From: Paludibacteraceae bacterium
GTDB taxonomy: Bacteria; Bacteroidota; Bacteroidia; Bacteroidales; Paludibacteraceae
Assembly (NCBI GenBank): GCA_905233255.1
Contig: CAJOCN010000004.1
Span: forward strand, 12,868 to 76,867
Reading direction: 5' to 3'
Length of the DNA: 64,000 bases
Part shown: in pieces, positions 1-64,000 of the stretch
Layout of the letters: each line of letters begins with the position of its first letter
Numbering within the stretch: the stretch's first letter is position 1
Position numbers and translations under genes: made by a program
Notes under the pieces: generated by a model
The model's database searches: none
Told to the model about the DNA's origin: nothing
The model's input: only the letters and a program-made list of their open reading frames with translations

Positions 1-1221
1 GAGAGACTGCGTCCGAAGACGCTAAACGAATATATAGGCCAGAAACACTTGGTGGGGCAAGGAGCTATCCTGAGACAGATGATCGAGAGCGGCAACATCG
101 CCAGTTTCATTTTGTGGGGTCCTCCGGGTGTTGGCAAGACGACCCTCGCGCGCATCATTGCGCATGAGTTACAGAGGCCGTTCTATACGTTGAGCGCAGT
201 GACGAGCGGCGTGAAGGAGGTGCGCGATGTGATCGACAAAGCCAAACGGAATGCGAGCCTCAACAGCGGGCTCTTTGCGCCGGCTGACAGCCGCAGTCCA
301 ATCCTGTTCATCGACGAGATCCACCGGTTCAGCAAGAGCCAGCAGGACAGTCTGTTAGGGGCAGTGGAGGAAGGTACGATCACCTTAGTGGGTGCGACGA
401 CGGAGAACCCGAGTTTCGAGGTCATCACTCCGCTGCTGAGCCGGTGTCAGGTGTATGTGCTGAAGGCGCTGGAGAAAGCGGATCTGATGGAGTTGCTCCA
501 CCGAGCGCTGACGCAAGACGAATATATCAAGTCGCTCGGGTTGCAGGTCAAGGAGACGGAAGCGCTCCTTCGGTACAGCGGAGGCGATGCACGCAAGTTA
601 CTCAATATCATTGAGTTAGTAAGCAACAGCGGTGTGAAAGTCATTGATAATGAGACCGTCACCAAGCAGTTGCAGCAAAACCCCGTAGCGTACGACAAGG
701 ACGGCGAGATGCATTATGACATCATCTCCGCTTTCATCAAATCGGTTCGCGGGAGTGATCCGCAGGCGGCTATCTATTGGCTGGCACGTATGATTGAGGG
801 CGGCGAAGATCCGAAGTTCATCGCCCGACGGTTGGTTATATTAGCGAGCGAAGATATAGGGTTAGCCAACCCGAACGCCCTGCTGTTAGCTAATGCCTGT
901 TTTGACACGGTGAATAAGATCGGATGGCCGGAAGGGCGTATTCCGTTAGCAGAGACGACCATCTATTTAGCCACCTGCAAGAAAGACAACTCCGCCATCA
1001 TGGCTATCGACGGGGCACTCGCGAAGGTGCGTGAGACAGGTAATCTGCCTGTTCCGCTGCATTTGAGAAACGCACCTACGAGTCTGATGAAAGAGTTAGG
1101 CTATGCCGACGGGTACCTGTATCCGCATGATTTCCCGGGACACTGGGTAGCGCAACAATACCTGCCGGACGAGTTGACGGGAACAGTCTTTTGGGAAGTG
1201 AAGAACCAAAAGGAGAAGTAA
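1..1221 (+). CDS. rarA: Replication-associated recombination protein A (RarA/MgsA AAA+ ATPase); 5' end cut by the window edge
   Basis: Frame 1 is open from nt 1 (ERLRPKTLNEYIGQKHLVG...) into the listed ORF. Walker A GPPGVGKTT, Walker [11 protein letters not shown], and a MgsA-type C-terminal region (AAIYWLARMIEGGEDP, HLRNAPT). Confidence 0.9.
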   Translation, partial: ERLRPKTLNEYIGQKHLVGQGAILRQMIESGNIASFILWGPPGVGKTTLARIIAHELQRPFYTLSAVTSGVKEVRDVIDKAKRNASLNSGLFAPADSRSPILFIDEIHRFSKSQQDSLLGAVEEGTITLVGATTENPSFEVITPLLSRCQVYVLKALEKADLMELLHRALTQDEYIKSLGLQVKETEALLRYSGGDARKLLNIIELVSNSGVKVIDNETVTKQLQQNPVAYDKDGEMHYDIISAFIKSVRGSDPQAAIYWLARMIEGGEDPKFIARRLVILASEDIGLANPNALLLANACFDTVNKIGWPEGRIPLAETTIYLATCKKDNSAIMAIDGALAKVRETGNLPVPLHLRNAPTSLMKELGYADGYLYPHDFPGHWVAQQYLPDELTGTVFWEVKNQKEK

Positions 1222-1224
1222 CGC

Positions 1225-2310
1225 GTGGCGGGGCTGTACATACATATACCTTTCTGCAAGCGGCGATGCCTGTATTGCGATTTCTACTCCACCACCCTAT
1301 TGGCGCGGCGCGAGGAGTACGTGAGGGCCGTGGTGAAAGAGATCGAGCAGCGGCAGCACGAGGCCGGCGAACCGATACGGACGGTGTATATCGGCGGCGG
1401 AACGCCAAGCACGCTGGAGATTGAGTTGGTGACAGCACTTACTAAGGCAATAGATAGCACCAACATAGCAGAATATACCGTTGAAGTCAATCCGGGCGAT
1501 GTGACAGAGGAGTATCTGAGGGGACTGAGAGCGTTGGGTGTGAACCGGCTGTCAATGGGTGTACAATCGTTCCAGGACGAGTTGCTGCAGAAAATAGGCA
1601 GAAGGCACAATGCCGCAGAAGCGATAGAGGCTGTGCGGACGGCACAGAGAGCAGGGTTTGAGAATCTCTCCATTGACCTGATGTACGCCCTGCCGGGACA
1701 GACAATGGCGCAATGGAAAGCCGATATAGAGAGGGCGTTGGAACTTGGCGTACAACACCTGTCGTCGTACGGGTTAATGTACGAAGAAGGAACGGCGATG
1801 ACGCAGATGCGCGAGAGAGGCGAGATAGAGGAGACGGACGAGGAGACGGAGAACGCTATGTATGACTACCTCTGCGAAAGGCTGAAAGAAGCCGGGTTCA
1901 GACATTATGAGGTTAGCAATTTTGCGTTGCCGGAGTACGAAGCCAAACATAACAGCAGTTACTGGGACGGCACTCCGTACGTGGGCGTGGGCGCGGGTGC
2001 GCATAGTTATATAAGGAACGTGCGGAGTTGGAATCCCGACGACTTGGAGGAATATATACAGGGGATAGAGAGCGGCACGCTGATACGCGAGAGCGAGACG
2101 CTGAGTGAGACAGATTTATACAACGAACAGGTCATGTTGGGGCTACGTACAGATAAGGGATGTAGGCTTTCACCGTCGGTTGACCGTCGGTTGACTGTCG
2201 GGAAACTAAGGCAAAAAGGCTTAGTCAGAGTGGAAGAAGACGGGAGAGTCATTGCGACCCAGGAAGGCCTGCATGTGCTCAACAGAATAATAGAAGAATT
2301 GATGATATGA
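1225..2310 (+). CDS. hemW: Radical SAM family heme chaperone HemW (HemN-like, oxygen-independent coproporphyrinogen oxidase-like)
   Basis: N-terminal CxxxCxxC radical SAM motif (IPFCKRRCLYCDF). About 360 aa, which fits HemW size. GTG start 4 nt after the rarA stop. Confidence 0.85.
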   Translation: MAGLYIHIPFCKRRCLYCDFYSTTLLARREEYVRAVVKEIEQRQHEAGEPIRTVYIGGGTPSTLEIELVTALTKAIDSTNIAEYTVEVNPGDVTEEYLRGLRALGVNRLSMGVQSFQDELLQKIGRRHNAAEAIEAVRTAQRAGFENLSIDLMYALPGQTMAQWKADIERALELGVQHLSSYGLMYEEGTAMTQMRERGEIEETDEETENAMYDYLCERLKEAGFRHYEVSNFALPEYEAKHNSSYWDGTPYVGVGAGAHSYIRNVRSWNPDDLEEYIQGIESGTLIRESETLSETDLYNEQVMLGLRTDKGCRLSPSVDRRLTVGKLRQKGLVRVEEDGRVIATQEGLHVLNRIIEELMI

Positions 2311-4577
2311 AAATGAAGAGTTGGTACAAAACGTTTTTATTGTGGTTCTGGGGATTGTTCTTCGGAGGCATTTTGGTAGTATGGCTGGTGATGTGGTTGA
2401 TCATCCGCGGGGTGTTAGGATATATGCCGCCGTTGGAGGAGTTGCAGAACCCGAAAAACACGTTCGCGAGTGAGATTATCTCGTCGGACATGCAGTCATT
2501 GGGTCGTTACTACCGGTACGAGAACCGTATCGGTGTGGAGTACACGGACCTGTCTCCGAATCTCATCCATGCCCTGATTGCCACAGAGGATGTGCGTTTC
2601 TACGAACACACGGGTGTGGATTTCAAGTCCATGTTCCGCGCGATTATCAAGTTAGGCCGTGCGGGCGGTGGTTCGACCATTACCCAGCAGTTAGCCAAAC
2701 AGTTGTGGTCGCCGCGTGCGAACAACAAGTTAGAGCGCGCGATGCAGAAACCGATCGAGTGGATCATAGCCACGAAATTAGAGCGGCTGTACAGCAAGGA
2801 TGAGATACTACTGATGTACCTCAACCAGTTTGATTTCCTGTACAACGCCGTAGGTGTACAATCGGCGTCGCAGGTGTATTTCTCGACCACTCCGGCTGAG
2901 TTGAAGTTGGAGCAAGCGGCGATGTTAGTAGGTATGTGCAAAAACCCGTCTCTTTATAACCCCGTCCGTCACCCTGAGCGCGCGACAGGCCGCCGCAACA
3001 CGGTACTCGGGCAGATGGAGAAATACGGTTACATAGACGAGGCTACGCGTGACTCGGTAGCGGCCATCCCTCTGGAGTTGCACTATAGTTCAGTGGATCA
3101 CAAGCAAGGTATTGCGCCGTATTTCCGGGAGTACCTGCGCGGTGTGCTGACCGCCAAAGAGCCCAAAGAGAGCGATTACTCGGAGTGGAACAAACAGCAG
3201 TACCAACTGGATGCCTGGCAATGGGAGAACAACCCGTTGTACGGTTTTTGCGAGAAGAACAAGAAACCCGACGGCAGCCGTTATGACCTGTACCAGGACG
3301 GTCTGAAGATCTATACGACGATTGATTCGCGCATGCAGCGTTACGCGGAAGAGGCAGTGAGTGAGCATATGCAGGCCCAACAGAAATCGTTCTTCAAGGA
3401 ACTCAAAAAGAAGAAAAACGCTCCCTTCTCCCGCCAGTTGACGCAGGAAGAAGTGGACGGGATCATGAACCGCTCGATGCGTCAGACCGACCGTTATCGG
3501 ATGATGAAACGCGCGGGCGTAAGTCATGACTCGATCATGAGGTCCTTCAAAGAGCCTCGGGAGATGCAGATCTTCACGTACGACCGCGGGATGATCGACA
3601 CGACGATGAGTCCGTACGACTCCATCAAATGGCAGAAGAGCTATCTGCGTTGCGGTTTCATGTCGATGGATCCGCATACGGGTCATGTGAAGGCTTATGT
3701 GGGCGGTCCTAACTTCGCACATTTCCAATACGACATGGCCACCAAAGGTCGCCGTCAGGTTGGTTCGACCGTCAAGCCGTACCTCTATACGCTGGCGATG
3801 GACGAAGGAATGTGGCCATGCGAGAAATGGGTGTATGACTCGGTGGTCTTCGTACTGCCGGACGGCAATAGATGGGTACCGCGCGACACGCATGAGAAGT
3901 ATCAGGGCGACACCGTGAGTCTGACATGGGGTCTGAAAGAGTCGTCCAACTGGATGGCGGCGTATCTGATGTCGCTCTTCACACCGGAACAGTTAGTCAA
4001 AATGATGCAATCGTTCGGTATTCAGGGCCAGTTAGACCCGGTGGTATCGCTGTGTCTGGGTCCGTGCGAAGTGAGCGTAGAAGAGATGGTGGACGCCTAT
4101 ACGGCTTTTGCGAACAAAGGAATCCGCACCGAGCCGCTGTACGTGACGCGTATTGAGGACGCCAACGGCAATGTGATCGGTATGTTCACGCCTCGGACGC
4201 ATGAGATCATCAGCGAGACAACCGCCTATAAGATGATTTATATGCTGCGCGCGGTGATTGACCACGGAACGGGTGTGCGTACCCGTTATAAATACGGTAT
4301 CAAAGCTCCCATGGGCGGTAAGACGGGAACGACGAACAACAACTCCGACGGATGGTTCATGTGCTTCACACCGTCTCTGGTAAGCGGCACATGGGTCGGC
4401 GGCGAAGACCGTGGCATACATTTTGATAATATGGCAGAGGGACAAGGTGCGTCCATGGCACTGCCAATCTGCGCGCTGTATATGCAGAAAGTGCTGGCAG
4501 ACCCGGATTTAGGTTACAGCGAGGACGAGCAGTTTGACGTACCGGCATGGTTTGACCCGAATGAAGGATGTAATTAA
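2307..4577 (+). CDS. mrcA: Class A penicillin-binding protein (GT51 transglycosylase plus transpeptidase), PBP1A-like
   Basis: N-terminal TM helix. GT51 motifs (EDVRFYEHTGVD, GGSTITQQLAK). Transpeptidase motifs STVKP (SxxK) and KTGTTNN (KTG). The start overlaps the hemW stop. Confidence 0.88.
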   Translation: MKMKSWYKTFLLWFWGLFFGGILVVWLVMWLIIRGVLGYMPPLEELQNPKNTFASEIISSDMQSLGRYYRYENRIGVEYTDLSPNLIHALIATEDVRFYEHTGVDFKSMFRAIIKLGRAGGGSTITQQLAKQLWSPRANNKLERAMQKPIEWIIATKLERLYSKDEILLMYLNQFDFLYNAVGVQSASQVYFSTTPAELKLEQAAMLVGMCKNPSLYNPVRHPERATGRRNTVLGQMEKYGYIDEATRDSVAAIPLELHYSSVDHKQGIAPYFREYLRGVLTAKEPKESDYSEWNKQQYQLDAWQWENNPLYGFCEKNKKPDGSRYDLYQDGLKIYTTIDSRMQRYAEEAVSEHMQAQQKSFFKELKKKKNAPFSRQLTQEEVDGIMNRSMRQTDRYRMMKRAGVSHDSIMRSFKEPREMQIFTYDRGMIDTTMSPYDSIKWQKSYLRCGFMSMDPHTGHVKAYVGGPNFAHFQYDMATKGRRQVGSTVKPYLYTLAMDEGMWPCEKWVYDSVVFVLPDGNRWVPRDTHEKYQGDTVSLTWGLKESSNWMAAYLMSLFTPEQLVKMMQSFGIQGQLDPVVSLCLGPCEVSVEEMVDAYTAFANKGIRTEPLYVTRIEDANGNVIGMFTPRTHEIISETTAYKMIYMLRAVIDHGTGVRTRYKYGIKAPMGGKTGTTNNNSDGWFMCFTPSLVSGTWVGGEDRGIHFDNMAEGQGASMALPICALYMQKVLADPDLGYSEDEQFDVPAWFDPNEGCN

Positions 4578-6612
4578 AATAGACCGCTCACTGCGTTCGC
4601 TGAAAGAGCAAAGACCGCTCACTGCGTTCGCTGAAAGAATAAAGACTAAACGGATTCGACGATTCATTTTAGTCCTTTGTCTTATGTCTTTGAGTGCAGC
4701 GGTCTTTACTCCGGCATACGGACAGCTGAATACCGACCGCATCACCGCGATCGGTCGGAACGCGCTGTATTTCGAGGACTATGTGCTCTCCATACAGTAT
4801 TTCAACCAAGTCATCCACCTCAAACCGTATCTGCCCGAGCCGTATTTCTACCGCTCGATAGCAAAGATTCAGTTAGAGGACTATCAGGGAGCGCTCAATG
4901 ATTGCAATGCCGCCATCGAGCGCAATCCTTTCTCGCCGGGTTATTACTATGCGCGCGGTTATATCTACCGCCAGTTAGGAAGGGATGAGGATGCGGAGGC
5001 GGACTACACGCAGGCGTTGCGTTTTGCGCCGGAGAACCGCACCTATATGTTACTGCGCGCGGACACACGTGCGTCTCTGAAACGGTACGACGAGGCGCTG
5101 GAGGACATTGATCAGATGCTCAAACGCGAGCCGCAGTCGGCTTCCGTGTGGTCGGAAAAAGGGCGTGTATGTATCCTCAAGAAAGATACAATGAGTGCTC
5201 TGGAAGCCTTTGAACAGGCATCCAAATACGACAAGACAAATCCGGCAGTATGGTCGGCATTGGGCGTGACGAACCTGATGTTAGATCGCGAGGACGAAGC
5301 GTACGTACAACTGACACAAGCCATCAACTTAGGTTCCAAATGGGCAGGTGACTATATTAACCGCGGTATTATCCATTACCACCGGCATAATTTCCGCGGG
5401 GCGCTGGCGGACTATGACCAAGCCGTGAAGATCTCTCCGAGGGATGCCGATTGCTACTATAACCGCGGAGTGATGCGGCAGGAAGTAGGCGACTACAACC
5501 GGGCTCTGGAAGACTTTAATACCGCTATCTCGTTAGCTCCTGAACGCACGGAGATGCGGTACCAGCGAGGGCTCGTAGAGATGCAGCTCAAGCAGTGGAG
5601 CGCCGTAGTGAAAGACATGAACGTGCTGATAGCACAGTACCCGTATTTCCTGCCGGCATACTACATGGCGGCGCAGGCGAAGACGCACCAGGGCGACACC
5701 AAAGAGGCGTACCGTTACCGCAAAGAGGCGTACGATCTGGAGCAACGCAAGGATGAGATCCAGGCGCAGCAGGCATCACAGCCCAACACAGACATGCAGA
5801 TAGCTGACGCCCAGCCGCAGAAGAAAGATTACCGCAAGGAGTTCTCCACCTCCGCAGCGCAGAACCAACCGGAGATACCGGACGAGGAGCAGAAATACGA
5901 CTCGCAGACACGCGGAACGGTTCAGAAGAAATATCAGGACGTTGTGAACGAGCCTAATATCGTGTTGTCCTATTACACGCACGACCAGAGCCTCAAGAGC
6001 ACGAACTACTACCACCCCACCGTAGATGCCATCAACAAGAGCGAGATGTTGCCGGCAGCACTCAAGTTCACGAGCCAGGAGTTGACGCTGACCGCCGAGA
6101 TGGTGGACTACCATTTCAGCCAGATCAACCGCTTGACGACCCTCATGAACGAAGCGCCGACAGCACAACTGTATTTCGCGCGCGCCATGGAGTTCGCAAT
6201 CATCAAAGACTACGCGAGCGCGATAGACGATTGCACGAAAGCGATTGTCATTGCGGACAAGGAGCTGGAGGCAGTGCTCTGTTTCTGCCGCGCCAACTGG
6301 CGTTACCGAATGGAGGAAGTGGATTACGAACTGATGCACCGCGACTATGATCAGGTGCTCCGGCTACAACCGGATTTCTCCTTCGCGCTCTACAACAAAG
6401 CGAATATCCTCTGCGCTCAACGCGAGTATAAGGAGGCCATCAACTATTATACAAAGGCTATCGCAGTGGACCGCGATTTCGCAGAGGCGTATTTTAACAG
6501 AGGTCTGACCTATATCTATACCGGCGAGAATGAGAAAGGTCTGGCGGATTTGAGCAAAGCCGGTGAGTTAGGTATCTATCAGGCCTATAATTTGATTACA
6601 CGGTTCAAGTAA
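4561..6612 (+). CDS. Tetratricopeptide-repeat protein with an N-terminal signal/anchor segment
   Basis: Many TPR-like units (YYxRGxxYxxLGxxxxAxxDYxxAL pattern repeated). Hydrophobic segment FILVLCLMSLSAAVFTPAYGQ. The start is uncertain (ATG at 4534 or 4561), and the N-terminal about 40 aa are read through a 31-nt tandem repeat. Confidence 0.75.
   Translation: MKDVIKIDRSLRSLKEQRPLTAFAERIKTKRIRRFILVLCLMSLSAAVFTPAYGQLNTDRITAIGRNALYFEDYVLSIQYFNQVIHLKPYLPEPYFYRSIAKIQLEDYQGALNDCNAAIERNPFSPGYYYARGYIYRQLGRDEDAEADYTQALRFAPENRTYMLLRADTRASLKRYDEALEDIDQMLKREPQSASVWSEKGRVCILKKDTMSALEAFEQASKYDKTNPAVWSALGVTNLMLDREDEAYVQLTQAINLGSKWAGDYINRGIIHYHRHNFRGALADYDQAVKISPRDADCYYNRGVMRQEVGDYNRALEDFNTAISLAPERTEMRYQRGLVEMQLKQWSAVVKDMNVLIAQYPYFLPAYYMAAQAKTHQGDTKEAYRYRKEAYDLEQRKDEIQAQQASQPNTDMQIADAQPQKKDYRKEFSTSAAQNQPEIPDEEQKYDSQTRGTVQKKYQDVVNEPNIVLSYYTHDQSLKSTNYYHPTVDAINKSEMLPAALKFTSQELTLTAEMVDYHFSQINRLTTLMNEAPTAQLYFARAMEFAIIKDYASAIDDCTKAIVIADKELEAVLCFCRANWRYRMEEVDYELMHRDYDQVLRLQPDFSFALYNKANILCAQREYKEAINYYTKAIAVDRDFAEAYFNRGLTYIYTGENEKGLADLSKAGELGIYQAYNLITRFK
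4581..4638. repeat. 31-nt tandem duplication (AGACCGCTCACTGCGTTCGCTGAAAGA x2)
   Basis: Identical 27-nt cores at 4581-4607 and 4612-4638. Starts 4 nt after the PBP stop. Confidence 0.95.
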
Positions 6613-6613
6613 A

Positions 6614-6646
6614 GTGAAAAATGAAAAATGAAAAATGAAAAGTGAA
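6614..6646. repeat. Heptamer array GAAAAAT x4
   Basis: gtgaaaaatgaaaaatgaaaaatgaaaagtgaa read directly. Contains three staggered ATGs, and the third (6635) opens the downstream gene. Confidence 0.9.
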
Positions 6647-7531
6647 CGGATCATAGTAATACTCCTGTTCTTAGTTTGCACGACGATGAGTATTCGGGCG
6701 GAGTTGCTGTACGAGATCTCGGGCAACGGGGCGAGGGGGAAGTCCTATCTGCTGGCTACCAACCGGTTTGTGGACATGACGTTTCTGGACACAATACCCA
6801 ATGTATTCAAGTGTTTCGGCCGGTGCAAAAGTGTGGTGACGGAGTTCGCGATGCAGGACTACGAAGCCCTCGCGGCCCTTCGTCAAGCCGCTATACTCCC
6901 CGACTCCGTCAAACTGACCAATTTCTATACGCCGGAGGAATATAAATACATTGACAACTCGCTGAAAATCAATCTGGGGATGGGGCTCGACCAGCTATGC
7001 CGGATGAAGCCGTCGTACCTGACGGAAATGTTCCGCACAGAGCTCATGAAACAGTGGATCGGCTACAGCGAGGAGCGGTCGATGGAATCATTCTTTGAGA
7101 ACGTAGCGGCACAACGCGACATGCCGGTAATCGGGCTCGACAACATAGGCGAGACGATGTATATGCTCTTTGACCGTGAGCCTTTCCACTGGCAGTGCCA
7201 GGAACTCCTGAAAGTGATTGAGTACCCGGAGAAAGAGGTACAGCAGGAGCGAACGCTCAAGACCATGTACCTGGACGGACGGCTATCCGACATAGCCTAC
7301 CAAGTAGAGGGGCCGGACAACACAACCTCTATCTCTTTCTCCGATTACAAGGTCTATACCCAGCGTAACCAACAATGGGTCAAACGGCTCAAACCGATCC
7401 TTACGAAAGGAGAGGCATTTATCACCCTCAATGCCATCTATTTAGGCGGCGAGAAGGGCCTGATCGAACAACTGCGGGCAGCCGGTTACCGCGTGCGCCC
7501 CTATAATAGGAAATTAAAAATTACAAATTAA
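6635..7531 (+). CDS. Secreted protein, divergent TraB/GumN-like family
   Basis: Signal peptide. The N-terminal LLYEISGNGARGKSYLLATNRF resembles the GumN/TraB opening motif, but the usual His is absent. The ATG lies inside a GAAAAAT heptamer array. Confidence 0.45.
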   Translation: MKSERIIVILLFLVCTTMSIRAELLYEISGNGARGKSYLLATNRFVDMTFLDTIPNVFKCFGRCKSVVTEFAMQDYEALAALRQAAILPDSVKLTNFYTPEEYKYIDNSLKINLGMGLDQLCRMKPSYLTEMFRTELMKQWIGYSEERSMESFFENVAAQRDMPVIGLDNIGETMYMLFDREPFHWQCQELLKVIEYPEKEVQQERTLKTMYLDGRLSDIAYQVEGPDNTTSISFSDYKVYTQRNQQWVKRLKPILTKGEAFITLNAIYLGGEKGLIEQLRAAGYRVRPYNRKLKITN

Positions 7532-7541
7532 TTATCATATT

Positions 7542-8105
7542 ATGAACAAGGTATTTTCTGTATTCGTAGCGCTGGTAATGGCGCTGAGCATGAGTGTTAA
7601 CGCTGCAGAGCGCGGCAAGTTTATTCATGTCGATTGCACCTCGGCAAAAAATATCAAGCCGCAGATCGCATTCTGTCAGGAGCATAAGGACGGCACGGAT
7701 GTCACCACTCTGATCGTCAAGACTGTTAACACGAATGAGTTCAATGAGTTCAATGACGCTTCGCGCGTTCTCGTGAAGTTCGCAGACGGTAAGAACATGC
7801 GCCTCAACCGCGTGCCGGGCAGCGAGGTGAAGAAAAACAAAGCTACGGAGAAAGTAGCCCGTGCAACAATCACCAAATACTGGACGGAGACGACATATGA
7901 GGTAGCTCCGGAAATGATTGAGAAACTCGAAGCCGGTATTGCCATCACCAAACTGCGCATCGTCTTCAAAGAGAACGAAGCCAAGGATTATGAGATCATT
8001 GAGGGCTACCAGCCTAAAATGGCTGAAGACCTGCTGAAATCTTATCAGGAAGCCGCTCTGAAGAACAAGAAAGCGAACACCGATATTAGCGATGAGGACT
8101 TCTAA
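7542..8105 (+). CDS. Hypothetical secreted protein
   Basis: Clear signal peptide (MNKVFSVFVALVMALSMSVNA). Coding-like composition. No family recognised. Confidence 0.6.
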   Translation: MNKVFSVFVALVMALSMSVNAAERGKFIHVDCTSAKNIKPQIAFCQEHKDGTDVTTLIVKTVNTNEFNEFNDASRVLVKFADGKNMRLNRVPGSEVKKNKATEKVARATITKYWTETTYEVAPEMIEKLEAGIAITKLRIVFKENEAKDYEIIEGYQPKMAEDLLKSYQEAALKNKKANTDISDEDF

Positions 8106-10311
8106 ACGCTTCTTTCTTTTTCTTCTTGGAATTATTATCCTGACTCCTGCATATGCCCAGATAGGCATGCAGGAGTTGGGTGACTCGCTGTTTGCGTACA
8201 CCGGTTTTTCGCGCGTGTGGTCTCCAGCCGTGCGGGTGAAAAACCTCCGCGTAAGCGGCAATAAGATTAGTCTGTACACCAACGGGACATTAAAGGATTT
8301 CCGTTGGACGCCTGCGTCTGTCGCCGATATTAAACGAAAGGTCAGTCTCTGGACATTAGGGCACGAGAACGGACAGGTGACTATCTATACCGCCAAAACG
8401 GATATAGAGACGCTCGTCACCGCCTGTGCGAAAGGTTCCACAACAGCGCCCAAAGAGAAAGATCTAACCGACCGTACGGTAGTGGTTTATCCATCGCACG
8501 GCCTTTATTTCAACCGCGATCGGGACGAATGGATCTGGCAGCGTGCCACGCTCTGGACAACTGTGGAGGACCTCTATTCACAGGAATATGTACGTTTAAT
8601 CAAACAGATGTTGGAGAACGCCGGCGCCACCGTTCTATCCCCTCGTGCAGGGCTGGACGAGGAGGAGTTAGGCGTCTCGGGAATGCCCAAATGGACTGAA
8701 GGCGCGCGGTATTGGCTCGCCGCCCAAGGTGAGGACTCTACCCTCTGGGATCTGTATCAAGGAAACGAATACAAGGACGACATGAAATGTCGGGCCATGT
8801 GGGTCAACAGTCTGGAGAATGCTCCAGACCTCTGCCTTGCGCTGCATACCGACGGCCTGGATAGCGGCAATGACTCCACAATAGCCGGCACACTCGCTAT
8901 CTATACCGCCCGTGACGATGACGGACACACCGAGCTGCGGGACGGTCGGGACCGCGAGAAGGTCAATCGTAACTTAGCCGACTGGATCCAGACGACGGTT
9001 ACGGAGGATCTGACGCACTGGGCACCCGAGTGGACACGCCGCCAGCTCAAGGAGGCAAACTACTGCGAGACGCGCGTGCCTGTAGTACCGAGTATCATTC
9101 TGGAGTTGCTCTCTCATAAGAACATGGCGGATATGCGTTACGGCCTCAATCCGGCTTTCCGTTTTGCTGCCGCGCGCGCCGTCTATAAGGGTATTCTGAG
9201 GTATTTCAACGGTCCTAACGCCATCGTTCAACCGCTACCGGTGAAGCAAGTGGCTCTCCATCCTGACGGACTGTTACAATGGACCCCCACCCCGGACACA
9301 CTCGAGCAAAGCGCTGCGCCCACTTATTACATGATTTACACCCGTGCCAACGACGGCGAATGGGATGTACAGCAGGTGGAGAAAGCCACCCAGCTCCGGC
9401 TCACGCTGGAGCACGGAATACTCTATTCCTGCTATGTGGTAGCCGGCAACGAAGGCGGTTTGAGTATGCGCAGCCCGATTGTCAGTGCCTATCTCAGCGA
9501 CCGCGACGAGACGACTATGGCGCTTGTAGTAGATGGGTTTGACGAGGTGTACGGACCGGAATGGTTCGCCGACTCCACCTTCGCGGGAATAGTGCCGGGC
9601 ACTTATGCCTGCGAGGATGAGTTCTCCTGCGCCTATATAGGCCAGCAATGGAACTACGACCGTGCGGATGAGTGGAAGAACGATGATAACTGCGGTTGGG
9701 GTTCCTGCTACCGCGATCACGCGGGTCAACTGACCATCGGCAACACCCACGACTACACCTTCCAGCACGGACGCGAGTTACGCAAGATGCATATCAGCTA
9801 CGGGAGTTGTACGGCGGCTTTTCTGGAGAACATGCTTAGGGATACCACCGCGCATTTCACGATGATCGACTATGTCTGCGGAAGGAACAGACAACCGCTG
9901 AACGCCCTTACACAAATGCTGCTAAGCGGCTATCTGGCACAAGGAGGACGACTGCTCATGAGCACTGACCATTTCAGTGCAATCGACCCCGCATGGGCGA
10001 AGAGCCAACTGCACGCTGCGTATTATGCCGCGCAGGCTACGCGTTCCGGCAGAGTTTCCACGCCGCGGCACCGAATGTACCAATTGTACCTGGAGCCCAA
10101 CCCTGACCAACTCTTTACCGCCCACCCGGAGGCGCTGAAAGCGACCGACAAAGAGGCGGTGAAGATGGCTACCTACGAAGATATGCGTTGCCCGGCTGCT
10201 ATCGGACAGCCCGGAAAAACATTAGTGTACAGTTTCCCGCTGGAGGCTGTCATGGATTTTGATAAGATGTACCGCCACTCGGTGGAATGGTTATTAGACA
10301 GACGGAGATGA
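8092..10311 (+). CDS. Large secreted protein with a MurNAc-L-Ala amidase (Amidase_3)-like domain
   Basis: Signal peptide LTPAYAQ. Segment LALHTDG...TLAIYTA...SIILELLSHKNMADMRYGLNPAFRFAAARAVYKGILRY resembles the Amidase_3 core. The remainder is unassigned. Confidence 0.5.
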   Translation: MRTSKRFFLFLLGIIILTPAYAQIGMQELGDSLFAYTGFSRVWSPAVRVKNLRVSGNKISLYTNGTLKDFRWTPASVADIKRKVSLWTLGHENGQVTIYTAKTDIETLVTACAKGSTTAPKEKDLTDRTVVVYPSHGLYFNRDRDEWIWQRATLWTTVEDLYSQEYVRLIKQMLENAGATVLSPRAGLDEEELGVSGMPKWTEGARYWLAAQGEDSTLWDLYQGNEYKDDMKCRAMWVNSLENAPDLCLALHTDGLDSGNDSTIAGTLAIYTARDDDGHTELRDGRDREKVNRNLADWIQTTVTEDLTHWAPEWTRRQLKEANYCETRVPVVPSIILELLSHKNMADMRYGLNPAFRFAAARAVYKGILRYFNGPNAIVQPLPVKQVALHPDGLLQWTPTPDTLEQSAAPTYYMIYTRANDGEWDVQQVEKATQLRLTLEHGILYSCYVVAGNEGGLSMRSPIVSAYLSDRDETTMALVVDGFDEVYGPEWFADSTFAGIVPGTYACEDEFSCAYIGQQWNYDRADEWKNDDNCGWGSCYRDHAGQLTIGNTHDYTFQHGRELRKMHISYGSCTAAFLENMLRDTTAHFTMIDYVCGRNRQPLNALTQMLLSGYLAQGGRLLMSTDHFSAIDPAWAKSQLHAAYYAAQATRSGRVSTPRHRMYQLYLEPNPDQLFTAHPEALKATDKEAVKMATYEDMRCPAAIGQPGKTLVYSFPLEAVMDFDKMYRHSVEWLLDRRR

Positions 10312-11618
10312 AGATCGCTTTTACTACATTAGGATGCAAACTCAATTTTGCGGAGTCCAGTGCCTTGGGTAAGGCACTCTTGGAGCGTGGTCACACGCGT
10401 GCCAAGCAAGGCGAGGAGGCGGATATATGCGTCATCAACACCTGTTCCGTCACGGACGCTGCGGACCATAAGGACCGCCAGATGATCCATCGCATCCGCC
10501 GCAATAACCCGAAGGCCATTCTCATCGTCACGGGTTGCTACGCCCAGCTCAAGCCCGAAGAAATCGCGCATATAGAGGGTGTTGATTATGTCCTTGGTCA
10601 GAACGAGAAATTCAACCTCCCGGCTTTCATCGATAAACTGGAGGCTAATCAGCAATCAGCAATCAGCAATCAGCAATCAGTAATCCACCTCTCCCCAATC
10701 CGCGAGATAGACGATTTCTACGGGGCATACAGCAAGGACGACCGCACGCGGTGCTTCCTCAAGGTGCAGGACGGCTGTAACTATTTCTGCTCCTATTGCA
10801 CCATTCCTCTGGCGCGCGGCAAGAGCCGTAACCCGTCGATCGAATCACTGGTAGAGGAAGCCAAAGAGGCTATCTCCGGCGGCGCGAAGGAGCTTATCCT
10901 GAGCGGTGTGAATATCGGTGATTTCGGGCGGTCCACCAACGAACATTTCATCGACTTGCTCCGTGCGCTGGACAGTATTGAGGGGGATTTTAGGATCCGT
11001 ATATCCAGTTGCGAACCCAACCTGCTGAGCGACGAGATCATTGATTTCGTAGCTGCCAGCCGCCATTTTGCGCCGCATTTCCATATACCTCTCCAGAGCG
11101 GCAGTAACACCGTTCTCAAGATCATGGGACGGCGTTATACGCGCGAGTTGTTCGCCGAACGCGTGGCGCATATCAAGTCCGTCATGCCGCACGCTTTCAT
11201 CGGCGTGGATTGTATGGTGGGAGTTCGCGGCGAGACAGAAGAGTGCTGGGCGGAGTACGTTGATTTTATCAGTTCGTTGGACGTGAGCCAGTTGCATGTC
11301 TTCACCTATTCGGAGCGCGCGAACACGCGGATGTTAGATATGGATCTGATCGTTGTGCAGCAACGCGAGCGGGAGCGCCGCAGCAAACAGCTCCACGCCA
11401 TCTCGGCGGCGAAGACAGAGGCGTTCTACCGCGCCCATGAGGGCTACGAAGCGACCGTCTTATGGGAGGCAAAGAAAGCCGACGGACTCATGTACGGCTT
11501 CACGGAGAACTACATCAAAGTCTCCTGCCCGTACGATAAGGCTAAAGTGAACACGTTTGAGCGCATAATCGTGCCGCGTCCGGATTCGGCAGACATTCCA
11601 ACCGATACACCGGCGTAG
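10308..11618 (+). CDS. mtaB: tRNA methylthiotransferase MtaB (radical SAM MTTase)
   Basis: MKIAFTTLGCKLNFAES opening with the N-terminal Cys triad, and radical SAM CNYFCSYC. ATGA overlap with the upstream stop at 10308-10311. Contains an in-frame AATCAGC heptamer tract. Confidence 0.85.
   Translation: MKIAFTTLGCKLNFAESSALGKALLERGHTRAKQGEEADICVINTCSVTDAADHKDRQMIHRIRRNNPKAILIVTGCYAQLKPEEIAHIEGVDYVLGQNEKFNLPAFIDKLEANQQSAISNQQSVIHLSPIREIDDFYGAYSKDDRTRCFLKVQDGCNYFCSYCTIPLARGKSRNPSIESLVEEAKEAISGGAKELILSGVNIGDFGRSTNEHFIDLLRALDSIEGDFRIRISSCEPNLLSDEIIDFVAASRHFAPHFHIPLQSGSNTVLKIMGRRYTRELFAERVAHIKSVMPHAFIGVDCMVGVRGETEECWAEYVDFISSLDVSQLHVFTYSERANTRMLDMDLIVVQQRERERRSKQLHAISAAKTEAFYRAHEGYEATVLWEAKKADGLMYGFTENYIKVSCPYDKAKVNTFERIIVPRPDSADIPTDTPA
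10647..10685. repeat. Heptamer array AATCAGC x about 5.5 inside mtaB
   Basis: Read directly. Encodes NQQSAISNQQSVI. Confidence 0.95.
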
Positions 11619-12417
11619 TCTCCAGCAGCTGCGCGATCGTCTCGTACAGCCAATCCATCATTTCCGGGCGGATCTTCAGCCCGCTCACGGAGGCTAAGAT
11701 ATACGGGTACGCCTGTGTCATTCTCAGTTTAGATATCTCATTATGCGGCGCTTGGGCTAACTGCACGAGCGCCGCTACCGGTACACTCTCGTTCTTATAA
11801 CACGGCGTCTTTCCCGACCACGGCGTGCCATAGACCGTCACCTGCCCTGCCTCGTCGATACGCACCGCGGGATTATCATCATTGAGCAGCGTGGCATCCT
11901 CAAACGCCGCTTTCCACTGCTGCGAATGGGTGCTCTTGCCGGTGCCGGAATGACCGAGGAACATATACCCTTTGCCGCCACGTACCGTCACGGACGAATG
12001 GAAAAGAAGTGTCTTTTTCCCCGCTGTAGCAAAGGCGAAAGTAAGCATCGCAGCATTGTCTATCGCAAACCGCGCACTCTCGTCCCGCAGGTACAGCCGG
12101 ACATCCCGCCAATCCCCGCTGCAGACCATTGCACTGACAATCTCGCCCTCGCGGCTCATCGACACCGCAAAAAGCCATTCCTCCTCGCGGCGGTACATCT
12201 CTATGCGCGGCATATCGGCATCCGAACTATCGGTATAGAGGTGCTCCCACCCTTCCGTAGAGGGGATCGGTTCATCACTCGCGTGGATGATGAAGAGCGG
12301 CGTCGAGCCACTCGGTGCTATTCTGAAAGGAGCGTAGTTAGGCAGCCGTTGGAGATATTTCTCTTCGGCCTCAATGCCGAACACATAGCCGGCGACTTGG
12401 TAGTATTGTTTCGTCAT
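11542..12417 (-). CDS. HPr-kinase-related P-loop protein (HprK C-terminal-like)
   Basis: P-loop GHSGTGKSTHS in a context resembling the HprK/ScmC-type kinase fold. Assignment is by eye only. The 3' end overlaps the convergent mtaB by 77 nt. Confidence 0.4.
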   Translation of the reverse strand: MTKQYYQVAGYVFGIEAEEKYLQRLPNYAPFRIAPSGSTPLFIIHASDEPIPSTEGWEHLYTDSSDADMPRIEMYRREEEWLFAVSMSREGEIVSAMVCSGDWRDVRLYLRDESARFAIDNAAMLTFAFATAGKKTLLFHSSVTVRGGKGYMFLGHSGTGKSTHSQQWKAAFEDATLLNDDNPAVRIDEAGQVTVYGTPWSGKTPCYKNESVPVAALVQLAQAPHNEISKLRMTQAYPYILASVSGLKIRPEMMDWLYETIAQLLETTPVYRLECLPNPDAARLCAQTCSL

Positions 12418-12422
12418 AATCG

Positions 12423-15179
12423 TTAGAATTCTTTTACTTTACGTCCGCAGAGGGTGAAGAACGGACAGAACGACGGACACTTGCTCTCCTCGCACTGCGG
12501 GTACTCGGTGGCGGTCATGACCTCCTTGAGTTTCGCTTGCAGCGCCTCGTAGAACTCGCTCGCTACTGAACGGTAGTCATGCACCGTCTCGTTCGCCACG
12601 TCGATAGTCGTCACTATCTCTGTCAGTTTGCGACGGCAGAAGAACAGGTTCGGCTCTATCGGCAGCCCCGTCTTATCGGCTTGCATCACCGCGTGGCTGT
12701 ATATCATCGTCTGTCGCATGTAGCCCTTGTCCTCGCTCGCCATCAGATCATCCCAACCGGCAGACATCTTCTGCGTGTGCGTCAGGTCGTTGTACCCGCC
12801 GGACTTGTAATCCACTACGCGGAGCGCCTCGTTCCCTTCCTCGCCGTATATATCCAGACGGTCGATCGTACCGCCTGTCTGCACTTCGCCCACGCCTTCA
12901 ACCTCCACAGGGAAGTACCGTGGCTGCTCCAAGAGGTATATCTGCAGACCCTTTCTCGCATCCTCGCGGTCGCGCTCCAGAATATTCCGCACATAACCTT
13001 TGATAATCACGTTTTCCGCCACGTGCCGCTCAGGCAGGTAATGATCTTCCGTCTCCTCCGGATAGTCCTCGCGCCACTCGTCGTTCATCGCCTGATACGC
13101 CGCCATGAGCGCATCCTGCATCTTCCCTTCGTCCGTCCGCACCGCCTCGATAGCTTCCGGCGTCACTCTTACCGGAGCGGTGTTGTCGCAGTGCATGAAA
13201 CGAGTGTAGATATACTCCATCGCGTGGTGTACAAACGACCCTATCGTGTTGCTCTCGAACTGTCCGTCCTCTTTGTTCTCCTGCCGTTTCAGCCCCTCTA
13301 TATACTGGTGGTAGAACGATCTCGGGCAGGATATATACGTGTTCAGCGCGCTGGGCGAGAGGCGCAACCTGCCCATTGAGGCGAGCGACTCTTTGCGGGG
13401 CTCGACGGGCGTGTAAGCCTGCACGGTGTTCGGCTCTTGCAGCACGCCGCGCGTCACCTCGAACTCGTCCGAATAGAGGATCTGCATGATAAACCGCGAC
13501 ATGCCTCTGCTGCCGCCTATCGTGTCCGGCTGACCGTACAGCAGCGTTGTGTGACCCGAGCGGCTCAACAGTCTGAAGAAGTTATACGCATAGACCGTGG
13601 CGCGCTCGTCCGGGGTCTGCATGTGGTATGTCTTGCGCAGGTAGAACGGTATAAAACTGGTGTCCGCCTGTCGTTGCGGCAGGATTCCCTCGTCCACGTT
13701 CAGTAGCAGCAGCCTGTCGAAATCCAGCAATCGTGTCTCCAGCACACCCATTACCTGTATATCCGTCACCGGCTCGCCGTGGAAAGGCATGGAGACCGCC
13801 TCCATCGCCCTGCGCATCAGCATCCTTAGCAGTTTGAGTGTGAATGGCACATCGCCTAAACCGGTGGCGAGAATGAGCCGCATTTGGTTGATGATCTTAT
13901 GCACCTGGTATTCGGACTCCAACACCAGTAACTCTCGCCAGGTGAGGTCTTGGCAGTCCTCCGCGGGCTGGTCTGCTGCCGTCTCTTCAAACACCGCTTT
14001 CACCAACTCGTCCATGATCGGAGGTCCGACGACCTCATCGGCTTTGCCGCGCGCCTTGTCGTACAGCCACGCCACCACGCGGGCATAGACTGCCGTGTTA
14101 CGGAGCGGAAAACCCTTGGTGATATTCACCGGTTCGGGCGTTTCCTGTCCCTCTAAGGTGATTGCCGGCAGGGCATAGATCACAGGCTCCAGCATCGTCT
14201 CGTCGCAGATCACCACACCCACTTTCTGGCCCTTCGCCGTATAGTTCTCCTCCAGCCACCGGTGCACGTACTGGGCCTGCGCCTCTTTCGACGCACAGCT
14301 CATCACCCTCACCTGCATCTTACCGTCCCGCGTCTCGTGCTTCCCGTTGTCACCTAAGATGCCGCTGTTCAGTCGGGCGAAGGAGAACGCCTTCGTGTTG
14401 GTCTCAAAATCCCGCACGTAGTCCCAATAGAACTGCGCCTGTCCTTGATCGCGGAGCCGCATCATCAGTTCGCGCTCTACCGGCAGCAGGTAGTTGAAGC
14501 CCACGAAGATATATGTTCTACCCTTGATTTTCTGTTGCGTTTCCTCGTCCTCCCAGTGCTCAATCACGGCTCTCTGCCGCAGCCCCGGATAGCCTTTTTG
14601 CTCCGCCTCCATCTCTGCGCGCAGACCCTTGTATAGCACATACAACTGCCGCCAAAGCTCCTCGTACCGGGCTCTCACGGAGTCCTCGCTGTACGACGTC
14701 TGATCCTCGCGGAAGAGCGCTTTGAGACGCGCCTCCACCTCCTCGTCCAACTGCCATTGCTCCAACTCATGGGCAGCAATCGTGTTGTCAAAGAAATTCG
14801 GCACTTCGGCTGCCGGCATGGACGCATCCACGTTCGTAAAATCGGCTATCATCTGCCGTCCCCAACCGTAGAAGAGGTCAAGCGGCATTGGCTCCTCGCC
14901 ATCGTGCATGGATGCGCAATATAACTTATACAGCCGCAGCACGGTGAACAGCTCGTCCTCCGGATAGAGCGGCGAGAGTTCGTCTTGCAGCTGCGTGAGG
15001 GTCTGTACCTGCGGTGCCCAGACGGCTTGCGCGTGTTGTTCCTGTTGCAGTCGCAGCAACTCATCCTTCAGCACTAATCCCGCACGATGGGACGGCAGCA
15101 CAAGCGTCGTGTGCTGTAACTGTTGCCAATCGATACTCGCCAAGATCGATTCCGCCGTTGTTCTCAAGAAACTATCCAT
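12423..15179 (-). CDS. AddB/RexB-like PD-(D/E)XK nuclease subunit of a helicase-nuclease complex
   Basis: 918 aa. C-terminal nuclease region (VVDYKSG) with one upstream Cys (YISCPRSF) and a terminal Cys cluster (QCEESKCPSFCPFFTLC), as in iron-staple AddB nucleases. Overlaps the addA-like gene by 8 nt. Confidence 0.8.
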   Translation of the reverse strand: MDSFLRTTAESILASIDWQQLQHTTLVLPSHRAGLVLKDELLRLQQEQHAQAVWAPQVQTLTQLQDELSPLYPEDELFTVLRLYKLYCASMHDGEEPMPLDLFYGWGRQMIADFTNVDASMPAAEVPNFFDNTIAAHELEQWQLDEEVEARLKALFREDQTSYSEDSVRARYEELWRQLYVLYKGLRAEMEAEQKGYPGLRQRAVIEHWEDEETQQKIKGRTYIFVGFNYLLPVERELMMRLRDQGQAQFYWDYVRDFETNTKAFSFARLNSGILGDNGKHETRDGKMQVRVMSCASKEAQAQYVHRWLEENYTAKGQKVGVVICDETMLEPVIYALPAITLEGQETPEPVNITKGFPLRNTAVYARVVAWLYDKARGKADEVVGPPIMDELVKAVFEETAADQPAEDCQDLTWRELLVLESEYQVHKIINQMRLILATGLGDVPFTLKLLRMLMRRAMEAVSMPFHGEPVTDIQVMGVLETRLLDFDRLLLLNVDEGILPQRQADTSFIPFYLRKTYHMQTPDERATVYAYNFFRLLSRSGHTTLLYGQPDTIGGSRGMSRFIMQILYSDEFEVTRGVLQEPNTVQAYTPVEPRKESLASMGRLRLSPSALNTYISCPRSFYHQYIEGLKRQENKEDGQFESNTIGSFVHHAMEYIYTRFMHCDNTAPVRVTPEAIEAVRTDEGKMQDALMAAYQAMNDEWREDYPEETEDHYLPERHVAENVIIKGYVRNILERDREDARKGLQIYLLEQPRYFPVEVEGVGEVQTGGTIDRLDIYGEEGNEALRVVDYKSGGYNDLTHTQKMSAGWDDLMASEDKGYMRQTMIYSHAVMQADKTGLPIEPNLFFCRRKLTEIVTTIDVANETVHDYRSVASEFYEALQAKLKEVMTATEYPQCEESKCPSFCPFFTLCGRKVKEF

Positions 15180-18100
15180 GTACTTCTCTCAATTCGTTTT
15201 TACGGGCGAACCACAGATAGCCGTGCACAGGGCTGTAGCCCATGCGCCGCAGCGCCTCCATGTATTCGCGCACTTGGGTCAGGTAATGTTCGTCCCATCC
15301 GCCGAACTTATAATCCAGCACGACGGCTTCGTTCGTCTCGGGGTTGATCATCACGCGGTCGGGACGCAACTCACGGTGATCCATGTATATCGCCTCCTCC
15401 AGCCGCAGTTCCCAGGGTTTGGTAAACCAATCCCGCATCTTCGGACTGCCTTCCCACGCCGAGGAGATCAAGTCTCTCAGTTCCTCTCTTTTCTCTTTGG
15501 AACCGATTTCTCCGCGGGTCTCGAAATCGTCCAGCACTGCCTCCAACTCATCGGCTTTGCGGATATGCGCGAAGATTTCGTGGCAGAGCGTGCCTTCGTC
15601 CATCCGCGCCACGCGCCGGTACGCCTCGTCGCCGTAGTCCGTATATAGCGCACCTTCCTGCGATTGCACGAACCGCACGTGGTCACTGTTCGCCCACAGC
15701 TCCGCCTCTACGGCTTCATTTTCAATTTCTAATTTTTCATTTTTAATTTTTAATTCCCCTCTCTCATACCCTTCCTCGCCGGCGAAATCCAGCAGATACT
15801 TACCCACATGGTTGCACACGCCGCGTTTGCCGTCTTTCTTCACCGAATAAGAGGTGTTTACAAACAGGTTGTCCTCGGCTCTCGTCAGCGCCACGTAGAG
15901 CATATTCAGGTTGTCGATCCGCAGGTTCATCTGTTCCTCCGCGTACTCCGCCGCATAGTCCGAATCCGCCATCTCTGTTCCGTAGAGCACCGGCACATAA
16001 TCACCCCGCTCGTCAATCCGAGGGGACACCTCGCACCACACTTTGGGTTTATGCCGTCCGTCCTCTTTCTCCCAGTGGCAGAAAGGCACGAAGAGCGTCT
16101 GCGCCTGCAGTCCCTTGCTCGCATGAATGGTCATGATCTGAATCGCGTTGGTGGCAGTCACGGGAATCGGTTTGGCGTGCATCGTGTCGTCCCAATAAAC
16201 GAGAAAATCCTCAATCGAACTCCCGTACGTACCCACGTACTCGCGCGTGCGGTCCAATAAGGAGTTGAGATACGCCGTTTCGGTGCCTTTATACTGCCCT
16301 TTCTCGTCCGTCAGCAGTACGCGCATCAACTCACTCACCGCCTCATACAGCGGCGTCTTGGCGTTGATTGTTAATTGTAAATTGTGAATTGTAAATTGTG
16401 CATTGTTCACCATCCTCCCCGCCACTTCATCGCCGTGCACCAGGTATCGCAGCGCCGCGATGATGAGTTGCACGTCTGCCGAAGCGTCGAGTTGGAAACT
16501 GTCGGCCGACACCACAGCCGTCTTCGTCAGCAGCGGGAACTGCTCCTCGTCCAACCCGGCTTTCATGTCGGTAATGGCGACAGCCTCCGACCTAAACCGC
16601 ACCAAGACCATCATATCCTCCGGCCGCACACCTCTCTGCAGCAACGCCTCCATCTGCATAAACATATCCGCCGCCAGTTCATCGTCCTTCGCGTTCGGGA
16701 ACGCCTTGAACCGCACATAGCCGCCTTTGTTGTCCGCTTGGTAAAAACTGTCCAGCTTCTCCGGTTTGTATCCCTCGCCGTATATCCGTTCCGCCAATTT
16801 TCCTAATTCGTCATTCGTAATTCGTAATTCGTCATTCGTAATATAGTCAAACAACGCCAAATTGAACTTCACCACCTCTTCGCGGCTTCGGAAATTCCGC
16901 GTCAGCGAGGTGAACCGCTCATTGATGCTCCCTTTGCCTCTAACCTTTCTACTTTCGTCCTTTAATTCTTCCATAATGTGCCAATCGCCGTTGCGCCAGC
17001 GGTAGATGGACTGTTTGATGTCCCCCACGATCAGCAACGTATTACCTGCGCCGGCGAGCACGTCGCGCAGCAGCTGTTCTATTACGCTCCACTGAAGCCG
17101 GCTCGTGTCCTGAAACTCATCGATCAGCACGTGCTTGTAGCGAATACCTGCTTTCTCCAGAATAAAATCCGCATCTCCGGTCTTCAGCGCTTTGCTCAGC
17201 GTGCTTGCCGTACGGGCGAGCAGCGCACTGTTCGCTTCCGCCAAGTCGCGCAGGATAATAGCTTGCAGCGACGCCATCAGCTCCTGATCCCTGCTGAACT
17301 TGATCGTCAGGAAGAGTGTGTTGTATGTCTTTGCCAACTCCTCGGCTATCGCCGTTGCCTGCTCCAACCCTTTCGCCTCTAACCCTTCGCCTATAACCTT
17401 TCCCCCTTCGCCCTTTAGTCCGCGGAAACGGTCTTTGGCAGGCACTTTCTCCGGTTTCTCCACAGACCGCCTCAGCCGGTCGTACGCCGCTTTGGAATAG
17501 CGGTTATAACCTTCGTATTGTGCTTTGCATGTGTCCAGGATAGTCTTCAACTCCTCCACTCGCTCGTCGTTCTGCCACTGCCGCTCTACCTGCTCGCGGC
17601 GACGTTGTATCGCCTTGGCGTCAAAGAGGATCTTACCCTCCGCGTCTAACATCTGCACCGACTCGTTGTACAGCTCTTTGACCATCGCCACCAGACTGCC
17701 GCGCACATCCCACTGGCTCTCCTGATCCAACTTGAGTTGCATGTAGTCCTCTAATATCTCCTTGTCCGCCTCCGTCATCTCCGTGCTCAGCAACTCATCC
17801 ACAGCCTTCCTTATCACATGATCCACATCGAGCTCCGTACTCTGCCCTGCCCCGATGCGCAGCACACCCGCCAAACCCGACAGCAGACTCTGCAGAAACG
17901 AGTCTATCGTCTGTACCTGCACGTTGTCATAGTCTAACAGCATTTTTCGGAAACACTCGCCGGCGCGAGCTCGCAGCACACTCTCCGGCGCACCCGCGTC
18001 ACGAACCATGAACGAACGCGCGTACTCCATGAACTCGCTCTCGCCGCCTTCCGCTATTCCGTGAAGGCGACCGATGATACGCTCGCTCATCTCCGCCGTC

Positions 18101-18252
18101 GCTTTGTTCGTAAAAGTGATAGCGAGGATCGAGCGGTAATCCTCACCCGACAACAGCAGACCCACGTAGTACGCCGCCAGCGTGTACGTCTTTCCCGTTC
18201 CCGCCGATGCCCTGCATATCGTCACCGGCTTATGTATATCTATCAGTTGCAT
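15172..18252 (-). CDS. AddA/RecB-like UvrD-family helicase with C-terminal PD-(D/E)XK nuclease
   Basis: Walker A ASAGTGKTYTL, VLIDEFQDTS (motif II), TIHASKGLQ (motif V/VI region), C-terminal VLDYKFG nuclease motif. I prefer the ATG at 18252 (MQLIDIHKP) to the TTG at 18276. Carries four in-frame short-repeat tracts. Confidence 0.85.
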   Translation of the reverse strand: MQLIDIHKPVTICRASAGTGKTYTLAAYYVGLLLSGEDYRSILAITFTNKATAEMSERIIGRLHGIAEGGESEFMEYARSFMVRDAGAPESVLRARAGECFRKMLLDYDNVQVQTIDSFLQSLLSGLAGVLRIGAGQSTELDVDHVIRKAVDELLSTEMTEADKEILEDYMQLKLDQESQWDVRGSLVAMVKELYNESVQMLDAEGKILFDAKAIQRRREQVERQWQNDERVEELKTILDTCKAQYEGYNRYSKAAYDRLRRSVEKPEKVPAKDRFRGLKGEGGKVIGEGLEAKGLEQATAIAEELAKTYNTLFLTIKFSRDQELMASLQAIILRDLAEANSALLARTASTLSKALKTGDADFILEKAGIRYKHVLIDEFQDTSRLQWSVIEQLLRDVLAGAGNTLLIVGDIKQSIYRWRNGDWHIMEELKDESRKVRGKGSINERFTSLTRNFRSREEVVKFNLALFDYITNDELRITNDELGKLAERIYGEGYKPEKLDSFYQADNKGGYVRFKAFPNAKDDELAADMFMQMEALLQRGVRPEDMMVLVRFRSEAVAITDMKAGLDEEQFPLLTKTAVVSADSFQLDASADVQLIIAALRYLVHGDEVAGRMVNNAQFTIHNLQLTINAKTPLYEAVSELMRVLLTDEKGQYKGTETAYLNSLLDRTREYVGTYGSSIEDFLVYWDDTMHAKPIPVTATNAIQIMTIHASKGLQAQTLFVPFCHWEKEDGRHKPKVWCEVSPRIDERGDYVPVLYGTEMADSDYAAEYAEEQMNLRIDNLNMLYVALTRAEDNLFVNTSYSVKKDGKRGVCNHVGKYLLDFAGEEGYERGELKIKNEKLEIENEAVEAELWANSDHVRFVQSQEGALYTDYGDEAYRRVARMDEGTLCHEIFAHIRKADELEAVLDDFETRGEIGSKEKREELRDLISSAWEGSPKMRDWFTKPWELRLEEAIYMDHRELRPDRVMINPETNEAVVLDYKFGGWDEHYLTQVREYMEALRRMGYSPVHGYLWFARKNELREVHG
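15715..15756. repeat. Degenerate heptamer array (TTCATTT TCAATTT CTAATTT TTCATTT TTAATTT TTAATTC) inside addA
   Basis: Six units, 42 nt (hand count). Encodes LKIKNEKLEIENEA on the minus strand. Confidence 0.85.
16367..16408. repeat. Heptamer array (ATTGTTA ATTGTAA ATTGTGA ATTGTAA ATTGTGC ATTGTTC) inside addA
   Basis: Six units, 42 nt. Encodes NNAQFTIHNLQLTIN on the minus strand. Confidence 0.9.
16804..16842. repeat. Heptamer array (TAATTCG/TCATTCG x about 5.5) inside addA
   Basis: Read directly. Encodes ITNDELRITNDEL on the minus strand. Confidence 0.9.
17368..17418. repeat. Degenerate CCCTTCG/CCTNTAA array inside addA (reverse-complement relative of the AAAGGCG family)
   Basis: Read directly. 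Encodes GLKGEGGKVIGEGLEAKGLE on the minus strand. Confidence 0.8.
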
Positions 18253-18359
18253 GCCTCTAAACCTTTGCGGCTGCAAAGGTACTATAAATTTTTCAATTAT
18301 GCAAGATTTTCAGCAAAAAATATCGCCTGTGCTTGTACAAGCAATTTTTTTATTATGCC

Positions 18360-18434
18360 GGATCGACGATTTTGTGCAGAATCGCAGATTATTTTGTATA
18401 AAATCGCAGATTTTTCTTGCAAGAATCGGAGATT
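18360..18434 (+). promoter_or_regulatory. Phased direct-repeat array (GATCGACGATT, AATCGCAGATT x2, AATCGGAGATT) abutting a promoter
   Basis: Motif starts at 18361, 18380, 18402 and 18424. The last three are exactly 22 nt apart. The array ends 5 nt before the -7 box TAccTTTG at 18440-18447. Confidence 0.5.
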
Positions 18435-18484
18435 TTCCGTACCTTTGCACCCGAAATCGTTTATACAAACAATAGTATTAGTAT

Positions 18485-18622
18485 ATGGACCTGAATCACA
18501 ACTCCAAAGAAGCACCGATTACCACCGAGGTGTCGAGTGCCGGCAATGTGCAGAAGAAGTACTATACGGCAGACGAAGCTATCGCCTTCCTTGAGCCGCG
18601 TATCCGTGCTATGTTCCAATGA
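18485..18622 (+). CDS. Possible 45-aa small protein (MDLNHNSKEAPITTEVSSAGNVQKKYYTADEAIAFLEPRIRAMFQ)
   Basis: ATG about 38 nt downstream of a TAccTTTG -7 box. It is followed by copy 1 of the 84-nt repeat, which contains a terminator. Too short for the ORF track and no family recognised. Confidence 0.3.
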   Translation: MDLNHNSKEAPITTEVSSAGNVQKKYYTADEAIAFLEPRIRAMFQ

Positions 18623-18716
18623 AAGAAGTCGTTCACACGCAGCAGGCTCTTTTGCAAATAGGTCATTTATTGGACATTTGTTTATAACCCTCGTCACTCA
18701 CTGACGTTAAACAGGA

Positions 18717-18800
18717 CCAGGTCTGACCTCACCGACAGCGTAAAAAAGCGGTGAATAATTTTATATACAGAGTTTCGGGAACGAGGCTCTGTTTTTTTGT
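18717..18800 (+). repeat. Copy 1 of an 84/85-nt direct repeat (contains an AGGTCTGACCT palindrome, a TCACCG/CGGTGA stem and a terminator)
   Basis: Matches 19489-19573 with two substitutions and a one-T length difference (hand alignment). Confidence 0.9.
18768..18798 (+). terminator. Intrinsic terminator inside repeat copy 1
   Basis: CAGAGTTTCG-GGAA-CGAGGCTCTG (10-bp stem including two G-U pairs, GGAA loop) followed by T7. Confidence 0.7.
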
Positions 18801-18863
18801 GCCTGCTTTTCAGCCCGTAGATGCATCAAAATTTGTAAAAATCAAAAATACTTTCCTATATAC

Positions 18864-18894
18864 TTGCGTATTTCAAAAATTATTTGTAATTTTG
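18864..18894 (+). promoter_or_regulatory. Bacteroidetes-type promoter for the DUF4160/DUF2442 pair
   Basis: cTTG at 18864-18866, then a 20-nt A-rich spacer, then TAatTTTG at 18887-18894. ATG follows at 18923. Confidence 0.6.
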
Positions 18895-18922
18895 CAGCGC
18901 AAAATCATTAAACACGGAATGT

Positions 18923-19225
18923 ATGCCAAAGATTTTTGAATATTTCGGATTTGTCTTTTTCTTTTATTCGAATGAACATGAGCCTATCCATGTGCATGTC
19001 ACCCATAAAGGATGTCAAAGTATTTTTGAACTTATCATGGACAATGGCATTTTAGTAGAGATTCGTGTTCGCGAGAAGGCAGGGGAAGAACCGTTGTCAT
19101 CCAAGGATCAAAAGACAGCCGAGGAATTTATTCGGAAATACAGCAAGAATATAATCACCAAATGGATTAAATTCTTTGTTTTAAGACAGGCAGTAAAGAG
19201 TACAACCATTAAAACCAAATTATAA
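18923..19225 (+). CDS. DUF4160 family protein
   Basis: Opening MPKIFEYFGFVFFFYSNEHEPIHVHV matches the DUF4160 signature (FYxNDHxPxHxH). Confidence 0.8.
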   Translation: MPKIFEYFGFVFFFYSNEHEPIHVHVTHKGCQSIFELIMDNGILVEIRVREKAGEEPLSSKDQKTAEEFIRKYSKNIITKWIKFFVLRQAVKSTTIKTKL

Positions 19226-19227
19226 CT

Positions 19228-19482
19228 ATGAACAGACTTTATATAATAGGAGCAAAAGATGCGGGTAACTGTACTGTGGATTTGCAGTTTAGCGACCAAA
19301 CGACCCGCCGAGTAGATATAGGTGACTTCATCCGTCGTCACCCTCATCCGCAATATAATAAATATCTTGACCCTCGCCATTTCCGCCGCTTCGAAATTGA
19401 GGACGGTAATATTGTCTGGGGCAAGAATTGGGATTTGGTATTCCCGGTAGAACAGTTACACGCAGGTGTAATTGAAGATTAG
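19228..19482 (+). CDS. DUF2442 family protein
   Basis: 84 aa, 2 nt after the DUF4160 stop. Has a DUF2442-like layout (VDLQFSDQTTRRVDI ... IVWGKNWDLVFPVEQL). DUF4160 and DUF2442 genes commonly occur as a pair. Confidence 0.75.
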   Translation: MNRLYIIGAKDAGNCTVDLQFSDQTTRRVDIGDFIRRHPHPQYNKYLDPRHFRRFEIEDGNIVWGKNWDLVFPVEQLHAGVIED

Positions 19483-19488
19483 TGCTAT

Positions 19489-19573
19489 CCAGGTCTGACC
19501 TCACCGACAGCGTAAAAAAGCGGTGAAAAATTTTATATAAAGAGTTTCGGGAACGAGGCTCTGTTTTTTTTGT
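19489..19573 (+). repeat. Copy 2 of the 84/85-nt direct repeat
   Basis: See 18717-18800. Starts 6 nt after the DUF2442 stop. Confidence 0.9.
19540..19571 (+). terminator. Intrinsic terminator inside repeat copy 2
   Basis: Same stem-loop as copy 1, followed by T8. Confidence 0.7.
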
Positions 19574-19625
19574 TTCGATAAAAATGCAGATTTTTTTTGT
19601 GGATGTCTAAAAATCTTTGATTATA

Positions 19626-19657
19626 TTTGCATATTTGAAAAAAAATCTATAATTTTG
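19626..19657 (+). promoter_or_regulatory. Bacteroidetes-type promoter upstream of the WYL gene
   Basis: TTTG at 19626-19629, 20-nt A-rich spacer, TAatTTTG at 19650-19657. Confidence 0.6.
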
Positions 19658-19667
19658 CACACTCATT

Positions 19668-19702
19668 CACTTTGTGGGAGTTTGAAGCAGTAATTTTGCA
19701 GC
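19668..19702 (+). promoter_or_regulatory. Copy 1 of a 35-nt island-specific promoter/operator element (CACTTTGTGGGAGTTTGAAGCAGTAATTTTGCAGC)
   Basis: 32/35 identical to 22499-22533. Contains TTTG and TAatTTTG boxes with a 16-nt spacer. Lies 18 nt before the WYL ATG. Confidence 0.65.
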
Positions 19703-19719
19703 CGAAAAATTTAACGCAC

Positions 19720-20661
19720 ATGGAAACGAAGAAAAAACTGAAATCATCAACTGCTTATCTTTTCAACTGCTATATTTGGCTGTTGAACACTATCGCACGC
19801 GGTCCTATTTCACGCGCAGCGATAGACGAGAAATGGGCGCACGCTTCTGCTAATTCATATAAGCAGGATTGTATCCCTGAGAGTAATTTCCATCGTTGGA
19901 AAGACACTATAAAAGAGCTTTTCGGCATCAAAATCAAATGTAACGGGAATAACGAGTACTACATTGAGGAAGCTACCGACTTGCGCGGTGGGGATCTGCG
20001 TATGCGTGCTCTAAACCTTATGTCCGCAAACAATCTACTCAAGGACAGCGAAGAACTATCCGACAGGATTTTGTTTGAGCCTGTTCCTTCCGGAGAAAAG
20101 TTCTTGACTCCTATCATTGAAGCTATGCGTGATATGACCGCCATCAACATGACGTATCAAGGTTTTACGCGTCAAAAACCGGCTACTTTCATCGTTGAAC
20201 CATATTGTCTCAAGGTGTTCAGGCAACGCTGGTATATGCTTGCGTACTCTCCCGGTCTTGATAAGGCGATGATTTACTCTCTCGATCGTGTTCACGCAGT
20301 TGAACCGACCAAGCAGAAATATAAGTTGCCAAAGGGCTTCAATGCAGAAGAGTACTTTAAGAATACGTACGGAGTTACCGGCATGGATGAAGAGCCGGAG
20401 GATATCGAGATATGTATCGATGCTATGCAGGCAAATTACTTACGTACACTGCCTCTCCATTCCTCACAAGAGGAGATGGAACGCAATGATGATTATTCCA
20501 TATTCCGCTTTCATATGGTTCCTTCCTACGAGTTCTTGCAGGAACTTCGCAAGTATGGATCTGACGTGGAAGTGATTTCTCCGGAATCGGTTCGTGCTGA
20601 ATTTAGAGCAGACACTGAAAGTCTATATCGTATTTATAAACAAATGGAATCCTGGGTATGA
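19720..20661 (+). CDS. WYL-domain transcriptional regulator (N-terminal HTH, central WYL, C-terminal extension)
   Basis: FRQRWYMLAYSPG is a typical WYL-domain core. The N-terminal YLFNCYIWLLNTIARGPISRAAI is HTH-like. ATG at 19720 chosen (METKKKL), and it sits downstream of two promoter-like elements. Confidence 0.8.
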   Translation: METKKKLKSSTAYLFNCYIWLLNTIARGPISRAAIDEKWAHASANSYKQDCIPESNFHRWKDTIKELFGIKIKCNGNNEYYIEEATDLRGGDLRMRALNLMSANNLLKDSEELSDRILFEPVPSGEKFLTPIIEAMRDMTAINMTYQGFTRQKPATFIVEPYCLKVFRQRWYMLAYSPGLDKAMIYSLDRVHAVEPTKQKYKLPKGFNAEEYFKNTYGVTGMDEEPEDIEICIDAMQANYLRTLPLHSSQEEMERNDDYSIFRFHMVPSYEFLQELRKYGSDVEVISPESVRAEFRADTESLYRIYKQMESWV

Positions 20662-21179
20662 AAGATTTTGTAGCTATAGACTTTGAGACCGCTAATGGTA
20701 AGCGCTCCAGTATCTGCTCTGTTGGCGCAGTGATTGTGAAGAACGGAGAAATCGTTGATTCCTTCTATTCCCTGGTGAAGCCCACTCCCAACTACTATGC
20801 ATGGTTCTGCCAAGAGGTGCACGGTTTGGACTACTGCGACACAGATGACGCTGACTTCTTCCCGGAAGTGTGGTCGCGGTTGCAGGAAAAGGTGCATGCT
20901 TATTTCCCGTTCATCGAAGATGGAGAAGTGCCCTTTGTTGCACATAACGCACGCTTTGATGAAGGATGCTTGCGTGCTGCCTTTGCTACCTTTGAGTTGG
21001 CTTTGCCGAACTATGAGTTCATGGACACCCTTGCAGCATCGCGCAATTATTTTGGCTCCGCGCTCCTGAACCACCAACTGCACACGGTCGCAGCTGCTTG
21101 TGGCTACGATCTGCAGAACCACCACCATGCTCTCGCCGACGCTGAAGCCTGCGCATGGATAGCGAGAGAAATTGTTTAA
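20658..21179 (+). CDS. DEDDh 3'-5' exonuclease (DnaQ/epsilon-like)
   Basis: ExoI AIDFETAN, ExoII VAHNARFDEGCL, ExoIII HHALADAEACAW (H-x4-D). ATGA start/stop overlap with the WYL gene. Confidence 0.85.
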   Translation: MKDFVAIDFETANGKRSSICSVGAVIVKNGEIVDSFYSLVKPTPNYYAWFCQEVHGLDYCDTDDADFFPEVWSRLQEKVHAYFPFIEDGEVPFVAHNARFDEGCLRAAFATFELALPNYEFMDTLAASRNYFGSALLNHQLHTVAAACGYDLQNHHHALADAEACAWIAREIV

Positions 21180-21261
21180 TTAATCTATAAATTTACCATT
21201 ATGAAAACAGATGAAGAGTTATTGCTAAATGTTATTAATCACATGAATAGCCTCGCTATGT

Positions 21262-21723
21262 TTGCTCCGCGCACAAATAGAAAAGCTAAGTGATTCTCAA
21301 ATTGCAAAATACGAGGAAGGTGTAGTTTGGCTTTTGACCCAATTGGCCCATCAGACAGAAAATGCCAGCCTGCAAGGAGAGTTCGAGAGCAACGATATGG
21401 TTGCAATAAAAATTTTCCAGTATATATTCGACAGATCAATAGAGGCATTGTACTATGTTATAAAAGGCGAAGACCCAAGCAACATAGTCTTCGATCTAAA
21501 TGAAGTAGGAGACTATTACGAATTATCAATACCCATAGATCTTCAGATGACCATCAACAACGTCGTTCCGCGTATTGTTGGGATTGCCTCAAATCTATAC
21601 CAATTCATGGAAGAGGAAGGGTATATGAAATTACCTCTTGCCAAATGGATGTATTTTTACATGTATGCCTCATCTTTCCTTGCCATGAATTTCCTTTTAG
21701 AACAAGATTTAACAGATAAATAA
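21262..21723 (+). CDS. Hypothetical protein (possibly frameshifted; may originally have started at 21201)
   Basis: The listed ORF begins at a TTG. An ATG ORF starting at 21201 runs into it one frame off at a TTT run. No family recognised. Confidence 0.5.
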   Translation: MLRAQIEKLSDSQIAKYEEGVVWLLTQLAHQTENASLQGEFESNDMVAIKIFQYIFDRSIEALYYVIKGEDPSNIVFDLNEVGDYYELSIPIDLQMTINNVVPRIVGIASNLYQFMEEEGYMKLPLAKWMYFYMYASSFLAMNFLLEQDLTDK

Positions 21724-21750
21724 TTTGTTTAACCTTTAAATTTTAGAATT

Positions 21751-22479
21751 ATGACCGTTGAAGAATTAACTCAAAAACAAGAGAAGTTGCATCAAAAAAT
21801 CAATGCAATAGCAGAAAAATTAAACAATGGACTTGAACCCATTTATGATGGTGTTGGTAATATTCCTATTTACCTCAATTCGCCACTGAAAATAATGTGG
21901 CTGCTCAAAGAATCGTATGACCAAGACAAACAGGGCAATAAAGGTAATGGCAATTGGAGCATATATGATGCCGTTCAAAATGACACTGCATGGTCATATT
22001 TGTCATTTCAAAGAATGGCATATGTGCTCTATGGATATAATAATGGTGTTTATTGCGAGGATAAAGATATGCCGAAGATTAGAAATCGCAAAGAAATGGT
22101 TAAAGATCTTGCAAATCTTGCCTATATTAACATTAATAAACTACCAGGAGGAACCTCATCTGATGATTCTCATATCGCAAGATGTTACAATATATGGAAA
22201 GATATCATTAACGAGCAAATTGAAGTATATAATCCAAATGTTATAATTTTGGGAGGAACAGAGAAATTCTTGGATTTTAAAAACGAATTCATTCAATGTA
22301 AGCATTATGAAAACAAGGATGTAAATCCAAAAATAGAATCAAAGATTTACAAATGGGGCAATCGTTGGGTGATTTCCGTATACCACCCAGGATACATGAT
22401 GAGCACAGAGGTTTATGTGGACATAATAATAGATAGTCTTAAATATGTAGATGAACAAATAAAATCGCACAGAAAATAA
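21751..22479 (+). CDS. Hypothetical protein; weak by-eye resemblance to the uracil-DNA-glycosylase fold
   Basis: 242 aa. The order of short motifs (IMWLLKESY ... ININKLPGG ... VIILGGTEKF ... VYHPGYMM) loosely parallels the UDG-superfamily layout. This is not a confident assignment. Confidence 0.5.
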   Translation: MTVEELTQKQEKLHQKINAIAEKLNNGLEPIYDGVGNIPIYLNSPLKIMWLLKESYDQDKQGNKGNGNWSIYDAVQNDTAWSYLSFQRMAYVLYGYNNGVYCEDKDMPKIRNRKEMVKDLANLAYININKLPGGTSSDDSHIARCYNIWKDIINEQIEVYNPNVIILGGTEKFLDFKNEFIQCKHYENKDVNPKIESKIYKWGNRWVISVYHPGYMMSTEVYVDIIIDSLKYVDEQIKSHRK

Positions 22480-22498
22480 CGGTTTTTACAATCTCCTC

Positions 22499-22533
22499 CA
22501 CTTTGTAGGAGAATGAAGCAGTAATTTTGCAGC
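22499..22533 (+). promoter_or_regulatory. Copy 2 of the 35-nt island-specific promoter/operator element (CACTTTGTAGGAGAATGAAGCAGTAATTTTGCAGC)
   Basis: See 19668-19702. TAatTTTG at 22522-22529. Precedes the metallopeptidase gene at 22577. Confidence 0.65.
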
Positions 22534-22576
22534 GTGATTCGAAAGAGTCGCGCTGTAATTTTAATGTTTTAATGAT

Positions 22577-23362
22577 ATGACGCCCCCTTATTTATCAAAT
22601 TTTGAACAAATCCATCATGAGGCTATAAGACTAGCCGGTTATAAAATGAATGAGATCCGTAATATGGATGAAGAATATATTATAAATGCTTGTTGTGCTT
22701 GCGTTGCTGTTGCATATACTAAGATTCAGAAATATGGTGAAAAGTATTTTGGCGGTTTCTCAAGCAAAATAAATCTTTTTTATCACAAACTATGTCAGGG
22801 ACGTTATTATTTTGAGTCTGGAAATATCAGTATTAATCCGGATGTTATCTTCTCCAAGGAAGAATGCTTTAATGAAGTTCTTTTGCATGAGTTAACGCAT
22901 TCGATATATTATGACCATAGTATTGAATTTTGGCAACACTTGCAGCATCTTTTATATTTGGAAGGTCTCATAAAGGAAAAGAAAGACTTTCGCATAAGTG
23001 AGCAGTCTGGCTCTTACGCAGTATATTATGGGGATAGAAAAATAAATAACGGTAAAAAAATTATGATGCGTTTTATAGAAACTGGGGGTGGTTGTTGGTC
23101 TGACAATATCGAATGTTTGTTCCGTAGAGTCTTTTATTATCAAGATATATTGCGATATCGTAAAACTGGAACTTCTTCTTACCTTATAGATGACAATAGT
23201 AATTTCATTGTGATGGAGCCTATATGGAGAAAATATGCTTTAAGGTACAATATTGAGCCGATATTTCTCTTACAGATGAGTTGTATGGATGAGGATAGGA
23301 TGAGAAAAAATGCAGTCAATGTTAATAACTATGAAACATTCAAGCCAATACAGCAGTTATGA
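22577..23362 (+). CDS. DUF45/YgjP-like HExxH metallopeptidase-fold protein with a C-terminal extension
   Basis: LLHELTHSIYYDHSIEFWQHL matches the DUF45 signature (HELxHxxxxxHSxxFW). Confidence 0.7.
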   Translation: MTPPYLSNFEQIHHEAIRLAGYKMNEIRNMDEEYIINACCACVAVAYTKIQKYGEKYFGGFSSKINLFYHKLCQGRYYFESGNISINPDVIFSKEECFNEVLLHELTHSIYYDHSIEFWQHLQHLLYLEGLIKEKKDFRISEQSGSYAVYYGDRKINNGKKIMMRFIETGGGCWSDNIECLFRRVFYYQDILRYRKTGTSSYLIDDNSNFIVMEPIWRKYALRYNIEPIFLLQMSCMDEDRMRKNAVNVNNYETFKPIQQL

Positions 23363-23651
23363 TAAATCAGAGTGGAGTCATAGCCATGACTTCCCTATCG
23401 AGGAGATCTGGAATACAGAAACCACGATGGCTGCTTTTATCGCTCCTCGATTAAGAGCATTTAAGAGTTTAAAGAAGCATGGCTTCCCTTCGGAGATGGG
23501 TAGCGAGCGACAGTGGAATAGCACTATCCAAAAGATGATAGATGCCTTTGAAATATTAAGTCGCCCCTATACTCCAACAGACGAAGAGAATCCAATCGTA
23601 GAGGAAGGTCTTGACCTCTTCCGCAAATACTATCGTAATCTTTGGGACTAA
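23331..23651 (+). CDS. Hypothetical protein
   Basis: Same-strand ORF that overlaps the upstream gene end. The start is uncertain (ATG at 23310, 23319 or 23331). No family recognised. Confidence 0.45.
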   Translation: MKHSSQYSSYDKSEWSHSHDFPIEEIWNTETTMAAFIAPRLRAFKSLKKHGFPSEMGSERQWNSTIQKMIDAFEILSRPYTPTDEENPIVEEGLDLFRKYYRNLWD

Positions 23652-23669
23652 TGTAAATTTTTAACAGTT

Positions 23670-23924
23670 ATGGATACTCGATCTATCAATGACCAACTCG
23701 AACTGTTGCGTCTCAAAGAACTCTTTATGTCTGATATTGACATCCGTAGCAAAATGGCTATGCTTATCTGCGAAGAAGACTCATCCTACAGCGAGTTCTG
23801 TCAACTCACACATTGCACACCGGACATAGCGAAAATGTTTGCAGAACAATTGTTAATAGATGTTTTTCTTACTCCAGAAGAAATTGCCTCCGAGCGCGAA
23901 AGATTAGAAAGGATGAAACTATAA
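23670..23924 (+). CDS. Hypothetical protein (84 aa)
   Basis: Tightly spaced same-strand ORF in the island operon. No family recognised. Confidence 0.5.
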   Translation: MDTRSINDQLELLRLKELFMSDIDIRSKMAMLICEEDSSYSEFCQLTHCTPDIAKMFAEQLLIDVFLTPEEIASERERLERMKL

Positions 23925-23936
23925 TTCTATTTTACT

Positions 23937-24575
23937 ATGATACAATATGACGAACAGACCCTTCAACTTATTGAAGAAGAAATTACCTACATTTATCAAT
24001 CCGATGTAACAGGCTATCCGCAAAGTGAATTTTTGCTTGACTTACGGAAAAGTATCTTGAACGAGCAAGCATGTACGCGTAAAGCTCAAGAAGAACTTCT
24101 TCCTGACATAATAGCCTTTAATGACGCCTTGCATGACGCGCTTAAACATATGTTTGACCGCGCGCATGAACTTTATCGTCAGATGTCAGCTATTCAACCA
24201 GACATTATGTTAACCGCCAAATGTTATCTTGCATATGACTATCCTGCCTTGCACCCCTACCAAAAAGAAGACAGACAAGATTTGTTTGATGCAATATGTG
24301 ATTTCGGTTGGAACCAACTTTATGCAGATGGGGTTACTTTTGCGTTGGAATTACCGCGTGATATAGACATGCCTTTCGACACCATCAGAGGTATGGACTG
24401 CACGCCGTTTAACTGGAATGAAGGTCTTGACCCAGAACTTACGAAAGATCTCCATATCAATCGTGCCTTCCACAATCTCTTTGACCATACAAAATTTGCT
24501 CTCACAGATTTTATCTTTTGTCGAGATTTTGTCTTTGAGTATAGCACTATTAGCGAGGAAAAACTACTAATCTAA
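23937..24575 (+). CDS. Hypothetical protein (212 aa)
   Basis: Tightly spaced same-strand ORF. No family recognised. Confidence 0.6.
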   Translation: MIQYDEQTLQLIEEEITYIYQSDVTGYPQSEFLLDLRKSILNEQACTRKAQEELLPDIIAFNDALHDALKHMFDRAHELYRQMSAIQPDIMLTAKCYLAYDYPALHPYQKEDRQDLFDAICDFGWNQLYADGVTFALELPRDIDMPFDTIRGMDCTPFNWNEGLDPELTKDLHINRAFHNLFDHTKFALTDFIFCRDFVFEYSTISEEKLLI

Positions 24576-24584
24576 TTAACAAGC

Positions 24585-24809
24585 ATGAAAACATTTGTAA
24601 GAAAACACTTTAGAGATGAGTATGGAGTAGAATTTTCCACTTGTGGTGACATTACCACACTCACGCGAATGCCATCGGGGTTAAAGGGAGCATATCGAAT
24701 ACCGGATTTTGTGACTGACATATCAAAAAAAATAATTTTTGACTCATTTTTGGTAATTTTGGACAAACAAATAAAAAATATCTTCTTCCGATTTTGCCGC
24801 TTGATGTGA
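24585..24809 (+). CDS. Hypothetical protein (74 aa), possibly a gene fragment
   Basis: Last ORF of the same-strand run. The segment YRIPDFVTDISKKIIFDSF faintly resembles BspA-type LRR units. Confidence 0.35.
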   Translation: MKTFVRKHFRDEYGVEFSTCGDITTLTRMPSGLKGAYRIPDFVTDISKKIIFDSFLVILDKQIKNIFFRFCRLM

Positions 24810-24944
24810 ACGTAATCGCAAAATCTATATGAATTTTGTGGTTATAATCGTAAAATCTTTATAAAACATTTTAATATTTTATGGTATGATCTACATCCTC
24901 CGCGGGGAGAAGGTTTACAATGCGCAAGGCCGTTAGTAAAGTGA

Positions 24945-24995
24945 CAAAGGGACTAAGTACAAAGTACTAAGGGACTAAGTACCAAGTACAAAGGA
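24945..24995. repeat. Degenerate tandem repeat (AAGGGACTAAGTAC.AAGTAC units)
   Basis: AAAGGGACTAAGTACAAAGTACT / AAGGGACTAAGTACCAAGTACAAAGG read directly. Lies near the 3' side of the island operon. Confidence 0.7.
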
Positions 24996-25083
24996 ACAAA
25001 ACGGGCGGCTTAAAGAATGAGTCGCCCGTGTGTTGTGTCCAGATAATCATAGATGTATTGCTTAAGCATCTTATAAGTGCTGA

Positions 25084-25144
25084 AAATGTGTAAAAATCAC
25101 AAAATATAGTGCCATAAATGTGTAAAATTACACAAAAATAGTAC
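25084..25144. repeat. Two adjacent about 29-nt direct repeats (AAATGTGTAAAA(A)T(C/T)ACA(C)AAAA(T)ATAGT(G/A)C)
   Basis: Copies at 25084-25112 and 25116-25144, period 32 nt. They lie just upstream of a TTTG/TAtcTTTG promoter (25150-25182). Confidence 0.7.
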
Positions 25145-25149
25145 TTTTA

Positions 25150-25182
25150 TTTGTATGACTCAAAAAAAAAATAGTATCTTTG
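25150..25182 (+). promoter_or_regulatory. Bacteroidetes-type promoter
   Basis: TTTG at 25150-25153, 21-nt A-rich spacer, TAtcTTTG at 25175-25182. A 36-codon ORF (25221-25331) follows, and its stop lies inside the GAAAGAT array. Confidence 0.5.
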
Positions 25183-25320
25183 CAGTGCAAAATCAAATAT
25201 AAATTTAAACTATTACAACTATGAAAAAATCCATTCTTTTCCTGCTGGCGGAAGACGGCTGGTTCAAATGGTCATCAATCAGCAGACCTTATGCTGACGT
25301 TGAGCCGAGGTTAGGGAGAA

Positions 25321-25399
25321 GTGAAAAATGAAAGATGAAAGATGAAAGATGAAAGATGAAAGATGAAAGATGAAAAATGAAAGATGAAAGATGAAAGAT
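25321..25399. repeat. Heptamer array, GAAAGAT/GAAAAAT x about 11
   Basis: Read directly: gaaaaat, gaaagat x5, gaaaaat, gaaagat x3, gaaaaat (hand count). Confidence 0.95.
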
Positions 25400-25652
25400 G
25401 AAAAATATTTGCATATTTCAAAAAAAAGTTGTACCTTCGGTCCTCCCTATTTATAAAATATAAACAGGGTCCCACCGAAAATACGTTCGCATATTGCCGG
25501 ACATATACTAAGCACCGCGGACATTTTTTGAGAACCGCTAAAACGGTTTCCTGTTTTGCCCATACAAATACCATCTTATGCAAGCATAGCTATTATTTGT
25601 CTGTGCTAAACAGATAAAATTTCATTTTATTTTTCAAAAAAATATCCGAACG

Positions 25653-25684
25653 TTTGTGTATGTGCAAAATTTGTAGTATCTTTG
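25653..25684 (+). promoter_or_regulatory. Bacteroidetes-type promoter for the wHTH gene
   Basis: TTTG at 25653-25656, 20-nt spacer, TAtcTTTG at 25677-25684. ATG at 25708. Confidence 0.6.
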
Positions 25685-25707
25685 CAGACGCAAAAGAAAA
25701 ACGAGTT

Positions 25708-26064
25708 ATGGCAGGGAAAAGTTTTTATTTCATTATACAATCATGGATGTTGGAGGACATGCAACTTCCGCTGGGCGATGCGGCTGTATATGCCTATATC
25801 CATGGTCTGACGCGGTCGGAAGAGTTAGGAAAGAAAGGATGGCATGGATCCATCCGCAGGTTGGCAAAAGTGTTACACACCAGTCCTTCCACGATGAATG
25901 ATATCATAAATCGATTAGAAAAGAAAGGTTTCATCCATCTCTATAACGGCTTTATTACCAGCACAATAAACCGAGAATCGGCTCCCGGAACTCCTGAAGA
26001 AAAGCCCATTGACCGAAATCCGGACAAAAAATCAGAGGAGAAGCCTGATGGAGTGCCATTTTAG
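25708..26064 (+). CDS. Winged-helix/HTH DNA-binding protein (replication-organiser-like N-terminal domain)
   Basis: FYFIIQSWMLEDMQLPLGDAAVYAYIHGL...GSIRRLAKVLHTSPSTMNDIINRLEKKGFI looks like a wHTH. The tail is low-complexity and charged. ATG at 25708 is preferred to the listed 25654 start. Confidence 0.55.
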   Translation: MAGKSFYFIIQSWMLEDMQLPLGDAAVYAYIHGLTRSEELGKKGWHGSIRRLAKVLHTSPSTMNDIINRLEKKGFIHLYNGFITSTINRESAPGTPEEKPIDRNPDKKSEEKPDGVPF

Positions 26065-26403
26065 GTATGTGTGATGCACGGATTTCGGATAGCATGTACG
26101 GATTTTGTACACCATTGTACGGAATCCGTTTACATTTGTGCGAAAATCGAACACATATAATAAATAATATAATAATAAATAACCAGCCTGATGATTATTA
26201 ATGGAAGGACAGAACGGACTGAACAGGACAAAACAAAAAAATCATTATATATTTTATGGCAGGCTGGCTGGCATTTAATTGTTCTTGGGTTTATCTCGGG
26301 AGATGGTCCCGTGATGGTCACGATATTGAACCGTAAACGGAGGCTAACAATACTTAAACAAGGTGTAAGTAAGGGGTAAGAGCGAATCAAAACATCATTT
26401 TTA

Positions 26404-26435
26404 TTTGCATATCTCAAAAAAAAGCAGTAAATTTG
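26404..26435 (+). promoter_or_regulatory. Bacteroidetes-type promoter
   Basis: TTTG at 26404-26407, 20-nt A-rich spacer, TAaaTTTG at 26428-26435. ATG at 26470. Confidence 0.6.
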
Positions 26436-26469
26436 CAGCCGCAAATGGAACAAATTAATCATCATACAT

Positions 26470-26898
26470 ATGAAAAAGTATCTGTTTATTATTTTAGGTA
26501 CCCTGCTGCTCGTGCCGGCTATGGCGCAGAGTCTGCTCACCCCCGAACAACTCGCTAAACGCGAGAAGAGAAAGAACCTGACCGTCAAGGAATGGAACAC
26601 CGACGCCAAATCCAAAACGCGCTGGTTGGACCATGTCAAGGTCTATGACGACCAGGGACGCTGCATCGAGGAGATCGAGTATGCTTCTTACGGCCAGCGC
26701 AGCCGCGTCACCAGCAAGTACGACGACGTCACCGGAAAAGTAGTGGAGGAAGTGGAGTACAACGACCGCAACCGCCCCGTACGTATCCGCAAATACGAGT
26801 GGAACGAAGATGGCACCAAAGCCAAGCAGTACAACTATCTGCCCAACGGAAAACTCTACTCCGTCAAAGTCTTCGAATATATCTTCTCGGACAAATAA
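26470..26898 (+). CDS. Small secreted protein with short beta-hairpin-like repeats
   Basis: Signal peptide MKKYLFIILGTLLLVPAMAQ. Repeated xEEIEY / xEEVEY / KYEW / VFEY units. Confidence 0.6.
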   Translation: MKKYLFIILGTLLLVPAMAQSLLTPEQLAKREKRKNLTVKEWNTDAKSKTRWLDHVKVYDDQGRCIEEIEYASYGQRSRVTSKYDDVTGKVVEEVEYNDRNRPVRIRKYEWNEDGTKAKQYNYLPNGKLYSVKVFEYIFSDK

Positions 26899-27020
26899 AT
26901 GCAGAGAGGACGATTTTTTTACTGTTTTTCTTGGATAATTCAAAAAAAAGTCGTATCTTTGCACAAAATTTGTAACGAACGGATAATTCACATTACTAAT
27001 TATATAAAAAACAACACATT

Positions 27021-27260
27021 ATGCGTACAACATTTAATCGCCTTCGTGCAGTAAAAGACAGTCTTCCTCACGGAAGTATGGACGCCATCGCAGCAGAGTT
27101 AGGTCTTAGTGGAGATGAGGTTAGAGCTTACTTCAATGGTGAAGGAAACGCTGACTACCATCTGGAGCCGGGTTTTGATGGCGGTATTGTTGATTTTACC
27201 AACACTCGTATTCTGGAGGTTGCCCTGCGTCGCGCATGGGAGGCTCAGAATGCGTTATAA
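27021..27260 (+). CDS. Small hypothetical protein (79 aa), possibly HTH-like
   Basis: Preceded by TAtcTTTG at 26954-26961. The segment MDAIAAELGLSGDEVRAYF is HTH-like. No family recognised. Confidence 0.4.
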   Translation: MRTTFNRLRAVKDSLPHGSMDAIAAELGLSGDEVRAYFNGEGNADYHLEPGFDGGIVDFTNTRILEVALRRAWEAQNAL

Positions 27261-27300
27261 GGCAGTGACCGCCCATCTGTTAACGGTTACAAAGAGAGTA

Positions 27301-28221
27301 ATGGCTCTGGTGCTTTGCATCGGAGCGTTACCTTTTGTATTTAGCGCGGGCGCGTACGCGGGAGAAAAGGCGAAAGGCAATATAAAGGCGAAAGGCGAAG
27401 GGTTGGTTAAAGGCGAAGGGTTAGAGGCGAAAGAGGCGAAAGAGGCGAAAGAGGAAAAGAGGGATATCGCACAATGGCTCTGGGAGGACTACAAAAAGCC
27501 GGTAGGGCTGACCTACAACGCCCAGGCAAGGTTACAAGCCTCCTACCTCTGGCGCGGTCTGTATGCCGGAGCAGCCAACATACAAGCCTCGGCGAACGTG
27601 GGCTACGGAGGGCTCTATCTGGATATGTGGTGGAACGTCGGCGTAACGGACTGGACTTTCCGCACATTCCAGCCGGAGGTCGATCTGAGTCTCGGTTTCA
27701 ACCGGTGGGGACTGGAGGTGTTTGTACTGTACGTGTATAATTTCAATACGGGCTTCTTCGATTTCGGCAATTATCCGAACAAGGGCAACCGCTTGGAGAT
27801 AGACGCCGCTTACACGCTGAGCAAAAAGATTCCGCTGAAGTTCCTGTGGTCGAGCCGCGTAGCCGCTTCGGATTGCTTTGTCAACGCCGCCGGAGACACC
27901 GTACGGGCGTTCTCCAGTTATTTCGAACTGAGTTATACCCATAACTTCCCGTTGGGGTTCAGTCTGTACGGAGCTGTCGGCATGACGCCATGGAAAAGTA
28001 TCTATAGCGACTTTGACAAGGATTTTGCGGTGGTGAATGTAGAACTCCGCGCACGCAAAGACTGGTCCGTAAGCACCCGTTGCGGCATGATGCTGCAAGT
28101 CCAGCTGACCGTCAACCCGAATGCGCTGGCAACCGACAGAGCCACCGCACGGTGGCACCCCTATGCACCCGAAGGGCAGAGCATAAACGCCAATATTACA
28201 TACGGAGTGTACTTGAAATAA
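27301..28221 (+). CDS. Outer-membrane beta-barrel protein, paralog 1 (TorF/Gcw_chp-like putative porin)
   Basis: Signal peptide MALVLCIGALPFVFSAGAYA (an alternative ATG is at 27250). Shares SYLWRGLY...ASANVGY and MTPWKSIYSDF...FAVVNVELR blocks with the next gene. A K/E/G-rich tract after the signal peptide is encoded by a short-repeat array. Confidence 0.6.
   Translation: MALVLCIGALPFVFSAGAYAGEKAKGNIKAKGEGLVKGEGLEAKEAKEAKEEKRDIAQWLWEDYKKPVGLTYNAQARLQASYLWRGLYAGAANIQASANVGYGGLYLDMWWNVGVTDWTFRTFQPEVDLSLGFNRWGLEVFVLYVYNFNTGFFDFGNYPNKGNRLEIDAAYTLSKKIPLKFLWSSRVAASDCFVNAAGDTVRAFSSYFELSYTHNFPLGFSLYGAVGMTPWKSIYSDFDKDFAVVNVELRARKDWSVSTRCGMMLQVQLTVNPNALATDRATARWHPYAPEGQSINANITYGVYLK
27365..27463. repeat. 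Degenerate AAAGGCG / AAAGAGGCG tandem array inside porin paralog 1
   Basis: Read directly. Translated as GEKAKGNIKAKGEGLVKGEGLEAKEAKEAKEEKR. Reverse-complement relatives occur at 17368-17418, and a short relative at 34614-34637. Confidence 0.85.
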
Positions 28222-28306
28222 TTTGAAGATTTGAAAATTTGAAGATTTGAAGATTTGAAAATTTGAAGATTTGAAAATTTGAAGATTTGAAAATTTGAAG
28301 ATTTGA
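28213..28306. repeat. Octamer array, (A/G)ATTTGAA x about 11
   Basis: Starts at the stop codon of porin paralog 1 and ends about 28 nt before the ATG of paralog 2. Eleven ATTTGA units by hand count. Confidence 0.95.
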
Positions 28307-28333
28307 TTCACAATTTATAATTTATAATTGAAA

Positions 28334-29212
28334 ATGAAAAAGGTATTAGTAATTGCCGCTGCGATGATGGCGGTGTTGATGTCCGCTTATGCGGAGGAGA
28401 AAAAGTCTCTCGTGACCTTCCAGTACGAAGCCGGCGCAGAAGTCGTCAGCTCGTATATCTGGCGTGGTCTGTACAACGGCGGTCTGAGTTTCCAACCGAC
28501 CGCCAGCGTGGGTTTTGACGCCGTGGATGAGGATATCCAGTTCCGCGTAGGTGTCTGGGCTTCGTTAGGTGCTTCCGACTGGCAGTTCAAGAAAGGTACG
28601 CCCGACGCCGACGGCAACAAGTACTACACGTATTTCGTGCCGGAGACGGACTTCATGGCGAGTCTGCGTCTGTGGGGTGCTACCCTGGGTGTAACCCACT
28701 ATTACTACTACGGCGGCGCACCTTTCTTCTCGGGCCTGACCGACGACGGCGGTAGCCAGACGGAGGTACAGATCGGTTATGACTTAGGACAGACATTGGA
28801 GAACGTGAACCTCTATTTCAACTGGTACTCCATCGTTGCCGGTAACGACGTTTACGAAGCAACAGACAAGGACGGCAATCCCTACGACAAACGCGCCTTT
28901 TCCAGTTACATCGAGATCGGCTACCGTCTGGATCTGATGTATGACATGACCTTAGAGTTCCAGCTCGGTATGACGCCGTGGAAGAGTCTCTACACGGACT
29001 ATGAAGGCGGTTTTGCAGTCAATAATATCTATGCCCGTTTCGGCAAGACATGGAACGTAAAGGAGATTTGCGACATCGAGCTCTTCGCATCGGGTAGCAT
29101 CAACACCTACAAAATAAACAAAGACAATCTCTTTGTCAATGCTGCCGGTGATGCCAAGATAGGCGGCACGCAGAGATTGAACGGTACCATCGGTGTTGGC
29201 TTCTGGTTCTGA
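28334..29212 (+). CDS. Outer-membrane beta-barrel protein, paralog 2 (TorF/Gcw_chp-like putative porin)
   Basis: Signal peptide MKKVLVIAAAMMAVLMSAYA. SYIWRGLYNGG and MTPWKSLYTDY blocks. C-terminal ...GVGFWF. ATG at 28334 is preferred to the TTG at 28328. Confidence 0.65.
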   Translation: MKKVLVIAAAMMAVLMSAYAEEKKSLVTFQYEAGAEVVSSYIWRGLYNGGLSFQPTASVGFDAVDEDIQFRVGVWASLGASDWQFKKGTPDADGNKYYTYFVPETDFMASLRLWGATLGVTHYYYYGGAPFFSGLTDDGGSQTEVQIGYDLGQTLENVNLYFNWYSIVAGNDVYEATDKDGNPYDKRAFSSYIEIGYRLDLMYDMTLEFQLGMTPWKSLYTDYEGGFAVNNIYARFGKTWNVKEICDIELFASGSINTYKINKDNLFVNAAGDAKIGGTQRLNGTIGVGFWF

Positions 29213-29245
29213 TGAAAGACTGAGAACATAGAAGACCCTTCCCGA

Positions 29246-29263
29246 CCTCCCCTAAAGGGGAGG
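29246..29263 (+). terminator. Stem-loop after porin paralog 2 (CCTCCCC-TAAA-GGGGAGG)
   Basis: Perfect 7-bp G+C-rich stem 34 nt after the stop. There is no downstream T-run, so terminator function is uncertain. Confidence 0.35.
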
Positions 29264-29301
29264 AGAAAAAAGCAAGAAAGTAGAGAATTTAGGATTGGAA
29301 T

Positions 29302-30360
29302 ATGGACAGACGGAAAGCTCGGATAGCAAGTGCGCTGATAGCCCTTGTAGTGGCGACGGTGTTCCTTCTCCTTCGGGATGAGGAGCCGTCGTTGCAGTTG
29401 TACCACAATGAGGGAAAGATGTTCGGCACGTACTACAACATCCGTTACCGGGGTACGGAGGATCTGCAAGACAGCATTCAGGCTGCTTTTAAGGCGTTCG
29501 ACAACAGTCTCTCGATGTTCAACCCGCACTCCACCCTCTCTGCCGTCAACGCCAACCGCGACACGGTGACTGACCCTTATTTTGAGGCGATGTGGGCGGA
29601 AGCGGAAAAGGTATATACCCTCTCCGACGGAGCTTTCGACATTACCGTCGCGCCGCTGGTGAACTACTGGGGTTTCGGAACGAAAAAGTCCAACAGCGCA
29701 AGCGGTCTTACAGGCGAAGCCGGTCTTTCAGCAGAGCGGTCTGACAGCGTTAGCGGTCTATTAGCGTTTGTGGGTTTTGAGAAAGTGCAACTGATTGACC
29801 ATAAGGTCGTTAAATCCGACCCGCGGGTACAGATAGACGGCGGAGCCGTAGCCAAAGGGCAAGCATGCGACATGATTGCCGCACTACTAAGCGGGCACGG
29901 ATGCGAGAACTACCTGGTGGACATCGGCGGCGAGATAGTGGCACAGGGAGAACGCGAGCCCGGAGAACCGTGGCGCGTGGGCATCACCAAACCCAAACTC
30001 AATAACGAAGGGGCAGAGAAAGACCTGCAGGAGATTCTGGCTGTCCGCAGCATATGTATGGCTACCAGCGGCAACTACCGCAATTTCTACTACGCCGGAG
30101 AGGAGCGCCGCAGTCACACCATCGACCCGCGCACCGGATACCCCGTGCAGCACTCCGTTCTCTCCGCAACCGTGGTTAGCACGTCCTGTATGCGGGCAGA
30201 CGCACTGGCTACCGCCTGTATGGTGCTCGGCGAAGAACAAGCACTCGAGATGATCGACCATGCCGGAGACGCTGCCTGCTACCTGTTAGTCGCTAAAGGA
30301 GACAGTTTAGTGGCTGTTCCTTCACAAAATTGGGCGAAAACACTCGAAAAATCAAAATAA
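29302..30360 (+). CDS. apbE: FAD:protein FMN transferase ApbE
   Basis: FDITVAPLVNYWGFG, GAVAKG, ATSGNYRNFY...SHTIDPRTGYPV and ADALATA are typical ApbE blocks. Contains an in-frame 18-nt repeat insertion. Confidence 0.9.
   Translation: MDRRKARIASALIALVVATVFLLLRDEEPSLQLYHNEGKMFGTYYNIRYRGTEDLQDSIQAAFKAFDNSLSMFNPHSTLSAVNANRDTVTDPYFEAMWAEAEKVYTLSDGAFDITVAPLVNYWGFGTKKSNSASGLTGEAGLSAERSDSVSGLLAFVGFEKVQLIDHKVVKSDPRVQIDGGAVAKGQACDMIAALLSGHGCENYLVDIGGEIVAQGEREPGEPWRVGITKPKLNNEGAEKDLQEILAVRSICMATSGNYRNFYYAGEERRSHTIDPRTGYPVQHSVLSATVVSTSCMRADALATACMVLGEEQALEMIDHAGDAACYLLVAKGDSLVAVPSQNWAKTLEKSK
29697..29768. repeat. Degenerate 18-nt repeat x4 (GCGGTCT core) inside apbE
   Basis: GCGGTCT/GCCGGTCT cores at about 29699, 29717, 29735 and 29753. 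Encodes SASGLTGEAGLSAERSDSVSGLLA. Confidence 0.7.
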
Positions 30361-30361
30361 A

Positions 30362-30393
30362 TTTGCATATCCCGAAAAAAAGCAGTACCTTTG
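30362..30393 (+). promoter_or_regulatory. Bacteroidetes-type promoter for bamD
   Basis: TTTG at 30362-30365, 20-nt spacer, TAccTTTG at 30386-30393. ATG at 30411. Confidence 0.6.
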
Positions 30394-30410
30394 CAGGCTA
30401 TTTTGGATAA

Positions 30411-31217
30411 ATGCGCACGAAAGCATACATCATATTACTGTTATTAACGGTGTTTCTCACGGGCTGTGGGGAATACCAGAAACTCTTGAAATCACGTGAC
30501 CCCGAGGAAAAATACCAAGCGGCGTTGCGGTATTTCAACGAGAAGCAGTATGTCAAGTCGCAGACCCTGCTGGACGATGTCAGCAATTACTACAGAGGCA
30601 CAGAGCGGTCGGAAGATGTGCTGGCGTATCTGGCACGCAGTTATATGGGGCAGAAGAGCTATGAGTCCGCCACCAGTTACTATCAGGCATATATCCGTAA
30701 CTACCCGAAAGGAAAGTATGCCGCCGAGGCGTATTTCCAAATCGGGCACTGCCAGTACCTCGACTCACCGGACGCCCGTCTCGACCAAGCTATCACACGC
30801 AATGCTATTGACGCTTTCACCCAGTTCGTGGAGCTCTACCCCGAGAGTCCGTATGCCGAGCAGGCATATCAGGAAATGAGTGAGATGTATGACAAACTGG
30901 CGCTCAAGGAACTCAAATCCGCACAGCTGTACTACAACCTCGGTACCTATTTAGGCAATAACTACCTCAGCTGCGAGATCACGGCGAAAAACGCACTCAA
31001 GAACTATCCCAGCAACAAGTATCAGGAGGATTTCAGCTGGCTGATCCTGCAAGCCAAGTACCAGCAACTGATCAATTCCTTCGAGGAACGCAAGATTGAG
31101 CGCGCTCGCGATGCACAGGACGAATACTACAACTTCGTCACCGAGTACCCCAACTCCAAACACCGCAAGGACGCGGAGAAAATGATGCAACAGATACGCA
31201 AATATACACAACAGTAA
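30411..31217 (+). CDS. bamD: Outer membrane protein assembly factor BamD (YfiO, TPR lipoprotein)
   Basis: Lipobox LTGC. TPR-like repeats. Conserved bamD-rpoZ-coaBC order. Confidence 0.85.
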   Translation: MRTKAYIILLLLTVFLTGCGEYQKLLKSRDPEEKYQAALRYFNEKQYVKSQTLLDDVSNYYRGTERSEDVLAYLARSYMGQKSYESATSYYQAYIRNYPKGKYAAEAYFQIGHCQYLDSPDARLDQAITRNAIDAFTQFVELYPESPYAEQAYQEMSEMYDKLALKELKSAQLYYNLGTYLGNNYLSCEITAKNALKNYPSNKYQEDFSWLILQAKYQQLINSFEERKIERARDAQDEYYNFVTEYPNSKHRKDAEKMMQQIRKYTQQ

Positions 31218-31236
31218 ATAATAAATACAAATCAAT

Positions 31237-31569
31237 ATGGATTACAAAAAATCAAAAGCACCCAAGAACACCATTACACGCGATTTGAACCAGCTCACCG
31301 AGCCGGTTGGAAACGTATATGAGATGGTGGCTATCATTGCTAAACGTGCCAACCAGATCAGCACAGGTATCAAACGTGAGTTAGATGCCAAACTGCAAGA
31401 TTTCTCCATTCCTCAGGACAACCTGGAGGAGACTTTCGAGAACCGCGAGCAGATTGAGATCAGCCGCCAGTACGAGCGTCTGCCCAAACCGACCCTGATG
31501 GCAACGCAGGAGTTCATCGACGGCGAACTCGTATATCGCTCCGGCAACCGCGACGAGGCGTTGAAATAA
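31237..31569 (+). CDS. rpoZ: DNA-directed RNA polymerase subunit omega (Bacteroidetes long form)
   Basis: 110 aa. [16 protein letters not shown] is a typical omega core. Position between bamD and coaBC. Confidence 0.65.
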
Positions 31570-32781
31570 ATGCTCCAAGGCAAACACATCTTAGTGGGTA
31601 TCAGCGGCGGGATTGCTGCGTATAAAATACCTGAACTGATTCGTCTGCTCACCAAAGCCGGCGCCGAAGTGAAGGTGACTACAACGCAGAACGCCCTCCA
31701 ATTTGTTACCGAACTTACCCTGCAGACCGTCTCGGGAAGCAGGGTTTATTCCGATGTGTTCGCCGCCATCAACGACCACTCCACGGAACATATCTCCCTG
31801 CCCGACTGGTGCGACGCCATGATCGTTGCGCCCGCCACGGCAAACGTCCTCGCCAAGATGGCAAGCGGCATTGCGGACGATGCACTGACCACCACTATCT
31901 GCTCCTGCGTAGCACGCAAACCGATGGTGATCGCGCCCGCAATGAACGATAAGATGTGGGAGAACCCCGCCGTACAAAACGCTATCTCCACCATCCGAGG
32001 ATGGGAGAACGTTACCGTTCTCGAGCCCGCCGAAGGACTTTTAGCCTGTGGCACCAGCGGCAAAGGAAGAATGCCCGAGGTTGAGGAACTGCAGGAAGCC
32101 GTCAGATACGCACTGACGGAGCAATCCATGCGCGGCAAACACGTGCTCATTACCGCCGGCGGAACACAGGAGAAAATCGACCCCGTGCGGTTCGTCAGCA
32201 ACTACTCTACCGGAAAGATGGGCATCGCCCTCGCCGAAGCCTGCGCGCAAAGAGGCGCAGAGGTGACACTCGTCTGCGGACATATATCCGCCCCCATCCA
32301 CAACCCCATGGGACGGATCACACGTATCGACGCGCTCTCCGCACAGGAGATGTACGAAGCATGTACCAAAGCCTGGCCGACTCATGAGATAGCTATTCTC
32401 TCTGCGGCAGTAGCTGATTTCACCCCCGCAGACCCCGCCCCCGAGAAAATCAAGAAAGTCCCCGGGCAAGACACCATGAATCTGAAGATGGTCCTTGCGC
32501 CGGACATAGCCAAGGCCTTAGGCGAATCCAAACGAGCCGGACAACAGCTGATTGGTTTTGCACTGGAGACACAAAACGAAAAAGAGAATGCGCTCCGTAA
32601 ACTGGAACGCAAACACATGGACGCTATTGTGCTCAACTCCCTCAAAGACGCCGGAGCGGGCTTCGGGACGGACACGAATCGTGTGACGATACTGAAATCA
32701 GATGGGCAGTCGATCCTACTACCGTTGCAAACTAAAGCAACGATAGCCAACCAAATTATGGCGCATTTATGCGCTGAATAA
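31570..32781 (+). CDS. coaBC: Bifunctional phosphopantothenoylcysteine decarboxylase / phosphopantothenate-cysteine ligase
   Basis: [10 protein letters not shown] flavoprotein N-domain, PAMNDKMW, then [25 protein letters not shown] synthetase domain. Confidence 0.92.
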
Positions 32782-32785
32782 GGTT

Positions 32786-33169
32786 TTATTTGAAGATTCC
32801 GAAGAGGCCTTTTCTCTTAGGCTCTTCCTCCTCAACAGGAGCCTCTACAGACGCTTCTTCACGTGCCTCCGGTACCCATTCCGGACGAGACTCAATCTCG
32901 CCTAACTGGTTCTGCACATAAGCTATTACATCTTGCAGGCCTTCCGTAAAGTGAGCAAAATCTTCTTTGTAGAGGAATACTTTGTGTTTCTCGAACGAAG
33001 GAGCCTCTCCTTCCTCGCTCTGACGACGCTTGCTCTCCGTGATCGAGAGATACAAATCGTTGTTACGCGCTTTGCGCACATCCAAATAGTAGATACGCTT
33101 TCCGGCCTTTACTGAACGGCTATACACGATCTCTTGCTCGCGTCTTTCTTCTTGGCTTTTTTCCATCAT
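32786..33169 (-). CDS. PUR-alpha-like DNA/RNA-binding protein (DUF3276)
   Basis: VYSRSVKAGKRIYYLDVRKARNNDLYLSITESKRR ... KHKVFLYKEDF matches the DUF3276 pattern. Confidence 0.75.
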   Translation of the reverse strand: MMEKSQEERREQEIVYSRSVKAGKRIYYLDVRKARNNDLYLSITESKRRQSEEGEAPSFEKHKVFLYKEDFAHFTEGLQDVIAYVQNQLGEIESRPEWVPEAREEASVEAPVEEEEPKRKGLFGIFK

Positions 33170-33196
33170 TTATCAGAATTTTGTATAAAAACGCTG

Positions 33197-33244
33197 CAAA
33201 GGTACGATTTTTTTTGGATATATGCAAATTTTTTTGTATCTTTG
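33197..33244. promoter_or_regulatory. Compact 48-bp bidirectional promoter (minus: DUF3276 gene; plus: nusB)
   Basis: Minus strand: -7 CAAAggTA at 33197-33204 and -33 CAAA at 33225-33228. Plus strand: -33 TTTG at 33213-33216 and -7 TAtcTTTG at 33237-33244. Both spacers are 20 nt. Confidence 0.6.
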
Positions 33245-33304
33245 CACGATTTTTTAGTTACGCGCGCTGTGCGCGTGCACATGCGAACATTATAAAAAGT
33301 ATAT

Positions 33305-34258
33305 ATGATTAACAGAACAATGGTCCGAACGCGCGTTATACAAACGCTGTTCGCTTACTACCAAGACGAGGAAAAAACGGCCGGAACGGCACGTAAGGAG
33401 TTGACGAAAAGTTTCGCAGACACCTATGACTTGTATTTTGCGTTACTGGATTTTGCGAACGAGCTCACGGCGTACGCGCAGAAACAACTCGAGGAACAGA
33501 TCGCACGGGCAAAAGCCACCCACTCCAACTGGCAGGCCAACAGGCGTTTCGTGCGGAACAGGCTGGCGCAGCAGATTTTCGACAACCGCGCACTCCGTAC
33601 CCGTGTACAAGAGCAGAGACTGAGTTGGGACAGTGGTATGTCCGCCATCATTGACACCTATAAAAGGCTGACGGAGAGCGATTTCTACCGCGAGTACATG
33701 GAGGCGGAGACCTGTTCATACGAGGATGACAAACGGGTCTGGAGACTGATCTATCAAAACCTGCTGACCAATAACGATGCGTTGGCGGAAGCCCTCGAGG
33801 AAATGGAACTGGTGCTCGATAAGACCAACTGGGCGATGGACGCAGATATCGTACTTAGTTATGTGATCAAGACCATCAAGCGCTTCAACGCAGAGAGCGA
33901 TCCCGGCACGCCGTTATTGGAGATGTTCGACAGTGAGGACGAGTGGCAGTTCGCCACCACACTGCTCCAGAAAGCCATTGAGGGACACGCTCAGTATGAG
34001 CAACTGATCAATACCCACCTCAAGGGCTGGGACGCAGACCGTATTGCGTACATGGACCGCGTCATCATCGAGACTGCTCTGGCGGAGATCCTCGAGTTCG
34101 AAGAAATAGCCCTGACTGTCTCCATGAACGAGTACATTGAGTTAGCCAAGACTTTCTCCGGCGACAAGAACTACATGTTCATCAACGGTATCCTCACGGA
34201 GATCCTTCGCGACCTCAAGAACGACGGTGCATTCTTCAAAGTTTTAGCACTGAAATAA
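33305..34258 (+). CDS. nusB: Transcription antitermination factor NusB (long Bacteroidetes form)
   Basis: The N-terminal RTRVIQTLFAYYQ and C-terminal DRIAYMDRVIIETALAEILEF...VSMNEYIELAKTFS...FINGIL are NusB blocks. Confidence 0.85.
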   Translation: MINRTMVRTRVIQTLFAYYQDEEKTAGTARKELTKSFADTYDLYFALLDFANELTAYAQKQLEEQIARAKATHSNWQANRRFVRNRLAQQIFDNRALRTRVQEQRLSWDSGMSAIIDTYKRLTESDFYREYMEAETCSYEDDKRVWRLIYQNLLTNNDALAEALEEMELVLDKTNWAMDADIVLSYVIKTIKRFNAESDPGTPLLEMFDSEDEWQFATTLLQKAIEGHAQYEQLINTHLKGWDADRIAYMDRVIIETALAEILEFEEIALTVSMNEYIELAKTFSGDKNYMFINGILTEILRDLKNDGAFFKVLALK

Positions 34259-34276
34259 CATTTAATTTTTAACTAT

Positions 34277-34615
34277 ATGACACTCAATTTGATTTTATTG
34301 CAGGCAGAAGGCGCTGCACAGCAGAGTCAGTGGTCCTTCTGGATCATGATGATTCTTATTTTCGTAGTATTCTATTTCTTTATGATTCGTCCGCAGACCA
34401 AGAAGCAGAAAGAGCTTCAGGCGCAGCGCGAGGCTATGAAGAAAGGCGATAAGGTAGTGACCGCCGGCGGTATTTACGGCGAGATCAAGGAGGTTCAGGA
34501 AACCACTTTTATCATCACTATCGCTAAAGACGTCACCATCAAAGTAAGCAAAGACAGTGTCTTCGCAGACGCCGCTGACGCGCAGCAAGCTGCCGCTAAG
34601 GAAGAGAAGAAATAA
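34277..34615 (+). CDS. yajC: Preprotein translocase subunit YajC
   Basis: Single TM helix followed by FFMIRPQTKKQKE...MKKGDKVVTAGGIYGEIKEV. Confidence 0.9.
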   Translation: MTLNLILLQAEGAAQQSQWSFWIMMILIFVVFYFFMIRPQTKKQKELQAQREAMKKGDKVVTAGGIYGEIKEVQETTFIITIAKDVTIKVSKDSVFADAADAQQAAAKEEKK

Positions 34616-34631
34616 AGGCGAAAGGTTAGAG

Positions 34632-35546
34632 GTGAAACGGGACGTTTGGACATTTCTGCTCTTTCTCGTTCTGGCTACCGCCCTGTGGTATGGCCACGCG
34701 ATGCAGTCCGTGCGTAACACGCGCGTACCGGTATTGATCCAATATACCGGTAAACCGGGTGCTATCGGGCTCCAATCGCCGGGACTGCCGGACACCGTAA
34801 TGATCGAGGTACGGGACGCGGGTGCGCGACTCAATACATACCACCGCGATCCGTTGCGTCTAACCATCGATCTAAGGTCATATATCCATGGAGAGAAAGG
34901 TACCATTCATGTTCCGTCTGATGCTTTAAGACGCAGTATCAGCGATATTCTGCAGGGTACAAGCAGGCTCATTGAGACCCGCCCGGAAGAAATCTCCTGC
35001 GACTATTTCACCGAACAGGAAAAGAGCGTAATGGTGATCTTTGACGGAGAGGTGAATCCCGCGCGGGAATACCAACTGGTGAGCGGTCCCACTCTCTCCC
35101 GCAAGCGTATCAAGATTTACGGCGAGGACAAAACCCTCAACTCCATCGACACCATCTATACGGAGCCGGTGGTACTGGATAACCTGATGGACACTACAGA
35201 TACACGCCTCGCTATCATCACACCTCATAACACGCGGGCGGAGATCGACAGCGTTGACGCGCGCATCGTCACAGAGCGTTTCACGGAGAAGAAAATCATC
35301 GTCCCGATACACGTTAGAGGAGTACCGGAAGGCTGTCACATAAGGCTCTTCCCGAAAGAAGTGGAGGTCAACGCCCGCGTAGGCATCAGCCATTTCCAGC
35401 AGGTACAAGCCTCGGATATCAAAGCCACTTGTACCTATTCGCCCGGATATACGGACAAACTGGACGTCGATATCTATTACACCAACCCTTATATCACCAC
35501 GGCTTGGGCATACCCGAGCACGGTAGAATTTATATTGGAGCAATGA
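34632..35546 (+). CDS. YbbR-like domain protein
   Basis: N-terminal TM segment (DVWTFLLFLVLATALWYG) followed by repeated beta-rich modules. Position after nusB-yajC. The start is uncertain, and I suggest the GTG at 34632. Confidence 0.6.
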   Translation: MKRDVWTFLLFLVLATALWYGHAMQSVRNTRVPVLIQYTGKPGAIGLQSPGLPDTVMIEVRDAGARLNTYHRDPLRLTIDLRSYIHGEKGTIHVPSDALRRSISDILQGTSRLIETRPEEISCDYFTEQEKSVMVIFDGEVNPAREYQLVSGPTLSRKRIKIYGEDKTLNSIDTIYTEPVVLDNLMDTTDTRLAIITPHNTRAEIDSVDARIVTERFTEKKIIVPIHVRGVPEGCHIRLFPKEVEVNARVGISHFQQVQASDIKATCTYSPGYTDKLDVDIYYTNPYITTAWAYPSTVEFILEQ

Positions 35547-36670
35547 GAGCAATTCAAATGGTAGACCTGCAGACGCAGTACCAACGCATCAAGCAGGAGA
35601 TAGACGCAGGAATAGAAGAAGTGATCTCTTCTGCTGCATTCGTCAAGGGGCCTAAAGTGACCGCTTTTCAGGAGCATCTGGAGGCATACACCGGAGCCAA
35701 GCACGTGATCAATGTCGGCAACGGTACCGATGCCCTGCAGATAGCCTTAATGGGGCTCGGGCTGAAGCCCGGAGACGAGGTGATTACACCGACTTTCACC
35801 TTCATCGCGACCGCCGAAGTAGTAGCGTTATTAGGTCTGACGCCGGTGGTAGTGGATGTGGAATGGGAGACGATGAACATGGATATCGAGTCCGTGAAAC
35901 GTGCTATCACTCCGCGTACGAAAGCCATCGTACCGGTGCATCTGTTCGGTCAGTGCGCTAATATGGAAGCCATCATGACTCTCGCCAAGGAGCATGGGCT
36001 TTATGTGGTGGAGGACGCGTGTCAGGCTATCGGTGCCCGATACACTTTCTCTAACGGAGAAACCAAACAAGCCGGTACAATGGGGCACATCGGTTGCACC
36101 TCTTTCTTCCCGTCAAAGAACCTTGGTTGCTACGGAGACGGGGGTGCTATTTTCACCAACGATGACGAACTGGCCTCCCGCATGAAAGCGATTGCTAACC
36201 ACGGCATGGTCGTTCGGTACCACCATGACATGATCGGAGTAAACAGCCGTCTGGATAGTATTCAGGCCGCTGTGTTGGATGCCAAACTACCCCATTTGAA
36301 CGAGTTTATCGCTGCCCGCCAGAAAGCCGCAGCATACTACGACGACGCTTTCCGCGGAAACAACAAACTCCTCATCCCCGGTCACGAAGCGCACTCGACA
36401 CATGTGTTCCATCAATACACTCTCCGCGTCATAGGCGCAGACAGAGATGCCTTACGCGAAGAATTATCAGCACGAGGCATTCCGGCTATGATATATTATC
36501 CGGTACCGCTCCACCAACAGAAAGCATACTTGGACCCGCGTTACAAAGACGGCGATTTCCCTGTGGCAGAACGCTTGGCCGGATGTGTTCTGTCGCTCCC
36601 GATGCACACCGAGTTAGACGAAGAGCAGTTGGCTTACATAACCCGTAATGTACTGGATTTAATCGGATAA
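35543..36670 (+). CDS. DegT/DnrJ/EryC1/StrS family PLP-dependent aminotransferase
   Basis: MVDLQTQYQRIKQEIDAG opening, GTDALQIAL, SFFPSKNLGCYGDGGA (PLP lysine region). ATGA overlap with the upstream stop. Confidence 0.9.
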   Translation: MRAIQMVDLQTQYQRIKQEIDAGIEEVISSAAFVKGPKVTAFQEHLEAYTGAKHVINVGNGTDALQIALMGLGLKPGDEVITPTFTFIATAEVVALLGLTPVVVDVEWETMNMDIESVKRAITPRTKAIVPVHLFGQCANMEAIMTLAKEHGLYVVEDACQAIGARYTFSNGETKQAGTMGHIGCTSFFPSKNLGCYGDGGAIFTNDDELASRMKAIANHGMVVRYHHDMIGVNSRLDSIQAAVLDAKLPHLNEFIAARQKAAAYYDDAFRGNNKLLIPGHEAHSTHVFHQYTLRVIGADRDALREELSARGIPAMIYYPVPLHQQKAYLDPRYKDGDFPVAERLAGCVLSLPMHTELDEEQLAYITRNVLDLIG

Positions 36671-36672
36671 GT

Positions 36673-38181
36673 ATGCAGAAATTCGGAATACAACAGACCC
36701 TGACGCAGACAACCAAGTTGTCCCCCACCCAGATTCAGGTAATTCGCATGCTCGAGTTACCGTCCGTAGAATTGGGCCAACGGATTACGGAGGAACTGCA
36801 GGAGAACCCTGCTCTGGAAGAAGGCAAAGACGAAGATCTAACGCCCCAAGAGAGTTTGGATGAATTCGATGATAACTACCAACCGGATGACGGCTACGAT
36901 GATGGGCGTCAGCGCGATCCGCTGCAGAACGAGGATTTCAATTACGAGCAGTATGTCTCCGATGATGAGACTCCGAGTTATATGCTGCAACCGCAGTACA
37001 ACCCGGCGGATGAGGACCGACGCGAAGTACAATATATCGGCGGTAGCAGTCTCATTGAGGAACTCAAAGCACAGGTCTATATGACCCACATGACCAAGCC
37101 CCAGCGGCACATCGCCAAATGGGTTTTGGGCAATATTGATGATGACGGATACTTGCGTCGGACCACAGAGCAGTTGGTGGACGACCTGATGTTCCAGGAG
37201 CAGATATCCGTTACGGACGAAGAGATGGCGGACATCGTCGCGCAAATCAAGCGTTTCGACCCGCCCGGCATTGCTGCCGCTAACCTGCAGGAGTGCCTCT
37301 CACGACAACTGGAAGTGAAACTGGAAGAGCATCCTAACTCCGAGAGTCTGGGGTTTGCAGCGGCTATCATCCGGAACTATTTTGACGATTTCTCCAAACA
37401 TCATTTCGATAAAATTAAACAGCGTCTGGAGCTGGACGATGAGTCTTTCCAAGCCGCCGTGCAGGAGATTGTACGCCTCAACCAGAAACCGGCAAACGCC
37501 CTGACAGGCAACGTATATGAGACTCAGCGGCAGACGATTATTCCGGATTTCACCATCGAGGAGCGGGACGAAGAACTGTTCGTCGTGCTCAATACCGGCG
37601 ACCTGCCGGAACTGCATGTCAGCCGAGACTATCAGGAGATGTTAGACTCCTATAAATCGCTCCCGAAAGACCCGAAGACACGCGAGGCAACCCAGTTCAT
37701 CAAGCAGAAAATAGATGCTGCCCGCTCGTTCATCGATGCCATCAAGCAGCGTAACGAAACGCTCATGAAAACCATGACCGCCATCCTCAAAGCCCAGTAC
37801 GACTTCTTCCTGGACGGCGAGGAGAGCAGTCTCAAACCGATGATCCTGCAGGACATCGCAGACCGCACGGGATACGATGTATCCACCATCTCCCGCGTCA
37901 GCAACAGCAAGTATGTACAGACGCGGTTTGGTATCTATCCCCTCAAATATTTCTTCTCCGAATCGATGCTCAATGCCGAGGGAGACGAAGTATCCACACG
38001 TGAGATCAAGAAGCTCCTCAAGGAACTCATTGACTCGGAGGACAAACGCAATCCGCTGACTGACGAGCAGTTGGTGGAAGAGATGGGCAAACATGGTTAT
38101 CCTATCGCGCGACGCACGATTGCCAAATACCGTGAGATGCTCGGTATTCAGGTGGCGCGCCTGCGCAAACAGCATATTTAA
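36673..38181 (+). CDS. rpoN: RNA polymerase sigma-54 factor
   Basis: Region I LxLxQxL-type opening, acidic linker, C-terminal HTH and RpoN box (ISRVSNSKYVQTRFGIYPLKYFF ... ARRTIAKYRE). Confidence 0.95.
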   Translation: MQKFGIQQTLTQTTKLSPTQIQVIRMLELPSVELGQRITEELQENPALEEGKDEDLTPQESLDEFDDNYQPDDGYDDGRQRDPLQNEDFNYEQYVSDDETPSYMLQPQYNPADEDRREVQYIGGSSLIEELKAQVYMTHMTKPQRHIAKWVLGNIDDDGYLRRTTEQLVDDLMFQEQISVTDEEMADIVAQIKRFDPPGIAAANLQECLSRQLEVKLEEHPNSESLGFAAAIIRNYFDDFSKHHFDKIKQRLELDDESFQAAVQEIVRLNQKPANALTGNVYETQRQTIIPDFTIEERDEELFVVLNTGDLPELHVSRDYQEMLDSYKSLPKDPKTREATQFIKQKIDAARSFIDAIKQRNETLMKTMTAILKAQYDFFLDGEESSLKPMILQDIADRTGYDVSTISRVSNSKYVQTRFGIYPLKYFFSESMLNAEGDEVSTREIKKLLKELIDSEDKRNPLTDEQLVEEMGKHGYPIARRTIAKYREMLGIQVARLRKQHI

Positions 38182-38822
38182 TGAACGCTTTTCTCAACAT
38201 AATAGCCAAGACGCTGAGCGTGATTCTCTACCCGCTTTTCGTTCCGACTTACGGGGTGGTACTCTTCTGCCTCGCCCACGCGCTCCATACCGGTACACCG
38301 CTGCATTGGGTCTGGACTACTATTGCTATTGTAGGAACAATGCTACTGACCTGCGTGCTGCCTGTCACCGCCATTTGGATACTCAAGAAACGAGGTTTTG
38401 TAACGGACATGCAGATAGCCGACTCCCGAGAGCGCACGATGCCATATATCTACACCATCATGGGCTTTGGTTTCTGGGCATACCTCATGGTAGCCGTACT
38501 CAAAGCGCCACTATATCTATCATGTATCACCATCGGCGCAGTGGTAGCCATCACGCTCGTTACACTCATCAACCGCCGGTGGAAAATAAGCGCTCATCTA
38601 ACCGGCTTCGGCGGACTCGTAGGAGGCATGTTGTGTTACTGCCTCGGCATAGGTGGTATCCCCTCTTGGACGACGCTCGCCGTGTGGATGGGGATTTCAT
38701 GGATCCTTATGTGGGCACGTCTCTATCTGGACGCCCATACACCCGCACAAGTGTGTACAGGCTGGCTCTTGGGTATCGTTTGTACTTTTATACCCTATTG
38801 TATTCTCAGTTATGCGTTGTAA
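38181..38822 (+). CDS. Polytopic membrane protein, PAP2-superfamily-like
   Basis: Six hydrophobic segments. RERTMPY ... ISAHL ... RLYLDAHTPAQV loosely fit the PAP2 tripartite motif. Confidence 0.45.
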   Translation: MNAFLNIIAKTLSVILYPLFVPTYGVVLFCLAHALHTGTPLHWVWTTIAIVGTMLLTCVLPVTAIWILKKRGFVTDMQIADSRERTMPYIYTIMGFGFWAYLMVAVLKAPLYLSCITIGAVVAITLVTLINRRWKISAHLTGFGGLVGGMLCYCLGIGGIPSWTTLAVWMGISWILMWARLYLDAHTPAQVCTGWLLGIVCTFIPYCILSYAL

Positions 38823-39801
38823 AAAGCTATATATCACCCTCTTGGCACTTCTCACAACGCTTACCCTGAGCGCACAAGCACTCAGCGAAGAGGTGCGTAT
38901 ATCACTCTTAACCTGCGCGCCGGGGGAAGAACTCTACGCCCATTATGGGCACACCGCACTGCGGGTCAATGACTCGGAGAACGATCTCGACATCGTCTTC
39001 AACTATGGTATTTTTGACTTCAACACCGATCATTTCTATTGGAAATTTGTCCGTGGGGAGACTTGGTATGAATTAGGCGCAACGCCCTATTGGTGGTTCA
39101 TGCGCGAATATGAGGAGACCCACAGACCTGTTTATGAGCAGGTCTTGAATCTCACGCCCGAGCAGGCAAAGGTTCTATGGGAAAGACTGGTAGAGAACTA
39201 CCGGCCGGAGAACCGCAAGTACCTCTATAATTTTGTATTCGACAACTGTGCCACACGCCCATACGTATTGATAGCAAAGGTCATGGGAGACACCATCACC
39301 TCGGATTACAACGGCCATACCGGTACTTCGTACCGTTCTTTTATTAGGAATTATACGGGCGCTATGTCACTCGCCAATGCAGGTATCAACCTGCTCTTTG
39401 GTCCCAAAGCGGACAAGCCAATGACCTCCGACGAGCGGCTCTTTTTGCCCGAAGAACTGATGTTTTTCATTGAGCAAGCACATACTTCCGATGGCACTCC
39501 GTTAATAAAGGAGAGCCAAATCGGTTCTTTTGCTATAGCCACTACCCCGTGGTACGCCTCGTGGCCTTTCTGGCTGGCGGTTTATGCACTCATCGTAGCT
39601 GCTGTCAGCCTCTATGACCGCAAGCGCCAACGATGGTCTTGGGCGCTCGAAATGGCAGCCGGCATCCCCTTTGCTCTGCTGCTCATCATCGTTACATTCC
39701 TCACTTTCTTCTCCTGCCACCCACTTGTGGGGTTCGGCTGGCGGTTATTAATCATTCCTTTGGTACACCTATGCGCAAGACTTATTTATATTATACGTTA
39801 A
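38812..39801 (+). CDS. DUF4105 / Lnb-like protein (periplasmic N-domain plus C-terminal TM helices)
   Basis: Signal peptide. ISLLTCAPGEELYAHYGHTALRV is the DUF4105 signature. ATG at 38812 chosen, in frame with the listed ORF. Confidence 0.7.
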   Translation: MRCKKLYITLLALLTTLTLSAQALSEEVRISLLTCAPGEELYAHYGHTALRVNDSENDLDIVFNYGIFDFNTDHFYWKFVRGETWYELGATPYWWFMREYEETHRPVYEQVLNLTPEQAKVLWERLVENYRPENRKYLYNFVFDNCATRPYVLIAKVMGDTITSDYNGHTGTSYRSFIRNYTGAMSLANAGINLLFGPKADKPMTSDERLFLPEELMFFIEQAHTSDGTPLIKESQIGSFAIATTPWYASWPFWLAVYALIVAAVSLYDRKRQRWSWALEMAAGIPFALLLIIVTFLTFFSCHPLVGFGWRLLIIPLVHLCARLIYIIR

Positions 39802-41231
39802 TCGCTTGTTGGACGGTCCTGACTCTTCATGCCACACCGCGGCTGACGGTGGTTGCCGTGGTGGACGGACTGACTGCTGATAACTTGGCTACTCTCCGCC
39901 CGTATTGGCAACAAGGCGGACTACGTACCCTCAGCGAGGAGGCCTTCCAGACCACGATCGCTTATCCGCACATCGTGTATGGGGGCAACGAGACTACCGC
40001 CACGCTCATGACCGGTGTCACTCCTGACCGTCACGGTTATACTATGGATACCTATTTCGCGCGACGGGACAGAAAAATCCATACCATGCTGGAGGACGAG
40101 ACTATCCGGGGAATCGGTACGAAAGAGAAGATTTCTCCTAAACATCTGCTCTCGCAGACGCTCACAGACCGCCTGCGGCTGATGTACCCGGAGGCGAAGA
40201 TCTATGCCGTCGGTCTGCAAGCGCCGACTTCCGTTCTTCTGGCGGGACATGCAGCGAATGCGTGCTGTTGGTTGGACCCGGAGACACAACAATGGGTGGC
40301 TACTACTGCCTATAGCGGCGGACTGCCGGCCGCAGCTTTTGACCAAAACAATTCCGGTCGGATTGCTACCATCGCGGCGCGTCAATGGATTCCGCGCATG
40401 GATATCGACACTTACACTTCGCCCACACAGCAAGAGCGTAAGAAAAGTTTTGCATACTCCGCAGCGGATGTGTTACTCCATAGCCCGCAGGCAAACACGC
40501 TGGTCATCGAGTTGGCACTCGCGATTCAGAAATCAGAGTCACTCGGCTTGGACGCTACGCCTGACCTCATGATGCTGCAGCTCAACACCCTCTCGCCAAC
40601 GGCTACATCCGACAAGATCAGTTCTGCCGAGCAGGAAGATATGTACCTATGTCTCAACCAAGACCTCGGTTTTCTCATGGAGCAGTTAGACAAACGCATC
40701 GGCCACGCGAACTATCAGATATTAGTAGTGGGCAGGCCTGTTTTAGGCATCGATCCGCAGACCCTGAGTGATATCCATATGCCTGTTCAGCAGTTCAACG
40801 CCGACCGCGCAGCAGCTCTCACCGGTACGTATCTTATGGCGTTGTATGGCCACGAGAGATGGGTGGATGGCGCTTATGGACAGTCGATTTACCTCAACCG
40901 AACGCTCATCGAGCAGAAACGCCTCAGTCTGGAGACTCTACAACGCCAAGTAGCGAATTTCCTCATGGATTTCGAGGGAATCCAGATTGCCATGCCCGGC
41001 CATGAAGCAATGCAGTATCCGCTACTGGGATCGACCCTTTGCAAGAGACACACGGGTGACGTGGTCTTCATGCTCCAACCCGGCTGGCAACTGATGCAAG
41101 ATGAGAAAAAAACGGTGGACCGCGTCATTGACGACAAACCACTCTCACCGCTGCTCCTATGGTCCGGGACGATCCGCCCGATGCCGCAGGGAAAACTCGA
41201 TGCTACCGATGTAGCTGATCTGATTTTCTAA
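39771..41231 (+). CDS. Alkaline-phosphatase-superfamily protein (type I phosphodiesterase/nucleotide pyrophosphatase-like)
   Basis: Signal peptide, then VVAVVDGLTADNL (metal-ligand Asp region) and VTPDRHGY. ATG at 39771 chosen. Confidence 0.5.
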   Translation: MRKTYLYYTLIACWTVLTLHATPRLTVVAVVDGLTADNLATLRPYWQQGGLRTLSEEAFQTTIAYPHIVYGGNETTATLMTGVTPDRHGYTMDTYFARRDRKIHTMLEDETIRGIGTKEKISPKHLLSQTLTDRLRLMYPEAKIYAVGLQAPTSVLLAGHAANACCWLDPETQQWVATTAYSGGLPAAAFDQNNSGRIATIAARQWIPRMDIDTYTSPTQQERKKSFAYSAADVLLHSPQANTLVIELALAIQKSESLGLDATPDLMMLQLNTLSPTATSDKISSAEQEDMYLCLNQDLGFLMEQLDKRIGHANYQILVVGRPVLGIDPQTLSDIHMPVQQFNADRAAALTGTYLMALYGHERWVDGAYGQSIYLNRTLIEQKRLSLETLQRQVANFLMDFEGIQIAMPGHEAMQYPLLGSTLCKRHTGDVVFMLQPGWQLMQDEKKTVDRVIDDKPLSPLLLWSGTIRPMPQGKLDATDVADLIF

Positions 41232-41266
41232 ATAACTAAATGGCAAATGACTAAATAGTAAATAAT
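41230..41266. repeat. Degenerate heptamer tract (AAATAAC TAAATGG CAAATGA CTAAATA GTAAATA) in an intergenic leader
   Basis: Read directly, between the phosphatase-family gene stop and the DUF4494 ATG. Confidence 0.6.
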
Positions 41267-41683
41267 ATGATTTTTCACGAGATTAAAGTACATTACGATC
41301 GTCAAACCGGCGAGGATAACCCCGGTAAAGTAAAAGAGATCTACCTCATTGACGGAGCGGTTAGTTTTGCCGATGCGGAGAACTGTCTCATGGAGGAGAT
41401 CAAACCCTTCATCTTTGGTGACTGCGAAGTGCAGAACTGCAAGCGCAGCCAGTATTTTGAGGTTTTCCCCAACCAAGACGGCGCTTATTGGTATAAAGCA
41501 CGCGTAGAGATGATTACCATCGATGGCGAGAAAGAGACCCGCAAGAATGTGTCCGTCCTCGTACAGGCGAACACGCTTGAGGATGCTGTTTTTGCCCTCA
41601 AGCAAGCCGTTAAGTCCTATGACTGCGAGCTCAATTCCATCGCCAAAACTCCAATTGTAGATATCCTGCACGCCGTACAATAA
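41267..41683 (+). CDS. DUF4494 family protein
   Basis: The MIFHEIKVHYDRQTGEDNPGKVKEIYLIDG opening resembles the DUF4494 family. The antisense ORF 41228-41680 is rejected. Confidence 0.6.
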   Translation: MIFHEIKVHYDRQTGEDNPGKVKEIYLIDGAVSFADAENCLMEEIKPFIFGDCEVQNCKRSQYFEVFPNQDGAYWYKARVEMITIDGEKETRKNVSVLVQANTLEDAVFALKQAVKSYDCELNSIAKTPIVDILHAVQ

Positions 41684-42516
41684 TGGCCCTTCAGTTTGAT
41701 ATACGAGCCATCCTGAAAAGCAAAGCGCCTAACGCGCACGTTCCCGGGTTCCTGATCCGGTACTTGGAGCGTATCGTGCATGTCAAGCAGATGAACGCCT
41801 TCCTGCGTGTACACACCACGGAGCGCGACTACGACTTCATCCGACTTGTCATAAGCGAGGAGTTAGGGTGTTCTGCATCTATTGACGGTACGGAGAATAT
41901 TCCGCAGGACGGCAAACCCGTGATTTTTGTCTCCAACCACCCACTGGGAGGGCTGGACGGTATGATCATCGCCCAGATGATTCACGAGAATCATCCGCGC
42001 CAGCTCAAGGTCATCGTCAACGACCTGCTGATGCACATGGAGCCGATTGCCGATCTATGGGCGCCGGTCAGCAAACTGGGTAAACTGAGCAAGGAGCAAG
42101 CCGTTGAACAACAGCGGATGTGGGAGTCCGAGACCGATGTGCTCACCTTCCCTGCCGGCGCATGCAGCCGACTCCAGCGTATCAACCATAAATGGGTGAT
42201 ACAGGATCTGGAGTGGCAGAAGAACTTTATTCAGTGCGCGAGGGAATACCACCGCGACATAGTGCCCATCTACTTCGAGGGACGCAACAGTCGCTTCTTC
42301 TATGCCCTGGCGTATATACGCAAATTGCTGCATATCAAACTCAATATTGAGATGTTATACCTGGTGGACGAGATGTACGGTGCACACGGCAAGCACTTCA
42401 AGGTGCACGTCCTGCCGCCAATCCCTTACACCACTTTTGATTCTTCCAAAACGCCCAAAGAGTGGGCGCAATACGTAAAATCTATTGTCTATGCAACCAA
42501 TCATACCACCCGTTGA
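41683..42516 (+). CDS. glsA: Lysophospholipid/glycerol acyltransferase family protein (GlsA-like O-acyltransferase of glycine-lipid synthesis)
   Basis: VSNHPLGGLDG (HX4D-type motif) and FPAG. Adjacent to an OlsB-like N-acyltransferase, as in the Bacteroides gls locus. Confidence 0.6.
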   Translation: MALQFDIRAILKSKAPNAHVPGFLIRYLERIVHVKQMNAFLRVHTTERDYDFIRLVISEELGCSASIDGTENIPQDGKPVIFVSNHPLGGLDGMIIAQMIHENHPRQLKVIVNDLLMHMEPIADLWAPVSKLGKLSKEQAVEQQRMWESETDVLTFPAGACSRLQRINHKWVIQDLEWQKNFIQCAREYHRDIVPIYFEGRNSRFFYALAYIRKLLHIKLNIEMLYLVDEMYGAHGKHFKVHVLPPIPYTTFDSSKTPKEWAQYVKSIVYATNHTTR

Positions 42517-43426
42517 GACTTCGCTTTTGTTACAAGAACTGGAGGGACACCTATTACGCCCGTCCAACAAAGCGGACAACCTCATTTATGACATCACTGC
42601 CCATGAGTGCCCGAATGTAATGAGGGAGATTGCGCGTTTGCGGGAAATCAGTTACCGCGATGGAGGAGGAGCCACCGGTTTGGAAATGGACATCGACGAG
42701 ATGGATACGATGCCCAAGCCATACCACCAACTCATCGTCTGGGATCCCACCAACCAACAGATCATCGGCGGCTACCGATACCTCTTTGGGCATGAAGCGG
42801 AGATCAGAAACGGACAGCCCTTTATCACTTCCGCCCACCTCTTCCACTACTCGGACCGGTTCATCCGCGACTACCTGCCCAACACCATTGAGTTCGGCCG
42901 CGCCTTCGTACAACCGATGTACCAGAAACGCGAGATGGGAGTCAAGGCGCTCTTTGCCCTTGATAACATCTGGGATGGTATAGGTGCTCTCATGCACAAT
43001 AACCCCGACATCCGGTGGATGATCGGGAAGGTCACCATCTATCCCGACTACAATGAGACAGCCCGGGAACTCATCTACAACTATCTCAACCTTTACCATA
43101 AAGGCGAAGAAGGACTCTTTGAGCCATACAACAAACTGCCCATTCAGTCCATTGACACGCCTTTCCAGGGGACAGACAAACAGGAGAATTACCACATTCT
43201 CCAGCACGCGGTACGCGAGCAGGGAGCGGTTATTCCGCCTATGTTCTCGGCTTACCTCAACCTTACCAACGATCTTCAGTTCTTCGGCAATGCTATCAAT
43301 GACGAACTGGCGAACGTCTATGAGACAGGAATCATGGTGGACCTTGAATCCGTTTACCCCGAGAAAAAAGAACGCTATATCACCCCGTACGTAGAATGGC
43401 TGAAGAATAGTTCTATGCCCCAATAA
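42485..43426 (+). CDS. glsB: GNAT/hemolysin-like N-acyltransferase (GlsB/OlsB-like)
   Basis: REIARLREISYRDGGGATG ... GGYRYLFG ... IEFGRAFVQPMYQ is a typical OlsB-like acyl-ACP N-acyltransferase pattern. Overlaps the upstream gene. Confidence 0.6.
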   Translation: MSMQPIIPPVETSLLLQELEGHLLRPSNKADNLIYDITAHECPNVMREIARLREISYRDGGGATGLEMDIDEMDTMPKPYHQLIVWDPTNQQIIGGYRYLFGHEAEIRNGQPFITSAHLFHYSDRFIRDYLPNTIEFGRAFVQPMYQKREMGVKALFALDNIWDGIGALMHNNPDIRWMIGKVTIYPDYNETARELIYNYLNLYHKGEEGLFEPYNKLPIQSIDTPFQGTDKQENYHILQHAVREQGAVIPPMFSAYLNLTNDLQFFGNAINDELANVYETGIMVDLESVYPEKKERYITPYVEWLKNSSMPQ

Positions 43427-43433
43427 ATCGTAA

Positions 43434-44780
43434 ATGGTTAATTGTCAGATTGTAAATAATTTAAGGAACGTGCGCACGCACATACCCGCGCACGTGACGC
43501 TGGTATGCGTCAGTAAGTTCCAGTCCGTGGAAGCGATCCGCGAGGCGTACAACGCCGGCGAACGACATTTCGGCGAGAGCCGAGTGCAGGAACTCAAAGC
43601 GAAGAAATCCCTCCTGCCCGCAGATATCCACTGGCACTTCATCGGACACCTCCAAACCAACAAGGTGCGCGACCTCTTGAAACTCCGCCCCTACCTTATC
43701 CACTCCGTGGATTCGGAGCACCTGCTCAAAGCTATCAACGATGAGGCACTCAAACAGGGATTCACCCAGGACATCCTCCTCGAACTCCATGTGGCCAAAG
43801 AAGACTCAAAGTCGGGTCTATTGCCTTCCTCCGTGCATTCAATCCTAGACTTTACGAATATAACTACAGGTGGGTTAAGGGTCCGTGGGTTGATGGCAAT
43901 GGCCACTAACACAGACGACGAGGATGAAATACGACGGTGCTTTGAGACCACGAAAAATGTGTTCGATGAGATCAACCGACAGCAGCCGGAAGCTCCTTTG
44001 GACATGCTATCCATGGGTATGAGCGATGACTACCAAATCGCTATTTCCTGCGGCGCAAACATGGTACGTATCGGTTCGGCCATCTTCGGCGAGCGCGATT
44101 ACTCGCACAAACTGAAGGCGGTTTTCTTTGATCAGGACGGTGTACTCTTCAACTCGATGCCATACCACGCGCAGGCATGGGAACTGGCGATGAACGAGAA
44201 CGGACTGCCCTTCACCGCCCTGCAAACCTACCGTAATGAGGGCAGAACAGGACCTTCCGTCATACACGAGAACTACCAGCTGGTACATGGTACCGATGCT
44301 CCGGATGAGGTGATTGAGCGTATATATAAATTTAAGTGTGCCCACTTTAACCGTCTCACTGGTGGCCAACTGCCGGAGTTAGTACCCGGTGTACGGGAGG
44401 TGCTTAACTATCTGAAAGTCCACGGCGTACAATGCTGGGTGGTCACCGGTTCCGGTCAACGCTCGCTGCTGGAGAACCTCAATAAGACTTTCCCTGACAT
44501 CTTCTCGGGGATCATCTGTGCGTACGATGTGACGCACGGCAAGCCTGATCCTGAACCGTATTTGAAGGCATGGGAGCGCTCCGGTTTTAAGAAAGAGGAG
44601 TGTGCCGTCGTGGAGAACGCACCGTTAGGTGTGCGCGCCGGAAAAGCCGCAGGGTTATACACCTTTGCCGTCAACACCGGTATCCTGCCCGACTCCGAGT
44701 TAGCCGCTGAAGGCGCAGACCTCGTACTACCTAATATGCAGGCGCTGCTACAACAGTTGACTGCCATTTTGTCAGTCTAA
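43434..44780 (+). CDS. Fusion protein: YggS-family PLP-binding protein (N) plus HAD-IA hydrolase (C)
   Basis: N half: VTLVCVSKFQS (PLP Lys), HFGESRVQE, HFIGHLQTNK, SMGMSDDY, VRIGSAIFG. C half: AVFFDQDGVLFNS (DxD), VVTGSG, HGKPDPEPY, VENAPLGVRAGKAAG. One continuous 448-codon ORF. Confidence 0.8.
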   Translation: MVNCQIVNNLRNVRTHIPAHVTLVCVSKFQSVEAIREAYNAGERHFGESRVQELKAKKSLLPADIHWHFIGHLQTNKVRDLLKLRPYLIHSVDSEHLLKAINDEALKQGFTQDILLELHVAKEDSKSGLLPSSVHSILDFTNITTGGLRVRGLMAMATNTDDEDEIRRCFETTKNVFDEINRQQPEAPLDMLSMGMSDDYQIAISCGANMVRIGSAIFGERDYSHKLKAVFFDQDGVLFNSMPYHAQAWELAMNENGLPFTALQTYRNEGRTGPSVIHENYQLVHGTDAPDEVIERIYKFKCAHFNRLTGGQLPELVPGVREVLNYLKVHGVQCWVVTGSGQRSLLENLNKTFPDIFSGIICAYDVTHGKPDPEPYLKAWERSGFKKEECAVVENAPLGVRAGKAAGLYTFAVNTGILPDSELAAEGADLVLPNMQALLQQLTAILSV

Positions 44781-44868
44781 GTACCTTTGGAACATAGTTT
44801 GTACATCGTTTAGTGAAGTCGGTTTGCCGACGAAAAACACAAAGTAACTAACTAAACGATATACAACT

Positions 44869-46944
44869 ATGAACAGCAACAACAATTACAATTCCAACAA
44901 CCAGAACGAAAACCTGAAGAAGTTCGCGATTAACCTCTGCGAGCGGGCGCAGGAAGGCAAACTGGATCCCGTCATCGGTAGAGATGACGAGATAAGACGT
45001 GTTCTGCAGATTCTGAGCCGTAGAACCAAGAACAATCCTATTCTGATCGGTGAACCGGGTGTCGGTAAGACAGCTATCGCCGAAGGTCTGGCGCAACGTA
45101 TCGTACGAGGCGATGTACCGGAGAACCTCAAGAAGAAACAGATTTACTCCCTCGACATGGGTGCCCTTATTGCGGGCGCTAAATACCAAGGTGAGTTTGA
45201 GGAACGACTCAAAGGCGTAGTCAACGAAGTGGTTGCCGCCGCGGGCGAGATCATCCTCTTTATCGATGAGATTCACACCCTCGTAGGAGCCGGTAAATCC
45301 AGCGGAGCCATGGACGCTGCGAATATACTGAAACCGGCTTTGGCGCGTGGTGATTTGAGAGCCATCGGTGCTACGACACTCGATGAGTACCAGAAGTATT
45401 TCGAGACCGATAAAGCCCTTGAGCGGCGTTTCCAGAAAGTGATGGTAGATGAGCCGGACGAGGCGGCTACGATCTCTATTCTCCGTGGTCTGAAGGAGCG
45501 GTACGAGACCCACCACAAAGTGCGTATCAAAGATGACGCCATTATAGCGGCGGTCACCCTCTCCGCACGGTATATAACGGACCGTTTCTTGCCCGATAAA
45601 GCGATTGACCTGGTCGATGAAGCAGCCGCCAAACTGCGTCTGGAGGTGGACTCCAAGCCGGAAGAGATCGATACGCTCGACCGCCAGATCAAGCAGTTGG
45701 AGATCGAGCGCGAGGCAATTAAGCGCGATAAGGACGATGCCAAGCTTGGAGAGATCGAGAAGCAACTCCAGGAACTCAAGAAACAATCCGATGAACTGAA
45801 CGCGCGGTGGAACAAAGAGAAGGGGTATGTGGCTACTATCCAGAATGAGAAAGCGCGTATCGAGACCCTCAAACACCAAGCCGAAGTAGCGGAGCGTGAA
45901 GGTGATTACGGCAAGGTAGCGGAGATCCGTTACAGCCAGATTCCGGCGGCCGAAGCGAATATCAAATCGGCACAGGACACCTTGCACCAATTGGGTACCG
46001 AGTCCCTCATCAAAGAGGAAGTCGATGAAGACGACATCGCCGATGTAGTAGCCCGCTGGACGGGTATTCCGGTAGCCAAGATGATGCAATCCGAGCGGGA
46101 CAAACTGCTCCATCTGGAGGAAGAACTGCACAAACGCGTCATCGGTCAGGACCAAGCCATCGAGGCGGTCAGTGATGCTATCCGCAGAAGCCGAGCCGGC
46201 CTGCAGGATCCGAAACGTCCTATCGGTTCGTTCATCTTCCTCGGTACCACGGGTGTCGGTAAGACCGAGTTGGCAAAAGCCCTCGCGGACTACCTCTTCG
46301 ATGACGAGAATATGATGACCCGTATTGATATGAGTGAGTACCAGGAGAAGTTCAGTGCCACTCGTCTTATCGGAGCCCCTCCGGGATACGTAGGTTACGA
46401 TGAAGGCGGTCAACTGACTGAGGCCATCCGACGTAAACCTTACTCCGTGGTCCTCTTCGATGAGATCGAGAAAGCGCATCCGGATGTATTCAATGTCCTG
46501 CTGCAGGTACTCGACGACGGCCGTCTGACGGACAACAAAGGGCGTGTGGTCAACTTCAAGAACACCTTGATCATCATGACCTCCAACCTCACCGAGGAGC
46601 AACTCCGCGCTTCCGTACGACCCGAGTTCATCAACCGTATTGATGAGATCATCCACTTCAGCGAACTGAGCGAAGACGACATCAGAGCCGTAGTCGGTCT
46701 GCAAGTCAACCGCATCCATAAGATGTTGGAGGGCCAAGGTATCGACCTGCGCGTCACGGATGATGCCATCCGCTACATAGCCAAGGAAGGTTACGACCCG
46801 CAGTTTGGCGCCCGTCCGGTGAAGAGAGCCCTGCAACGACTCGTTCTCAACGAACTGTCGAAGGCCATCATTGGCGGTAAGGTAGATCAAAATAAACCCG
46901 TCGTCGTAGAGTTACGAGACGGGGAGTTGAAATTCCGGAACTAA
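44869..46944 (+). CDS. clpB: ClpB-type AAA+ disaggregase lacking the N-terminal domain
   Basis: Starts just before [40 protein letters not shown] (NBD1). Long coiled-coil M-domain. NBD2 [17 protein letters not shown]. 691 aa, compared with about 860 aa for full-length ClpB. Confidence 0.9.
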
Positions 46945-46950
46945 ATCTGA

Positions 46951-47928
46951 TTAACTCAGATCATATCCGTAATGGCGAAGACGAGAGGTGTTGGAACGCC
47001 AGTCGCGGTCCACTTTGACGAACAGTTGTAAGAAGACCTGTTTCTGGAAGAAATCCTCAATCTCTTTGCGAGCCTGGGAGCCGACACGCTTTAGAGCGCT
47101 GCCGGCTTTTCCTATTATTATACCCTTCTGGCTCTCGCGCTCGCAGTAGATGACAGCAGAAATCTCGATGAGAGATTTCTTGGTGATTGGTGATTGGTGA
47201 TTGGTGATTGGCTGTTCATCGTGGTCTATAAAGGACTCCACCTCCACTTCGACCGAATAAGGAATCTCCTTATCGTAGTTCTGGAGGATCTTCTCGCGGA
47301 TAATCTCGTTGACGAAGAACCGCTCGGATTTATCGGTCAACTGGTCTTTGGGGAAGAACGGAGCCCCAACGGGCAGTGCCTCTTTGATGGCATCAAAGAG
47401 TTGCGCCACGCCGAAACGCTCCTGCGCGGAGATGGGGAAGATCTCCGCCTCCGGCAGTTGGGTATGCCAGAAAGCAACGAGGTTCTCCAATGTCTCCTGG
47501 GTCGTCAGGTCAATCTTATTGATGATGAGGAACACTTTCGTGCCCGCTTCCGCCATCCGCTTGACTTTCGTCAGGAAATCGGGATTACGGTCAATGGTAT
47601 CTTGTGGCTCCGTCACATAGAGCAGCACATCCGCGTCCACAAGGGCGGAACGGCTGAACTCCAGCATTTTCTCCTGCAGTCTGTAATTAGGCGAGAGCAC
47701 GCCCGGCGTATCGGAATAGACCATCTGGAAATCCTCTCCGTTGACGATTCCCATGATCCGGTGACGCGTCGTCTGGGCCTTGGAGGTAATGATTGAGAGT
47801 CGCTCACCCACCAGCGCGTTCATTAATGTAGATTTGCCGACATTGGGATTACCAACAATGTTCACAAACCCACTTCGGTGGGCCTGTGAACATTGTTTAT
47901 TTGTCATTTGTAATTGGTTATTTGCCAT
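46951..47928 (-). CDS. era: GTPase Era
   Basis: GNPNVGKST (G1), DTPG (G3), NKID (G4), C-terminal KH domain (IIGKAGSALKRVG). Two heptamer tracts lie in frame. Confidence 0.92.
   Translation of the reverse strand: MANNQLQMTNKQCSQAHRSGFVNIVGNPNVGKSTLMNALVGERLSIITSKAQTTRHRIMGIVNGEDFQMVYSDTPGVLSPNYRLQEKMLEFSRSALVDADVLLYVTEPQDTIDRNPDFLTKVKRMAEAGTKVFLIINKIDLTTQETLENLVAFWHTQLPEAEIFPISAQERFGVAQLFDAIKEALPVGAPFFPKDQLTDKSERFFVNEIIREKILQNYDKEIPYSVEVEVESFIDHDEQPITNHQSPITKKSLIEISAVIYCERESQKGIIIGKAGSALKRVGSQARKEIEDFFQKQVFLQLFVKVDRDWRSNTSRLRHYGYDLS
47182..47211. repeat. Heptamer array GGTGATT x4 inside era
   Basis: Read directly. Encodes ...QPITNHQSPITKK... on the minus strand, between the GTPase and KH domains. 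Confidence 0.9.
47890..47924. repeat. Degenerate heptamer tract (CATTGTT TATTTGT CATTTGT AATTGGT TATTTGC) at the era 5' end
   Basis: Read directly. Encodes the N-terminal extension MANNQLQMTNKQ. Confidence 0.7.
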
Positions 47929-47929
47929 A

Positions 47930-50839
47930 TTACATTACAGCATCCATTAACTCCTGCGTAGAGTTGAACAGTTTAGCCGGTGAGAGTTTGGTAACCTTGC
48001 AACCCATCTTCTTCTCGATTGCCTTCAGGTCAATCTTCTTCGGGTCGCCCATGAGGATGATGGTAACGGGTTTGCCCTTGATATTCTCCTCGTAGAACTT
48101 CTCAATGTCATTGAAAGTGAGGGCATCGATAGCCGCAGCGTTGACTTTCGACGGGTCGTCTTTGTAACCCAGACGCTGCCAGTACTCATAAGCAGCGGCT
48201 TTAGAACGCATCGACGGTTTAGCGGTCTGAGCAGCCTGCTTGAGGGCGGCTTTGAGAGCTACTAACTGTGTCGAGTCCTTCGGCATGTCGGTCAGGATAT
48301 CCATATATACGGAGATGGCATCGTTGACCTTATCCGACTGGGTACCCACGTAACCGATGAAGTAGCAGTCCTTACCCGGGAGTTCCGGCGTAGCGTTCAC
48401 ACCATAAGCCGAGTATGCCATGGAGCGTTTTACACGGATCTCGTTCATGATCACACCCGTGAAGCCGCCGGACATGTACTGGTTGAAGGCGTCGGATTGT
48501 ACATCCGAAGCGATGTCATACGGACGGCCGTTGATGTAGAAATAGAGGTCCGCCTGCTGTACATTGCTATTCGGCAAGAAGAGCACAGTCGGTTTGTCAT
48601 ATTTCTGACGGTCCTGAACGAACGGCGAGTTGGACGGTTTCATACCTTCGGTCAGCGGCAGTTCGGGCACGAGTTTATCCTCGGGGAGCGTACCGCAGTA
48701 GAATACATCGAGTGCATACGTACGAGCAGCAGCTACGAGCGATTGTACTTTCGGCAGACCGAGTCCCCAGATGTCGGCAAACGGTACTTCGTCCAGGAAC
48801 GCAGACTTCTTGCCGTACATAGCGTATTGCATGAGCGCCGATTTCTGTACAGCAGTACGTTTCTGACGGCTATAGCGCGAGAAGAACTCGTTACCCTTGA
48901 CCGCATCGAGCTGTTTCTGCTCGAGGTACGGCATGAGCAACTGACGGTTCACGAGGTTCATGATCTTATTCATGTTCTCGTCCTCGCCGGAGATAGAGAT
49001 ATAGAAGTACGAGTCGTTGCAACCATAAGCGACCGAAGCACCTAACTCAGCCATCTGCTGTTTGAAGTCCTTACCCTCTGTAGCCGGCGCGCCCATGATA
49101 CCTGCGTTGTTCATCAGGTCAGCAGCGTACGGCAGCAGCGGCATCTCATGCTCCCCCACACCATAGCGGAGTACCAGCGTGAAGATATCGTTCTTCTTGT
49201 TCGGGGTGTAATGAAGCGTGATATTCTCGCCCAGCGAGCTCACCTTCACATCATTGAAATCATTGAAGGTCTGTTTGAGTTCGCCCTTCGGCAGTTTCAT
49301 GAACTCAGCAGCATACTCGGTCTTCGCGTTCTTCACCGGATCAAGCGGTTTGATATTCGGCTTCGGCAGCGGTTTTGCCTTCAGACTCTTGGTATCCTCG
49401 TCGAAGGAGATAGTCATATGATCCGCATTGAAATATTTCTTTGCTACACGTGCAATCTCCTCTTTGGTGAGTGCCTGAATCTTTGCGTTAGCCGTGAAGA
49501 TGTCGTCAACCGGTTTAGCATACGTAAAGGCATCTACGAGTACGCTCATCTTGGTAGCCGGCGACTCATTGAACGCCTTGAACGATTGTGCGTACATGTG
49601 CTTCACGTTCGCGATGAGATCGTCGGAGATCTCGCCACGTTTGATCTTGTCGATCTCTTTCATGACGATGGCCTCGGTAGCCTTGTCGGACTCGAACATC
49701 TGTTGGTTAGCATCGTAGTACGGTACCGCCATTACGATAACACGACCGTCGTTACGACGCGCATCCAGGAAGGCATAAGAAGCAGAGACATCACCCTTGG
49801 TGTTCACCTGATCGAGGAGGCCGGTTTGACCGTTGTAGAGCAGATCGCAAACGAACTCCAGTACATCCTGGTCCGGGTCACCCTCTTTCACACCCTGGTA
49901 AACCCACGCGATCTGCGGGTTGTAGCCCATGTTGTAGTGTTTCTTGCCGGTGAGTTGTACAGCAGGGTACGAAGGACGAGCGGGCAACTCTTTCGGCTCC
50001 AAGCGACCGAAAGTCTTCTCAATCATCGGTCTGGTGGACTTGGTATCAAAATCACCAACGATGATCAGCGCCATGTTGTTAGGTACATACCAAGTGTTGT
50101 AGAACTCAATCAGACGGCTTAGACGCGGGTTCTTGAGGTGCTCGGGCAGACCGATGACGTCACGCTCATACGGTGAACCTTTGTAGATATCCTCCATCAG
50201 CTGTTTCTGTGCCTGAGACGAAGGCTCGTTGGCGTACATGTTGTACTCCTCGAAGACGTTCTCCAACTCGGCCTGGAACGTACGGAAGACAGGGTTGATC
50301 AGACGGTCAGAGAAGATCGTCAACCAACGGTACATCTCTGCAGCCGGGAAGGAGTTATGATACGCCGTGAGGTCATAAGACGTGTACGCGTTCACGCCCT
50401 CAGCACCGATGAGGTCCAGCATGTTGAAGAAGTCTTCGGTCGAAGAGATCTTCGCCTCACGCATGGAGCACTCATTGATTTGGGTAGCGAGTTGCTCACG
50501 TACCTTCGGATCGGTTGCATCGCTGTACTGATCATAAAGCGCAATGATGGAATCATAGATCGGTTTCTCAGCCTCCCAGTCGAGCGCACCGATACGTTGC
50601 GTTCCCTTGAAGAGCATGTGCTCCAAGTAGTGCGCCAAACCGGTATATTCACCCGGTTCGTCCACCGCTCCGGCGCGAACCACTACATAACCGGTTACGT
50701 CCGGTGCGTCGTGATCCTCCCAGAGGAGCACAGTGAGTCCGTTCTCTAACTTGTACTCAGTCAGTCCCTCGCGGGTTTGAGCTGAGAGAAATGCGGTGCC
50801 GCAGATGAGCAGCAGAGCGCTAAGTAAATACTTTCTCAT
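47930..50839 (-). CDS. M16 family (pitrilysin/insulinase-like) zinc peptidase, two-unit fused form
   Basis: Signal peptide and the inverted zinc motif HYLEHMLFKGT (HxxEH). 969 aa. Confidence 0.9.
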   Translation of the reverse strand: MRKYLLSALLLICGTAFLSAQTREGLTEYKLENGLTVLLWEDHDAPDVTGYVVVRAGAVDEPGEYTGLAHYLEHMLFKGTQRIGALDWEAEKPIYDSIIALYDQYSDATDPKVREQLATQINECSMREAKISSTEDFFNMLDLIGAEGVNAYTSYDLTAYHNSFPAAEMYRWLTIFSDRLINPVFRTFQAELENVFEEYNMYANEPSSQAQKQLMEDIYKGSPYERDVIGLPEHLKNPRLSRLIEFYNTWYVPNNMALIIVGDFDTKSTRPMIEKTFGRLEPKELPARPSYPAVQLTGKKHYNMGYNPQIAWVYQGVKEGDPDQDVLEFVCDLLYNGQTGLLDQVNTKGDVSASYAFLDARRNDGRVIVMAVPYYDANQQMFESDKATEAIVMKEIDKIKRGEISDDLIANVKHMYAQSFKAFNESPATKMSVLVDAFTYAKPVDDIFTANAKIQALTKEEIARVAKKYFNADHMTISFDEDTKSLKAKPLPKPNIKPLDPVKNAKTEYAAEFMKLPKGELKQTFNDFNDVKVSSLGENITLHYTPNKKNDIFTLVLRYGVGEHEMPLLPYAADLMNNAGIMGAPATEGKDFKQQMAELGASVAYGCNDSYFYISISGEDENMNKIMNLVNRQLLMPYLEQKQLDAVKGNEFFSRYSRQKRTAVQKSALMQYAMYGKKSAFLDEVPFADIWGLGLPKVQSLVAAARTYALDVFYCGTLPEDKLVPELPLTEGMKPSNSPFVQDRQKYDKPTVLFLPNSNVQQADLYFYINGRPYDIASDVQSDAFNQYMSGGFTGVIMNEIRVKRSMAYSAYGVNATPELPGKDCYFIGYVGTQSDKVNDAISVYMDILTDMPKDSTQLVALKAALKQAAQTAKPSMRSKAAAYEYWQRLGYKDDPSKVNAAAIDALTFNDIEKFYEENIKGKPVTIILMGDPKKIDLKAIEKKMGCKVTKLSPAKLFNSTQELMDAVM

Positions 50840-50853
50840 TGTTGTTAATAATT

Positions 50854-50906
50854 TTAGTTTTGTTCTAGTTTATCTAGTTTAACTAGTTGTACTAGTTTTT
50901 CTAGTT
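50854..50906. repeat. CTAGTT-type 9-nt array (five CTAG at 9-nt spacing)
   Basis: CTAG starts at 50865, 50874, 50883, 50892 and 50901 (hand count). Lies between the tdh stop and the M16 peptidase start. Confidence 0.9.
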
Positions 50907-51932
50907 TTACCATTCAAGCAGTACTTTGCCGCACTGGCCGGAGACCATGACGTCGAAGCCCTTCTGGAAGTCCTCGAACTTGAAACGGTGTGTGATTACC
51001 GGGCTCAAGTCCAGACCGCCGAGGAGCATCTGCTCCATCTGGTACCAAGTCTCCCACATGCGGCGTCCCGTGATACCTTTGATGGTCAGGGCATTGAAGA
51101 TGACGTCGGACCAGTTGACCTGGGTGTCAGAAGGCAGGATACCGAGTTGGGCGATATTGGCACCTTTGTACATGTGCTCGATCATCTCGTTGAAGGCTGC
51201 GGGTGCGCCGGACATCTCCAGTCCCACATCGAATCCCTTGATACCGAGTTGCTGCATGGCGCCTTGTACGGTCTCTCCTTTGGAGCCATCGACCGTCAGC
51301 GTGGCACCCATCTTCTTAGCGATCTCCAGCCGAAGCGGATTAATATCCGTCACGACTATATTCTTCGCGCCTGCGTAGCGGCATATACCAGCCGCCATCG
51401 TTCCGATGAGTCCTGCACCAGTGATCAGCACGTCTTCGCCTAAGAGCGGGAAAGCCAATGCCGTGTGCGTAGCGTTACCAAAGGGATCCATGATTGCTGC
51501 GAAATCGTCTGGTATCTCAGGGCGGAGTTTGACTACGTTGCTTTCCGGGATGGTTACATATTCGGCGAAACAACCATCCTTGCCCATTATTCCGACGGAG
51601 ATGGTGTTCTCGCAGACGTGCCCCATTCCCCGGCGACAGTTACGGCAGTGTCCGCAGACGATGTGCCCTTCGGCGGTCACACGTTCACCGACCTTGAAGT
51701 TACGCACACCTGCGCCCACTTCGGCTACTACTCCCACGAACTCGTGGCCCATCGTATAAGGCGGTTTGCAGTGACTCTGCGACCAAGCGTCCCATTTGTA
51801 CATGTGCAGGTCGGTTCCGCAGATGGCGGCTTTGATGACCTTAATCAGCACGTCGTTGACTCCCACTTCCGGCATCGGCACTTCTTCCATCCAGATGCCG
51901 GGCTCTGCATATTTCTTTACTAAAGCTTTCAT
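50907..51932 (-). CDS. tdh: L-threonine 3-dehydrogenase
   Basis: MKALVKKYAEPGIWMEEVPMPE opening, zinc-ADH motifs (GHEFVG, CGHCRNCRRG), GAGLIG Rossmann motif. The listed ORF's extra 33 N-terminal codons read through the repeat array and are rejected. Confidence 0.9.
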   Translation of the reverse strand: MKALVKKYAEPGIWMEEVPMPEVGVNDVLIKVIKAAICGTDLHMYKWDAWSQSHCKPPYTMGHEFVGVVAEVGAGVRNFKVGERVTAEGHIVCGHCRNCRRGMGHVCENTISVGIMGKDGCFAEYVTIPESNVVKLRPEIPDDFAAIMDPFGNATHTALAFPLLGEDVLITGAGLIGTMAAGICRYAGAKNIVVTDINPLRLEIAKKMGATLTVDGSKGETVQGAMQQLGIKGFDVGLEMSGAPAAFNEMIEHMYKGANIAQLGILPSDTQVNWSDVIFNALTIKGITGRRMWETWYQMEQMLLGGLDLSPVITHRFKFEDFQKGFDVMVSGQCGKVLLEW

Positions 51933-51933
51933 T

Positions 51934-51983
51934 TTTTCTAGTTTATCTAGTTTAACTAGTTCTTCTAGTTTGACTAGTTCTTT
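51934..51983. repeat. CTAGTT-type 9-nt array (five CTAG at 9-nt spacing)
   Basis: CTAG starts at 51938, 51947, 51956, 51965 and 51974. It fills the kbl-tdh intercistronic gap, and the kbl stop codon (TAG) is part of the last unit. Confidence 0.9.
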
Positions 51984-53170
51984 TTCAATACACCAAGAAC
52001 CGTGCCAATCTTCGTGAAGGCGGCGATACATTTATCTAATTGTTCGCGCGTGTGCGCCGCGGAAACCTGCACGCGGATGCGCGCCTGACCCTTCGGCACT
52101 ACCGGATAATAGAAGCCCGTAACGTATATTCCCTCCTCTTGGAGCGCGGCAGCGAACTCTTGCGAGAGCCGTGCGTCATAGAGCATGACGGCACAGATAG
52201 CAGACTGAGTCGGTTTGATATCAAAGCCGGCGGCTTTCATCTTATCTACGAAGTATGCCGTGTTCTCGTGCAAGCGGTCCTGCAGTTCGTTGGAACGGGT
52301 GAGAATCTCAAAGGTCTTGATACCTGCGGCAGCAATCATCGGCGGAATGGAGTTCGAGAAGAGATAAGGACGGCTGCGTTGGCGCAGGAGGTCAATAATC
52401 TCTTTCTTGCCGGTTGTGAAACCGCCGACCGAACCGCCGAAGGCTTTTCCGAGCGTGCCGGTGATGATCTCCACCTTACCGCGCATGTTGTAGAGTTCGG
52501 TTACTCCATGTCCGGTCTTGCCGACTACTCCGGCGGAGTGGCTCTCATCGACCATGACGAGGGCATTGTATTTCTGCGCCAACTCGTAGATCTTATCCAG
52601 CGGGCACACATTGCCGTCCATGGAGAACACACCGTCGGTAGCGATGATGCGGAAACGCTGTGCCTGCGCTTTTTTGAGTTGCTCCTCGAGGTCTGCCATG
52701 TCGCCGTTGGCGTAGCGGTAACGCACCGCCTTACAGAGACGCACACCATCGATGATAGAAGCGTGGTTGAGCGCGTCGGAGATGATGGCATCCTCTTCGG
52801 TCAACAGCGGTTCGAAGAGACCTCCGTTGGCGTCAAAGCAAGCCGCATAAAGGATGGTATCCTCCGTTCCGAAGAAATCGGAGATGACACGTTCCAGTTC
52901 CTTGTGCGTATCCTGCGTACCGCAGATAAAACGCACCGACGCCATGCCGTAGCCGCGCGCATCCATGCGCGCTTTAGCTGCTTCGATGAGTTCTTTGTTA
53001 TCCGCGAGGCCGAGGTAGTTGTTCGCACAGAAGTTAATTACTTCCTGTCCGCCCTCTACTTTGATGCCGGACGACTGCGGAGTGATGATCACCCGCTCGT
53101 TCTTATATAGTCCTGCCTCCTTGATCTCTTGCAAGGTCTGTTGCAGGTGTTTTTGAAAATCCTGATACAT
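51974..53170 (-). CDS. kbl: Glycine C-acetyltransferase (2-amino-3-ketobutyrate CoA ligase)
   Basis: Class II aminotransferase blocks (NYLGL, DESHS, GTLGKA with the PLP Lys). Located upstream of tdh. Confidence 0.92.
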   Translation of the reverse strand: MYQDFQKHLQQTLQEIKEAGLYKNERVIITPQSSGIKVEGGQEVINFCANNYLGLADNKELIEAAKARMDARGYGMASVRFICGTQDTHKELERVISDFFGTEDTILYAACFDANGGLFEPLLTEEDAIISDALNHASIIDGVRLCKAVRYRYANGDMADLEEQLKKAQAQRFRIIATDGVFSMDGNVCPLDKIYELAQKYNALVMVDESHSAGVVGKTGHGVTELYNMRGKVEIITGTLGKAFGGSVGGFTTGKKEIIDLLRQRSRPYLFSNSIPPMIAAAGIKTFEILTRSNELQDRLHENTAYFVDKMKAAGFDIKPTQSAICAVMLYDARLSQEFAAALQEEGIYVTGFYYPVVPKGQARIRVQVSAAHTREQLDKCIAAFTKIGTVLGVLKKN

Positions 53171-53183
53171 AGTTGTTTGTTTT

Positions 53184-53215
53184 TTCTAGTTGACTAGACG
53201 ACTAGACGACTAGTT
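53184..53215. repeat. CTAG(TT/AC)GA 8-nt array (four CTAG at 8-nt spacing)
   Basis: CTAG starts at 53186, 53194, 53202 and 53210. Lies in the kbl 5' leader. Confidence 0.85.
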
Positions 53216-53258
53216 AAATTATTCCCTGTTCCATGATAAATCACCTTGAACAGCTGCA

Positions 53259-54602
53259 TCAGATGATGCCCTGTTCGAGCATCGCGGTTGCGACCTTCAT
53301 AAAGCCGGCGATGTTGGCGCCTTTGACATAGTCGATTGTGCCGTCGGGCTGAGTGCCGTAGCGGACACATTGCTCGTGGATGGACTCCATGATATGATGC
53401 AGACGCTCATCGACTTCTTTTCCTGTCCAGGACAGGTGCTCGGCGTTCTGGGTCATTTCGAGGCCCGAGGTTGCCACGCCTCCGGCGTTAACCGCCTTAC
53501 CCGGAGCAAAGAGCACGCCGTTGTGCTGGAAGAAATGGATCGCTCCCGGCTGGCAGCCCATGTTCGACACCTCGCAGCAGCACCAGCAGCCGTTTGCCTT
53601 CAGTTCCTTGGCGTCGTCTTCGCTCAGTTCGTTCTGGAACGCGCAGGGCAGTGCAATGTCGCACGGGATAGACCATGCTTTCTTGCCGGCGGTAAAGACA
53701 CAGGCTTGCGGGAACTTGTCCGCCATGTCCTGCACTTTGTTGCGGTTGGACGCACGCATAACGAGCATGTAGTCGATCATGTCTTTGGTGATACCATCCT
53801 TGATGGCTACAACGCCGTCCGGTCCGGAGATAGCGACTACCTTTGCGCCCAACTCAACTGCCTTAGTGGCAGCTCCCCATGCCACATTACCGAAGCCGGA
53901 GATGGCTACTTTCTTGCCCTTGATATCTTTGCCCGCTTTGTGCAGGAGGTGTTGCGTAAAATAGAGTGCGCCGAAGCCGGTTGCCTCCGGACGGAGAATC
54001 GAGCCGCCCCAAGTCATGCCTTTGCCGGTGAGGACACCTGTGTGATACTCACGTGCCAGTTTCTGGTACATGCCGTTGAGGAATCCGATCTCTCGACCGC
54101 CGACGCCCACATCACCGGCAGGAATATCCTGGTCCGGACCGATGCAACGCCAGAGTTCGAGCATGAAGGCCTGGCAGAAACGCATGATCTCCGCGTCTGA
54201 TTTGCCAACCGGATCAAAGTCCGAACCACCCTTTGCGCCGCCCATCGGCAGTGTCGTCAGCGCATTCTTGAAGGTCTGCTCGAAGCCCAAGAACTTGAGC
54301 ATAGACGGGGTAACGGCTCTGTGGAAGCGGAGACCGCCTTTGTACGGGCCAATCGCGGAGTTGAACTGCACGCGGTAACCGAGGTTGGTCTGTACCTCAC
54401 CCTCGTCGTCGATCCACGTCACGCGGAAAGTGAAAATACGGTCGGGCTCTACCATTCGCTCAACAATCTTCGCTTTCTCAAACTCAGGGTGTTGGTTGTA
54501 CACCTCTTCAATCGACTCCAACACTTCTTGCACGGCTTGCAGGTACTCTGCCTCGCCCGGATGTTTCGCAGCTAACTGCTGCATAATGTCTTGTACTTTC
54601 AT
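53259..54602 (-). CDS. gdhA: NAD(P)-specific glutamate dehydrogenase
   Basis: GPYKGGLRFH, LPMGGAKGGSDFDP and GFGNVAW are hallmark GDH motifs. 447 aa. Confidence 0.95.
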   Translation of the reverse strand: MKVQDIMQQLAAKHPGEAEYLQAVQEVLESIEEVYNQHPEFEKAKIVERMVEPDRIFTFRVTWIDDEGEVQTNLGYRVQFNSAIGPYKGGLRFHRAVTPSMLKFLGFEQTFKNALTTLPMGGAKGGSDFDPVGKSDAEIMRFCQAFMLELWRCIGPDQDIPAGDVGVGGREIGFLNGMYQKLAREYHTGVLTGKGMTWGGSILRPEATGFGALYFTQHLLHKAGKDIKGKKVAISGFGNVAWGAATKAVELGAKVVAISGPDGVVAIKDGITKDMIDYMLVMRASNRNKVQDMADKFPQACVFTAGKKAWSIPCDIALPCAFQNELSEDDAKELKANGCWCCCEVSNMGCQPGAIHFFQHNGVLFAPGKAVNAGGVATSGLEMTQNAEHLSWTGKEVDERLHHIMESIHEQCVRYGTQPDGTIDYVKGANIAGFMKVATAMLEQGII

Positions 54603-54752
54603 TGTTTTTGTGTTTTAAATGGTATTTTGTATATTAATTTGTATATGTTTATTAGTGTCTAATAAAATCGGCTACAAAGTTACACAAAAAAATTGAATTA
54701 CGCAAGCGCGCGCGTACTTTTTTATAAAAAATACGTTTTTTGAGGAACGGAA

Positions 54753-54784
54753 TTTGGATATTTGAAAAAAAAGTATTATCTTTG
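54753..54784 (+). promoter_or_regulatory. Orphan plus-strand Bacteroidetes-type promoter between two minus-strand genes
   Basis: TTTG at 54753-54756, 20-nt A-rich spacer, TAtcTTTG at 54777-54784. Confidence 0.55.
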
Positions 54785-54875
54785 CATCGGATTTGAGAGA
54801 AATGCATATCCGCCAATCTTGGCGGATGCGACAAGTCCTTTCCCTTCCTTTGTCGTTACGACGACGTCAGCTTAG

Positions 54876-54917
54876 CAACCAACTAATCACTAACTAATCA
54901 CTAACTAATCACCAACT
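54876..54917. repeat. 11-nt repeat AACTAATCAC(T/C) x3
   Basis: Read directly. Lies inside the candidate sRNA. Confidence 0.85.
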
Positions 54918-54933
54918 CGGAGTCTTGCAAAAT

Positions 54934-54954
54934 ACCGACAATGAGTCGGTTTTT
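54934..54954. terminator. Stem-loop ACCGAC-AATGA-GTCGGT followed by T-run (possibly bidirectional)
   Basis: Perfect 6-bp stem. TTTTT follows on the plus strand and ATTTTG on the minus strand, 65 nt downstream of the receptor gene stop. Confidence 0.5.
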
Positions 54955-55018
54955 CATGCAGGTTAAACTGCGGGAGGAAGGCAGCGGGGAAATTGTCGCA
55001 AGATGCGACAAAAGGACT

Positions 55019-57571
55019 TTATTTTCCTCCCACTCCACCTCCTCCGCCGAGACGGGAGGATTCGTCCATGTCGCCCACTTTGCGGTATTTGGTGCGTTGC
55101 TGCTGGCCGAACATCCATGTGACGGAGAGCATGACACGCTGCTGGCGGACGGTGTTCTTATACCACGAATGATAGCCCGGTTGCTGGCCCAAATCATCGG
55201 TTTGGAAACTAAGCGAACGGAGCAGGTCCTGGACGTTGAGATTGAAGATCAAGCCTTTCTGCATCCACATCTTGCGCACGCCGAAGGAGGCAAAATAGGT
55301 ACTCCCGGAGCGGTTATAACCCGTGGTCATAGGCGAGGACCAGTTTCCATCGAGTGTGAGCGTCCAATCCTTGGGCAGATAGGCGGAGAGTGTGCCTCCC
55401 ACATAGCCGTAATGGTTCCTATTCTCATACACCGGCTTCCCATCCGCCTTTTTCTCGTACGACTTGTTGATGAAATGCATCCATCCGGCATTGACCGTTA
55501 GTGCCAGCCATGCGCCAACGATTTGACGATTTGAAGATTTGAGGATTTGAGAATTTGAAGATTGATTATTCTCATCGTTAGAAAATTTCGGCACAAGGGG
55601 AAGTTCAGTGAGCGAGATATTCATGCCGTGGGTGGTACAGGTACCGAAATTCGACCATTGGGAGAGACCTATTCCGTTCGGCAAAATCGTCACTTTGGAG
55701 GAGAACATGTCCTGCGTGTGCGCGAAATTGAAAGTCATGTTGAGGTATTGTGTCCATGAGAAATGCAGCTCCACATCGTTGTTGAACTCCGGCGTGAGGT
55801 TTGTGTTTCCTTTCTGAATCGAATAGGCATCCACATAAGATGTGAAGGGATTGAGCATCCAATAGGACGGACGTTTGATACGCCGCGTATAAGTCGCGGA
55901 GACGGTTATCGGCTGTTGGAGTTTGCCAAGCGGTATGGTCGTATAGCCGATATAGGCGGTCGGGAAGGGGTCAAAATAGGTCTTGTTGATGACCGAATCC
56001 AATCCTCCGTCCCTCCAGTCGCCGTGGGAGAAGGTATATTCGCCGCGAAGTCCAATTTTGACCGACCAGTGCTCTCCGAACTGCTTGCCGACGGATATAT
56101 ATGCCGCCGCGACGTGTTCGTCATAGCGGAAGGCATCGTAATCCGTAGGACGCACTACTCCATTGCGTGTCGAATCGGTCGTCATGTTATTGTCGGTCGA
56201 AGATAGCGCATACTTGACGCCGGCTTCAATCATACCGGTTTTCCAGAACTTGGTCTGGAAGTCCATCTTCGCAGAATAGATATTGACGATTTGCTTGCTT
56301 TTGATGTCAATACCCAGCGCGCTAATACCGTTGAAAGGCTTGTCGTAAGTCGTCTCTTGGAAATTCGAGGAACCGTTGTTGTAGCGGTTGTAGTCGATAT
56401 TGACGGTCAGTTCGCGCTCCAAGTCCTCCGAAAAAGTGTGGGTATAGTTGAGGTTCGCCGTGTGCTGCGGAGCTTTGAGAAGGTTTTGCGAATTGGTCGT
56501 ACTATTCGTCGTATCCGCGCCTTGAATCATATAGGCGTAGTTGAGTCCCGGCACGATGTGCTGATCGACGTTCATGAAGGGCACTTGGAGAATGAAACCA
56601 AGCGTGTTGAGCGAGTCGATATACCAATCGTTACCGAGTTTGAGCATGTAGTACTGGAAAGCGATGTCGTAGTCCGAATAGGAGTAGTTCTTCAATGCCG
56701 GCGTCTCGCGAGAGGACTCAAAATCGATGTCATTCTGCGCAAAGACCTGCGTAAACTGACCGAAAGTATAGGTTTTCTCGCCGCGATAATTGAGGTTGAG
56801 CGAGACCATTTCGTTGTTCAACCAACGTTTGACATCACCGAAATACATGCCGCCGTACGCAGCAGAGAGCATTCCGTTGAGTCCGCGCATCATGTTGCGC
56901 TTGGTCTTGATATTGATGATTCCACCCTGCCCCGAGGCGTCGTATTTGGCGGAGGGGTTGGAGATAATCTCGATTTTCTCAATCGTGTTTCCGTCCGTAC
57001 CGTCGAGCATCGCTTTGAGTTGCTGGCCGGAGAGGTACGAGGGTTTGCCGTCCACGTAGATTTCCACGGATTTGCCGTTGACGGTAATGTTGCCGTCCTT
57101 GTCGATGCGCACACCCGGCGAGCGGCGGAGTATATCGTTGCCGTTGGAACCGGCTGCAAGAGGCGAAGCGGAGACATTGACCACCAGTTTGTCCATCTGG
57201 CGCTCAATAAGCGGTTTCTTCGCCTTCACCTCCACTTCCGCGAGGCGTTCGGTCTCTTCGCGTAGGACGAAATCCGGTCCACCGAATGCCGTCTGATAGC
57301 CGATATAGGAGGCCTGGAGGATGAGATTTGACATTTGAGATTTGACATTCGAGATTTCAATCTCGTATTTGCCTTTTTCATCCGTGATGGCACCGGTGAG
57401 GAGGGTCGAATCCTGCGCGAGGACGGAGATAGTCACAAACGGCATGGCCTCGCCTCGGGAATTAATGACGGAACCTTTGATGGTCTGAGCCGAACAGTGA
57501 GCAGAAAGAGCTGAAAGGGCAAATACCAACACTACCCATAACGCTAATTTTATCGCATCTTTTGTCTTCAT
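55019..57571 (-). CDS. TonB-dependent-receptor-like outer membrane beta-barrel protein with an N-terminal carboxypeptidase-regulatory-like domain
   Basis: Signal peptide, IKGSVINSRGEAMPFVTISV (CarboxypepD_reg-like), plug-like region, long beta-barrel. ATG at 57571 chosen. Two in-frame repeat tracts. Confidence 0.8.
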   Translation of the reverse strand: MKTKDAIKLALWVVLVFALSALSAHCSAQTIKGSVINSRGEAMPFVTISVLAQDSTLLTGAITDEKGKYEIEISNVKSQMSNLILQASYIGYQTAFGGPDFVLREETERLAEVEVKAKKPLIERQMDKLVVNVSASPLAAGSNGNDILRRSPGVRIDKDGNITVNGKSVEIYVDGKPSYLSGQQLKAMLDGTDGNTIEKIEIISNPSAKYDASGQGGIINIKTKRNMMRGLNGMLSAAYGGMYFGDVKRWLNNEMVSLNLNYRGEKTYTFGQFTQVFAQNDIDFESSRETPALKNYSYSDYDIAFQYYMLKLGNDWYIDSLNTLGFILQVPFMNVDQHIVPGLNYAYMIQGADTTNSTTNSQNLLKAPQHTANLNYTHTFSEDLERELTVNIDYNRYNNGSSNFQETTYDKPFNGISALGIDIKSKQIVNIYSAKMDFQTKFWKTGMIEAGVKYALSSTDNNMTTDSTRNGVVRPTDYDAFRYDEHVAAAYISVGKQFGEHWSVKIGLRGEYTFSHGDWRDGGLDSVINKTYFDPFPTAYIGYTTIPLGKLQQPITVSATYTRRIKRPSYWMLNPFTSYVDAYSIQKGNTNLTPEFNNDVELHFSWTQYLNMTFNFAHTQDMFSSKVTILPNGIGLSQWSNFGTCTTHGMNISLTELPLVPKFSNDENNQSSNSQILKSSNRQIVGAWLALTVNAGWMHFINKSYEKKADGKPVYENRNHYGYVGGTLSAYLPKDWTLTLDGNWSSPMTTGYNRSGSTYFASFGVRKMWMQKGLIFNLNVQDLLRSLSFQTDDLGQQPGYHSWYKNTVRQQRVMLSVTWMFGQQQRTKYRKVGDMDESSRLGGGGGVGGK
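55519..55568. repeat. Octamer array GATTTGA(N) x about 6 inside the receptor gene
   Basis: Read directly. Encodes NQSSNSQILKSSNRQIV on the minus strand. Confidence 0.85.
57322..57364. repeat. Heptamer array (GATTTGA CATTTGA GATTTGA CATTCGA GATTTCA) inside the receptor gene
   Basis: Read directly. Encodes EISNVKSQMSNLI on the minus strand, within the N-terminal domain. Confidence 0.85.
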
Positions 57572-57652
57572 AACACGTTTTATTTTGAAATACGGTGCAA
57601 AGGTACTGCCTTTTGTGCAAACGGCATATGAAAAAACGGACATTATGCTTTT

Positions 57653-58513
57653 TCAGGCAAAAAATATAGAGAAATCTTGCGATAAAGGGATGCCGAGGAT
57701 GCGGAACTGCCCCGGCGAGACGCACCCCATCTGCTGAAACTCCAGCGCAGCATGACTCAGATCGTAGTATCCGTGCCGCAAAACGGTAGCCAGGAGATCA
57801 ATCGGTTTGCCCTGCGCGGCTTGCTGCTGCATGTCCTGAATGGTACGATGGAAACGCCTGAGGCGGATGAATTGTTTGGGCGGAACGCCGACGTATTGGC
57901 GGAAGACGCGCAGGAACTGCCGCTCGCCAAGGCACGCCACAGAGGCCATTTCCGCTGCCGAGATACTACCTTTGGCGTCATCGCAAGCGGCGATCACCTT
58001 CCGGATACGGCGGTAGTTGAGGTCTTCCCTCACGGGAATGCGCCCCAAGAAAAAAGCGTCCAACTGCGGCGCGATGTCCTCCGCTTTGAGCGTGGATTTG
58101 AAGATCCGGTCAAGGTGTGTCAGCCCCTCATCGCCGGTTTCACTGACCGTCAGCACTTTGCCGGACAACTGCTGCAAATCCATCCCCGCCAAGATATGCA
58201 TTCCTCCCGGTTCAAAATCCATCATCATTCCTTCGAACCAGCCGCTAAGGGTGGTTAGCCCCTGCGTAGTCTGGTTGGCGCCGAGCAACACCAGTTCGTC
58301 GGATTGCTTTCCGCCGATTTCTATTACGACACTCCGGACAAAGATCAGACTGCCGTAGTTAGGGAGCAGCGGCTGCACGTGCTTGCCGTTCACAAACCGC
58401 GGATCGTCCGCCGGCGGGGTCATGGTATCCGTCGAACCCTCCGCACGCACAAACACGTAGCGGGATATATACGGCCGCAGGGCCTCTGCCGGATAAATAA
58501 TCTGGAAAAACAT
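57653..58513 (-). CDS. AraC family transcriptional regulator
   Basis: C-terminal double-HTH region (ERQFLRVFRQYVGVPPKQFIRLRRF ... HGYYDLSHAALEFQQMGCVSPGQF). Confidence 0.8.
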   Translation of the reverse strand: MFFQIIYPAEALRPYISRYVFVRAEGSTDTMTPPADDPRFVNGKHVQPLLPNYGSLIFVRSVVIEIGGKQSDELVLLGANQTTQGLTTLSGWFEGMMMDFEPGGMHILAGMDLQQLSGKVLTVSETGDEGLTHLDRIFKSTLKAEDIAPQLDAFFLGRIPVREDLNYRRIRKVIAACDDAKGSISAAEMASVACLGERQFLRVFRQYVGVPPKQFIRLRRFHRTIQDMQQQAAQGKPIDLLATVLRHGYYDLSHAALEFQQMGCVSPGQFRILGIPLSQDFSIFFA

Positions 58514-59970
58514 CAGTTCTGCTTCTTTCTGAGATAGATATAGAAGGTAGTGCCTTTGGGCGAAGTGTCGAAGTCAATGCGGCCGCCGGAGCCCTCTACG
58601 ATGTGTTTGGAGATCGCGAGACCAAGGCCGTTTCCGTTGGACTTGGTGGTGAAATTCGGGCGGAAGATACGGGGCTGGATATTCTCGGGAATACCGGTGC
58701 CGTCGTCCGAAATGGATATCTGTATCTCTTTGTCCGAGAAGGAGGGGTTGAGCATGACGATGATGTCCGTGGGCGAGGCTTGCAGGGCGTTGCGGATGAT
58801 GTTGACGAAAACCTGACTGATTTGTTCCTTGTCCGCAAGTACCCCCACTCCGCTGTCCGGACCGATATACCGGATGGGAATCTGCTCGTCGTTCTCGCGC
58901 TGAAGGGTAATGACATTCGACAGTTTCTCGGCGATGTCCACCTCCGTGGTGACTACCTCCGGCTGTTTGGCGAAGGTAGAGAAAGACTGCGCGATGTGCG
59001 CGAGGTTGTCGATCTCGTCTATCAGCATTTTCGTAGTGCGGTTGAAGTACTCGTCAAACTGGTCTGTGCCGTGCTTGAGTTGGAGCTTCTGTACCGACAG
59101 TTTCATGGGCGTCAAGGGGTTGTTGATCTCATGTGCAATCTGGCGTGCCATGGTTCGCCACGCGCCTTCGCGTTCCGCCCGTGCCAGTTGCTCCGCACTC
59201 TCTTCCACCTGATCCACCAAGAGGTTGTACCTCTCCACCAATGCACCCAACTCATCGTGGTACGGGTAGTCGATATGATTATCCCGTCCGCCGATCTCAA
59301 ACCGCCGCATCTTATCCGTCAGGACCTTCAGCGGCGAAGTGATGGAACGGGTAGCGAGGTATGAGAAAATGAGCGAGAGCACCAATGCAATCAGGTACAC
59401 GGGGATCAGGAGCGAGAGCAACTCCCGCAGCTGGGCGTTCCGGGTCTGCTCGCTCAGGAAATAAGGGACGGCAATATAGCCGATTGTCACGAATGCTCCG
59501 TTATGGAACGGCAGGTAAGCTATCAAGTACGGTTGTTCATTAATCTGCTCGTAACAAAGGGCTATATGGTCGTCCGAAAAGAAGGGTTTGTCGATACTCA
59601 GGCTCCGCGAGAGGGCTCCGCCGTCGAAGAGCTGGGGCGAGGAAGAGGCGAGCAGTTCGCCGTTGAGCGAATAGACGTGCAAGTCCTGCTGCATGTCGAT
59701 ACTCAGGTCCCGAAGGTCGATAGACAGTCCCTCCGCCTGGTTCGGAGCAAGCGCGACATCCCAGTAATAAAGGGACCTCAGATAAGACTGAATGTACTCC
59801 GCGCGGGTGATCAGTTCGTGCCGCTGCTGCTGCGCCACGCTCCAATAGACATAGCGGATGGACATCCCCAACATAAACAGGAAGATGATCGTCACGCACG
59901 CAAAAACGACGTACATGATACGCGTAGAGATGGGTCTGTTACGCAGCGATATTTTGAATTTCTCCGCCAT
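58513..59970 (-). CDS. Sensor histidine kinase (NtrY-like H-box), two TM segments
   Basis: H-box IAHEINNPLTPM, N-box NIIRNALQA, G-boxes DDGTGIP and GNGLGLAI. No adjacent response regulator. Confidence 0.85.
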   Translation of the reverse strand: MAEKFKISLRNRPISTRIMYVVFACVTIIFLFMLGMSIRYVYWSVAQQQRHELITRAEYIQSYLRSLYYWDVALAPNQAEGLSIDLRDLSIDMQQDLHVYSLNGELLASSSPQLFDGGALSRSLSIDKPFFSDDHIALCYEQINEQPYLIAYLPFHNGAFVTIGYIAVPYFLSEQTRNAQLRELLSLLIPVYLIALVLSLIFSYLATRSITSPLKVLTDKMRRFEIGGRDNHIDYPYHDELGALVERYNLLVDQVEESAEQLARAEREGAWRTMARQIAHEINNPLTPMKLSVQKLQLKHGTDQFDEYFNRTTKMLIDEIDNLAHIAQSFSTFAKQPEVVTTEVDIAEKLSNVITLQRENDEQIPIRYIGPDSGVGVLADKEQISQVFVNIIRNALQASPTDIIVMLNPSFSDKEIQISISDDGTGIPENIQPRIFRPNFTTKSNGNGLGLAISKHIVEGSGGRIDFDTSPKGTTFYIYLRKKQN

Positions 59971-59987
59971 AATTATATTTTAGCACG

Positions 59988-60035
59988 CAAAGGTACTAAA
60001 AAATTTGCATATGTGCAAAAAAAAGTGTACCTTTG
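59988..60035. promoter_or_regulatory. Compact 48-bp bidirectional promoter (minus: histidine kinase; plus: His-rich membrane protein)
   Basis: Minus strand: -7 CAAAggTA at 59988-59995 and -33 CAAA at 60016-60019. Plus strand: -33 TTTG at 60004-60007 and -7 TAccTTTG at 60028-60035. Same geometry as 33197-33244. Confidence 0.6.
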
Positions 60036-60062
60036 CACGCTTTTTCGTAAAAAACAGGTACA

Positions 60063-60794
60063 ATGATACAACTTTTCACGGCATTGCTATTGGGATTGCT
60101 GACTATTTTAGACCCTTGCACACTGATGACGAGCATCACCGCCATCAGTTATATCGACAAGGAAATCAATAACAAACGAATGGTTCTGACGAACGGTCTT
60201 ATGTTCGTTCTGGGCAAACTGGCGACGTATATTCTGCTCAGTATTCCATTCCTTGCCGGCGCGCAGACAGAAGGAATCCAGCACGTGCTTTCGCATTGGG
60301 GCGAACCGATTCTGGCGGGTTTCATGCTCATCTGCGGCTTGGTGCTCCTTTTCAGCGGTCATCACCACCACGAGCACGACCACGGCATCAGCAAATGGCT
60401 CAAAGACACGGACAGCAAAGAGAGTTGGCTCTGGTCGTTCATACTCGGTATTTTCTTTGCAATCGCTTTCTGTCCTCACCGTCTGGTCTATTTCCTGACG
60501 ATGATCGATATCACCCTCACGCTACCAGGTTCCTGGAACTGGCTCATGCCCGTTGTTTTCGGCCTCGGAACGGGTCTGCCTATCATGCTGATTGCGTGGC
60601 TGGTAAGCTACAGCGCGGTGAGTATCGGCAAGCTGACCAGCAAGATGCAGAGTTTCGAGAAATGGTTTAGGCACATCTGCGCAGTACTGTTTATCGTCTT
60701 GGGATGCTATCTGGCAGTTCATTGCGTCATTGAGTACCACGAACACGAGCACAATGGTAGTTGCCACCATTGTGAATTGAGATTTGATATTTGA
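60063..60794 (+). CDS. DsbD_2/CcdA-like polytopic membrane protein with His-rich loops (putative metal or thiol-redox transporter)
   Basis: LLGLLTILDPCTLMT opening typical of DsbD_2-like proteins. GHHHHEHDHG loop and C-terminal EYHEHEHNGSCHHCE. Confidence 0.5.
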   Translation: MIQLFTALLLGLLTILDPCTLMTSITAISYIDKEINNKRMVLTNGLMFVLGKLATYILLSIPFLAGAQTEGIQHVLSHWGEPILAGFMLICGLVLLFSGHHHHEHDHGISKWLKDTDSKESWLWSFILGIFFAIAFCPHRLVYFLTMIDITLTLPGSWNWLMPVVFGLGTGLPIMLIAWLVSYSAVSIGKLTSKMQSFEKWFRHICAVLFIVLGCYLAVHCVIEYHEHEHNGSCHHCELRFDI

Positions 60795-60807
60795 GATTTG
60801 AGATTGG
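60774..60807. repeat. Heptamer array (AATTGAG ATTTGAT ATTTGAG ATTTGAG ATTGG)
   Basis: Spans the last codons and stop of the upstream gene, and ends at the ATG of trmN6 (60808). Confidence 0.85.
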
Positions 60808-61554
60808 ATGGCTTCGGAGGGTTTTCAGTTCAAGCAGTTCTTTGTGGCACATGACCGCTGTGCGATGAAAGTCGGCACGGACGGCGTGTTGTTAGGCGCG
60901 TGGGCTCCGATAGATTTCAATATTTCTTCATTTACAAATTTTCGCATTCTCGATGCCGGAACGGGCAGCGGGTTGATTGCTATGATGCTTGCGCAGCGAT
61001 TCCAACAGGCGCAGATAGATGCCATAGATATCGATGAAGCAGCAGTGGACCAAGCCGCAGACAATTTCCGCTCTTCCCCTTGGTCAGAACGATTACATGC
61101 CTATTGCGCCAAATTGCAGGAATGGCAGGGGTGCTACAACCTCGTTGTATCTAACCCGCCCTATTTCCAAAACAGCCTCAAGAACCCCGACAAAGCGCGT
61201 GAGTTAGCGCGGCACACCGACACACTCAGTTACACGGAGCTGCTCCGTCACAGCGCACAGTTGTTGCGTGAGGAAGGGCGGCTGAGCCTTATTCTGCCCG
61301 CCGAGACGGAAGAGGAAGTATGCACTCTGGCGGCAAAAGAGGGATTTGTCCTCACGCGCGTCACGCGCGTTTATAGTAAGGAGTCCAAACCGGCGCGGAG
61401 GATTTTATTAGCCTTCGAGAAATCGACATCTCGACATGACGGCATAACGACATCTCGACATCTCGTCCCCATCGAAGACACACTCGTTTTAGAGGATGAC
61501 AAAAGCGGGCGTTCCGCCGCCTACCGGGAAATAACAAAGGACTTCTACCTATAG
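60808..61554 (+). CDS. trmN6: tRNA1(Val) (adenine37-N6)-methyltransferase (YfiC/TrmN6)
   Basis: FQFKQFFVAHDRCAMKVGTDGVLLGAW opening, DAGTGSGLIA SAM motif, SNPPYF catalytic motif. Has an in-frame octamer tract near the C-terminus. Confidence 0.85.
   Translation: MASEGFQFKQFFVAHDRCAMKVGTDGVLLGAWAPIDFNISSFTNFRILDAGTGSGLIAMMLAQRFQQAQIDAIDIDEAAVDQAADNFRSSPWSERLHAYCAKLQEWQGCYNLVVSNPPYFQNSLKNPDKARELARHTDTLSYTELLRHSAQLLREEGRLSLILPAETEEEVCTLAAKEGFVLTRVTRVYSKESKPARRILLAFEKSTSRHDGITTSRHLVPIEDTLVLEDDKSGRSAAYREITKDFYL
61424..61463. repeat. Octamer array (CGACATCT CGACATGA CGGCATAA CGACATCT CGACATCT) inside trmN6
   Basis: Read directly. Encodes STSRHDGITTSRHLV. Confidence 0.8.
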
Positions 61555-61592
61555 GCGGAAGTCCTTTGTATATATCAGCCATGCATGGCTGA

Positions 61593-63116
61593 TTACTTGG
61601 CGACATTGACGGCGCGCACCTCGCGGATGACGGTCACTTTGACCTGCCCCGGATAGGTCATCTCATCCTGGATACGTTTCGCCAGATCGAAGGAGAGGAG
61701 CTCGGTATCCTTATCGGAGATCTTGTCGGCGCCAACGATCACGCGGAGCTCACGGCCCGCCTGCAGCGCGTAGGTCTTCACTACGCCCGGGAAGGACATA
61801 GCCAGATTCTCGAGGTCCTTGAGCCTCTTGACATAGCTCTCCACAATCTCACGGCGGGCACCCGGACGGGCACCGGAGATTGCATCACAAGCCTGTACAA
61901 TCGGCGCAATGAGGGTCGTCATCTCGCACTCGTCGTGGTGTGCCCCCACGGCGTTGCAGATATCGGGTTTCTCGCCGTATTTTTCACACAGTTTCATACC
62001 TAACTCTGCGTGCGGCAGCTCAACATCATCGTCCGCCACCTTACCTATATCGTGCAGCAGTCCGGCACGCTTGGCAGCCTTCACATTGAGGCCCAACTCG
62101 CCCGCCATCGCGGCACAGAGGTTAGCGGTTTCACGGCTGTGCTGGAGCAGGTTCTGACCGTACGACGAACGGTATTTCATCTTACCTACCAGACGCACCA
62201 GCTCGGGGTGCAGACCATGGATGCCCAGGTCGATAGTAGTACGTTTTCCGGTCTCGACGATCTCGTCCTCGACCTGTTTGGTCACCTTGGCAACGACCTC
62301 TTCGATACGCGCGGGGTGGATACGTCCGTCCTGTACCAACTGGTGCAACGCCAGACGCGCTATCTCGCGGCGTACGGGATCGAACGCAGAGAGGGTGATT
62401 GCCTCCGGGGTGTCGTCCACAACGATCTCCACACCGGTAGCCGCCTCGAGCGCGCGGATGTTACGTCCCTCGCGACCGATGATACGACCCTTGACCTCGT
62501 CATTCTCAATATGGAAAACAGAAACGGTGCTCTCTGCCGCAGTCTCGGAAGCCACACGCTGAATGGTCTGGATAATAATCTTCTTGGCCTCTTTGTTCGC
62601 CTCCAGACGCGCGTTGTCCATGATCTCGTTGATATAGGACATAGCGGCTGTCTTGGCCTCGTCACGGAGTGCCTCCACCAGCTGTTTCTTAGCCTCCTCG
62701 GCGGACATTCCGCTCAGTTGCTCGAGTTGTTTCTCCGCCTCGTGGTGCATTTTCTCCACTTCCTGCTGCTTGTAGTCCAGCGCCTGCTGCCGTTGCTCTA
62801 TAGCCTGGGATTTCTGGTTCACTTCGTTGAGGGCACGCTGTACATCTCCCTGACGCTGGTTGAGCTGCTGCTCGCGCTGCTGCAAGCGCTGCTCCTGCTG
62901 CTGTATGCGTTTGTCCTGCTCGCGCACGGCATTGTCGTGCTCCAGCTTGAGGGCGATGAATTTCTCTTTAGCCTCAACAATCTTGTTCTTCTTCACCACT
63001 TCCGCCTCTTCGGTTGCTTTTTTGAGTATGTTGGCAGCCGCAATCCGGGAAATGAGGTAGTAGATTCCTGCTCCAAGCAGAAGGCCTACTACTGCACAAA
63101 TAATTGCTACGATCAT
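61593..63116 (-). CDS. rny: Ribonuclease Y
   Basis: N-terminal TM helix, long coiled coil, KH domain ([15 protein letters not shown]), HD domain (LLHDIGK). Confidence 0.95.
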
Positions 63117-63403
63117 TGATTAATGGTTTTTTCGATTTGTTTATTAATTTCTGTGAGTGTCTTTTCTATGGGTTCCAAGCTCTTCTCTCTTGCATCGGAT
63201 TGCAGCGCCACTGCAACCTCCAGCGCCGTGTACATCCACAACTGCTCTGCAGAAGCGTTCGGACGGAGTTTGAGATAGTACCGGAACCTCCTGTTCAACA
63301 GATCCGCCGCGTAGCGATAGTTGGGTTCCTGCTCACGCGGTACATCCAGCCCCACCGAATGGGCGTCCAACTGGAGGTTGATATGTTGTTTGTCGGAAAT
63401 CAT
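63113..63403 (-). CDS. zapA: Cell division protein ZapA
   Basis: 96 aa directly upstream of rny, which is the conserved zapA-rny arrangement. ZapA-like N-terminal beta region followed by a helix. Confidence 0.65.
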
Positions 63404-63675
63404 TTCTTCAGTGCCGCAATCGCTCTGTCCACTTGTGCAATCAGTGCATTAATGCGTTTCATCGCCTCTTCACTCCCCTCTGCATTAGTAAGCGCATTCG
63501 CCATAGCAATACGCTTATTCTTCTGCTGCAACTCCGCTAACTCGCTATGCGTGCGGACCAACTCAGCGCGCTGGTGCTCTATCTCCTCGCGCAGACGCTC
63601 ATTCTCCTCCCGCAACGCCGTGTAGCGTTCCAGGAGAAGATGCACATTTTGCGAAAGGTCGTCCAGCGCCTGCAT
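63400..63675 (-). CDS. Coiled-coil protein (ZapB-like in character)
   Basis: 91 aa, predicted almost entirely helical with heptad-like character. Overlaps the zapA start by 4 nt. Confidence 0.45.
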   Translation of the reverse strand: MQALDDLSQNVHLLLERYTALREENERLREEIEHQRAELVRTHSELAELQQKNKRIAMANALTNAEGSEEAMKRINALIAQVDRAIAALKK

Positions 63676-63677
63676 AC

Positions 63678-64000
63678 TTAGAAGCTGTATCCTACGCCGA
63701 GACCGATAACGCCCTTGAACTGAACGCGTTCAGCCTCTACGCCATTGCGGTCTGCTATCAGCGTTCCGTTGTAGTATTTCAAACTGGTCTGGAGAGTAAC
63801 CTGCAGACATTTCAGGAACTGATAACTCAGCGCCACATCCCAATCTACATCGAAGTGACCGAAATAACGGTTGTTGTTCGAATACATGAAATAGCCGGTA
63901 TATGTCTCACCCGGGTGGCTAGCCTCAAATTTCTCTTGTACATTGAAACCTTTTCCCTGATACGGAGAGAAGAGACCGAGCGTGGTGCTCAACTTGAAAT
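63678..64000 (-). CDS. Outer-membrane beta-barrel protein, C-terminal part (5' end beyond the window)
   Basis: The reading frame stays open to the window edge. Alternating beta-strand pattern and C-terminal ...GLGVGYSF. Confidence 0.5.
   Translation of the reverse strand, partial: FKLSTTLGLFSPYQGKGFNVQEKFEASHPGETYTGYFMYSNNNRYFGHFDVDWDVALSYQFLKCLQVTLQTSLKYYNGTLIADRNGVEAERVQFKGVIGLGVGYSF

Follow-up and report, generated by a model that had tools for sequence, protein, structure and literature searches.

Short tandem arrays are abundant in the window, the whole 64,000-nt stretch of DNA analyzed here, and their abundance far above chance was confirmed. It is rather probable that these arrays arise by slipped-strand tandem duplication acting throughout the lineage and are filtered by selection, with a subset built on CTAG cores being selected as intergenic hairpins.

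Short tandem arrays exceed chance expectation

TRF calls on the window (63 rows) were merged into 47 arrays at a score of ≥30. A score of ≥50 was reached by 26 of the 47, and 18 arrays had a period of 6-9 nt and at least four copies. Fifty dinucleotide shuffles of the window, carried out within 2-kb blocks, gave means of 8.5, 0.2 and 0.02 in these three classes (maxima 14, 2 and 1), and a 50-kb control from E. coli K-12 contained 8, 1 and 1. An earlier note had claimed more than 25 short arrays, and the count at ≥50 bears this out. The heptamers named there were recovered (GAAAAAT at 6611, GAAAGAT at 25322, AATCAGC at 10647, GGTGATT at 47180, TAATTCG at 16800, ATTGTAA at 16367, AAAGGCG at 27384, GATTTGA at 55520, 57322 and 60777), as were the longer units ATTTGAAG (28221), CGACATCT (61423), CTAGACGA (53192), CTAGTTTNN (50864 and 51933), 11 nt (54881) and 31 nt (4581). 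The arrays do form AT-rich patches as described, with a GC content mostly of 0.05-0.45 against ~0.52 for the window. A few entries belong to other classes: 4581-4646 forms part of a MITE-like inverted-repeat element, and 29693-29768 bears a related motif of normal GC content. At 2172, 62864 and 63576 the repeats are of the ordinary GC-rich kind found in coding sequence, another class than the AT-rich arrays. The source organism is an uncultured member of the Paludibacteraceae (Bacteroidales) from the herbivore gut.

Clustering at gene ends was also found as proposed: 9 of 27 selected arrays had a start or stop codon at ≤10 nt, compared to 2.3 ± 1.5 upon random placement (maximum 8 in 5000 trials). 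Thirteen of the 27 were intragenic, all in frame, and five were otherwise intergenic. Arrays account for 13.1% of non-coding and 1.16% of coding bases. The individual features are listed in Table 1.

Table 1. Tandem arrays and related repeats in the window (OMP, outer-membrane beta-barrel protein; dG and z refer to RNA folding).
Position	Strand	Unit or motif	Location	Further observations
4581..4711	.	MITE-like element; inverted termini GAGCAAAGACCGCT / AGCGGTCTTTACTC	just after PBP gene stop	31-nt x2 direct repeat; similar elements in L028, L030, L034
6611..6646	+	AAAATGA/GAAAAAT x5.1	TPR gene TAA stop (6610-6612) through TraB/GumN-like ATG (6635)	dG 0, z +0.3; identical in L001-L004
7511..7531	+	AAATTAA x3	over TraB-like stop codon (7529-7531); next start 7542	contig L005 starts exactly here
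10647..10685	+	AATCAGC x5.6	in frame, MiaB-like methylthiotransferase aa 114-126, NQQSAISNQQSVI	contigs L004, L005 terminate within
15715..15755	-	7-nt, sense AATTAAA/AATGAAA	UvrD-like helicase aa 841-854, ELKIKNEKLEIENE	
16367..16406	-	ATTGTRA x5.7	UvrD-like helicase aa 624-637	
16800..16842	-	TTCGTAA x6.1	UvrD-like helicase aa 479-493, ITNDELRITNDELGK	
17362..17402	-	14-nt unit x2.9	UvrD-like helicase aa 292-305, GKVIGEGLEAKGLE	
24938..24994	+	AAAGTAC-type, 7/22-nt	long spacer upstream of MarR-like gene, within low-GC island	
25322..25403	+	TGAAAGA x11.7	intergenic	longest heptamer array; unstructured (dG 0); same in L086
27384..27462	+	AAAGGCG / GGTTAGAGGCGAA / AGAGGCGAA	323-aa hypothetical protein, near N-terminus, aa 45-71	
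28221..28329	+	ATTTGAAG x10.8, then AATTTAT x2.6	entire spacer, TAA stop (28219-28221) to ATG at 28334	equal length in L086, L087, L088, L090, L091; contigs L092, L093, L089 begin in or just after it
29693..29768	+	GC-normal 16-17-nt repeat, AGCGGTCT motif	in frame, ApbE loop	motif related to MITE termini; ~10 aa inserted vs 6nxi
34615..34636	+	single dispersed motif copy AAGGCGAAAGGTTAGAGGTGAA	immediately after YajC stop codon	
41228..41265	+	CTAAATAA-type	stop codon (41229-41231) to start codon at 41267	
47180..47211	-	TTGGTGA x4.6, 100% match	in frame, Era aa 240-250, PITNHQSPITK	
47899..47928	-	heptamer, sense ATGGCAA ATAACCA ATTACAA ATGACAA	seeded on Era start codon	
50864..50907	-	CTAG-core 9-nt, 5 cores	tdh-like stop to M16 peptidase start	array TAGs in frame with upstream stop; -10.3 kcal/mol, z -4.0
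51933..51982	-	CTAG-core 9-nt, 5 cores	first TAG is kbl-like stop codon; ends 6 nt before tdh-like ATG	-10.5 kcal/mol, z -3.8
53186..53213	-	CTAG-core 8-nt, 4 cores	between gdh and kbl	-9.7 kcal/mol, z -4.1
54601..54644	-	AT-rich 19-nt / heptamer-like	directly upstream of gdh start codon	
54881..54917	-	AACTAATCACT x3.4	416-nt spacer between OMP gene and gdh	structured (z -3.4)
55520..55563	-	GATTTGAA x5.5	in frame, OMP aa 694-708, QSSNSQILKSSNRQI	contig L101 ends inside
57322..57357	-	TGAGATT/TGACATT x5.1	in frame, same OMP, aa 96-108	
60770..60809	+	TTGAGAT x4-5	DsbD_2 gene C-terminus/stop (60792-60794) to methyltransferase ATG (60808)	
61423..61465	+	TCGACATC x5.4	in frame, methyltransferase near C-terminus, aa 206-220	

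Intragenic arrays are insertions at variable positions

In-frame arrays had been reported inside conserved genes, and they are indeed present in those for Era, a MiaB-like protein, ApbE, a UvrD-like helicase and an outer-membrane barrel. The intragenic arrays represent in-frame insertions in variable loops, linkers or termini. In Era, the array at 47180 lies in a loop of the KH domain and is lacking in the closest relatives, and the array at the start codon generates an N-terminal extension, MANNQLQMTNKQC, which is missing from most relatives. The two OMP arrays are located in a length-variable loop (55520) and in the CarboxypepD_reg domain, at a variable turn (57322). In the MiaB-like protein, the array occupies the linker that joins the UPF0004 domain to the radical-SAM domain, and none of the blocks that align to solved helicases (20-78, 374-472, 640-810) includes the helicase array at 15715. 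Judged from its peptide, the OMP of relative L014 appears to contain a shorter version, of ~2 units, of the 55520 array. Peptide alignments revealed species differences in insertion length of 24 nt (OMP) and 21 nt (Era), which are consistent with steps of three units.

Arrays are stable between strains

The arrays recur with equal lengths in 5-8 independent metagenome assemblies (ENA, Logan) and are identical, base for base, among contigs of at least five different samples and assemblers. That the arrays might be missing from independent assemblies, as the earlier note had considered, is therefore not the case. An origin in assembly, scaffolding or engineering was rejected on this ground, together with the comparable arrays in related MAGs from many independent studies; reading frames are kept and the insertions occupy loop positions. 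Short-read assemblers do break at the arrays, where contigs often end or start, and assembly ERZ1667813 contains odd 8-22-nt deletions, but all of these lie outside arrays. We regard an artefact as exceedingly improbable.

The note had further suggested contingency loci. At such loci, units are often gained or lost, which would turn genes on and off or diversify proteins within a population. As in phase-variable repeats, the arrays are found in promoters, 5' ends and coding regions, and contig breaks inside them in several assemblies could reflect heterogeneity. However, comparison of independent assemblies (98-100% identity) over 42.8 kb revealed no copy-number change. Within 898 array nt there were no indels, even between strains of 98.0-98.5% identity, and no excess of SNPs (2 vs 4.8 expected). 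Arrays of up to 11.7 copies showed no length polymorphism in the 5-8 assemblies, in which minor variants collapse and contigs often break. Moreover, copy numbers are mostly 4-6, and in the Era, MiaB-like and helicase genes a change by one 7-8-nt unit would cause a frameshift. Contingency is largely refuted and very improbable. The arrays stay constant between strains and undergo turnover from one species to the next.

Arrays are widespread in the lineage

Among 80 related MAGs of the Paludibacteraceae, the majority carry comparable arrays, with densities of 0.7-2.8 per 10 kb when relatives are binned by Era identity. This argues for an active generating process, as the note had suggested, at work across the lineage. 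Some close relatives are array-poor: in L017 and L019, and also in L046 and L047, the junctions are compact at 4-12 nt and contain no array; arrays are thus not essential. Counted by period, there were 151 arrays of 7 nt, 55 of 8, 28 of 9, 31 of 11 and 16 of 6 nt, and ~11 of 4 nt or below (7 >> 8 > 9 ~ 11). Copy number has a median of ~4.5 and decays with a roughly geometric tail, and the GC content of the units is 35%. Higher-order periodicities of 14, 16 and 21 nt result from alternating variant units. The first copy is usually local gene-end sequence: for instance, ATGACAA comes from the Era start, AAC-TAG from the kbl stop, and AATTATG, the most frequent unit with 10 arrays, is a start context. 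The array of L020 as well as the Era start arrays include ATG. Period spectrum, geometric tail, higher-order periodicities and local seeds are predictions of slippage, contrary to the note, which had set the arrays apart from random slippage.

Most arrays are long simple sequence repeats with units of 6-11 nt, predominantly 7 nt. Slipped-strand mispairing in replication or repair would create and remodel them, producing loops that exceed what MutS-type mismatch repair can handle, as established for E. coli MutS. Arrays persist solely at harmless sites, namely intercistronic spacers, UTRs and in-frame insertions in loops, linkers or termini. Since intercistronic spacers are short, an array located there adjoins both the stop and the next start. 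Between species, arrays turn over by expansion, contraction and homogenization, and array sequence is occasionally copied between unlinked loci. With local seeding and survival at harmless sites, most arrays need no function of their own; they look like tolerated copying slips. No slippage event itself was seen directly in the assembly comparisons, and we count this against the explanation. The restricted repertoire, the shared 23-26-nt segments, the recurrence of RAGGYKA and the array-poor close relatives were likewise counted against slippage.

Bacteroidota are not known to use Shine-Dalgarno pairing. Most arrays could be functional cis-elements, either unstructured A/U-rich landing pads or arrays of binding sites, for an RNA- or DNA-binding protein that acts on translation initiation or coupling where cistrons meet. 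Their enrichment at stop/start junctions would fit such a role, as would the unstructured nature of 7-nt arrays, in which 6-nt palindromes are depleted (12 vs 18.9 expected), the A-rich sense strand (A 0.38, T 0.28) and the occupancy of the same junctions by arrays in most species; MacGregor 2015 (PMC4679880) proposed a similar role for TAACTGA arrays. Yet the units at a given junction differ by species, in composition the arrays do not differ from junction sequence as a whole, half of the arrays are intragenic, and the dozens of unrelated units in the window cannot all be sites for one factor. The array-free junctions of L017, L019, L046 and L047 also speak against it. We therefore consider general cis-elements quite unlikely. 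The lack of strain-level variation, the turnover between species and the array-free close relatives leave both contingency and the general protein- or RNA-binding role envisaged in the note unsupported.

Identical segments are shared between loci

The array at 51933..51982 has 26 nt identical to 50863-50888, and 23 identical nt are shared by the helicase array at 17362 and 27411-27433. The motif after yajC is a third copy of the 17372 / 27410 motif (22 nt; 0 expected). Identical segments of 23-26 nt at unlinked loci need an additional copying process. Such a process might be responsible for the arrays altogether: a very small mobile element could have placed them, or they could stem from template-directed addition or from ectopic templated repair. 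In support, identical units occur between loci at 1.07% (0.28% expected), indicating a restricted repertoire, units are more alike within a genome (18.3%) than between genomes (7.1%), a RAGGYKA heptamer family recurs in distant relatives, arrays are associated with MITE-like elements, inverted array pairs exist and sister genomes are array-poor. Against this, many units visibly derive from start or stop codon sequence nearby, there are dozens of units unrelated to each other, the arrays lack conserved termini and target duplications, copy numbers show no preferred block size, and no reverse transcriptase or transposase gene is located within the window. Dedicated deposition is unlikely, though worth some weight.

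CTAG-core arrays form a distinct subset

The note had merged two kinds of arrays. A set with periods of 8/9 nt is distinct by its core, spacing and folding: an invariant palindromic CTAG core alternates with a degenerate spacer of 4-5 nt at a strict period. Spacing between CTAGs was 8 nt in 39 cases and 9 nt in 48, with a single case each of 7 and 10 nt. Mismatches were found at 3 of 292 core and 69 of 337 spacer positions (p = 6e-17). CTAG is strongly depleted in the window (~93 expected), and 14 of its 17 copies lie inside the three CTAG-core arrays. CTAG-core arrays fold into ladder hairpins, with hairpin z-scores of -3 to -5.6 across the subset, and at the gdh|kbl junction 13 of 19 species show structure, formed by arrays or by ordinary hairpins. 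A general test for a conserved core plus variable spacer over all arrays was negative, so that a functional role is proposed for the palindromic-core subset alone.

CTAG-core arrays behave differently from the other arrays and are probably functional. Because the core is conserved and structure is maintained at junctions across species, we infer that selection would keep them as hairpin "punctuation" just after stops in the gdh-kbl-tdh-M16-era operon. There they would act like REP elements or intercistronic stem-loops setting relative cistron expression. The subset may act at the RNA or at the DNA level.

Comparison with known repeats

The statement that no comparable phenomenon is described in Bacteroidota was too strong: heptamer arrays occur in five Bacteroidetes, including Paludibacter propionicigenes (MacGregor 2015, PMC4679880). 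By period spectrum, the arrays match long simple sequence repeats (LSSRs), a class already described. According to the summary in PMC4679880 of the survey by Mrazek, Guo & Shah 2007, heptanucleotides are the commonest in the 5-11-nt class, and the ten richest genomes belong to Burkholderia, cyanobacteria, actinobacteria and Xanthomonas. As far as that summary goes, both sets are much beyond chance length with heptanucleotides prevailing, an abundance of 5-11-nt units in a genome goes with few 1-4-nt units, the repeats are distributed sporadically over the phylogeny and polymerase slippage is the proposed origin. Paludibacteraceae are a new lineage relative to the summarized survey, units are AT-rich in a genome of ~52% GC, and 7-8-nt units are common inside genes here, whereas multiples of three were favored in coding regions in the survey as summarized.

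TAACTGA arrays of Beggiatoaceae, cyanobacteria and the five Bacteroidetes (PMC4679880) likewise adjoin starts (upstream) or stops (after), lie partly within ORFs and terminate contigs; they have one dominant unit, TAACTGA, and none is present in the window. The GGGNATC repeats that Rehm et al. 2015 (PMC4692102) described in Xanthomonas and Nostoc resemble the arrays in their preference for sites between ORFs of the same direction, no more than 50 bp from a stop or start, in typically having about four units and in a structure-forming subset. They are G-rich, quadruplex-forming and of one consensus, whereas the arrays are AT-rich with palindrome-based hairpins in the structured subset. Only the CTAG subset is similar to REP/BIME elements (classes in PMC3733652), being extragenic, just after stops, between co-directional or convergent genes, and forming strong hairpins. 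Its members differ in having tandem palindromic cores with free spacers instead of one long inverted repeat, no GTAG or CGTC head and few copies in the window; a RAYT transposase was not seen. Phase-variable repeats of Haemophilus and Neisseria are also short, tandem and in or near genes, but the window arrays lack strain-level length variation, lie in housekeeping genes and have longer units and fewer copies.

The analogy drawn in the note with heptamer repeats of cyanobacteria was apt. Mazel et al. reportedly described STRR1 (CCCCAGT), STRR2 (TTGGTCA) and STRR3 (CAACAGT) in heterocystous cyanobacteria in 1990. Both sets are dispersed genome-wide, intergenic and now and then in genes. The STRRs are few defined families of many copies, in contrast to dozens of unrelated low-copy units in a different phylum. 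STRR2 and the Era unit TTGGTGA are one base apart, probably by coincidence.

Abundance and independent recovery of the arrays

TRF returned 63 rows for the window, which merged into 47 arrays. A score of at least 50 was reached by 26 of the 47, and 18 combined a period of 6-9 nt with at least 4 copies. Dinucleotide shuffles that kept the local composition (n = 50) gave 0.2 and 0.02 arrays of these two kinds, respectively, and 50 kb of E. coli K-12, used as a control, contained one of each. All units and positions named in the earlier note were found again, and its claim of a density far above chance holds. The array GC content lies mostly between 5 and 45% compared to ∼52% for the window, in line with the AT-rich patches it described. 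Likewise, the clustering at gene ends was borne out: 9 of 27 selected arrays touch a start or stop codon (2.3 ± 1.5 expected). Another 13 of the 27, counted separately, are intragenic and in frame, as had been read before. Arrays make up 13.1% of the non-coding and 1.16% of the coding bases of the window.

The possibility of an assembly or engineering artefact, raised already in the earlier note, was weighed. Short contigs repeatedly start or stop within arrays, indicating that the arrays break short-read assemblies. By exact-protein look-up, the same region was found in contigs of several independent samples and assemblers (ENA assemblies ERZ28574337, ERZ1667813, ERZ27234812, ERZ28573687 and ERZ1667847; Logan assemblies ERR3525309/10 and DRR855018), where all array lengths are identical. 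These look-ups gave no record for the helicase or for the TTG-start form of the 28328 ORF. The same arrays, of equal length, in independent samples and assemblers, together with comparable arrays in MAGs of relatives, exclude an artefact or engineering. Contigs of ERZ1667813 (L001, L087 and L094) contain deletions of 8-22 nt in non-repetitive coding sequence and are otherwise free of mismatches. Some of these deletions disrupt reading frames (ApbE, ClpB-like). Errors of assembly or polishing are the probable cause, while real microdeletion variants are possible.

Period spectrum in related genomes and relation to known repeats

Via the Era protein (65-88% identity), 80 syntenic loci were found in MAGs of uncultured Paludibacteraceae/Bacteroidales from the guts of ruminants, horses and humans; the best DNA identity among relatives is ∼84%. 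Most of the 80 loci carry arrays in TRF, so that the comparison with sister genomes proposed earlier supports the observation. Depending on the Era-identity bin, there are 0.7-2.8 arrays per 10 kb. Two close relatives, L017 (RUG14487) and L019 (RUG10750), both at 89% Era identity, had no such arrays in ∼20 kb. In total, the 80 loci (1.36 Mb) contain 286 arrays with 3.5 copies or more and a mean unit GC of 35%. Units of 7 nt are the most frequent (∼150), followed by 8 nt (55), 11 nt (∼30; 29-31), 9 nt (28), 6 nt (16) and 10 nt (5), and periods of 1-4 nt together account for 11 arrays. A dedicated mobile or templated system was considered as the source. The characteristic array length that is the signature of block insertion was rejected, since it is the copy number (median ∼4.5, tail decaying) that stays constant from period to period, and not the length.

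This spectrum of periods and copy numbers is characteristic of long simple sequence repeats (LSSR) with units of 5-11 nt, a class in which heptamers dominate and for which polymerase slippage has been proposed (Mrazek et al. 2007, as summarized in PMC4679880). As in that class, arrays of 5-11 nt occur beyond chance, heptamers are commonest and the shortest periods are rare. According to the same summary, LSSR arrays in coding regions mostly have units that are multiples of three, whereas the in-frame arrays of the window mostly have units of 7 or 8 nt. TAACTGA arrays have been reported in five Bacteroidetes including Paludibacter (MacGregor 2015, PMC4679880); the window has no TAACTGA repeats and a single match with two mismatches, which is chance level. 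The GGGNATC repeats of Xanthomonas and Nostoc are located between aligned ORFs (PMC4692102). Unlike the LSSR, TAACTGA, GGGNATC and cyanobacterial STRR repeats, the window combines many unrelated AT-rich units with many intragenic 7-8-nt arrays. The STRR1-3 families have the units CCCCAGT, TTGGTCA and CAACAGT and occur in heterocystous cyanobacteria. No rotation of these was found among the TRF consensus units of the window, where TTGGTGA is one mismatch from STRR2, and the closest relatives place the host in the Paludibacteraceae/Bacteroidales, not in the cyanobacteria. The array lineage is a heptamer-rich LSSR lineage. With it, a large, uncultured group of Bacteroidales from rumen and gut is added to the short list of bacterial lineages in which repeats of the heptamer class are known to build up. 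The comparative material is unusually clear, with dozens of syntenic species that are array-rich (e.g. that of the window, L027 and L010) or array-poor (e.g. L017 and L019). Such sisters make testable the old question why some bacteria produce 7-nt repeats at a high rate, and their genomes can be compared for differences in replication or repair genes.

Arrays are insertions that are stable within and turn over between species

Arrays at junctions occupy the entire intercistronic spacer. Compared with orthologues or solved homologues, intragenic arrays are insertions. In Era, arrays provide an N-terminal extension and an insertion in a KH-domain loop; in an outer-membrane barrel they lie in two loops of variable length, in a MiaB-like enzyme in the linker between domains, and in ApbE in a loop. 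A UvrD-like helicase has four arrays, none within alignable motif blocks, although the alignment to a solved structure is too divergent for precise placement. The encoded peptides are hydrophilic and of low complexity (Era, MANNQLQMTNK; MiaB-like, NQQSAISNQQSVI; outer-membrane protein, QSSNSQILK). The arrays show a route for fast evolution of operon spacers, protein termini and surface loops, as exemplified by the new Era N-terminus and the loop insertions of the barrel. MAG annotation in the family is affected, as assemblies from short reads break at arrays and start-codon calls are displaced by them. We noticed that the N-terminal Era array is shared by the window and L006, while the KH-loop allele with its flanks (FIDHDEQ...LIEISAV) equals that of the more distant L028. 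In this comparison of the window with L006, L007 and L028, the combination suggests recombination between species within the Era gene.

The earlier note had also named contingency loci as a possible function. Comparisons between assemblies at 98-100% identity (42.8 kb) contained 227 SNPs. Arrays had no indels and 2 SNPs (4.8 expected), and hence are not hypervariable. A scan of JGI metagenomes for length variants of the 28221 array gave no match. In contrast to contingency repeats, the arrays show no change in copy number between these assemblies, and they sit in Era, the MiaB-like enzyme, ApbE, the helicase and operon junctions rather than in dispensable surface or antigen genes. At the level of assemblies, contingency loci are therefore not supported; the observation as such is confirmed, and its earlier interpretation is supported in part.

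At a given junction, the array unit differs from species to species, and a few species have compact gdh-kbl junctions, e.g. TGATAAGTTATG. The units relate to adjacent sequence. AATTATG, i.e. leader plus ATG, is the commonest heptamer (10 arrays), the Era array is built upon ATGACAA, the kbl stop codon is the first TAG of the kbl-tdh array, and 9-nt arrays are in frame with the upstream stop. Several features also speak for copying between loci. The two arrays flanking tdh share 26 identical nt, and a helicase array shares 23 nt with an array in an unrelated protein, in sense orientation in both. Units are more alike within genomes (18.3%) than between genomes (7.1%), and the unit repertoire is narrower than chance. 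Several species have a 45-nt tandem duplication of the gdh 3' coding end directly past the stop.

The arrays are insertions that are locally seeded and filtered by selection according to position. They are stable within a species, turn over between species and are dispensable in sister species. Slipped-strand mispairing is the probable process that generates them. The loop size accepted by MutS is limited to ∼4 nt; slippage loops would evade mismatch repair because they exceed this size, and the AT-richness would ease unpairing of the nascent end. Occasional ectopic template switching or gene conversion might have spread array sequence between loci.

CTAG arrays and structured junctions

A general cis-regulatory function was weighed as an explanation for the arrays at gene ends. 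The 7-nt arrays are unstructured as RNA (dG ∼0, z ∼0) and contain 12 palindromes of 6 nt (18.9 expected). The sense-strand composition of junction arrays is that of junction sequence generally, with no extra signal. Scanning 47.8-55.1 kb for terminators and sigma-70 promoters revealed nothing above shuffles and nothing at arrays, and neither Rfam at the gathering threshold nor a tRNA scan had a match anywhere in the window. A conserved core with variable spacer was not seen over all arrays (499 invariant positions, 540 simulated), and the underpowered tests of single arrays were not significant.

A subset behaves differently from the 7-nt arrays. Palindromic cores of 6 nt (CCTAGG, CTATAG, TCTAGA, GATATC) are enriched in 9-nt units (10 of 27 vs 4.6 expected, P = 0.002) and less so in 8-nt units. 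Three CTAG arrays of the window, located in the gdh-kbl-tdh-M16-era operon, form nested ladder hairpins of -9.7 to -10.5 kcal/mol (z -3.8 to -4.1); CTAG arrays of relatives fold to -28.6 and -47.1 kcal/mol, and z is -3 to -5.6 overall. As a class, CTAG arrays consist of [CTAG][N4-5] repeated 4-11 times with a strict period of 8 or 9 nt, and they start 1-12 nt past a stop codon. In TRF-ascertained CTAG arrays, mismatches were found at 3 of 292 core and 69 of 337 spacer positions (p = 6e-17), so that the core is ∼20-fold better conserved; this a-priori pooled test was the only core/spacer test to reach significance. CTAG is by far the rarest tetranucleotide of the window (17 vs 93 expected in a Markov model), and 14 of the 17 lie inside the three arrays, leaving 3 outside. 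Over all loci, periodic clusters hold 114 of 503 CTAGs, spaced by 8 nt (39 cases), 9 nt (48), 7 nt (1) or 10 nt (1). In the nearest clade, 95 CTAGs lie in arrays and 65 outside, where observed/expected is 0.07. The depletion extends over the whole window and loci L006-L045; for the clade of L042-L064, observed/expected is 0.3-0.55. In related clades, different palindromic cores seem to be in use (CCTAGG, CTATAG, TCGA, GATATC).

Predicted structure (z < -2) was found at the gdh-kbl junction in 13 of 19 species, at kbl-tdh in 11 of 21 and at tdh-M16 in 7 of 28. At gdh-kbl it consists of palindromic-core arrays in some species and of ordinary inverted repeats in others. Structured junctions across species suggest that a hairpin is selected for at these positions and that palindromic-core arrays are one route by which it may be built. 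Besides, inverted pairs of heptamer arrays around a short centre form long hairpins (up to -40 kcal/mol, z -4 to -5) and are a third route to structured junction elements in these genomes.

Like REP/BIME elements, the CTAG subset is extragenic, hairpin-forming and located past stop codons. It differs from them in being tandem-built with a CTAG core and free spacers, and in having no GTAG or CGTC head. The 64-kb window holds 3 copies of it and no RAYT transposase. By analogy, it may work like REP elements or intercistronic stem-loops, probably without being a member of the family; possibly, the ladder arrays are a new element type embedded in the LSSR lineage. A viral-contig scan for CTAG-N4 arrays gave 45 matches, mostly perfect repeats and many in giant-virus contigs; those inspected in detail were CTAG-rich and unrelated to the arrays of the window.

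We tentatively consider, at somewhat less than even chance, that CTAG-core arrays are an undescribed operon punctuation element, acting either as mRNA ladder hairpins or as tandem docking sites for a putative CTAG-recognising factor. The hairpins could affect how the gdh, kbl, tdh and era cistrons are processed or how stable they are, or could decouple these cistrons. The putative factor could be tied to restriction-modification pressure of the BfaI type, which we presume to be a plausible driver of the CTAG purge. If functional, the arrays would be a compact natural module that tunes expression within Bacteroidales operons. They also pose the question why a forbidden tetranucleotide stays only there.

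Other repeats in the window

Elements of the form AGACCGCT...AGCGGTCT, similar to the MITE-like element of the window, were seen at other junctions in relatives (kbl-tdh of L028; ∼18.4-18.8 kb in L030 and L034). The TTG called at 4534 for the TPR gene probably lies upstream of the true start.

Coordinates of repeat features in the window and in compared loci (L-numbers; syntenic relatives)
Feature	Position	Remarks
MITE-like element	4581-4711	directly past PBP gene stop; 31-nt direct repeat, two copies; inverted termini GAGCAAAGACCGCT / AGCGGTCTTTACTC
Junction array	6611-6646	from TAA stop through into next ATG
Junction array	28221-28329	from stop to 5 nt short of ATG
Junction arrays	41228-41265; 60770-60809	likewise spacer-filling
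ERZ1667813 deletions	10500; 12494; 27855; 29660; 45993
22-nt motif	17372-17393 (-); 27410-27431 (+); 34615-34636 (+)	AAGGCGAAGGGTTAGAGGCGAA; 3 copies, 0 expected
20-22-nt repeats	18369-18434; 33204-33255	promoter regions; Bacteroidetes-type -7 motifs TAnnTTTG, e.g. TACCTTTGCA
Direct repeat, ∼82 nt	18717-18798; 19489-19570	exact blocks of 39 and 30 nt; 772 nt apart
GC-normal 16-17-nt repeat	29693-29768	AGCGGTCT motif as in MITE termini; in-frame ApbE loop insertion of ∼10 aa
Era gene	46951-47928
CTAG arrays	50864-50907; 51933-51982; 53186-53213	(-) strand
gdh 3'-end duplication	∼53214-53258 (-); L006, L012, L018, L019, L022	three copies in L022
gdh-kbl unit		window CTAGTCGT; L006 TCGAAATA; L012 CGTGATTA; L014 CTCGTGAT; L044 TTGACAA
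Inverted array pairs	L027 15713-15806; L078 502-580; kbl-tdh junctions of L008, L013, L030, L034

Each copy of the 22-nt motif reads in sense with its local gene, and the third lies directly past the YajC stop. A related heptamer family, RAGGYKA, recurs in L042, L051, L054 and L064, a pattern that resembles the small dispersed repeats of cyanobacteria. The repeats at 18369 and 33204, of which the first is structured (z -3.1), are probably duplicated promoter or operator sequence and not part of the heptamer phenomenon. A low-GC island (18.3-27 kb, GC 35-42%) has the ∼82-nt direct repeat at its left edge and carries genes for a WYL/WCX regulator, a DEDDh exonuclease, and SprT-like and MarR-like proteins. 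The island may have been acquired or may serve in defence, and the repeats may be att-like.

Follow-up and report, generated by a model that had tools for sequence, protein, structure and literature searches.

The AddA/RecB-like helicase-nuclease gene in the window (the whole 64,000-nucleotide stretch analysed here) carries five short in-frame tracts built on 7-nt repeats. Such arrays are scattered over the whole genome, and the tracts are their local representatives and no special device of addA. Probably they are passengers that the enzyme tolerates, left by a process that spreads AT-rich heptamer arrays throughout the lineage. The positions of the tracts, their host gene and the adjoining partner gene are listed in Table 1.

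Table 1. Genes, repeat tracts and variable loop, in window coordinates.
Feature	Position	Strand	Description	Peptide	Residues	Location in protein
AddA/RecB-like helicase-nuclease gene	15172..18276	-	1034 codons counted from TTG			
Tract A	17362..17421	-	degenerate GGCGAAR/GGTTAGA array	GLKGEGGKVIGEGLEAKGLE	286-305	1B-domain region
Tract B	16930..16964	-	decayed copy of the tract-A family	DESRKVRGKG	about 438-449	between helicase motifs III and IV
Tract C	16800..16842	-	ACGAATK x6	ITNDELRITNDEL	479-491	
Tract D	16363..16408	-	(C/T/A)ACAATT x6	NNAQFTIHNLQLTIN	624-638	2B-domain region
Tract E	15715..15756	-	T(T/G)AAAAA-type x6	LKIKNEKLEIENEA	842-855	helicase-nuclease domain linker
AddB-like partner gene	12423..15179	-	918 aa, PD-(D/E)XK nuclease; Pfam PDDEXK_1 (PF12705) 2.6e-29			
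AddB-like variable loop	14898..14934	-	non-repetitive in the window	CASMHDG		

The host protein has an SF1 UvrD-like core, a C-terminal RecB-family PD-(D/E)XK nuclease and an adjacent AddB-like partner. Pfam matches it to UvrD-helicase (PF00580, 1.5e-38) and UvrD_C (PF13361, 1.1e-10), and its C-terminal 171 residues score 28.7 bits against PDDEXK_1 (PF12705; cut-off 22). The best full-length fold matches are AddA (4ceh_A, E 8e-23) and RecB. In an alignment of 72 homologues, the motifs GTGKT, DEFQD, GDIKQSIYRWR and VALTRA vary little or not at all, and the nuclease residues D988-Y989-K990 are invariant. Comparison of the start region indicates that the homologues begin at MQLIDI, and for this reason the true start of AddA is probably the ATG at 18252. 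The locus resembles AddAB/RecBCD in combining a UvrD-like SF1 helicase and a C-terminal RecB-type nuclease with an adjoining PD-(D/E)XK partner gene, and its fold is nearest to B. subtilis AddA and E. coli RecB; it differs in that the sequence lies far under the NCBIfam equivalog cut-offs and the partner is shorter. None of the curated equivalog cut-offs for AddA, RecB and RecB-like helicase was reached (best model NF010485, 263.9 bits against 650), and the gene is therefore filed as AddA/RecB-like and not as an equivalog. The AddB-like gene lies downstream of addA with an 8-nt overlap, and its protein matches the NCBIfam AddB models weakly. No known RNA family scored above threshold between positions 12000 and 19000.

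Tracts A, C, D and E had been described in the earlier note, and all four are present in frame on the minus strand, with peptides exactly as quoted there; tract B had been overlooked. Over 35 nt it shares 83% identity with positions 17383-17417 within tract A. TRF detects head-to-tail 7-nt units, three or more in number: at 15715-15755 in tract E (period 7 and 21), at 16367-16406 in tract D (period 7 and 14) and at 16800-16842 in tract C (period 7 and 21). For tract A it reports 17362-17402 with a degenerate period of 14, so that this tract falls short of a regular heptamer array. At lag 7, tracts C and D have identities of 0.73-0.76, and tracts A and E of 0.50-0.56. The peptides of tract D (45 nt, 16363-16407) and tract A (60 nt, 17362-17421) slightly exceed the DNA first quoted for them. 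No inverted repeats, and hence no hairpin arrangement, were found among the AddA tracts. Because 7 and 3 have no common factor, reading through an array yields a peptide that repeats every 7 residues, as the earlier note had reasoned. The frame and stop constraints suggest that the tracts are translated.

Comparison with orthologues argues against simple insertion, the origin first proposed for the tracts. Orthologues at 73% identity or less are without tracts A, C and D and have non-repetitive sequence at those sites; the tract peptides are absent from the orthologues. At site A, the 91%-identical relative L059 and ten more distant orthologues listed at modal length have a non-repeat segment of 33-36 nt, V[ST]xK[FY]CNADEMA. 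At site C, orthologues have 27-30 nt encoding II..GDELT. At each of these two sites 27-36 nt have been overwritten, with a net change of +21 nt. At site D, a 48-nt array replaces a conserved segment of 57 nt (..PDVIEQI..), a net change of -9 nt. Judged from this alignment, tracts A, C and D are derived, and ancestral codons were replaced. At site E, several orthologues carry other heptamer arrays, e.g. CAACAAT, GAAAGTT, GTACAAT and CAATCGT, and site B is hypervariable in length, ranging from 8 to 46 residues among 121 orthologues.

Close relatives reveal further turnover. In L059, tract C has 12 units, 42 nt more than the six in the window. At tract D, L059 has the same 45 nt made of ACGAATK/AAAAATT units, equal in length and different in unit family, and an identical 28-mer, built of ACGAATK units of the tract-C type, occurs in its tracts D and E. 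The relatives of 91-95% identity differ by one 21-nt and one 42-nt indel in AddA, and compared with them tract A of the window is extended at its 5' side without change of length. In the AddB-like gene, a three-way DNA alignment shows the variable loop to be an AGCAGTC x4 array in L059 and L060, 9 nt longer than the non-repetitive sequence of the window. Blocks of informative sites show that addA is a mosaic, indicating recombination between lineages, and for that reason one origin per tract suffices. That the window and L060 each gained tract A independently was considered and rejected in favour of recombination.

Since the same tracts occur in L059 and L060, which are independent metagenome assemblies from other samples, they are not assembly artefacts. 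The source is itself a metagenome-assembled genome of 74 contigs, which could raise suspicion of misassembly or of a decaying gene. These shared tracts count against the former, and an intact frame, conserved motifs and a dN/dS of 0.07 against the latter, leaving an artefact or a pseudogene with next to no probability.

Heptamer arrays are abundant throughout this genome. Period-7 arrays of at least 21 nt give 494 TRF rows, compared with 5 in a fifth-order Markov genome of equal size. Arrays of period 7 number 589, compared with 74, 231 and 239 for periods 6, 8 and 9, so that period 7 is over-represented relative to both its neighbours and chance. Six genes contain four or more arrays, addA among them, where about one would be expected. 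The arrays average 31% GC (51% for the genome), and their lengths have a mode at 30-36 nt rather than a decaying distribution. By a crude purpose-made gene finder, 275 of the 589 lie inside a CDS, 181 over a CDS end and 133 in intergenic DNA. They are thus not mainly intergenic, yet they are enriched outside genes relative to the coding fraction of 88%. The consensus unit contains a coding-strand stop in 29 of 227 CDS arrays, which points to some miscalled genes. All three frames are open on the coding strand in 105 of 177 arrays, compared with 44 of 177 on the opposite strand.

The arrays fall into a restricted set of families. There are 113 unit classes where about 314 are expected, and the top family has 39 copies, compared with at most 14 in 200 random draws. 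Relatives have other dominant families, i.e. the families are species-specific, and in sampled regions across the genus the array density ranges from 0 to 16 per 20 kb. For every AddA tract, unlinked loci contain near-identical strings of 24-37 nt: C22:4002 has an exact copy of a 24-mer of tract A, and a 29-mer of the same tract agrees at 28 of 29 positions with 27405 of the window, a 37-mer of tract C matches at 36 of 37 at C16:34103, and a 29-mer of tract D is identical at C1:67541. The same families occur in unrelated housekeeping proteins and in intergenic DNA. A composite of 30 nt (VQRDNVQSTK) occurs at 35 places in the genome and at none in the control, and 21 of its 23 same-strand gene copies use one single frame. 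Two elements of 42-43 nt, E1 and E2, are nested in phase within heptamer arrays; an identical 42-nt E2 sits in phase inside such arrays in this genome and in at least 11 other ruminant-gut genomes. Elements of this type are absent from addA, and no known RNA family was found above threshold at E2. Of the features of a miniature mobile element (MITE/RPE/REP-like), dispersed near-identical copies are seen; no inverted repeats were found, target duplications were not recognisable, and the ends are fuzzy. These relationships do not fit the four independent insertions that had been proposed, nor events specific to this gene: tracts A and B are one family, tracts D and E share a 28-mer in L059, and near-identical relatives lie across the genome.

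We asked whether the arrays could have grown in place by slippage alone. Each tract would then have arisen from a chance proto-repeat with nothing copied between loci, and the family resemblance would reflect AT-rich mutational bias combined with a no-stop filter. Close relatives do differ by whole units, the AddA tracts are without target duplications or shared flanks, and there is faint ancestral likeness at site C (GATGAAC to GACGAAT) and at site D (CAAATACAA to CAATTTACAA). Slippage does not readily account, however, for unit classes far below the random number and a top family far too large, for composite strings identical at unlinked loci (e.g. the 30-mer), for the peak of array lengths without decay, or for the overwriting of ancestral sequence, where the net change is -9 nt in one case and +9 nt in another. 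Nor does it readily account for tract D, which swapped family at constant length and has a 28-mer in common with tract E. We regard slippage alone as rather unlikely. The shared strings suggest instead that existing arrays serve as templates from which others are copied, in addition to any slippage in situ. Long shared strings were set aside as proof of copying where a family has two or three unit variants, since they are weak evidence there and combinatorics could suffice; the composites were relied on in their place.

Selection treats the tracts and the rest of the protein differently. Outside the tracts dN/dS is 0.07, whereas inside them it is 0.63-0.69, an estimate (about 0.65) that rests on some 90 codons and is still compatible with weak function. 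The tracts avoid every invariant column of the homologue alignment, and the helicase and nuclease motifs are all conserved. The tracts are thus neither within catalytic cores nor signs of a pseudogene. We conclude from these comparisons that the AddA-like gene is functional, that strong purifying selection acts on all but its tracts, and that the tract peptides evolve nearly neutrally; the peptides themselves would appear to be without function.

The expectation that the inserts sit in surface loops is supported for tracts A, B, D and E, which are in low-confidence coil of the AlphaFold model, and fails for tract C, which is predicted to be helical (a hairpin of H466-487 and H489-499). The pLDDT is below 50 at residues 290-293 in tract A, at 444-448 in tract B and at 848-892 in the region of tract E, which is disordered in the model, and is 58-64 in the coil of tract D. 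The model is of moderate confidence (mean pLDDT 72.8), and low values arise partly from alignment gaps. Fast turnover of tract sequences among relatives of 91-95% identity, together with RecBCD-phage inhibitor structures among the fold matches (5mbv, 8b1r, 8b1t), could indicate loops selected to vary, e.g. for evading phage inhibitors of RecBCD/AddAB-type enzymes. Such adaptive diversification is very unlikely, as the dN/dS of the tracts is not above 1, unrelated housekeeping proteins and intergenic DNA bear the same families, and the tract sites have no known link to inhibitor interfaces.

The lengths of the arrays were analysed for the 21-nt steps predicted in the earlier note. Between close relatives, copy number does change in such steps: 42 nt in AddA, and in PheT, which has the same array families, differences of 0, +14, +21 and +28 residues (+42, +63 and +84 nt). 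Across the genome, no quantisation was detectable inside or outside ORFs. TRF lengths modulo 3 show no bias in CDS (100/88/87) or outside CDS, identity is highest at lag 21 for 18 of 61 arrays in CDS and for 15 of 40 in intergenic DNA, which is no difference, and among 121 orthologues the segment-length differences at the five AddA sites are not enriched in multiples of 7 residues. Quantisation is therefore retained only for copy-number changes. Phase variation classically works through non-triplet repeats in coding sequence (PMC3315296, PMC8262952), and four to five tracts in one gene would mean a high switching rate, raising the question whether 7-nt frameshifts turn AddAB on and off, for example under phage pressure. 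However, only in-frame length differences are seen (21 and 42 nt among three AddA alleles, multiples of 7 residues in PheT), the same arrays are also in essential genes such as pheT, and the rest of addA is under strong purifying selection. We give a contingency switch very little credence. A split addA in another genome, G101, was considered as an array-caused frameshift and rejected, the break being an unrelated deletion.

Several known systems share features with these arrays. Heptanucleotide long simple sequence repeats include the cyanobacterial STRR and, in Xanthomonas and Nostoc, GGGNATC/GGGGAYT repeats (Rehm et al., 2015, PMC4692102, where Mazel 1990 and Mrazek 2007 are cited for heptanucleotide repeats). 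Common to both are tandem 7-nt units, few per array, with a preferred array size, and hundreds of dispersed, lineage-specific copies with an unexplained origin mechanism. The arrays described here differ in being AT-rich and not G-rich, which makes a G-quadruplex impossible, in comprising dozens of unit families and not one, and in lying about half in frame within conserved genes. TAACTGA direct repeats are found close to start and stop codons in Beggiatoaceae, in cyanobacteria and in a few members of the Bacteroidetes, Paludibacter propionicigenes among them; the minority inside ORFs have the stop-free orientation that reads LSVISYQ and are placed at the protein periphery (MacGregor, 2015, PMC4679880). 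The author raises mobility and finds no mechanism (PMC4679880). Likeness lies in heptamer direct repeats and their stop-free reading as a 7-residue repeat, but the TAACTGA system uses one unit only, lies mostly between genes and has been proposed to act in translation regulation (PMC4679880). Here there are many units, at many internal positions of housekeeping proteins, with documented overwriting and turnover.

Small dispersed repeats (SDR) are reportedly nested in Nostoc heptamer arrays, a report attributed to Elhai et al. in 2008. They resemble E1 and E2, which fill the same role here as tiny in-phase elements in short tandem arrays; phylum and sequences are different, and the likeness bears on the genomic context and not on addA. 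Rickettsia palindromic elements (RPEs), said to have been described by Ogata et al. in 2000, are reportedly inserted in frame in protein genes. RPEs are palindromic elements of 100-150 nt with a fixed sequence. Both they and the present arrays look like selfish short repeats that conserved proteins accommodate as additional peptides at their surface, whereas the arrays here are tandem, 35-60 nt long and without a palindrome.

Based on these observations, we suggest the following course for the passengers in AddA. AT-rich arrays of 7-nt units, typically 30-36 nt long, would characterise a lineage of ruminant-gut Paludibacteraceae. They may be born at, or copied into, new sites, overwriting the prior sequence, and may then expand or contract by slippage and swap sequence with other arrays. 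Within genes, the only survivors would be those that keep the frame, are free of stops on the coding strand and occupy a segment dispensable to the protein. In AddA the spared segments would be the 1B and 2B regions, the junction of motifs III and IV, the helical hairpin and the flexible tether of the nuclease domain. More tentatively, and at somewhat less than even chances, the process may be an undescribed templated copy-and-paste, probably primed by microhomology, which draws on a small species-specific donor repertoire and repeatedly rewrites the same permissive protein segments. If true, the AddA tracts would be footprints of a new, very small kind of mobile DNA and not products of slippage.

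In many bacterial genomes heptamers are reported to be unduly frequent among the simple repeats, and their origin is hardly studied (Rehm et al., 2015, PMC4692102). The addA gene provides a compact and datable record of ancestral codons in orthologues, their overwriting here, unit swaps, 21- and 42-nt steps and near-neutral peptides. The families, the composite copies and the nested 42-nt elements are concrete material for testing copying against slippage, and annotation and alignment pipelines ought to anticipate such arrays. For the biology of AddAB itself the tracts probably matter little. For the organism, heptamer arrays steadily supply the loops of housekeeping proteins with changes in length and sequence: a class of poorly understood repeats rewrites protein loops, and addA is one case.

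The minus-strand ORF 15172..18276 encodes a protein with a UvrD-type helicase core (Pfam) and a PD-(D/E)XK nuclease domain at the C-terminus. Along its entire length, the AlphaFold model of the protein matches B. subtilis AddA and E. coli RecB. The protein scores below the curated equivalog cut-offs; thus, "AddA/RecB-like" is the right label. The named homologues come from Paludibacteraceae MAGs. Four short-repeat tracts had been described in this gene by the earlier note. All are present exactly as described, and the quoted peptides lie at the residues listed below for tracts E, D, C and A. Tandem Repeats Finder, whose array boundaries are fuzzy, reports matches at 15715-15755, 16367-16406, 16800-16842 and 17362-17402, with periods of 7, 14 or 21. 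A fifth, decayed tract, B, shares 83% identity over 35 nt with part of tract A. The tract A/B family is further represented by one GGTTTAGAGGCA unit at 18252-18265, directly upstream of the probable addA ATG start. The DNA further upstream (18340-19900) is non-homologous to the corresponding flank in L060, a 95%-identical relative, indicating that the neighboring AT-rich island varies between close strains.

Positions of the repeat tracts, the partner gene and the nested elements (C-numbers, contigs of the same genome)
Feature	Position	Strand	Residues	Remark
Tract A	17362-17421	minus	286-305	
Tract B	16930-16964	minus	about 438-449	decayed
Tract C	16800-16842	minus	479-491	
Tract D	16363-16408	minus	624-638	
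Tract E	15715-15756	minus	842-855	
Partner gene	12423-15179			downstream, overlapping addA; PD-(D/E)XK protein, weak AddB similarity
E1	C17:50167-50208; C3:13034-13075; C21:577-618			partial copy in L065
E2, outside the window	e.g. C17:50250-50292; C3:12434-12476, 12492-12534; C2:47800-47842			also L083-L099

The comparison drew on an alignment of 120 homologues and on DNA from 15 orthologues. Only the window and the relatives closest to it, P0002 (95% identity) and P0003 (91%), have tracts A, C and D, and P0003 lacks A. In the 13 genus orthologues compared as DNA (49-71% identical), these sites are non-repetitive. Site A is mostly 33-36 nt long (V[ST]xK[FY]CNADEMA), with a longer non-repeat variant of 72-81 nt in four; site C is mostly 24-30 nt (II..GDELT) and site D 54-60 nt, usually 57 (..PDVIEQI..). 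In the window, sites A, C and D measure 57, 51 and 48 nt, net changes of +21, +21 and -9 nt. Judged by these lengths and sequences, the arrays replace ancestral codons. Site E, located in the linker that precedes the nuclease domain, is a hot spot at which several orthologues have a different heptamer array (CAACAAT x4.5, GAAAGTT, GTACAAT, CAATCGT, AGCCAAG), and family members differ in the length of site B, between 8 and 46 aa.

No invariant column of the homologue alignment falls in a tract. In the AlphaFold model, which is of moderate confidence (mean pLDDT 72.8), low-confidence coil makes up tracts A, B, D and E (pLDDT <50 at residues 290-293, 444-448 and 848-892; 58-64 around tract D), and tract C straddles a break between two predicted helices. 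Judging from motif positions, tracts A and D would belong to the 1B and 2B regions, respectively; B would fall between motifs III and IV, C would follow motif IV closely, and E would be part of the tether leading to the nuclease domain. The dN/dS ratio is 0.07 outside the tracts (dS about 0.3) and 0.63-0.69 inside them; adaptive diversification, with selection favoring new tract sequences, is an unlikely explanation.

L060 and L059 (91% identical), which come from independent metagenome assemblies, were aligned with the window at the DNA level. The addA indels among the three are 21 nt (tract A, absent from L059) and 42 nt (tract C, 12 units in L059); the other length differences are 24 nt at the called start and two 3-nt gaps. 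It is improbable that the tracts serve as a phase-variation switch, turning the gene on and off through their length. Tract D is equally long in all three. It consists of ACAATT units in both the window and L060, and of ACGAATK/AAAAATT units in L059, where an identical 28-mer is common to tracts D and E and tract C also consists of ACGAATK units. Compared with L060, tract A of the window has extended further 5' with no change in length. The gene is a recombination mosaic, so one origin per tract plus recombination explains the tract distribution. The AddB-like gene shows the same array turnover as addA: at 14898-14934, where the window is non-repetitive (CASMHDGEEP), L059 and L060 have an AGCAGTC x4 array (YRQSAVSSRPSEEP) and are 9 nt longer. 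Other orthologues vary in this loop too, and the peptide of one variant (QNNPINQINPNN) resembles a repeat. That the tracts are artefacts is unlikely.

The proposal that tract lengths are quantised in 21-nt steps holds for copy-number changes of established arrays and fails for array births, whose net changes (+21, +21, -9, +9 and +9 nt) need only be a multiple of 3; a genome-wide survey detected no 21-nt signature. The assembly (2.28 Mb, 51% GC) contains 589 period-7 arrays, compared with 74, 231 and 239 arrays of periods 6, 8 and 9, respectively; array GC averages 31%. Arrays 21 nt or longer account for 494 rows, versus 5 in a 5th-order Markov genome. The length mode is 30-36 nt inside genes and outside alike. 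Our own rough gene calls assign 275 arrays to gene interiors, 181 to positions overlapping a gene end and 133 to intergenic DNA. In 105 of 177 in-gene arrays the coding strand is open in every frame, versus 44 of 177 for the opposite strand, and units that have a stop on both strands are under-represented in genes (5%, versus 15% in intergenic arrays and 28% at random). Six genes, AddA included, carry at least four arrays (about 1 expected); arrays concentrate in tolerant genes. Several intergenic AATTCAC-family arrays directly adjoin an opposite-strand Bacteroidetes -7 promoter box of the TAccTTTG type (flank aaaggtacaaaaa next to the array), and from this position they may occupy promoter spacer or -33 positions.

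The units fall into 113 classes (about 314 expected), and the largest family has 39 members, versus at most 14 in random draws. Close copies of each AddA tract are present at unlinked loci: an identical 24-mer and a 29-mer matching 28/29 for A, a 37-mer matching 36/37 for C, an identical 29-mer for D and a 31-mer matching 29/31 for E. In genus relatives the dominant families differ, and density lies between 0 and 16 arrays per 20 kb. The 30-nt composite GTACAAAGGGACAATGTACAAAGTACAAAG, which belongs to the AAAGTAC family, occurs at 35 sites in the genome, including C25:6247-6276 (pheT) and C21:29161-29190, versus 0 in the control. Despite three open frames, it is read in one frame, as VQRDNVQSTK, in 21/23 same-strand gene copies (probability about 1e-8 under equal frame use, by our own arithmetic). 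This bias could stem from selection acting on the peptide or from microhomology at AAR...GAR junctions that is biased by codon phase. Besides this composite, PheT contains NDELRIT and LKIKNE-type arrays found in AddA too. Its NDELRIT array steps by 0, +14, +21 and +28 aa among close relatives, and another PheT array has overwritten ancestral residues, for a net increase of 3 aa.

Two small elements accompany the arrays. E2 (CCATACGGCTTCAGCCGATCGTTCGAGGCTTTGCCGAGATAAG), 42-43 nt long, has 13 copies in the genome, 10 of them identical, and matches no Rfam family. It is always nested in phase (...TC before, AA... after) in 7- or 8-nt arrays of CAACTATC/CAAATCTTC type. Outside this genome, the exact 42-mer is present 19 times, spread over at least 11 ruminant-gut Paludibacteraceae/Bacteroidales genomes, and exact copies are confined to cattle, goat and deer gut MAGs. 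E2 resembles a nano-element targeting tandem arrays. E1 (AAAATTTGACTTGTCAAATAATCGTGCCCCTTTGGGGCTAAG) contains two hairpins; 3 full copies and about 5 partial ones adjoin AATTATC or AATTGTG arrays.

Among the closest described systems, Nostoc SDR elements sit nested in heptamer arrays and Rickettsia palindromic elements occur in frame. Others are the heptanucleotide long SSRs (STRR; GGGNATC repeats) (PMC4692102) and the TAACTGA repeats, recorded in Paludibacter, whose rare in-ORF copies are read as LSVISYQ (PMC4679880). Our literature search found no paper on such arrays in Bacteroidales coding regions.

A lineage-wide process would spread heptamer arrays, possibly via templated copying from other arrays. 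Within such a process we lean toward templated copying, based on the composite copies, the overwriting and the change of unit family at constant length; the analysis turned up no donor, junction signature or enzyme. Pure slippage, by which each array would expand from its own local sequence, is somewhat less probable. We suggest that the tracts are probably tolerated passengers of this lineage-wide spreading, the copies being filtered by reading frame, stop codons and structural tolerance.

Follow-up and report, generated by a model that had tools for sequence, protein, structure and literature searches.

WYL-domain regulators of the BrxR/CapW type mark the 5' border of defence islands, among them those of BREX and CBASS, and two further WYL proteins, PafBC of Actinobacteria and DriD of Caulobacter, are ssDNA-sensing activators of DNA-damage regulons. 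Here we describe a locus in a 64,000-nucleotide stretch of a Paludibacteraceae genome (the window) whose regulator, like BrxR/CapW, combines WYL and WCX domains, is the first gene, shares its strand with the genes after it, has a palindrome in its own promoter and is followed, across islands, by variable nucleic-acid-targeting genes. Unlike at BrxR/CapW loci, the genes downstream form neither BREX nor CBASS nor another named system, the island repeats the same promoter element internally with an added leader hairpin, and similarity to CapW is marginal (E 0.26), the best solved match being PafBC. Among solved structures, the WYL/WCX region is closest in sequence to PafBC and, as with PafBC and DriD, the genes under control act on DNA; however, those regulators are core chromosomal proteins with dispersed regulons, whereas the island WYL gene belongs to a mobile AT-rich mosaic and is predicted to control adjacent cassettes.

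The UDG-family DNA glycosylases Brig1 and Brig2 protect against phages whose DNA carries modified bases (PMC11078745; 10.1101/2025.10.29.685425). Gene 6 of our island likewise has a UDG-superfamily fold, shares with Brig1 its best structural match (the S. tokodaii family-4 UDG 4ZBY) and, like both proteins, lies in an AT-rich, horizontally acquired, defence-type neighbourhood. No sequence homology between gene 6 and Brig1 was detected (hhalign probability 0.08%), their motifs differ (KExYD, NINK and HP(G/S) in gene 6 versus GLNPG and NFELY in Brig1) and, unlike Brig1/Brig2, gene 6 sits in a WYL-led multi-gene island, often after the acidic gene 5.

Defence hotspots of prophages and satellites (P2/P4-type) were reportedly described by Rousset et al. 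in 2022. As in those hotspots, conserved flanks surround a slot in which unrelated candidate defence genes interchange between close relatives, and cassettes are common to phage-like contigs; in contrast to them, our islands are chromosomal, without integrase or other phage genes, and are framed by the WYL gene and genes 9 and 10 rather than by phage genes. Integron arrays are similar in their same-strand cassettes, in the reiterated, conserved structured elements between these and in the inclusion of toxin-antitoxin cassettes, but the island repeats are promoter/terminator modules rather than attC, each unit has its own promoter, and family searches that covered the island ORFs of the window and a selection of cassette representatives found no integrase gene.

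Results

A first-pass annotation of the window had proposed an AT-rich island of eleven same-strand genes ending at 25030. GC content does fall, to 0.33-0.46 between 18.3 and 27 kb versus about 0.50-0.58 in the flanks (0.54-0.58 at 12-18 kb and again about 0.52 past 27 kb), and all eleven ORFs were found on the plus strand at the coordinates given there. The proposed end does not hold: low GC continues, and the block therefore extends past 25030 to about 27.0 kb. In agreement with that annotation, family scans of the island ORFs found no integrase or transposase and a tRNA scan found no tRNA; an Rfam search gave no match. The left end comprises the following features.

18485-18622, plus strand: 45-aa ORF with its own Bacteroidetes-type promoter, 5' of the first R repeat
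18717-18798, plus strand: R repeat copy 1, an 82-nt module that closes with a terminator-like hairpin and T-run
18923-19225, plus strand: DUF4160 protein, first gene of a toxin-antitoxin-like pair (Pfam PF13711, E 1.2e-11)
19228-19482, plus strand: DUF2442-like protein, tentative, second gene of the pair (Pfam PF10387)
19489-19570, plus strand: R repeat copy 2 (direct-repeat search)

The 45-aa ORF is also annotated as a gene in same-species contigs (L003/L004). The two R copies are 98% identical (82-nt direct repeat D4), contain terminator-like sites at 18767-18792 (copy 1, fold z -2.7) and 19541-19562 (copy 2), and enclose the DUF4160/DUF2442 pair, in which the DUF2442 assignment is tentative, its 15.6 bits falling below the cut-off of 23.9. 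R modules enclose other cassettes in two loci (L077 and L090), the second of which also has a DUF4160 cassette between its copies, and copy 2 forms part of a conserved left end common to the window, L061, L077 and L079. The regulator and the first genes after it come next.

19654-19703, plus strand: class A promoter element upstream of the WYL gene, without leader hairpin (nhmmer matches, alignments)
19720-20661, plus strand: HTH-WYL-WCX regulator (Pfam WYL E 2e-12, WCX E 2e-10)
20658-21179, plus strand: DEDDh (DnaQ-like) 3'-5' exonuclease (Pfam RNase_T/Rv2179c-like)
21201-21723, plus strand: gene 5, broken in this strain by a 29-bp deletion near 21268 (alignment with L001/L002, translation)
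21751-22479, plus strand: gene 6, UDG-superfamily-fold protein (242 aa), candidate DNA glycosylase

Both Pfam domains and the PADLOC WYL model (E 1.7e-28) bear out the identification of a WYL-domain regulator; Pfam HTH models gave no match over its N-terminal ~100 residues. Its nearest solved relatives are PafBC (E 1.3e-6), the DeoR-family WYL regulator chain 8tp8, which we take to be DriD, and, marginally, CapW. That the nearest is a DNA-damage regulator and not BrxR/CapW is an observation that speaks against a defence function. The predicted overlap of the WYL stop with the exonuclease start is present as ATGA at 20658-20661, an arrangement consistent with translational coupling of the two genes.

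The exonuclease matches Pfam RNase_T/Rv2179c-like (E 1e-17 to 1e-18) with all catalytic residues intact (D8, E10, D101, H157 and D162), as expected of the DnaQ-like enzyme originally proposed. It also matches the PADLOC DEDDh model (E 6e-24), the PolC exonuclease 2p1j in the PDB (E 7e-11) and, as its best phage match, phrog_192, 'DNA polymerase exonuclease subunit' (E 1e-33), whereas its match to PADLOC PDC-S48 (E 3.8e-22) spans just model positions 4-163 of 411, the N-terminal region. Gene 5, usually found after the exonuclease and before a UDG-like or PDDEXK_4 gene, encodes an acidic protein (pI 4.2) of 183 aa in same-species contigs and belongs to a small family (17 clusters, none named); here the deletion causes a frameshift, so that reading from the ATG at 21201 gives only 30 codons before a stop.

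What had been a faint UDG resemblance in gene 6 is now solid. Its AF2 model (pLDDT 89.9) has UDG-superfamily structures as all ten of its top Foldseek matches in the PDB (best 4zby, E 1.4e-4, probability 1.0), with UDG family 4, TDG, UdgX and SMUG1 represented, and matches phage UDGs in BFVD; on the strength of this model we are confident that gene 6 adopts a UDG-superfamily fold. The Pfam UDG model gave no match to gene 6, which, like the missing sequence homology to Brig1, counts against the defence reading; the gene 6 profile reached family-4 UDGs in the PDB with E 0.12, over the HP(S) motif. Invariant or near-invariant positions across the family (3427 representatives) are K53, E54, Y56, N127, K130, H212 and P213. 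One distant relative is grouped with Fic, AAA_21+RloB and WYL genes, and relatives on E. faecium plasmids adjoin an RM system, both of them settings that favour a defence role. The remainder of the block begins with a second promoter.

22480-22575, plus strand: class B promoter element before the zincin gene (repeat D9, nhmmer matches, alignments)
22577-23362, plus strand: gene 7, SprT/YgjP(DUF45)/WLM-type zinc metallopeptidase (zincin), 261 aa (Pfam)
23331-23651, plus strand: gene 8, ~103-106 aa (homologues in L036, L038 and L041)
23670-23924, plus strand: gene 9, acidic, 84-88 aa, pI 4.5
23937-24575, plus strand: gene 10, acidic, 212 aa
24585-24809, plus strand: gene 11, truncated BspA-type LRR_5 remnant, 74 aa (tblastn versus L041 and L044)
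25554-25669, plus strand: ~115-nt conserved segment (hairpin, then promoter-like), candidate right end of the island unit

The class A element, kept upstream of the WYL gene across other loci, consists of an imperfect palindrome, CTC-N12/13-GAG, centred on a -33 TTTG and followed by the -7 box GTAATTTTGC. Class B has the palindrome over -33, the -7 box, a 12-bp leader hairpin (22527-22558; -18.6 kcal/mol, z -4.8, flagged as terminator-like) and a U-rich tract, with a consensus fold of 12 pairs, two of which show compensatory changes; its conservation supports the second promoter predicted before the zincin gene. The promoter/palindrome/leader-hairpin element (~75 nt) occurs in 2-3 copies per island and in 98 copies across 53 loci, all on the gene strand. 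Its occurrence, together with cassettes, beside phage genes could mark phage early or counter-defence genes, a point against a defence function.

Gene 7 scores above both Pfam cut-offs (YgjP-like, 32.6 bits versus 26; SprT-like, 27.6 versus 25.6) and carries the zincin motif HExxHx5H as HELTHSIYYDH at residues 104-114, confirming the DUF45/YgjP-type HExxH metallopeptidase; its PDB matches are proabylysin (E 0.0027) and Wss1 (E 0.024), and the family assignment leaves out the C-terminal ~130 residues. Gene 8, present in 7/22 full islands, is 58-82% identical to its listed homologues, and its C-terminal 18 residues resemble phrog_11543. Gene 10 lies directly 3' of gene 9 in 21/21 cases and is the most conserved backbone gene after the WYL gene (1190 homologues, many >90% identical). 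It has many invariant His/Asp residues, an AF2 model with a pLDDT of only 40.7, and no match in Pfam, PADLOC, PHROG or NCBIfam. Gene 11 corresponds to no more than the N-terminal ~46 residues of a BspA-type LRR protein of 280 aa, and its intact homologue matches Pfam LRR_5 (E 2.5e-38). Because two genes are damaged in the present copy (gene 5 by deletion, gene 11 as a stub), the island may be decaying here. The segment at 25554-25669 has counterparts in L041 and L044 (75-76% blastn identity), in each case just 3' of the LRR gene, and would be a candidate for the right end.

Accessory and acquired horizontally, the block belongs to a recurrent island family of rumen Bacteroidales (Paludibacteraceae and their relatives). 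In 27 other species no such island precedes addA, synteny breaking exactly at the addA start, and orthologous islands occupy other, unrelated chromosomal sites. Identity between island genes is 67-95%, against just 35-47% for the housekeeping genes beside them, and island GC is about 0.39-0.42 against a host GC of 0.45-0.53. The family comprises 41 non-redundant islands headed by WYL and spread over many chromosomal sites, with related regions in phage-like contigs; the WYL regulator is the first gene in all 41 (orthologues 52-93% identical), and the common order is WYL, DNA-enzyme slot, DUF6140/c5, optional cassettes, genes 9 and 10, LRR gene.

The slot is swappable. Where the second gene after WYL could be read (37 of the 41 islands), it is UDG-like in 14, the exonuclease in 8, PDDEXK_4 in 4 and otherwise c22, c60, c31 or c80, and L064 and L070 have 94%-identical flanks with different slot genes. 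Slot contents across the family comprise UDG-like, exonuclease, PDDEXK_4 and DUF262/GmrSD-like genes; toxin-antitoxin pairs and PDC-S02 lie upstream. The exonuclease directly follows WYL in only 8/37 islands, and the zincin, an optional cassette, occurs in 3/41; the eleven genes are not one fixed module but a mosaic assembled from a pool of cassettes.

No PADLOC system fits the block, as the first-pass annotation had anticipated, and the backbone genes (8, 9, 10, DUF6140 and c5) match no defence model. In sister islands, by contrast with the partial PDC-S48 match, the PDDEXK_4 slot gene matches PDC-S26 (E 9e-88) and an upstream DUF1016 gene matches PDC-S02 (E 4e-135), both at full length and both absent from the window itself; HEC-06/type IV models recognise the DUF262 gene (E 5e-42), and RelE-like and DUF4160/DUF2442 cassettes lie upstream of islands. 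The PDC models are themselves mere candidates from guilt by association, which, like the unmatched backbone genes, weighs against a defence function.

Discussion

A WYL head followed by a row of interchangeable DNA-acting genes gives the block the look of a phage-defence hotspot and, on sequence grounds, we lean towards reading it as a WYL-controlled hotspot against invading DNA. The accessory, horizontally acquired and defence-like character of the proposed module is thus retained, and its standing as a fixed eleven-gene system is not. In such a hotspot, the HTH-WYL-WCX protein would bind the palindrome over the -33 of two almost identical promoters (19654-19703 and 22480-22530), thereby controlling itself and the downstream transcription units, and, by analogy with PafBC and DriD, its WYL domain may sense a nucleic-acid-derived signal such as ssDNA. 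The leader hairpin and U-rich tail of the internal promoters could hold down basal expression or make the mRNA more stable. The effectors would target DNA: the exonuclease, with its overlapping start and intact catalytic residues, would degrade from the 3' end, and the UDG-fold protein may remove uracil-like or modified bases from foreign DNA, leaving abasic sites that would block replication, as with Brig1 and Brig2. The optional SprT-type zincin would be a further effector.

The block could instead be a phage-derived accessory or early region, a surviving or transferred fragment of a temperate phage or satellite of rumen Bacteroidales, taken from its AT-rich variable region, with genes for host takeover, counter-defence, replication or superinfection exclusion and the WYL protein as the element's switch. 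In six related IMG/VR contigs, genes for a head-maturation protease (phrog_94, E 1e-33) and ArdA (E 3.5e-26) occur with a conserved 320-aa gene adjacent to the protease gene. An AT-rich variable region directly upstream holds a WYL orthologue (60%), c28 (85%) and UDG-like, g10-like, FtsK-like and LRR_5 cassettes, along with an exact copy of the promoter element; the island may therefore have a phage-accessory or counter-defence origin. The phrog_192 match of the exonuclease and the optional FtsK/SpoIIIE, DnaB_C and ZapA-like cassettes fit this origin, as do the acidic genes 9 and 10, DNA-mimic anti-restriction proteins often being acidic. However, the protease, the 320-aa gene (a putative capsid gene) and ArdA occur in none of the chromosomal island loci or the window, and at least 22 islands at different sites retain the WYL-to-g10 block between host genes, which makes random prophage decay an unlikely source. 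Genes 6 and 10 had no match among 50,697 cultured phage records, and a pattern scan of IMG/VR did not find gene 10. Since prophages are known carriers of defence hotspots, a phage location is compatible with defence as well, and we consider the phage-derived explanation unlikely.

More doubtful still is a DNA-damage-inducible repair or tolerance island, in which ssDNA, sensed by a WYL activator of the PafBC/DriD kind, would induce enzymes for base excision (UDG-like), end processing (DEDDh exonuclease) and DNA-protein crosslinks (SprT-like). To our knowledge, LexA/SOS is commonly missing in the phylum. The PafBC and 8tp8 matches point this way, every enzyme that could be assigned works on DNA and has a counterpart in repair, and a small regulon would fit the shared promoter element; against it, most related species lack the island, its sites vary, it is AT-rich and horizontally transferred, its enzyme slot swaps with PDC-S26 and GmrSD-like genes and toxin-antitoxin cassettes lie upstream, the zincin is rare, and two genes are broken with no evident consequence. 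That the block is no functional unit but a junkyard of unrelated acquired genes at a common insertion-prone site with strong local promoters is very improbable, for although its content is mosaic, many cassettes are optional and two genes are damaged, gene order is conserved with WYL always first, the gene 9-gene 10 adjacency is constant, the exonuclease-gene 5 and gene 5-UDG adjacencies recur, the promoter/leader element keeps one orientation in every copy and gene 10 is strongly conserved.

A WYL-controlled defence hotspot is therefore the reading we prefer. The family to which the block belongs presents a swappable DNA-enzyme slot under a WYL head.

An accessory low-GC island beside addA

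The first-pass annotation had described a low-GC block of eleven same-strand genes next to addA, with overlapping regulator and exonuclease genes, no integrase, transposase or tRNA gene, and no resemblance to a named defence system, and this description proved accurate. GC content is 0.54-0.58 across addB-addA, 0.33-0.46 from 18 to 27 kb and ~0.52 beyond; all eleven ORFs were found on the + strand, and the WYL stop and exonuclease start share ATGA.

Features of the island in the window
18717-18798 and 19489-19570, R, an 82-nt terminator-bearing direct repeat whose copies are 98% identical, around the DUF4160/DUF2442 pair
19654-19703, +, promoter element before the WYL gene, hairpin absent
19720-20661, +, WYL regulator gene
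20658-21179, +, DEDDh exonuclease gene
21201-21723, +, gene 5, disrupted
21751-22479, +, gene 6, predicted UDG-fold protein
22480-22575, +, promoter element before the zincin gene, hairpin at 22527-22558
22577-23362, +, gene 7, zincin
24585-24809, +, gene 11, N-terminal stub

The paired genes would form a toxin-antitoxin-like pair: the first matches DUF4160 at 45.1 bits (Pfam cut-off 23), and its neighbor is DUF2442-like at 15.6 bits, below the cut-off of 23.9. No tRNA gene or known RNA family (Rfam) was found as an insertion target or element. Recombinase families were likewise absent from a Pfam scan of the window's ten largest island ORFs (the DUF4160 gene through gene 10) and from lists of Pfam matches precomputed for sister loci; this distinguishes the island from an integron, in which an intI tyrosine recombinase lies beside the cassette array. 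A PADLOC check of the window returned generic WYL and DEDDh/PDC-S48 domain matches only, and genes 5 to 10, the part of the 5-11 run within the scan, matched no component model in PADLOC-DB v2.

The accessory status proposed for the block was borne out by comparison with 27 species that are syntenic for addB-addA and beyond: similarity ends where addA starts, and island genes lie upstream of addA in none of the 27. The best AddA matches (88% in UBA3808, 72% in another MAG) belong to rumen Paludibacteraceae-like Bacteroidales. All same-species contigs that extend far enough to show the site carry the island, including those retrieved by exact look-up of the right-flank lipoprotein. Because the regions upstream of addA in the 27 species are unrelated both to the island and to the window's right flank, an empty site cannot be defined.

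GC content stays low beyond the island unit (25660-26064, 26470-26898), where a winged-helix gene of MarR/HTH_24-like type is accompanied by an ORF of 62 aa and a lipoprotein-like gene of 142 aa; no counterpart of any of the three was found in sister islands. Farther right, at 27109-29212, lie paired porin-like genes whose homologues (29-52% identity) are found beside the WYL islands of three further contigs, there lying on the other side of the island and on the other strand (for example, L093 676-2457 and L046 606-1379); this may be a preferred neighborhood or coincidence. Tandem arrays of 7-8-nt units (such as TGAAAGA x11.7 and ATTTGAAG x10.8) occur at 25322-25403, 28221-28306, 10647-10685, 47180-47211 and 55520-55563; in at least two cases a promoter-like sequence follows closely after the array (25403, 28289). 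These arrays recur across the whole window, and we rejected them as an island-specific feature.

A mosaic family of WYL-headed islands

The island belongs to a mosaic, horizontally moving family of WYL-headed islands with common promoter modules. We assembled this family by homologue look-up with genes 6 and 10 and by a metagenome scan with an alignment of WYL orthologues, which yielded 41 non-redundant islands, 22 of them extending to gene 10. The common order is WYL, a slot holding at least one DNA enzyme, DUF6140, a secreted 203-aa protein (cluster c5), optional cassettes (LRR_4, FtsK/SpoIIIE, DnaB_C, SprT zincin, gene 8, ZapA-like protein), genes 9 and 10, and finally LRR_5 or DnaB_C; genes 9 and 10 are adjacent in 21 of 21 cases. 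Among the 37 islands with a readable second gene, the gene directly after WYL is a gene 6-type UDG-like gene in 14, an exonuclease in eight and PDDEXK_4 in four, the remainder belonging to protein clusters c22, c60, c31 and c80.

The islands occupy unrelated sites (lpxD/HD, DUF3316/gyrB, RmuC/DUF456 and addA) and have a GC content of 0.39-0.42 versus 0.45-0.53 for their hosts. Proteins 9 and 10 are 67-80% identical where AddA is 38% and AddB 35% identical, and WYL is 79% identical where a flank gene is 47% identical. Two contigs, L064 and L070, share flanks and an island backbone at 94% identity but differ in the slot after WYL, which holds a 247-aa UDG-like protein in the first (10943-11686) and an unrelated 225-aa protein in the second (6474-7151); this shows in-place cassette replacement.

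Other arrangements were also seen. In L078 (2149-9212), WYL-headed islands stand in tandem, the second WYL gene following the gene 9-10 end of the first island. In L082-L084, a WYL gene of 52% identity precedes c31 proteins of up to 382 aa, with an N-terminus that by eye resembles SLOG/LOG-type nucleotide-binding domains; L084 also has a DUF262/GmrSD-like gene after WYL. In another Paludibacteraceae genome (L038/L039, 8473-9411), the WYL gene is interrupted by a stop codon, which leaves a called fragment of 218 aa; genes 5, 7 and 9 are missing there, and the island carries a 389-aa protein with a gene 10-like C-terminal half.

Promoter modules, regulator and repeats

A promoter element of ~75 nt occurs in 98 copies across 53 loci, always on the gene strand, with two to three copies per island. 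It combines an imperfect palindrome, CTC-N12/13-GAG, centered on a -33-type TTTG, with a perfect Bacteroidetes -7 box, GTAATTTTGC. The palindrome lies over the -33 element in 98 of 98 copies and is a candidate operator. A second promoter had been proposed before the metallopeptidase gene, and the copy at 22480-22575 supports it. Internal copies only carry an added 12-bp hairpin (CAGCGTGAyyC...GrGTCrCGCTG) with a variable loop length and a U-rich tail. This leader hairpin folds at -16 to -19 kcal/mol (z about -5) and scores as terminator-like; its stem is kept mostly at the sequence level, with weak covariation (term -0.6), and it would limit or stabilize expression. A sigma-70 promoter scan (32 sites versus 27.5 expected) was uninformative, which is to be expected in Bacteroidetes.

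The regulator matches Pfam WYL at 47.3 bits (cut-off 21.8) followed by WCX at 41.2 bits (cut-off 23.9), the domain order of HTH-WYL-WCX transcription regulators (BrxR/CapW/PafBC/DriD class). Residues 1-120, where regulators of this class have a winged HTH DNA-binding domain, gave no Pfam HTH match and are the best-conserved part of the protein across orthologues. Membership of the BrxR/CapW subfamily was considered and rejected (CapW E 0.26 versus PafBC E 1.3e-6). The WYL protein would bind the promoter palindromes and respond to a nucleic-acid signal.

Copies of R also flank a DUF1016 (PDC-S02 nuclease) gene in L077 (1280-1352, 2938-2999) and the DUF4160/DUF2442 pair plus a RelE-like toxin-antitoxin pair in L090 (8252-8373, 9014-9071, 9718-9818), small cassettes that lie upstream of WYL. 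This distribution suggests that cassettes are inserted or duplicated via R.

A UDG-fold protein and its neighbors

Gene 6 is predicted to encode a protein of the alpha/beta UDG-superfamily fold. Its AlphaFold2 model has a pLDDT of 89.9, and the top ten Foldseek matches in the PDB all belong to the UDG superfamily (probability 0.99-1.0, TM 0.39-0.60), led by the family-4 UDG 4zby (E 1.4e-4) and followed by TDG, UdgX and SMUG1. Among viral structures (BFVD), the best ranks go to UDGs from phages and to UDG-like domains within phage polymerases. The UDG resemblance initially called faint therefore stands as to the fold; with a confident model and confident structural matches, it is not faint. The family profile matches family-4 UDGs across the C-terminal HP(S) motif, where the invariant H212-P213 aligns with HPS. 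Conserved residues are K53-E54-x-Y56, N127/K130 and H212-P213; the motif-A position is occupied by K53-E54-x-Y56-D, unlike the canonical GQDPY/GEAPG/GINPG-type motifs.

Pfam UDG (PF03167) does not match gene 6 and matches a sister protein in L102 weakly (E 0.0088). Judged from an exhaustive profile search, the clade is large (3427 representatives at E <= 1e-3, 470 at E <= 1e-30) and has no Pfam family or name. A 282-aa class within the gene 6-type slot cluster is homologous to gene 6 (probability 96.6%). Slot proteins c22 and c60 have UDG-like motifs by eye, but their hhalign scores against the gene 6 profile were weak (E 0.024 and 0.0039, respectively, probability <10%) and PDB sequence searches with them returned nothing relevant, so we assign them to no family. 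A role of UDG-family glycosylases as defence effectors is established (PMC11078745; 10.1101/2025.10.29.685425). Homology to one of these effectors, Brig1, was rejected: hhalign of the gene 6 profile against the sequence from the supplement of the Brig1 paper gave a probability of 0.08% and E 0.61. A distant gene 6 relative neighbors Fic, AAA_21+RloB, DnaB_C and WYL genes, and relatives on Enterococcus plasmids adjoin an RM system.

By its sequence, the exonuclease belongs to the DEDDh (DnaQ/RNase T) class with its catalytic residues intact: it matches Pfam RNase_T at 62.8 bits (cut-off 24) and has all motifs (Exo I DxE at D8/E10, Exo II at D101, Exo III H-x4-D at H157/D162). Its match to the PADLOC model PDC-S48 covers the N-terminal region only (positions 4-163 of 411). 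The downstream protein had been called a DUF45/YgjP-type HExxH metallopeptidase, and profiles and motif agree on a YgjP/SprT/WLM-type zincin: YgjP-like scores 32.6 bits (cut-off 26), SprT-like scores 27.6 bits (cut-off 25.6), and HELTHSIYYDH at residues 104-114 contains HExxH plus, five residues further, a third His. Its best PDB matches are proabylysin and Wss1.

Genes 5 and 11 are both damaged in the window, which the first-pass annotation had missed. Gene 5 encodes 183 aa in metagenome contigs of the same species; alignment with these contigs places a 29-bp deletion near 21268 in the window copy, where the frame from ATG 21201 stops after 30 codons and only a TTG-started 153-aa remnant is open. 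Sister islands have an intact 280-aa BspA-type LRR_5 protein, of which gene 11 (74 aa) keeps only the N-terminal ~46 residues; a few dozen bases past this homology the window DNA (24720-24803) matches L041 DNA downstream of the LRR_5 gene. Genes 5, 8 and 9 had no assignable family in profile scans. Gene 10 has 1190 homologues, many >90% identical, and matched no family in database scans; an AF2 model on an 18-sequence alignment reached a pLDDT of 40.7, from which no fold can be inferred.

Related cassettes on phage-like contigs

Six related IMG/VR contigs (L105-L110) have an AT-rich variable region that immediately precedes ardA and a gene for a head-maturation protease. This region (for example, L106 563-12062) contains the promoter element in exact form, an orthologue of WYL (60%), a member of protein cluster c28 (85%), and UDG-like, g10-like, FtsK-like and LRR_5 cassettes. 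IMG/VR peptide-pattern scans for gene 10 and the WYL alignment found neither; because a DNA-pattern scan did find two phage-like contigs with island cassettes, we regard the peptide scans as insensitive. Support for the viral nature of the contigs is only moderate, since a PHROGs search of the phage-like contig recognized no gene other than the head-maturation protease.

These shared cassettes bear on whether the island itself is a phage accessory or counter-defence region, a reading we consider unlikely. Neither the chromosomal islands nor the window contain the head-maturation protease, the neighboring conserved 320-aa gene (putatively for a capsid protein) or ArdA, and no relatives of genes 6 and 10 were found in cultured phage records.

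Defence-like setting of the island

Candidate defence genes occupy equivalent positions in sister islands. Against PADLOC, whose PDC models denote candidate systems defined by guilt by association, the PDDEXK_4 cassette matches PDC-S26 (E 9e-88), the DUF1016 cassette PDC-S02 (E 4e-135) and the DUF262 cassette HEC-06/type IV models (E 5e-42). We lean toward a defence role for the island, in which the UDG-like protein and exonuclease would attack foreign DNA. A DNA-damage island is considerably less probable. That there is no functional unit at all is very improbable. The original proposal of a novel defence module thus survives in part, as an accessory, defence-type island that belongs to a mosaic family and is partly decayed in the window; it does not amount to a single novel eleven-gene system.

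More tentatively, the islands could represent an undescribed, integrase-less cassette platform of Bacteroidales, switched by WYL, in which the gene 6 clade would be a novel class of defence DNA glycosylases. In such a platform, genes would travel with standard promoter/leader-hairpin or terminator modules and be swapped between chromosomal islands and phages, and the WYL sensor would switch cassettes on together. The gene 6-type clade, the commonest cargo, would target phage DNA with non-canonical bases; the acidic gene 5 product would serve these glycosylases as a partner or else inhibit them, with the DEDDh exonuclease completing the destruction of damaged DNA.

Neither WYL-headed defence islands nor defence glycosylases of the UDG type are new in themselves. 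Apparently undescribed are a large UDG-fold clade, as yet without a name, that is linked to WYL regulators, and a family of modular islands whose reiterated promoter/hairpin modules are common to chromosomes and phage-like contigs. Promoters and damage or infection signaling are poorly understood in the phylum to which the Bacteroidales belong. If confirmed, these two would bring a new glycosylase family into anti-phage immunity, offer a WYL regulon that is tractable and has a defined candidate operator, and provide an example of rumen Bacteroidales shuffling defence cargo without a recognizable recombinase.
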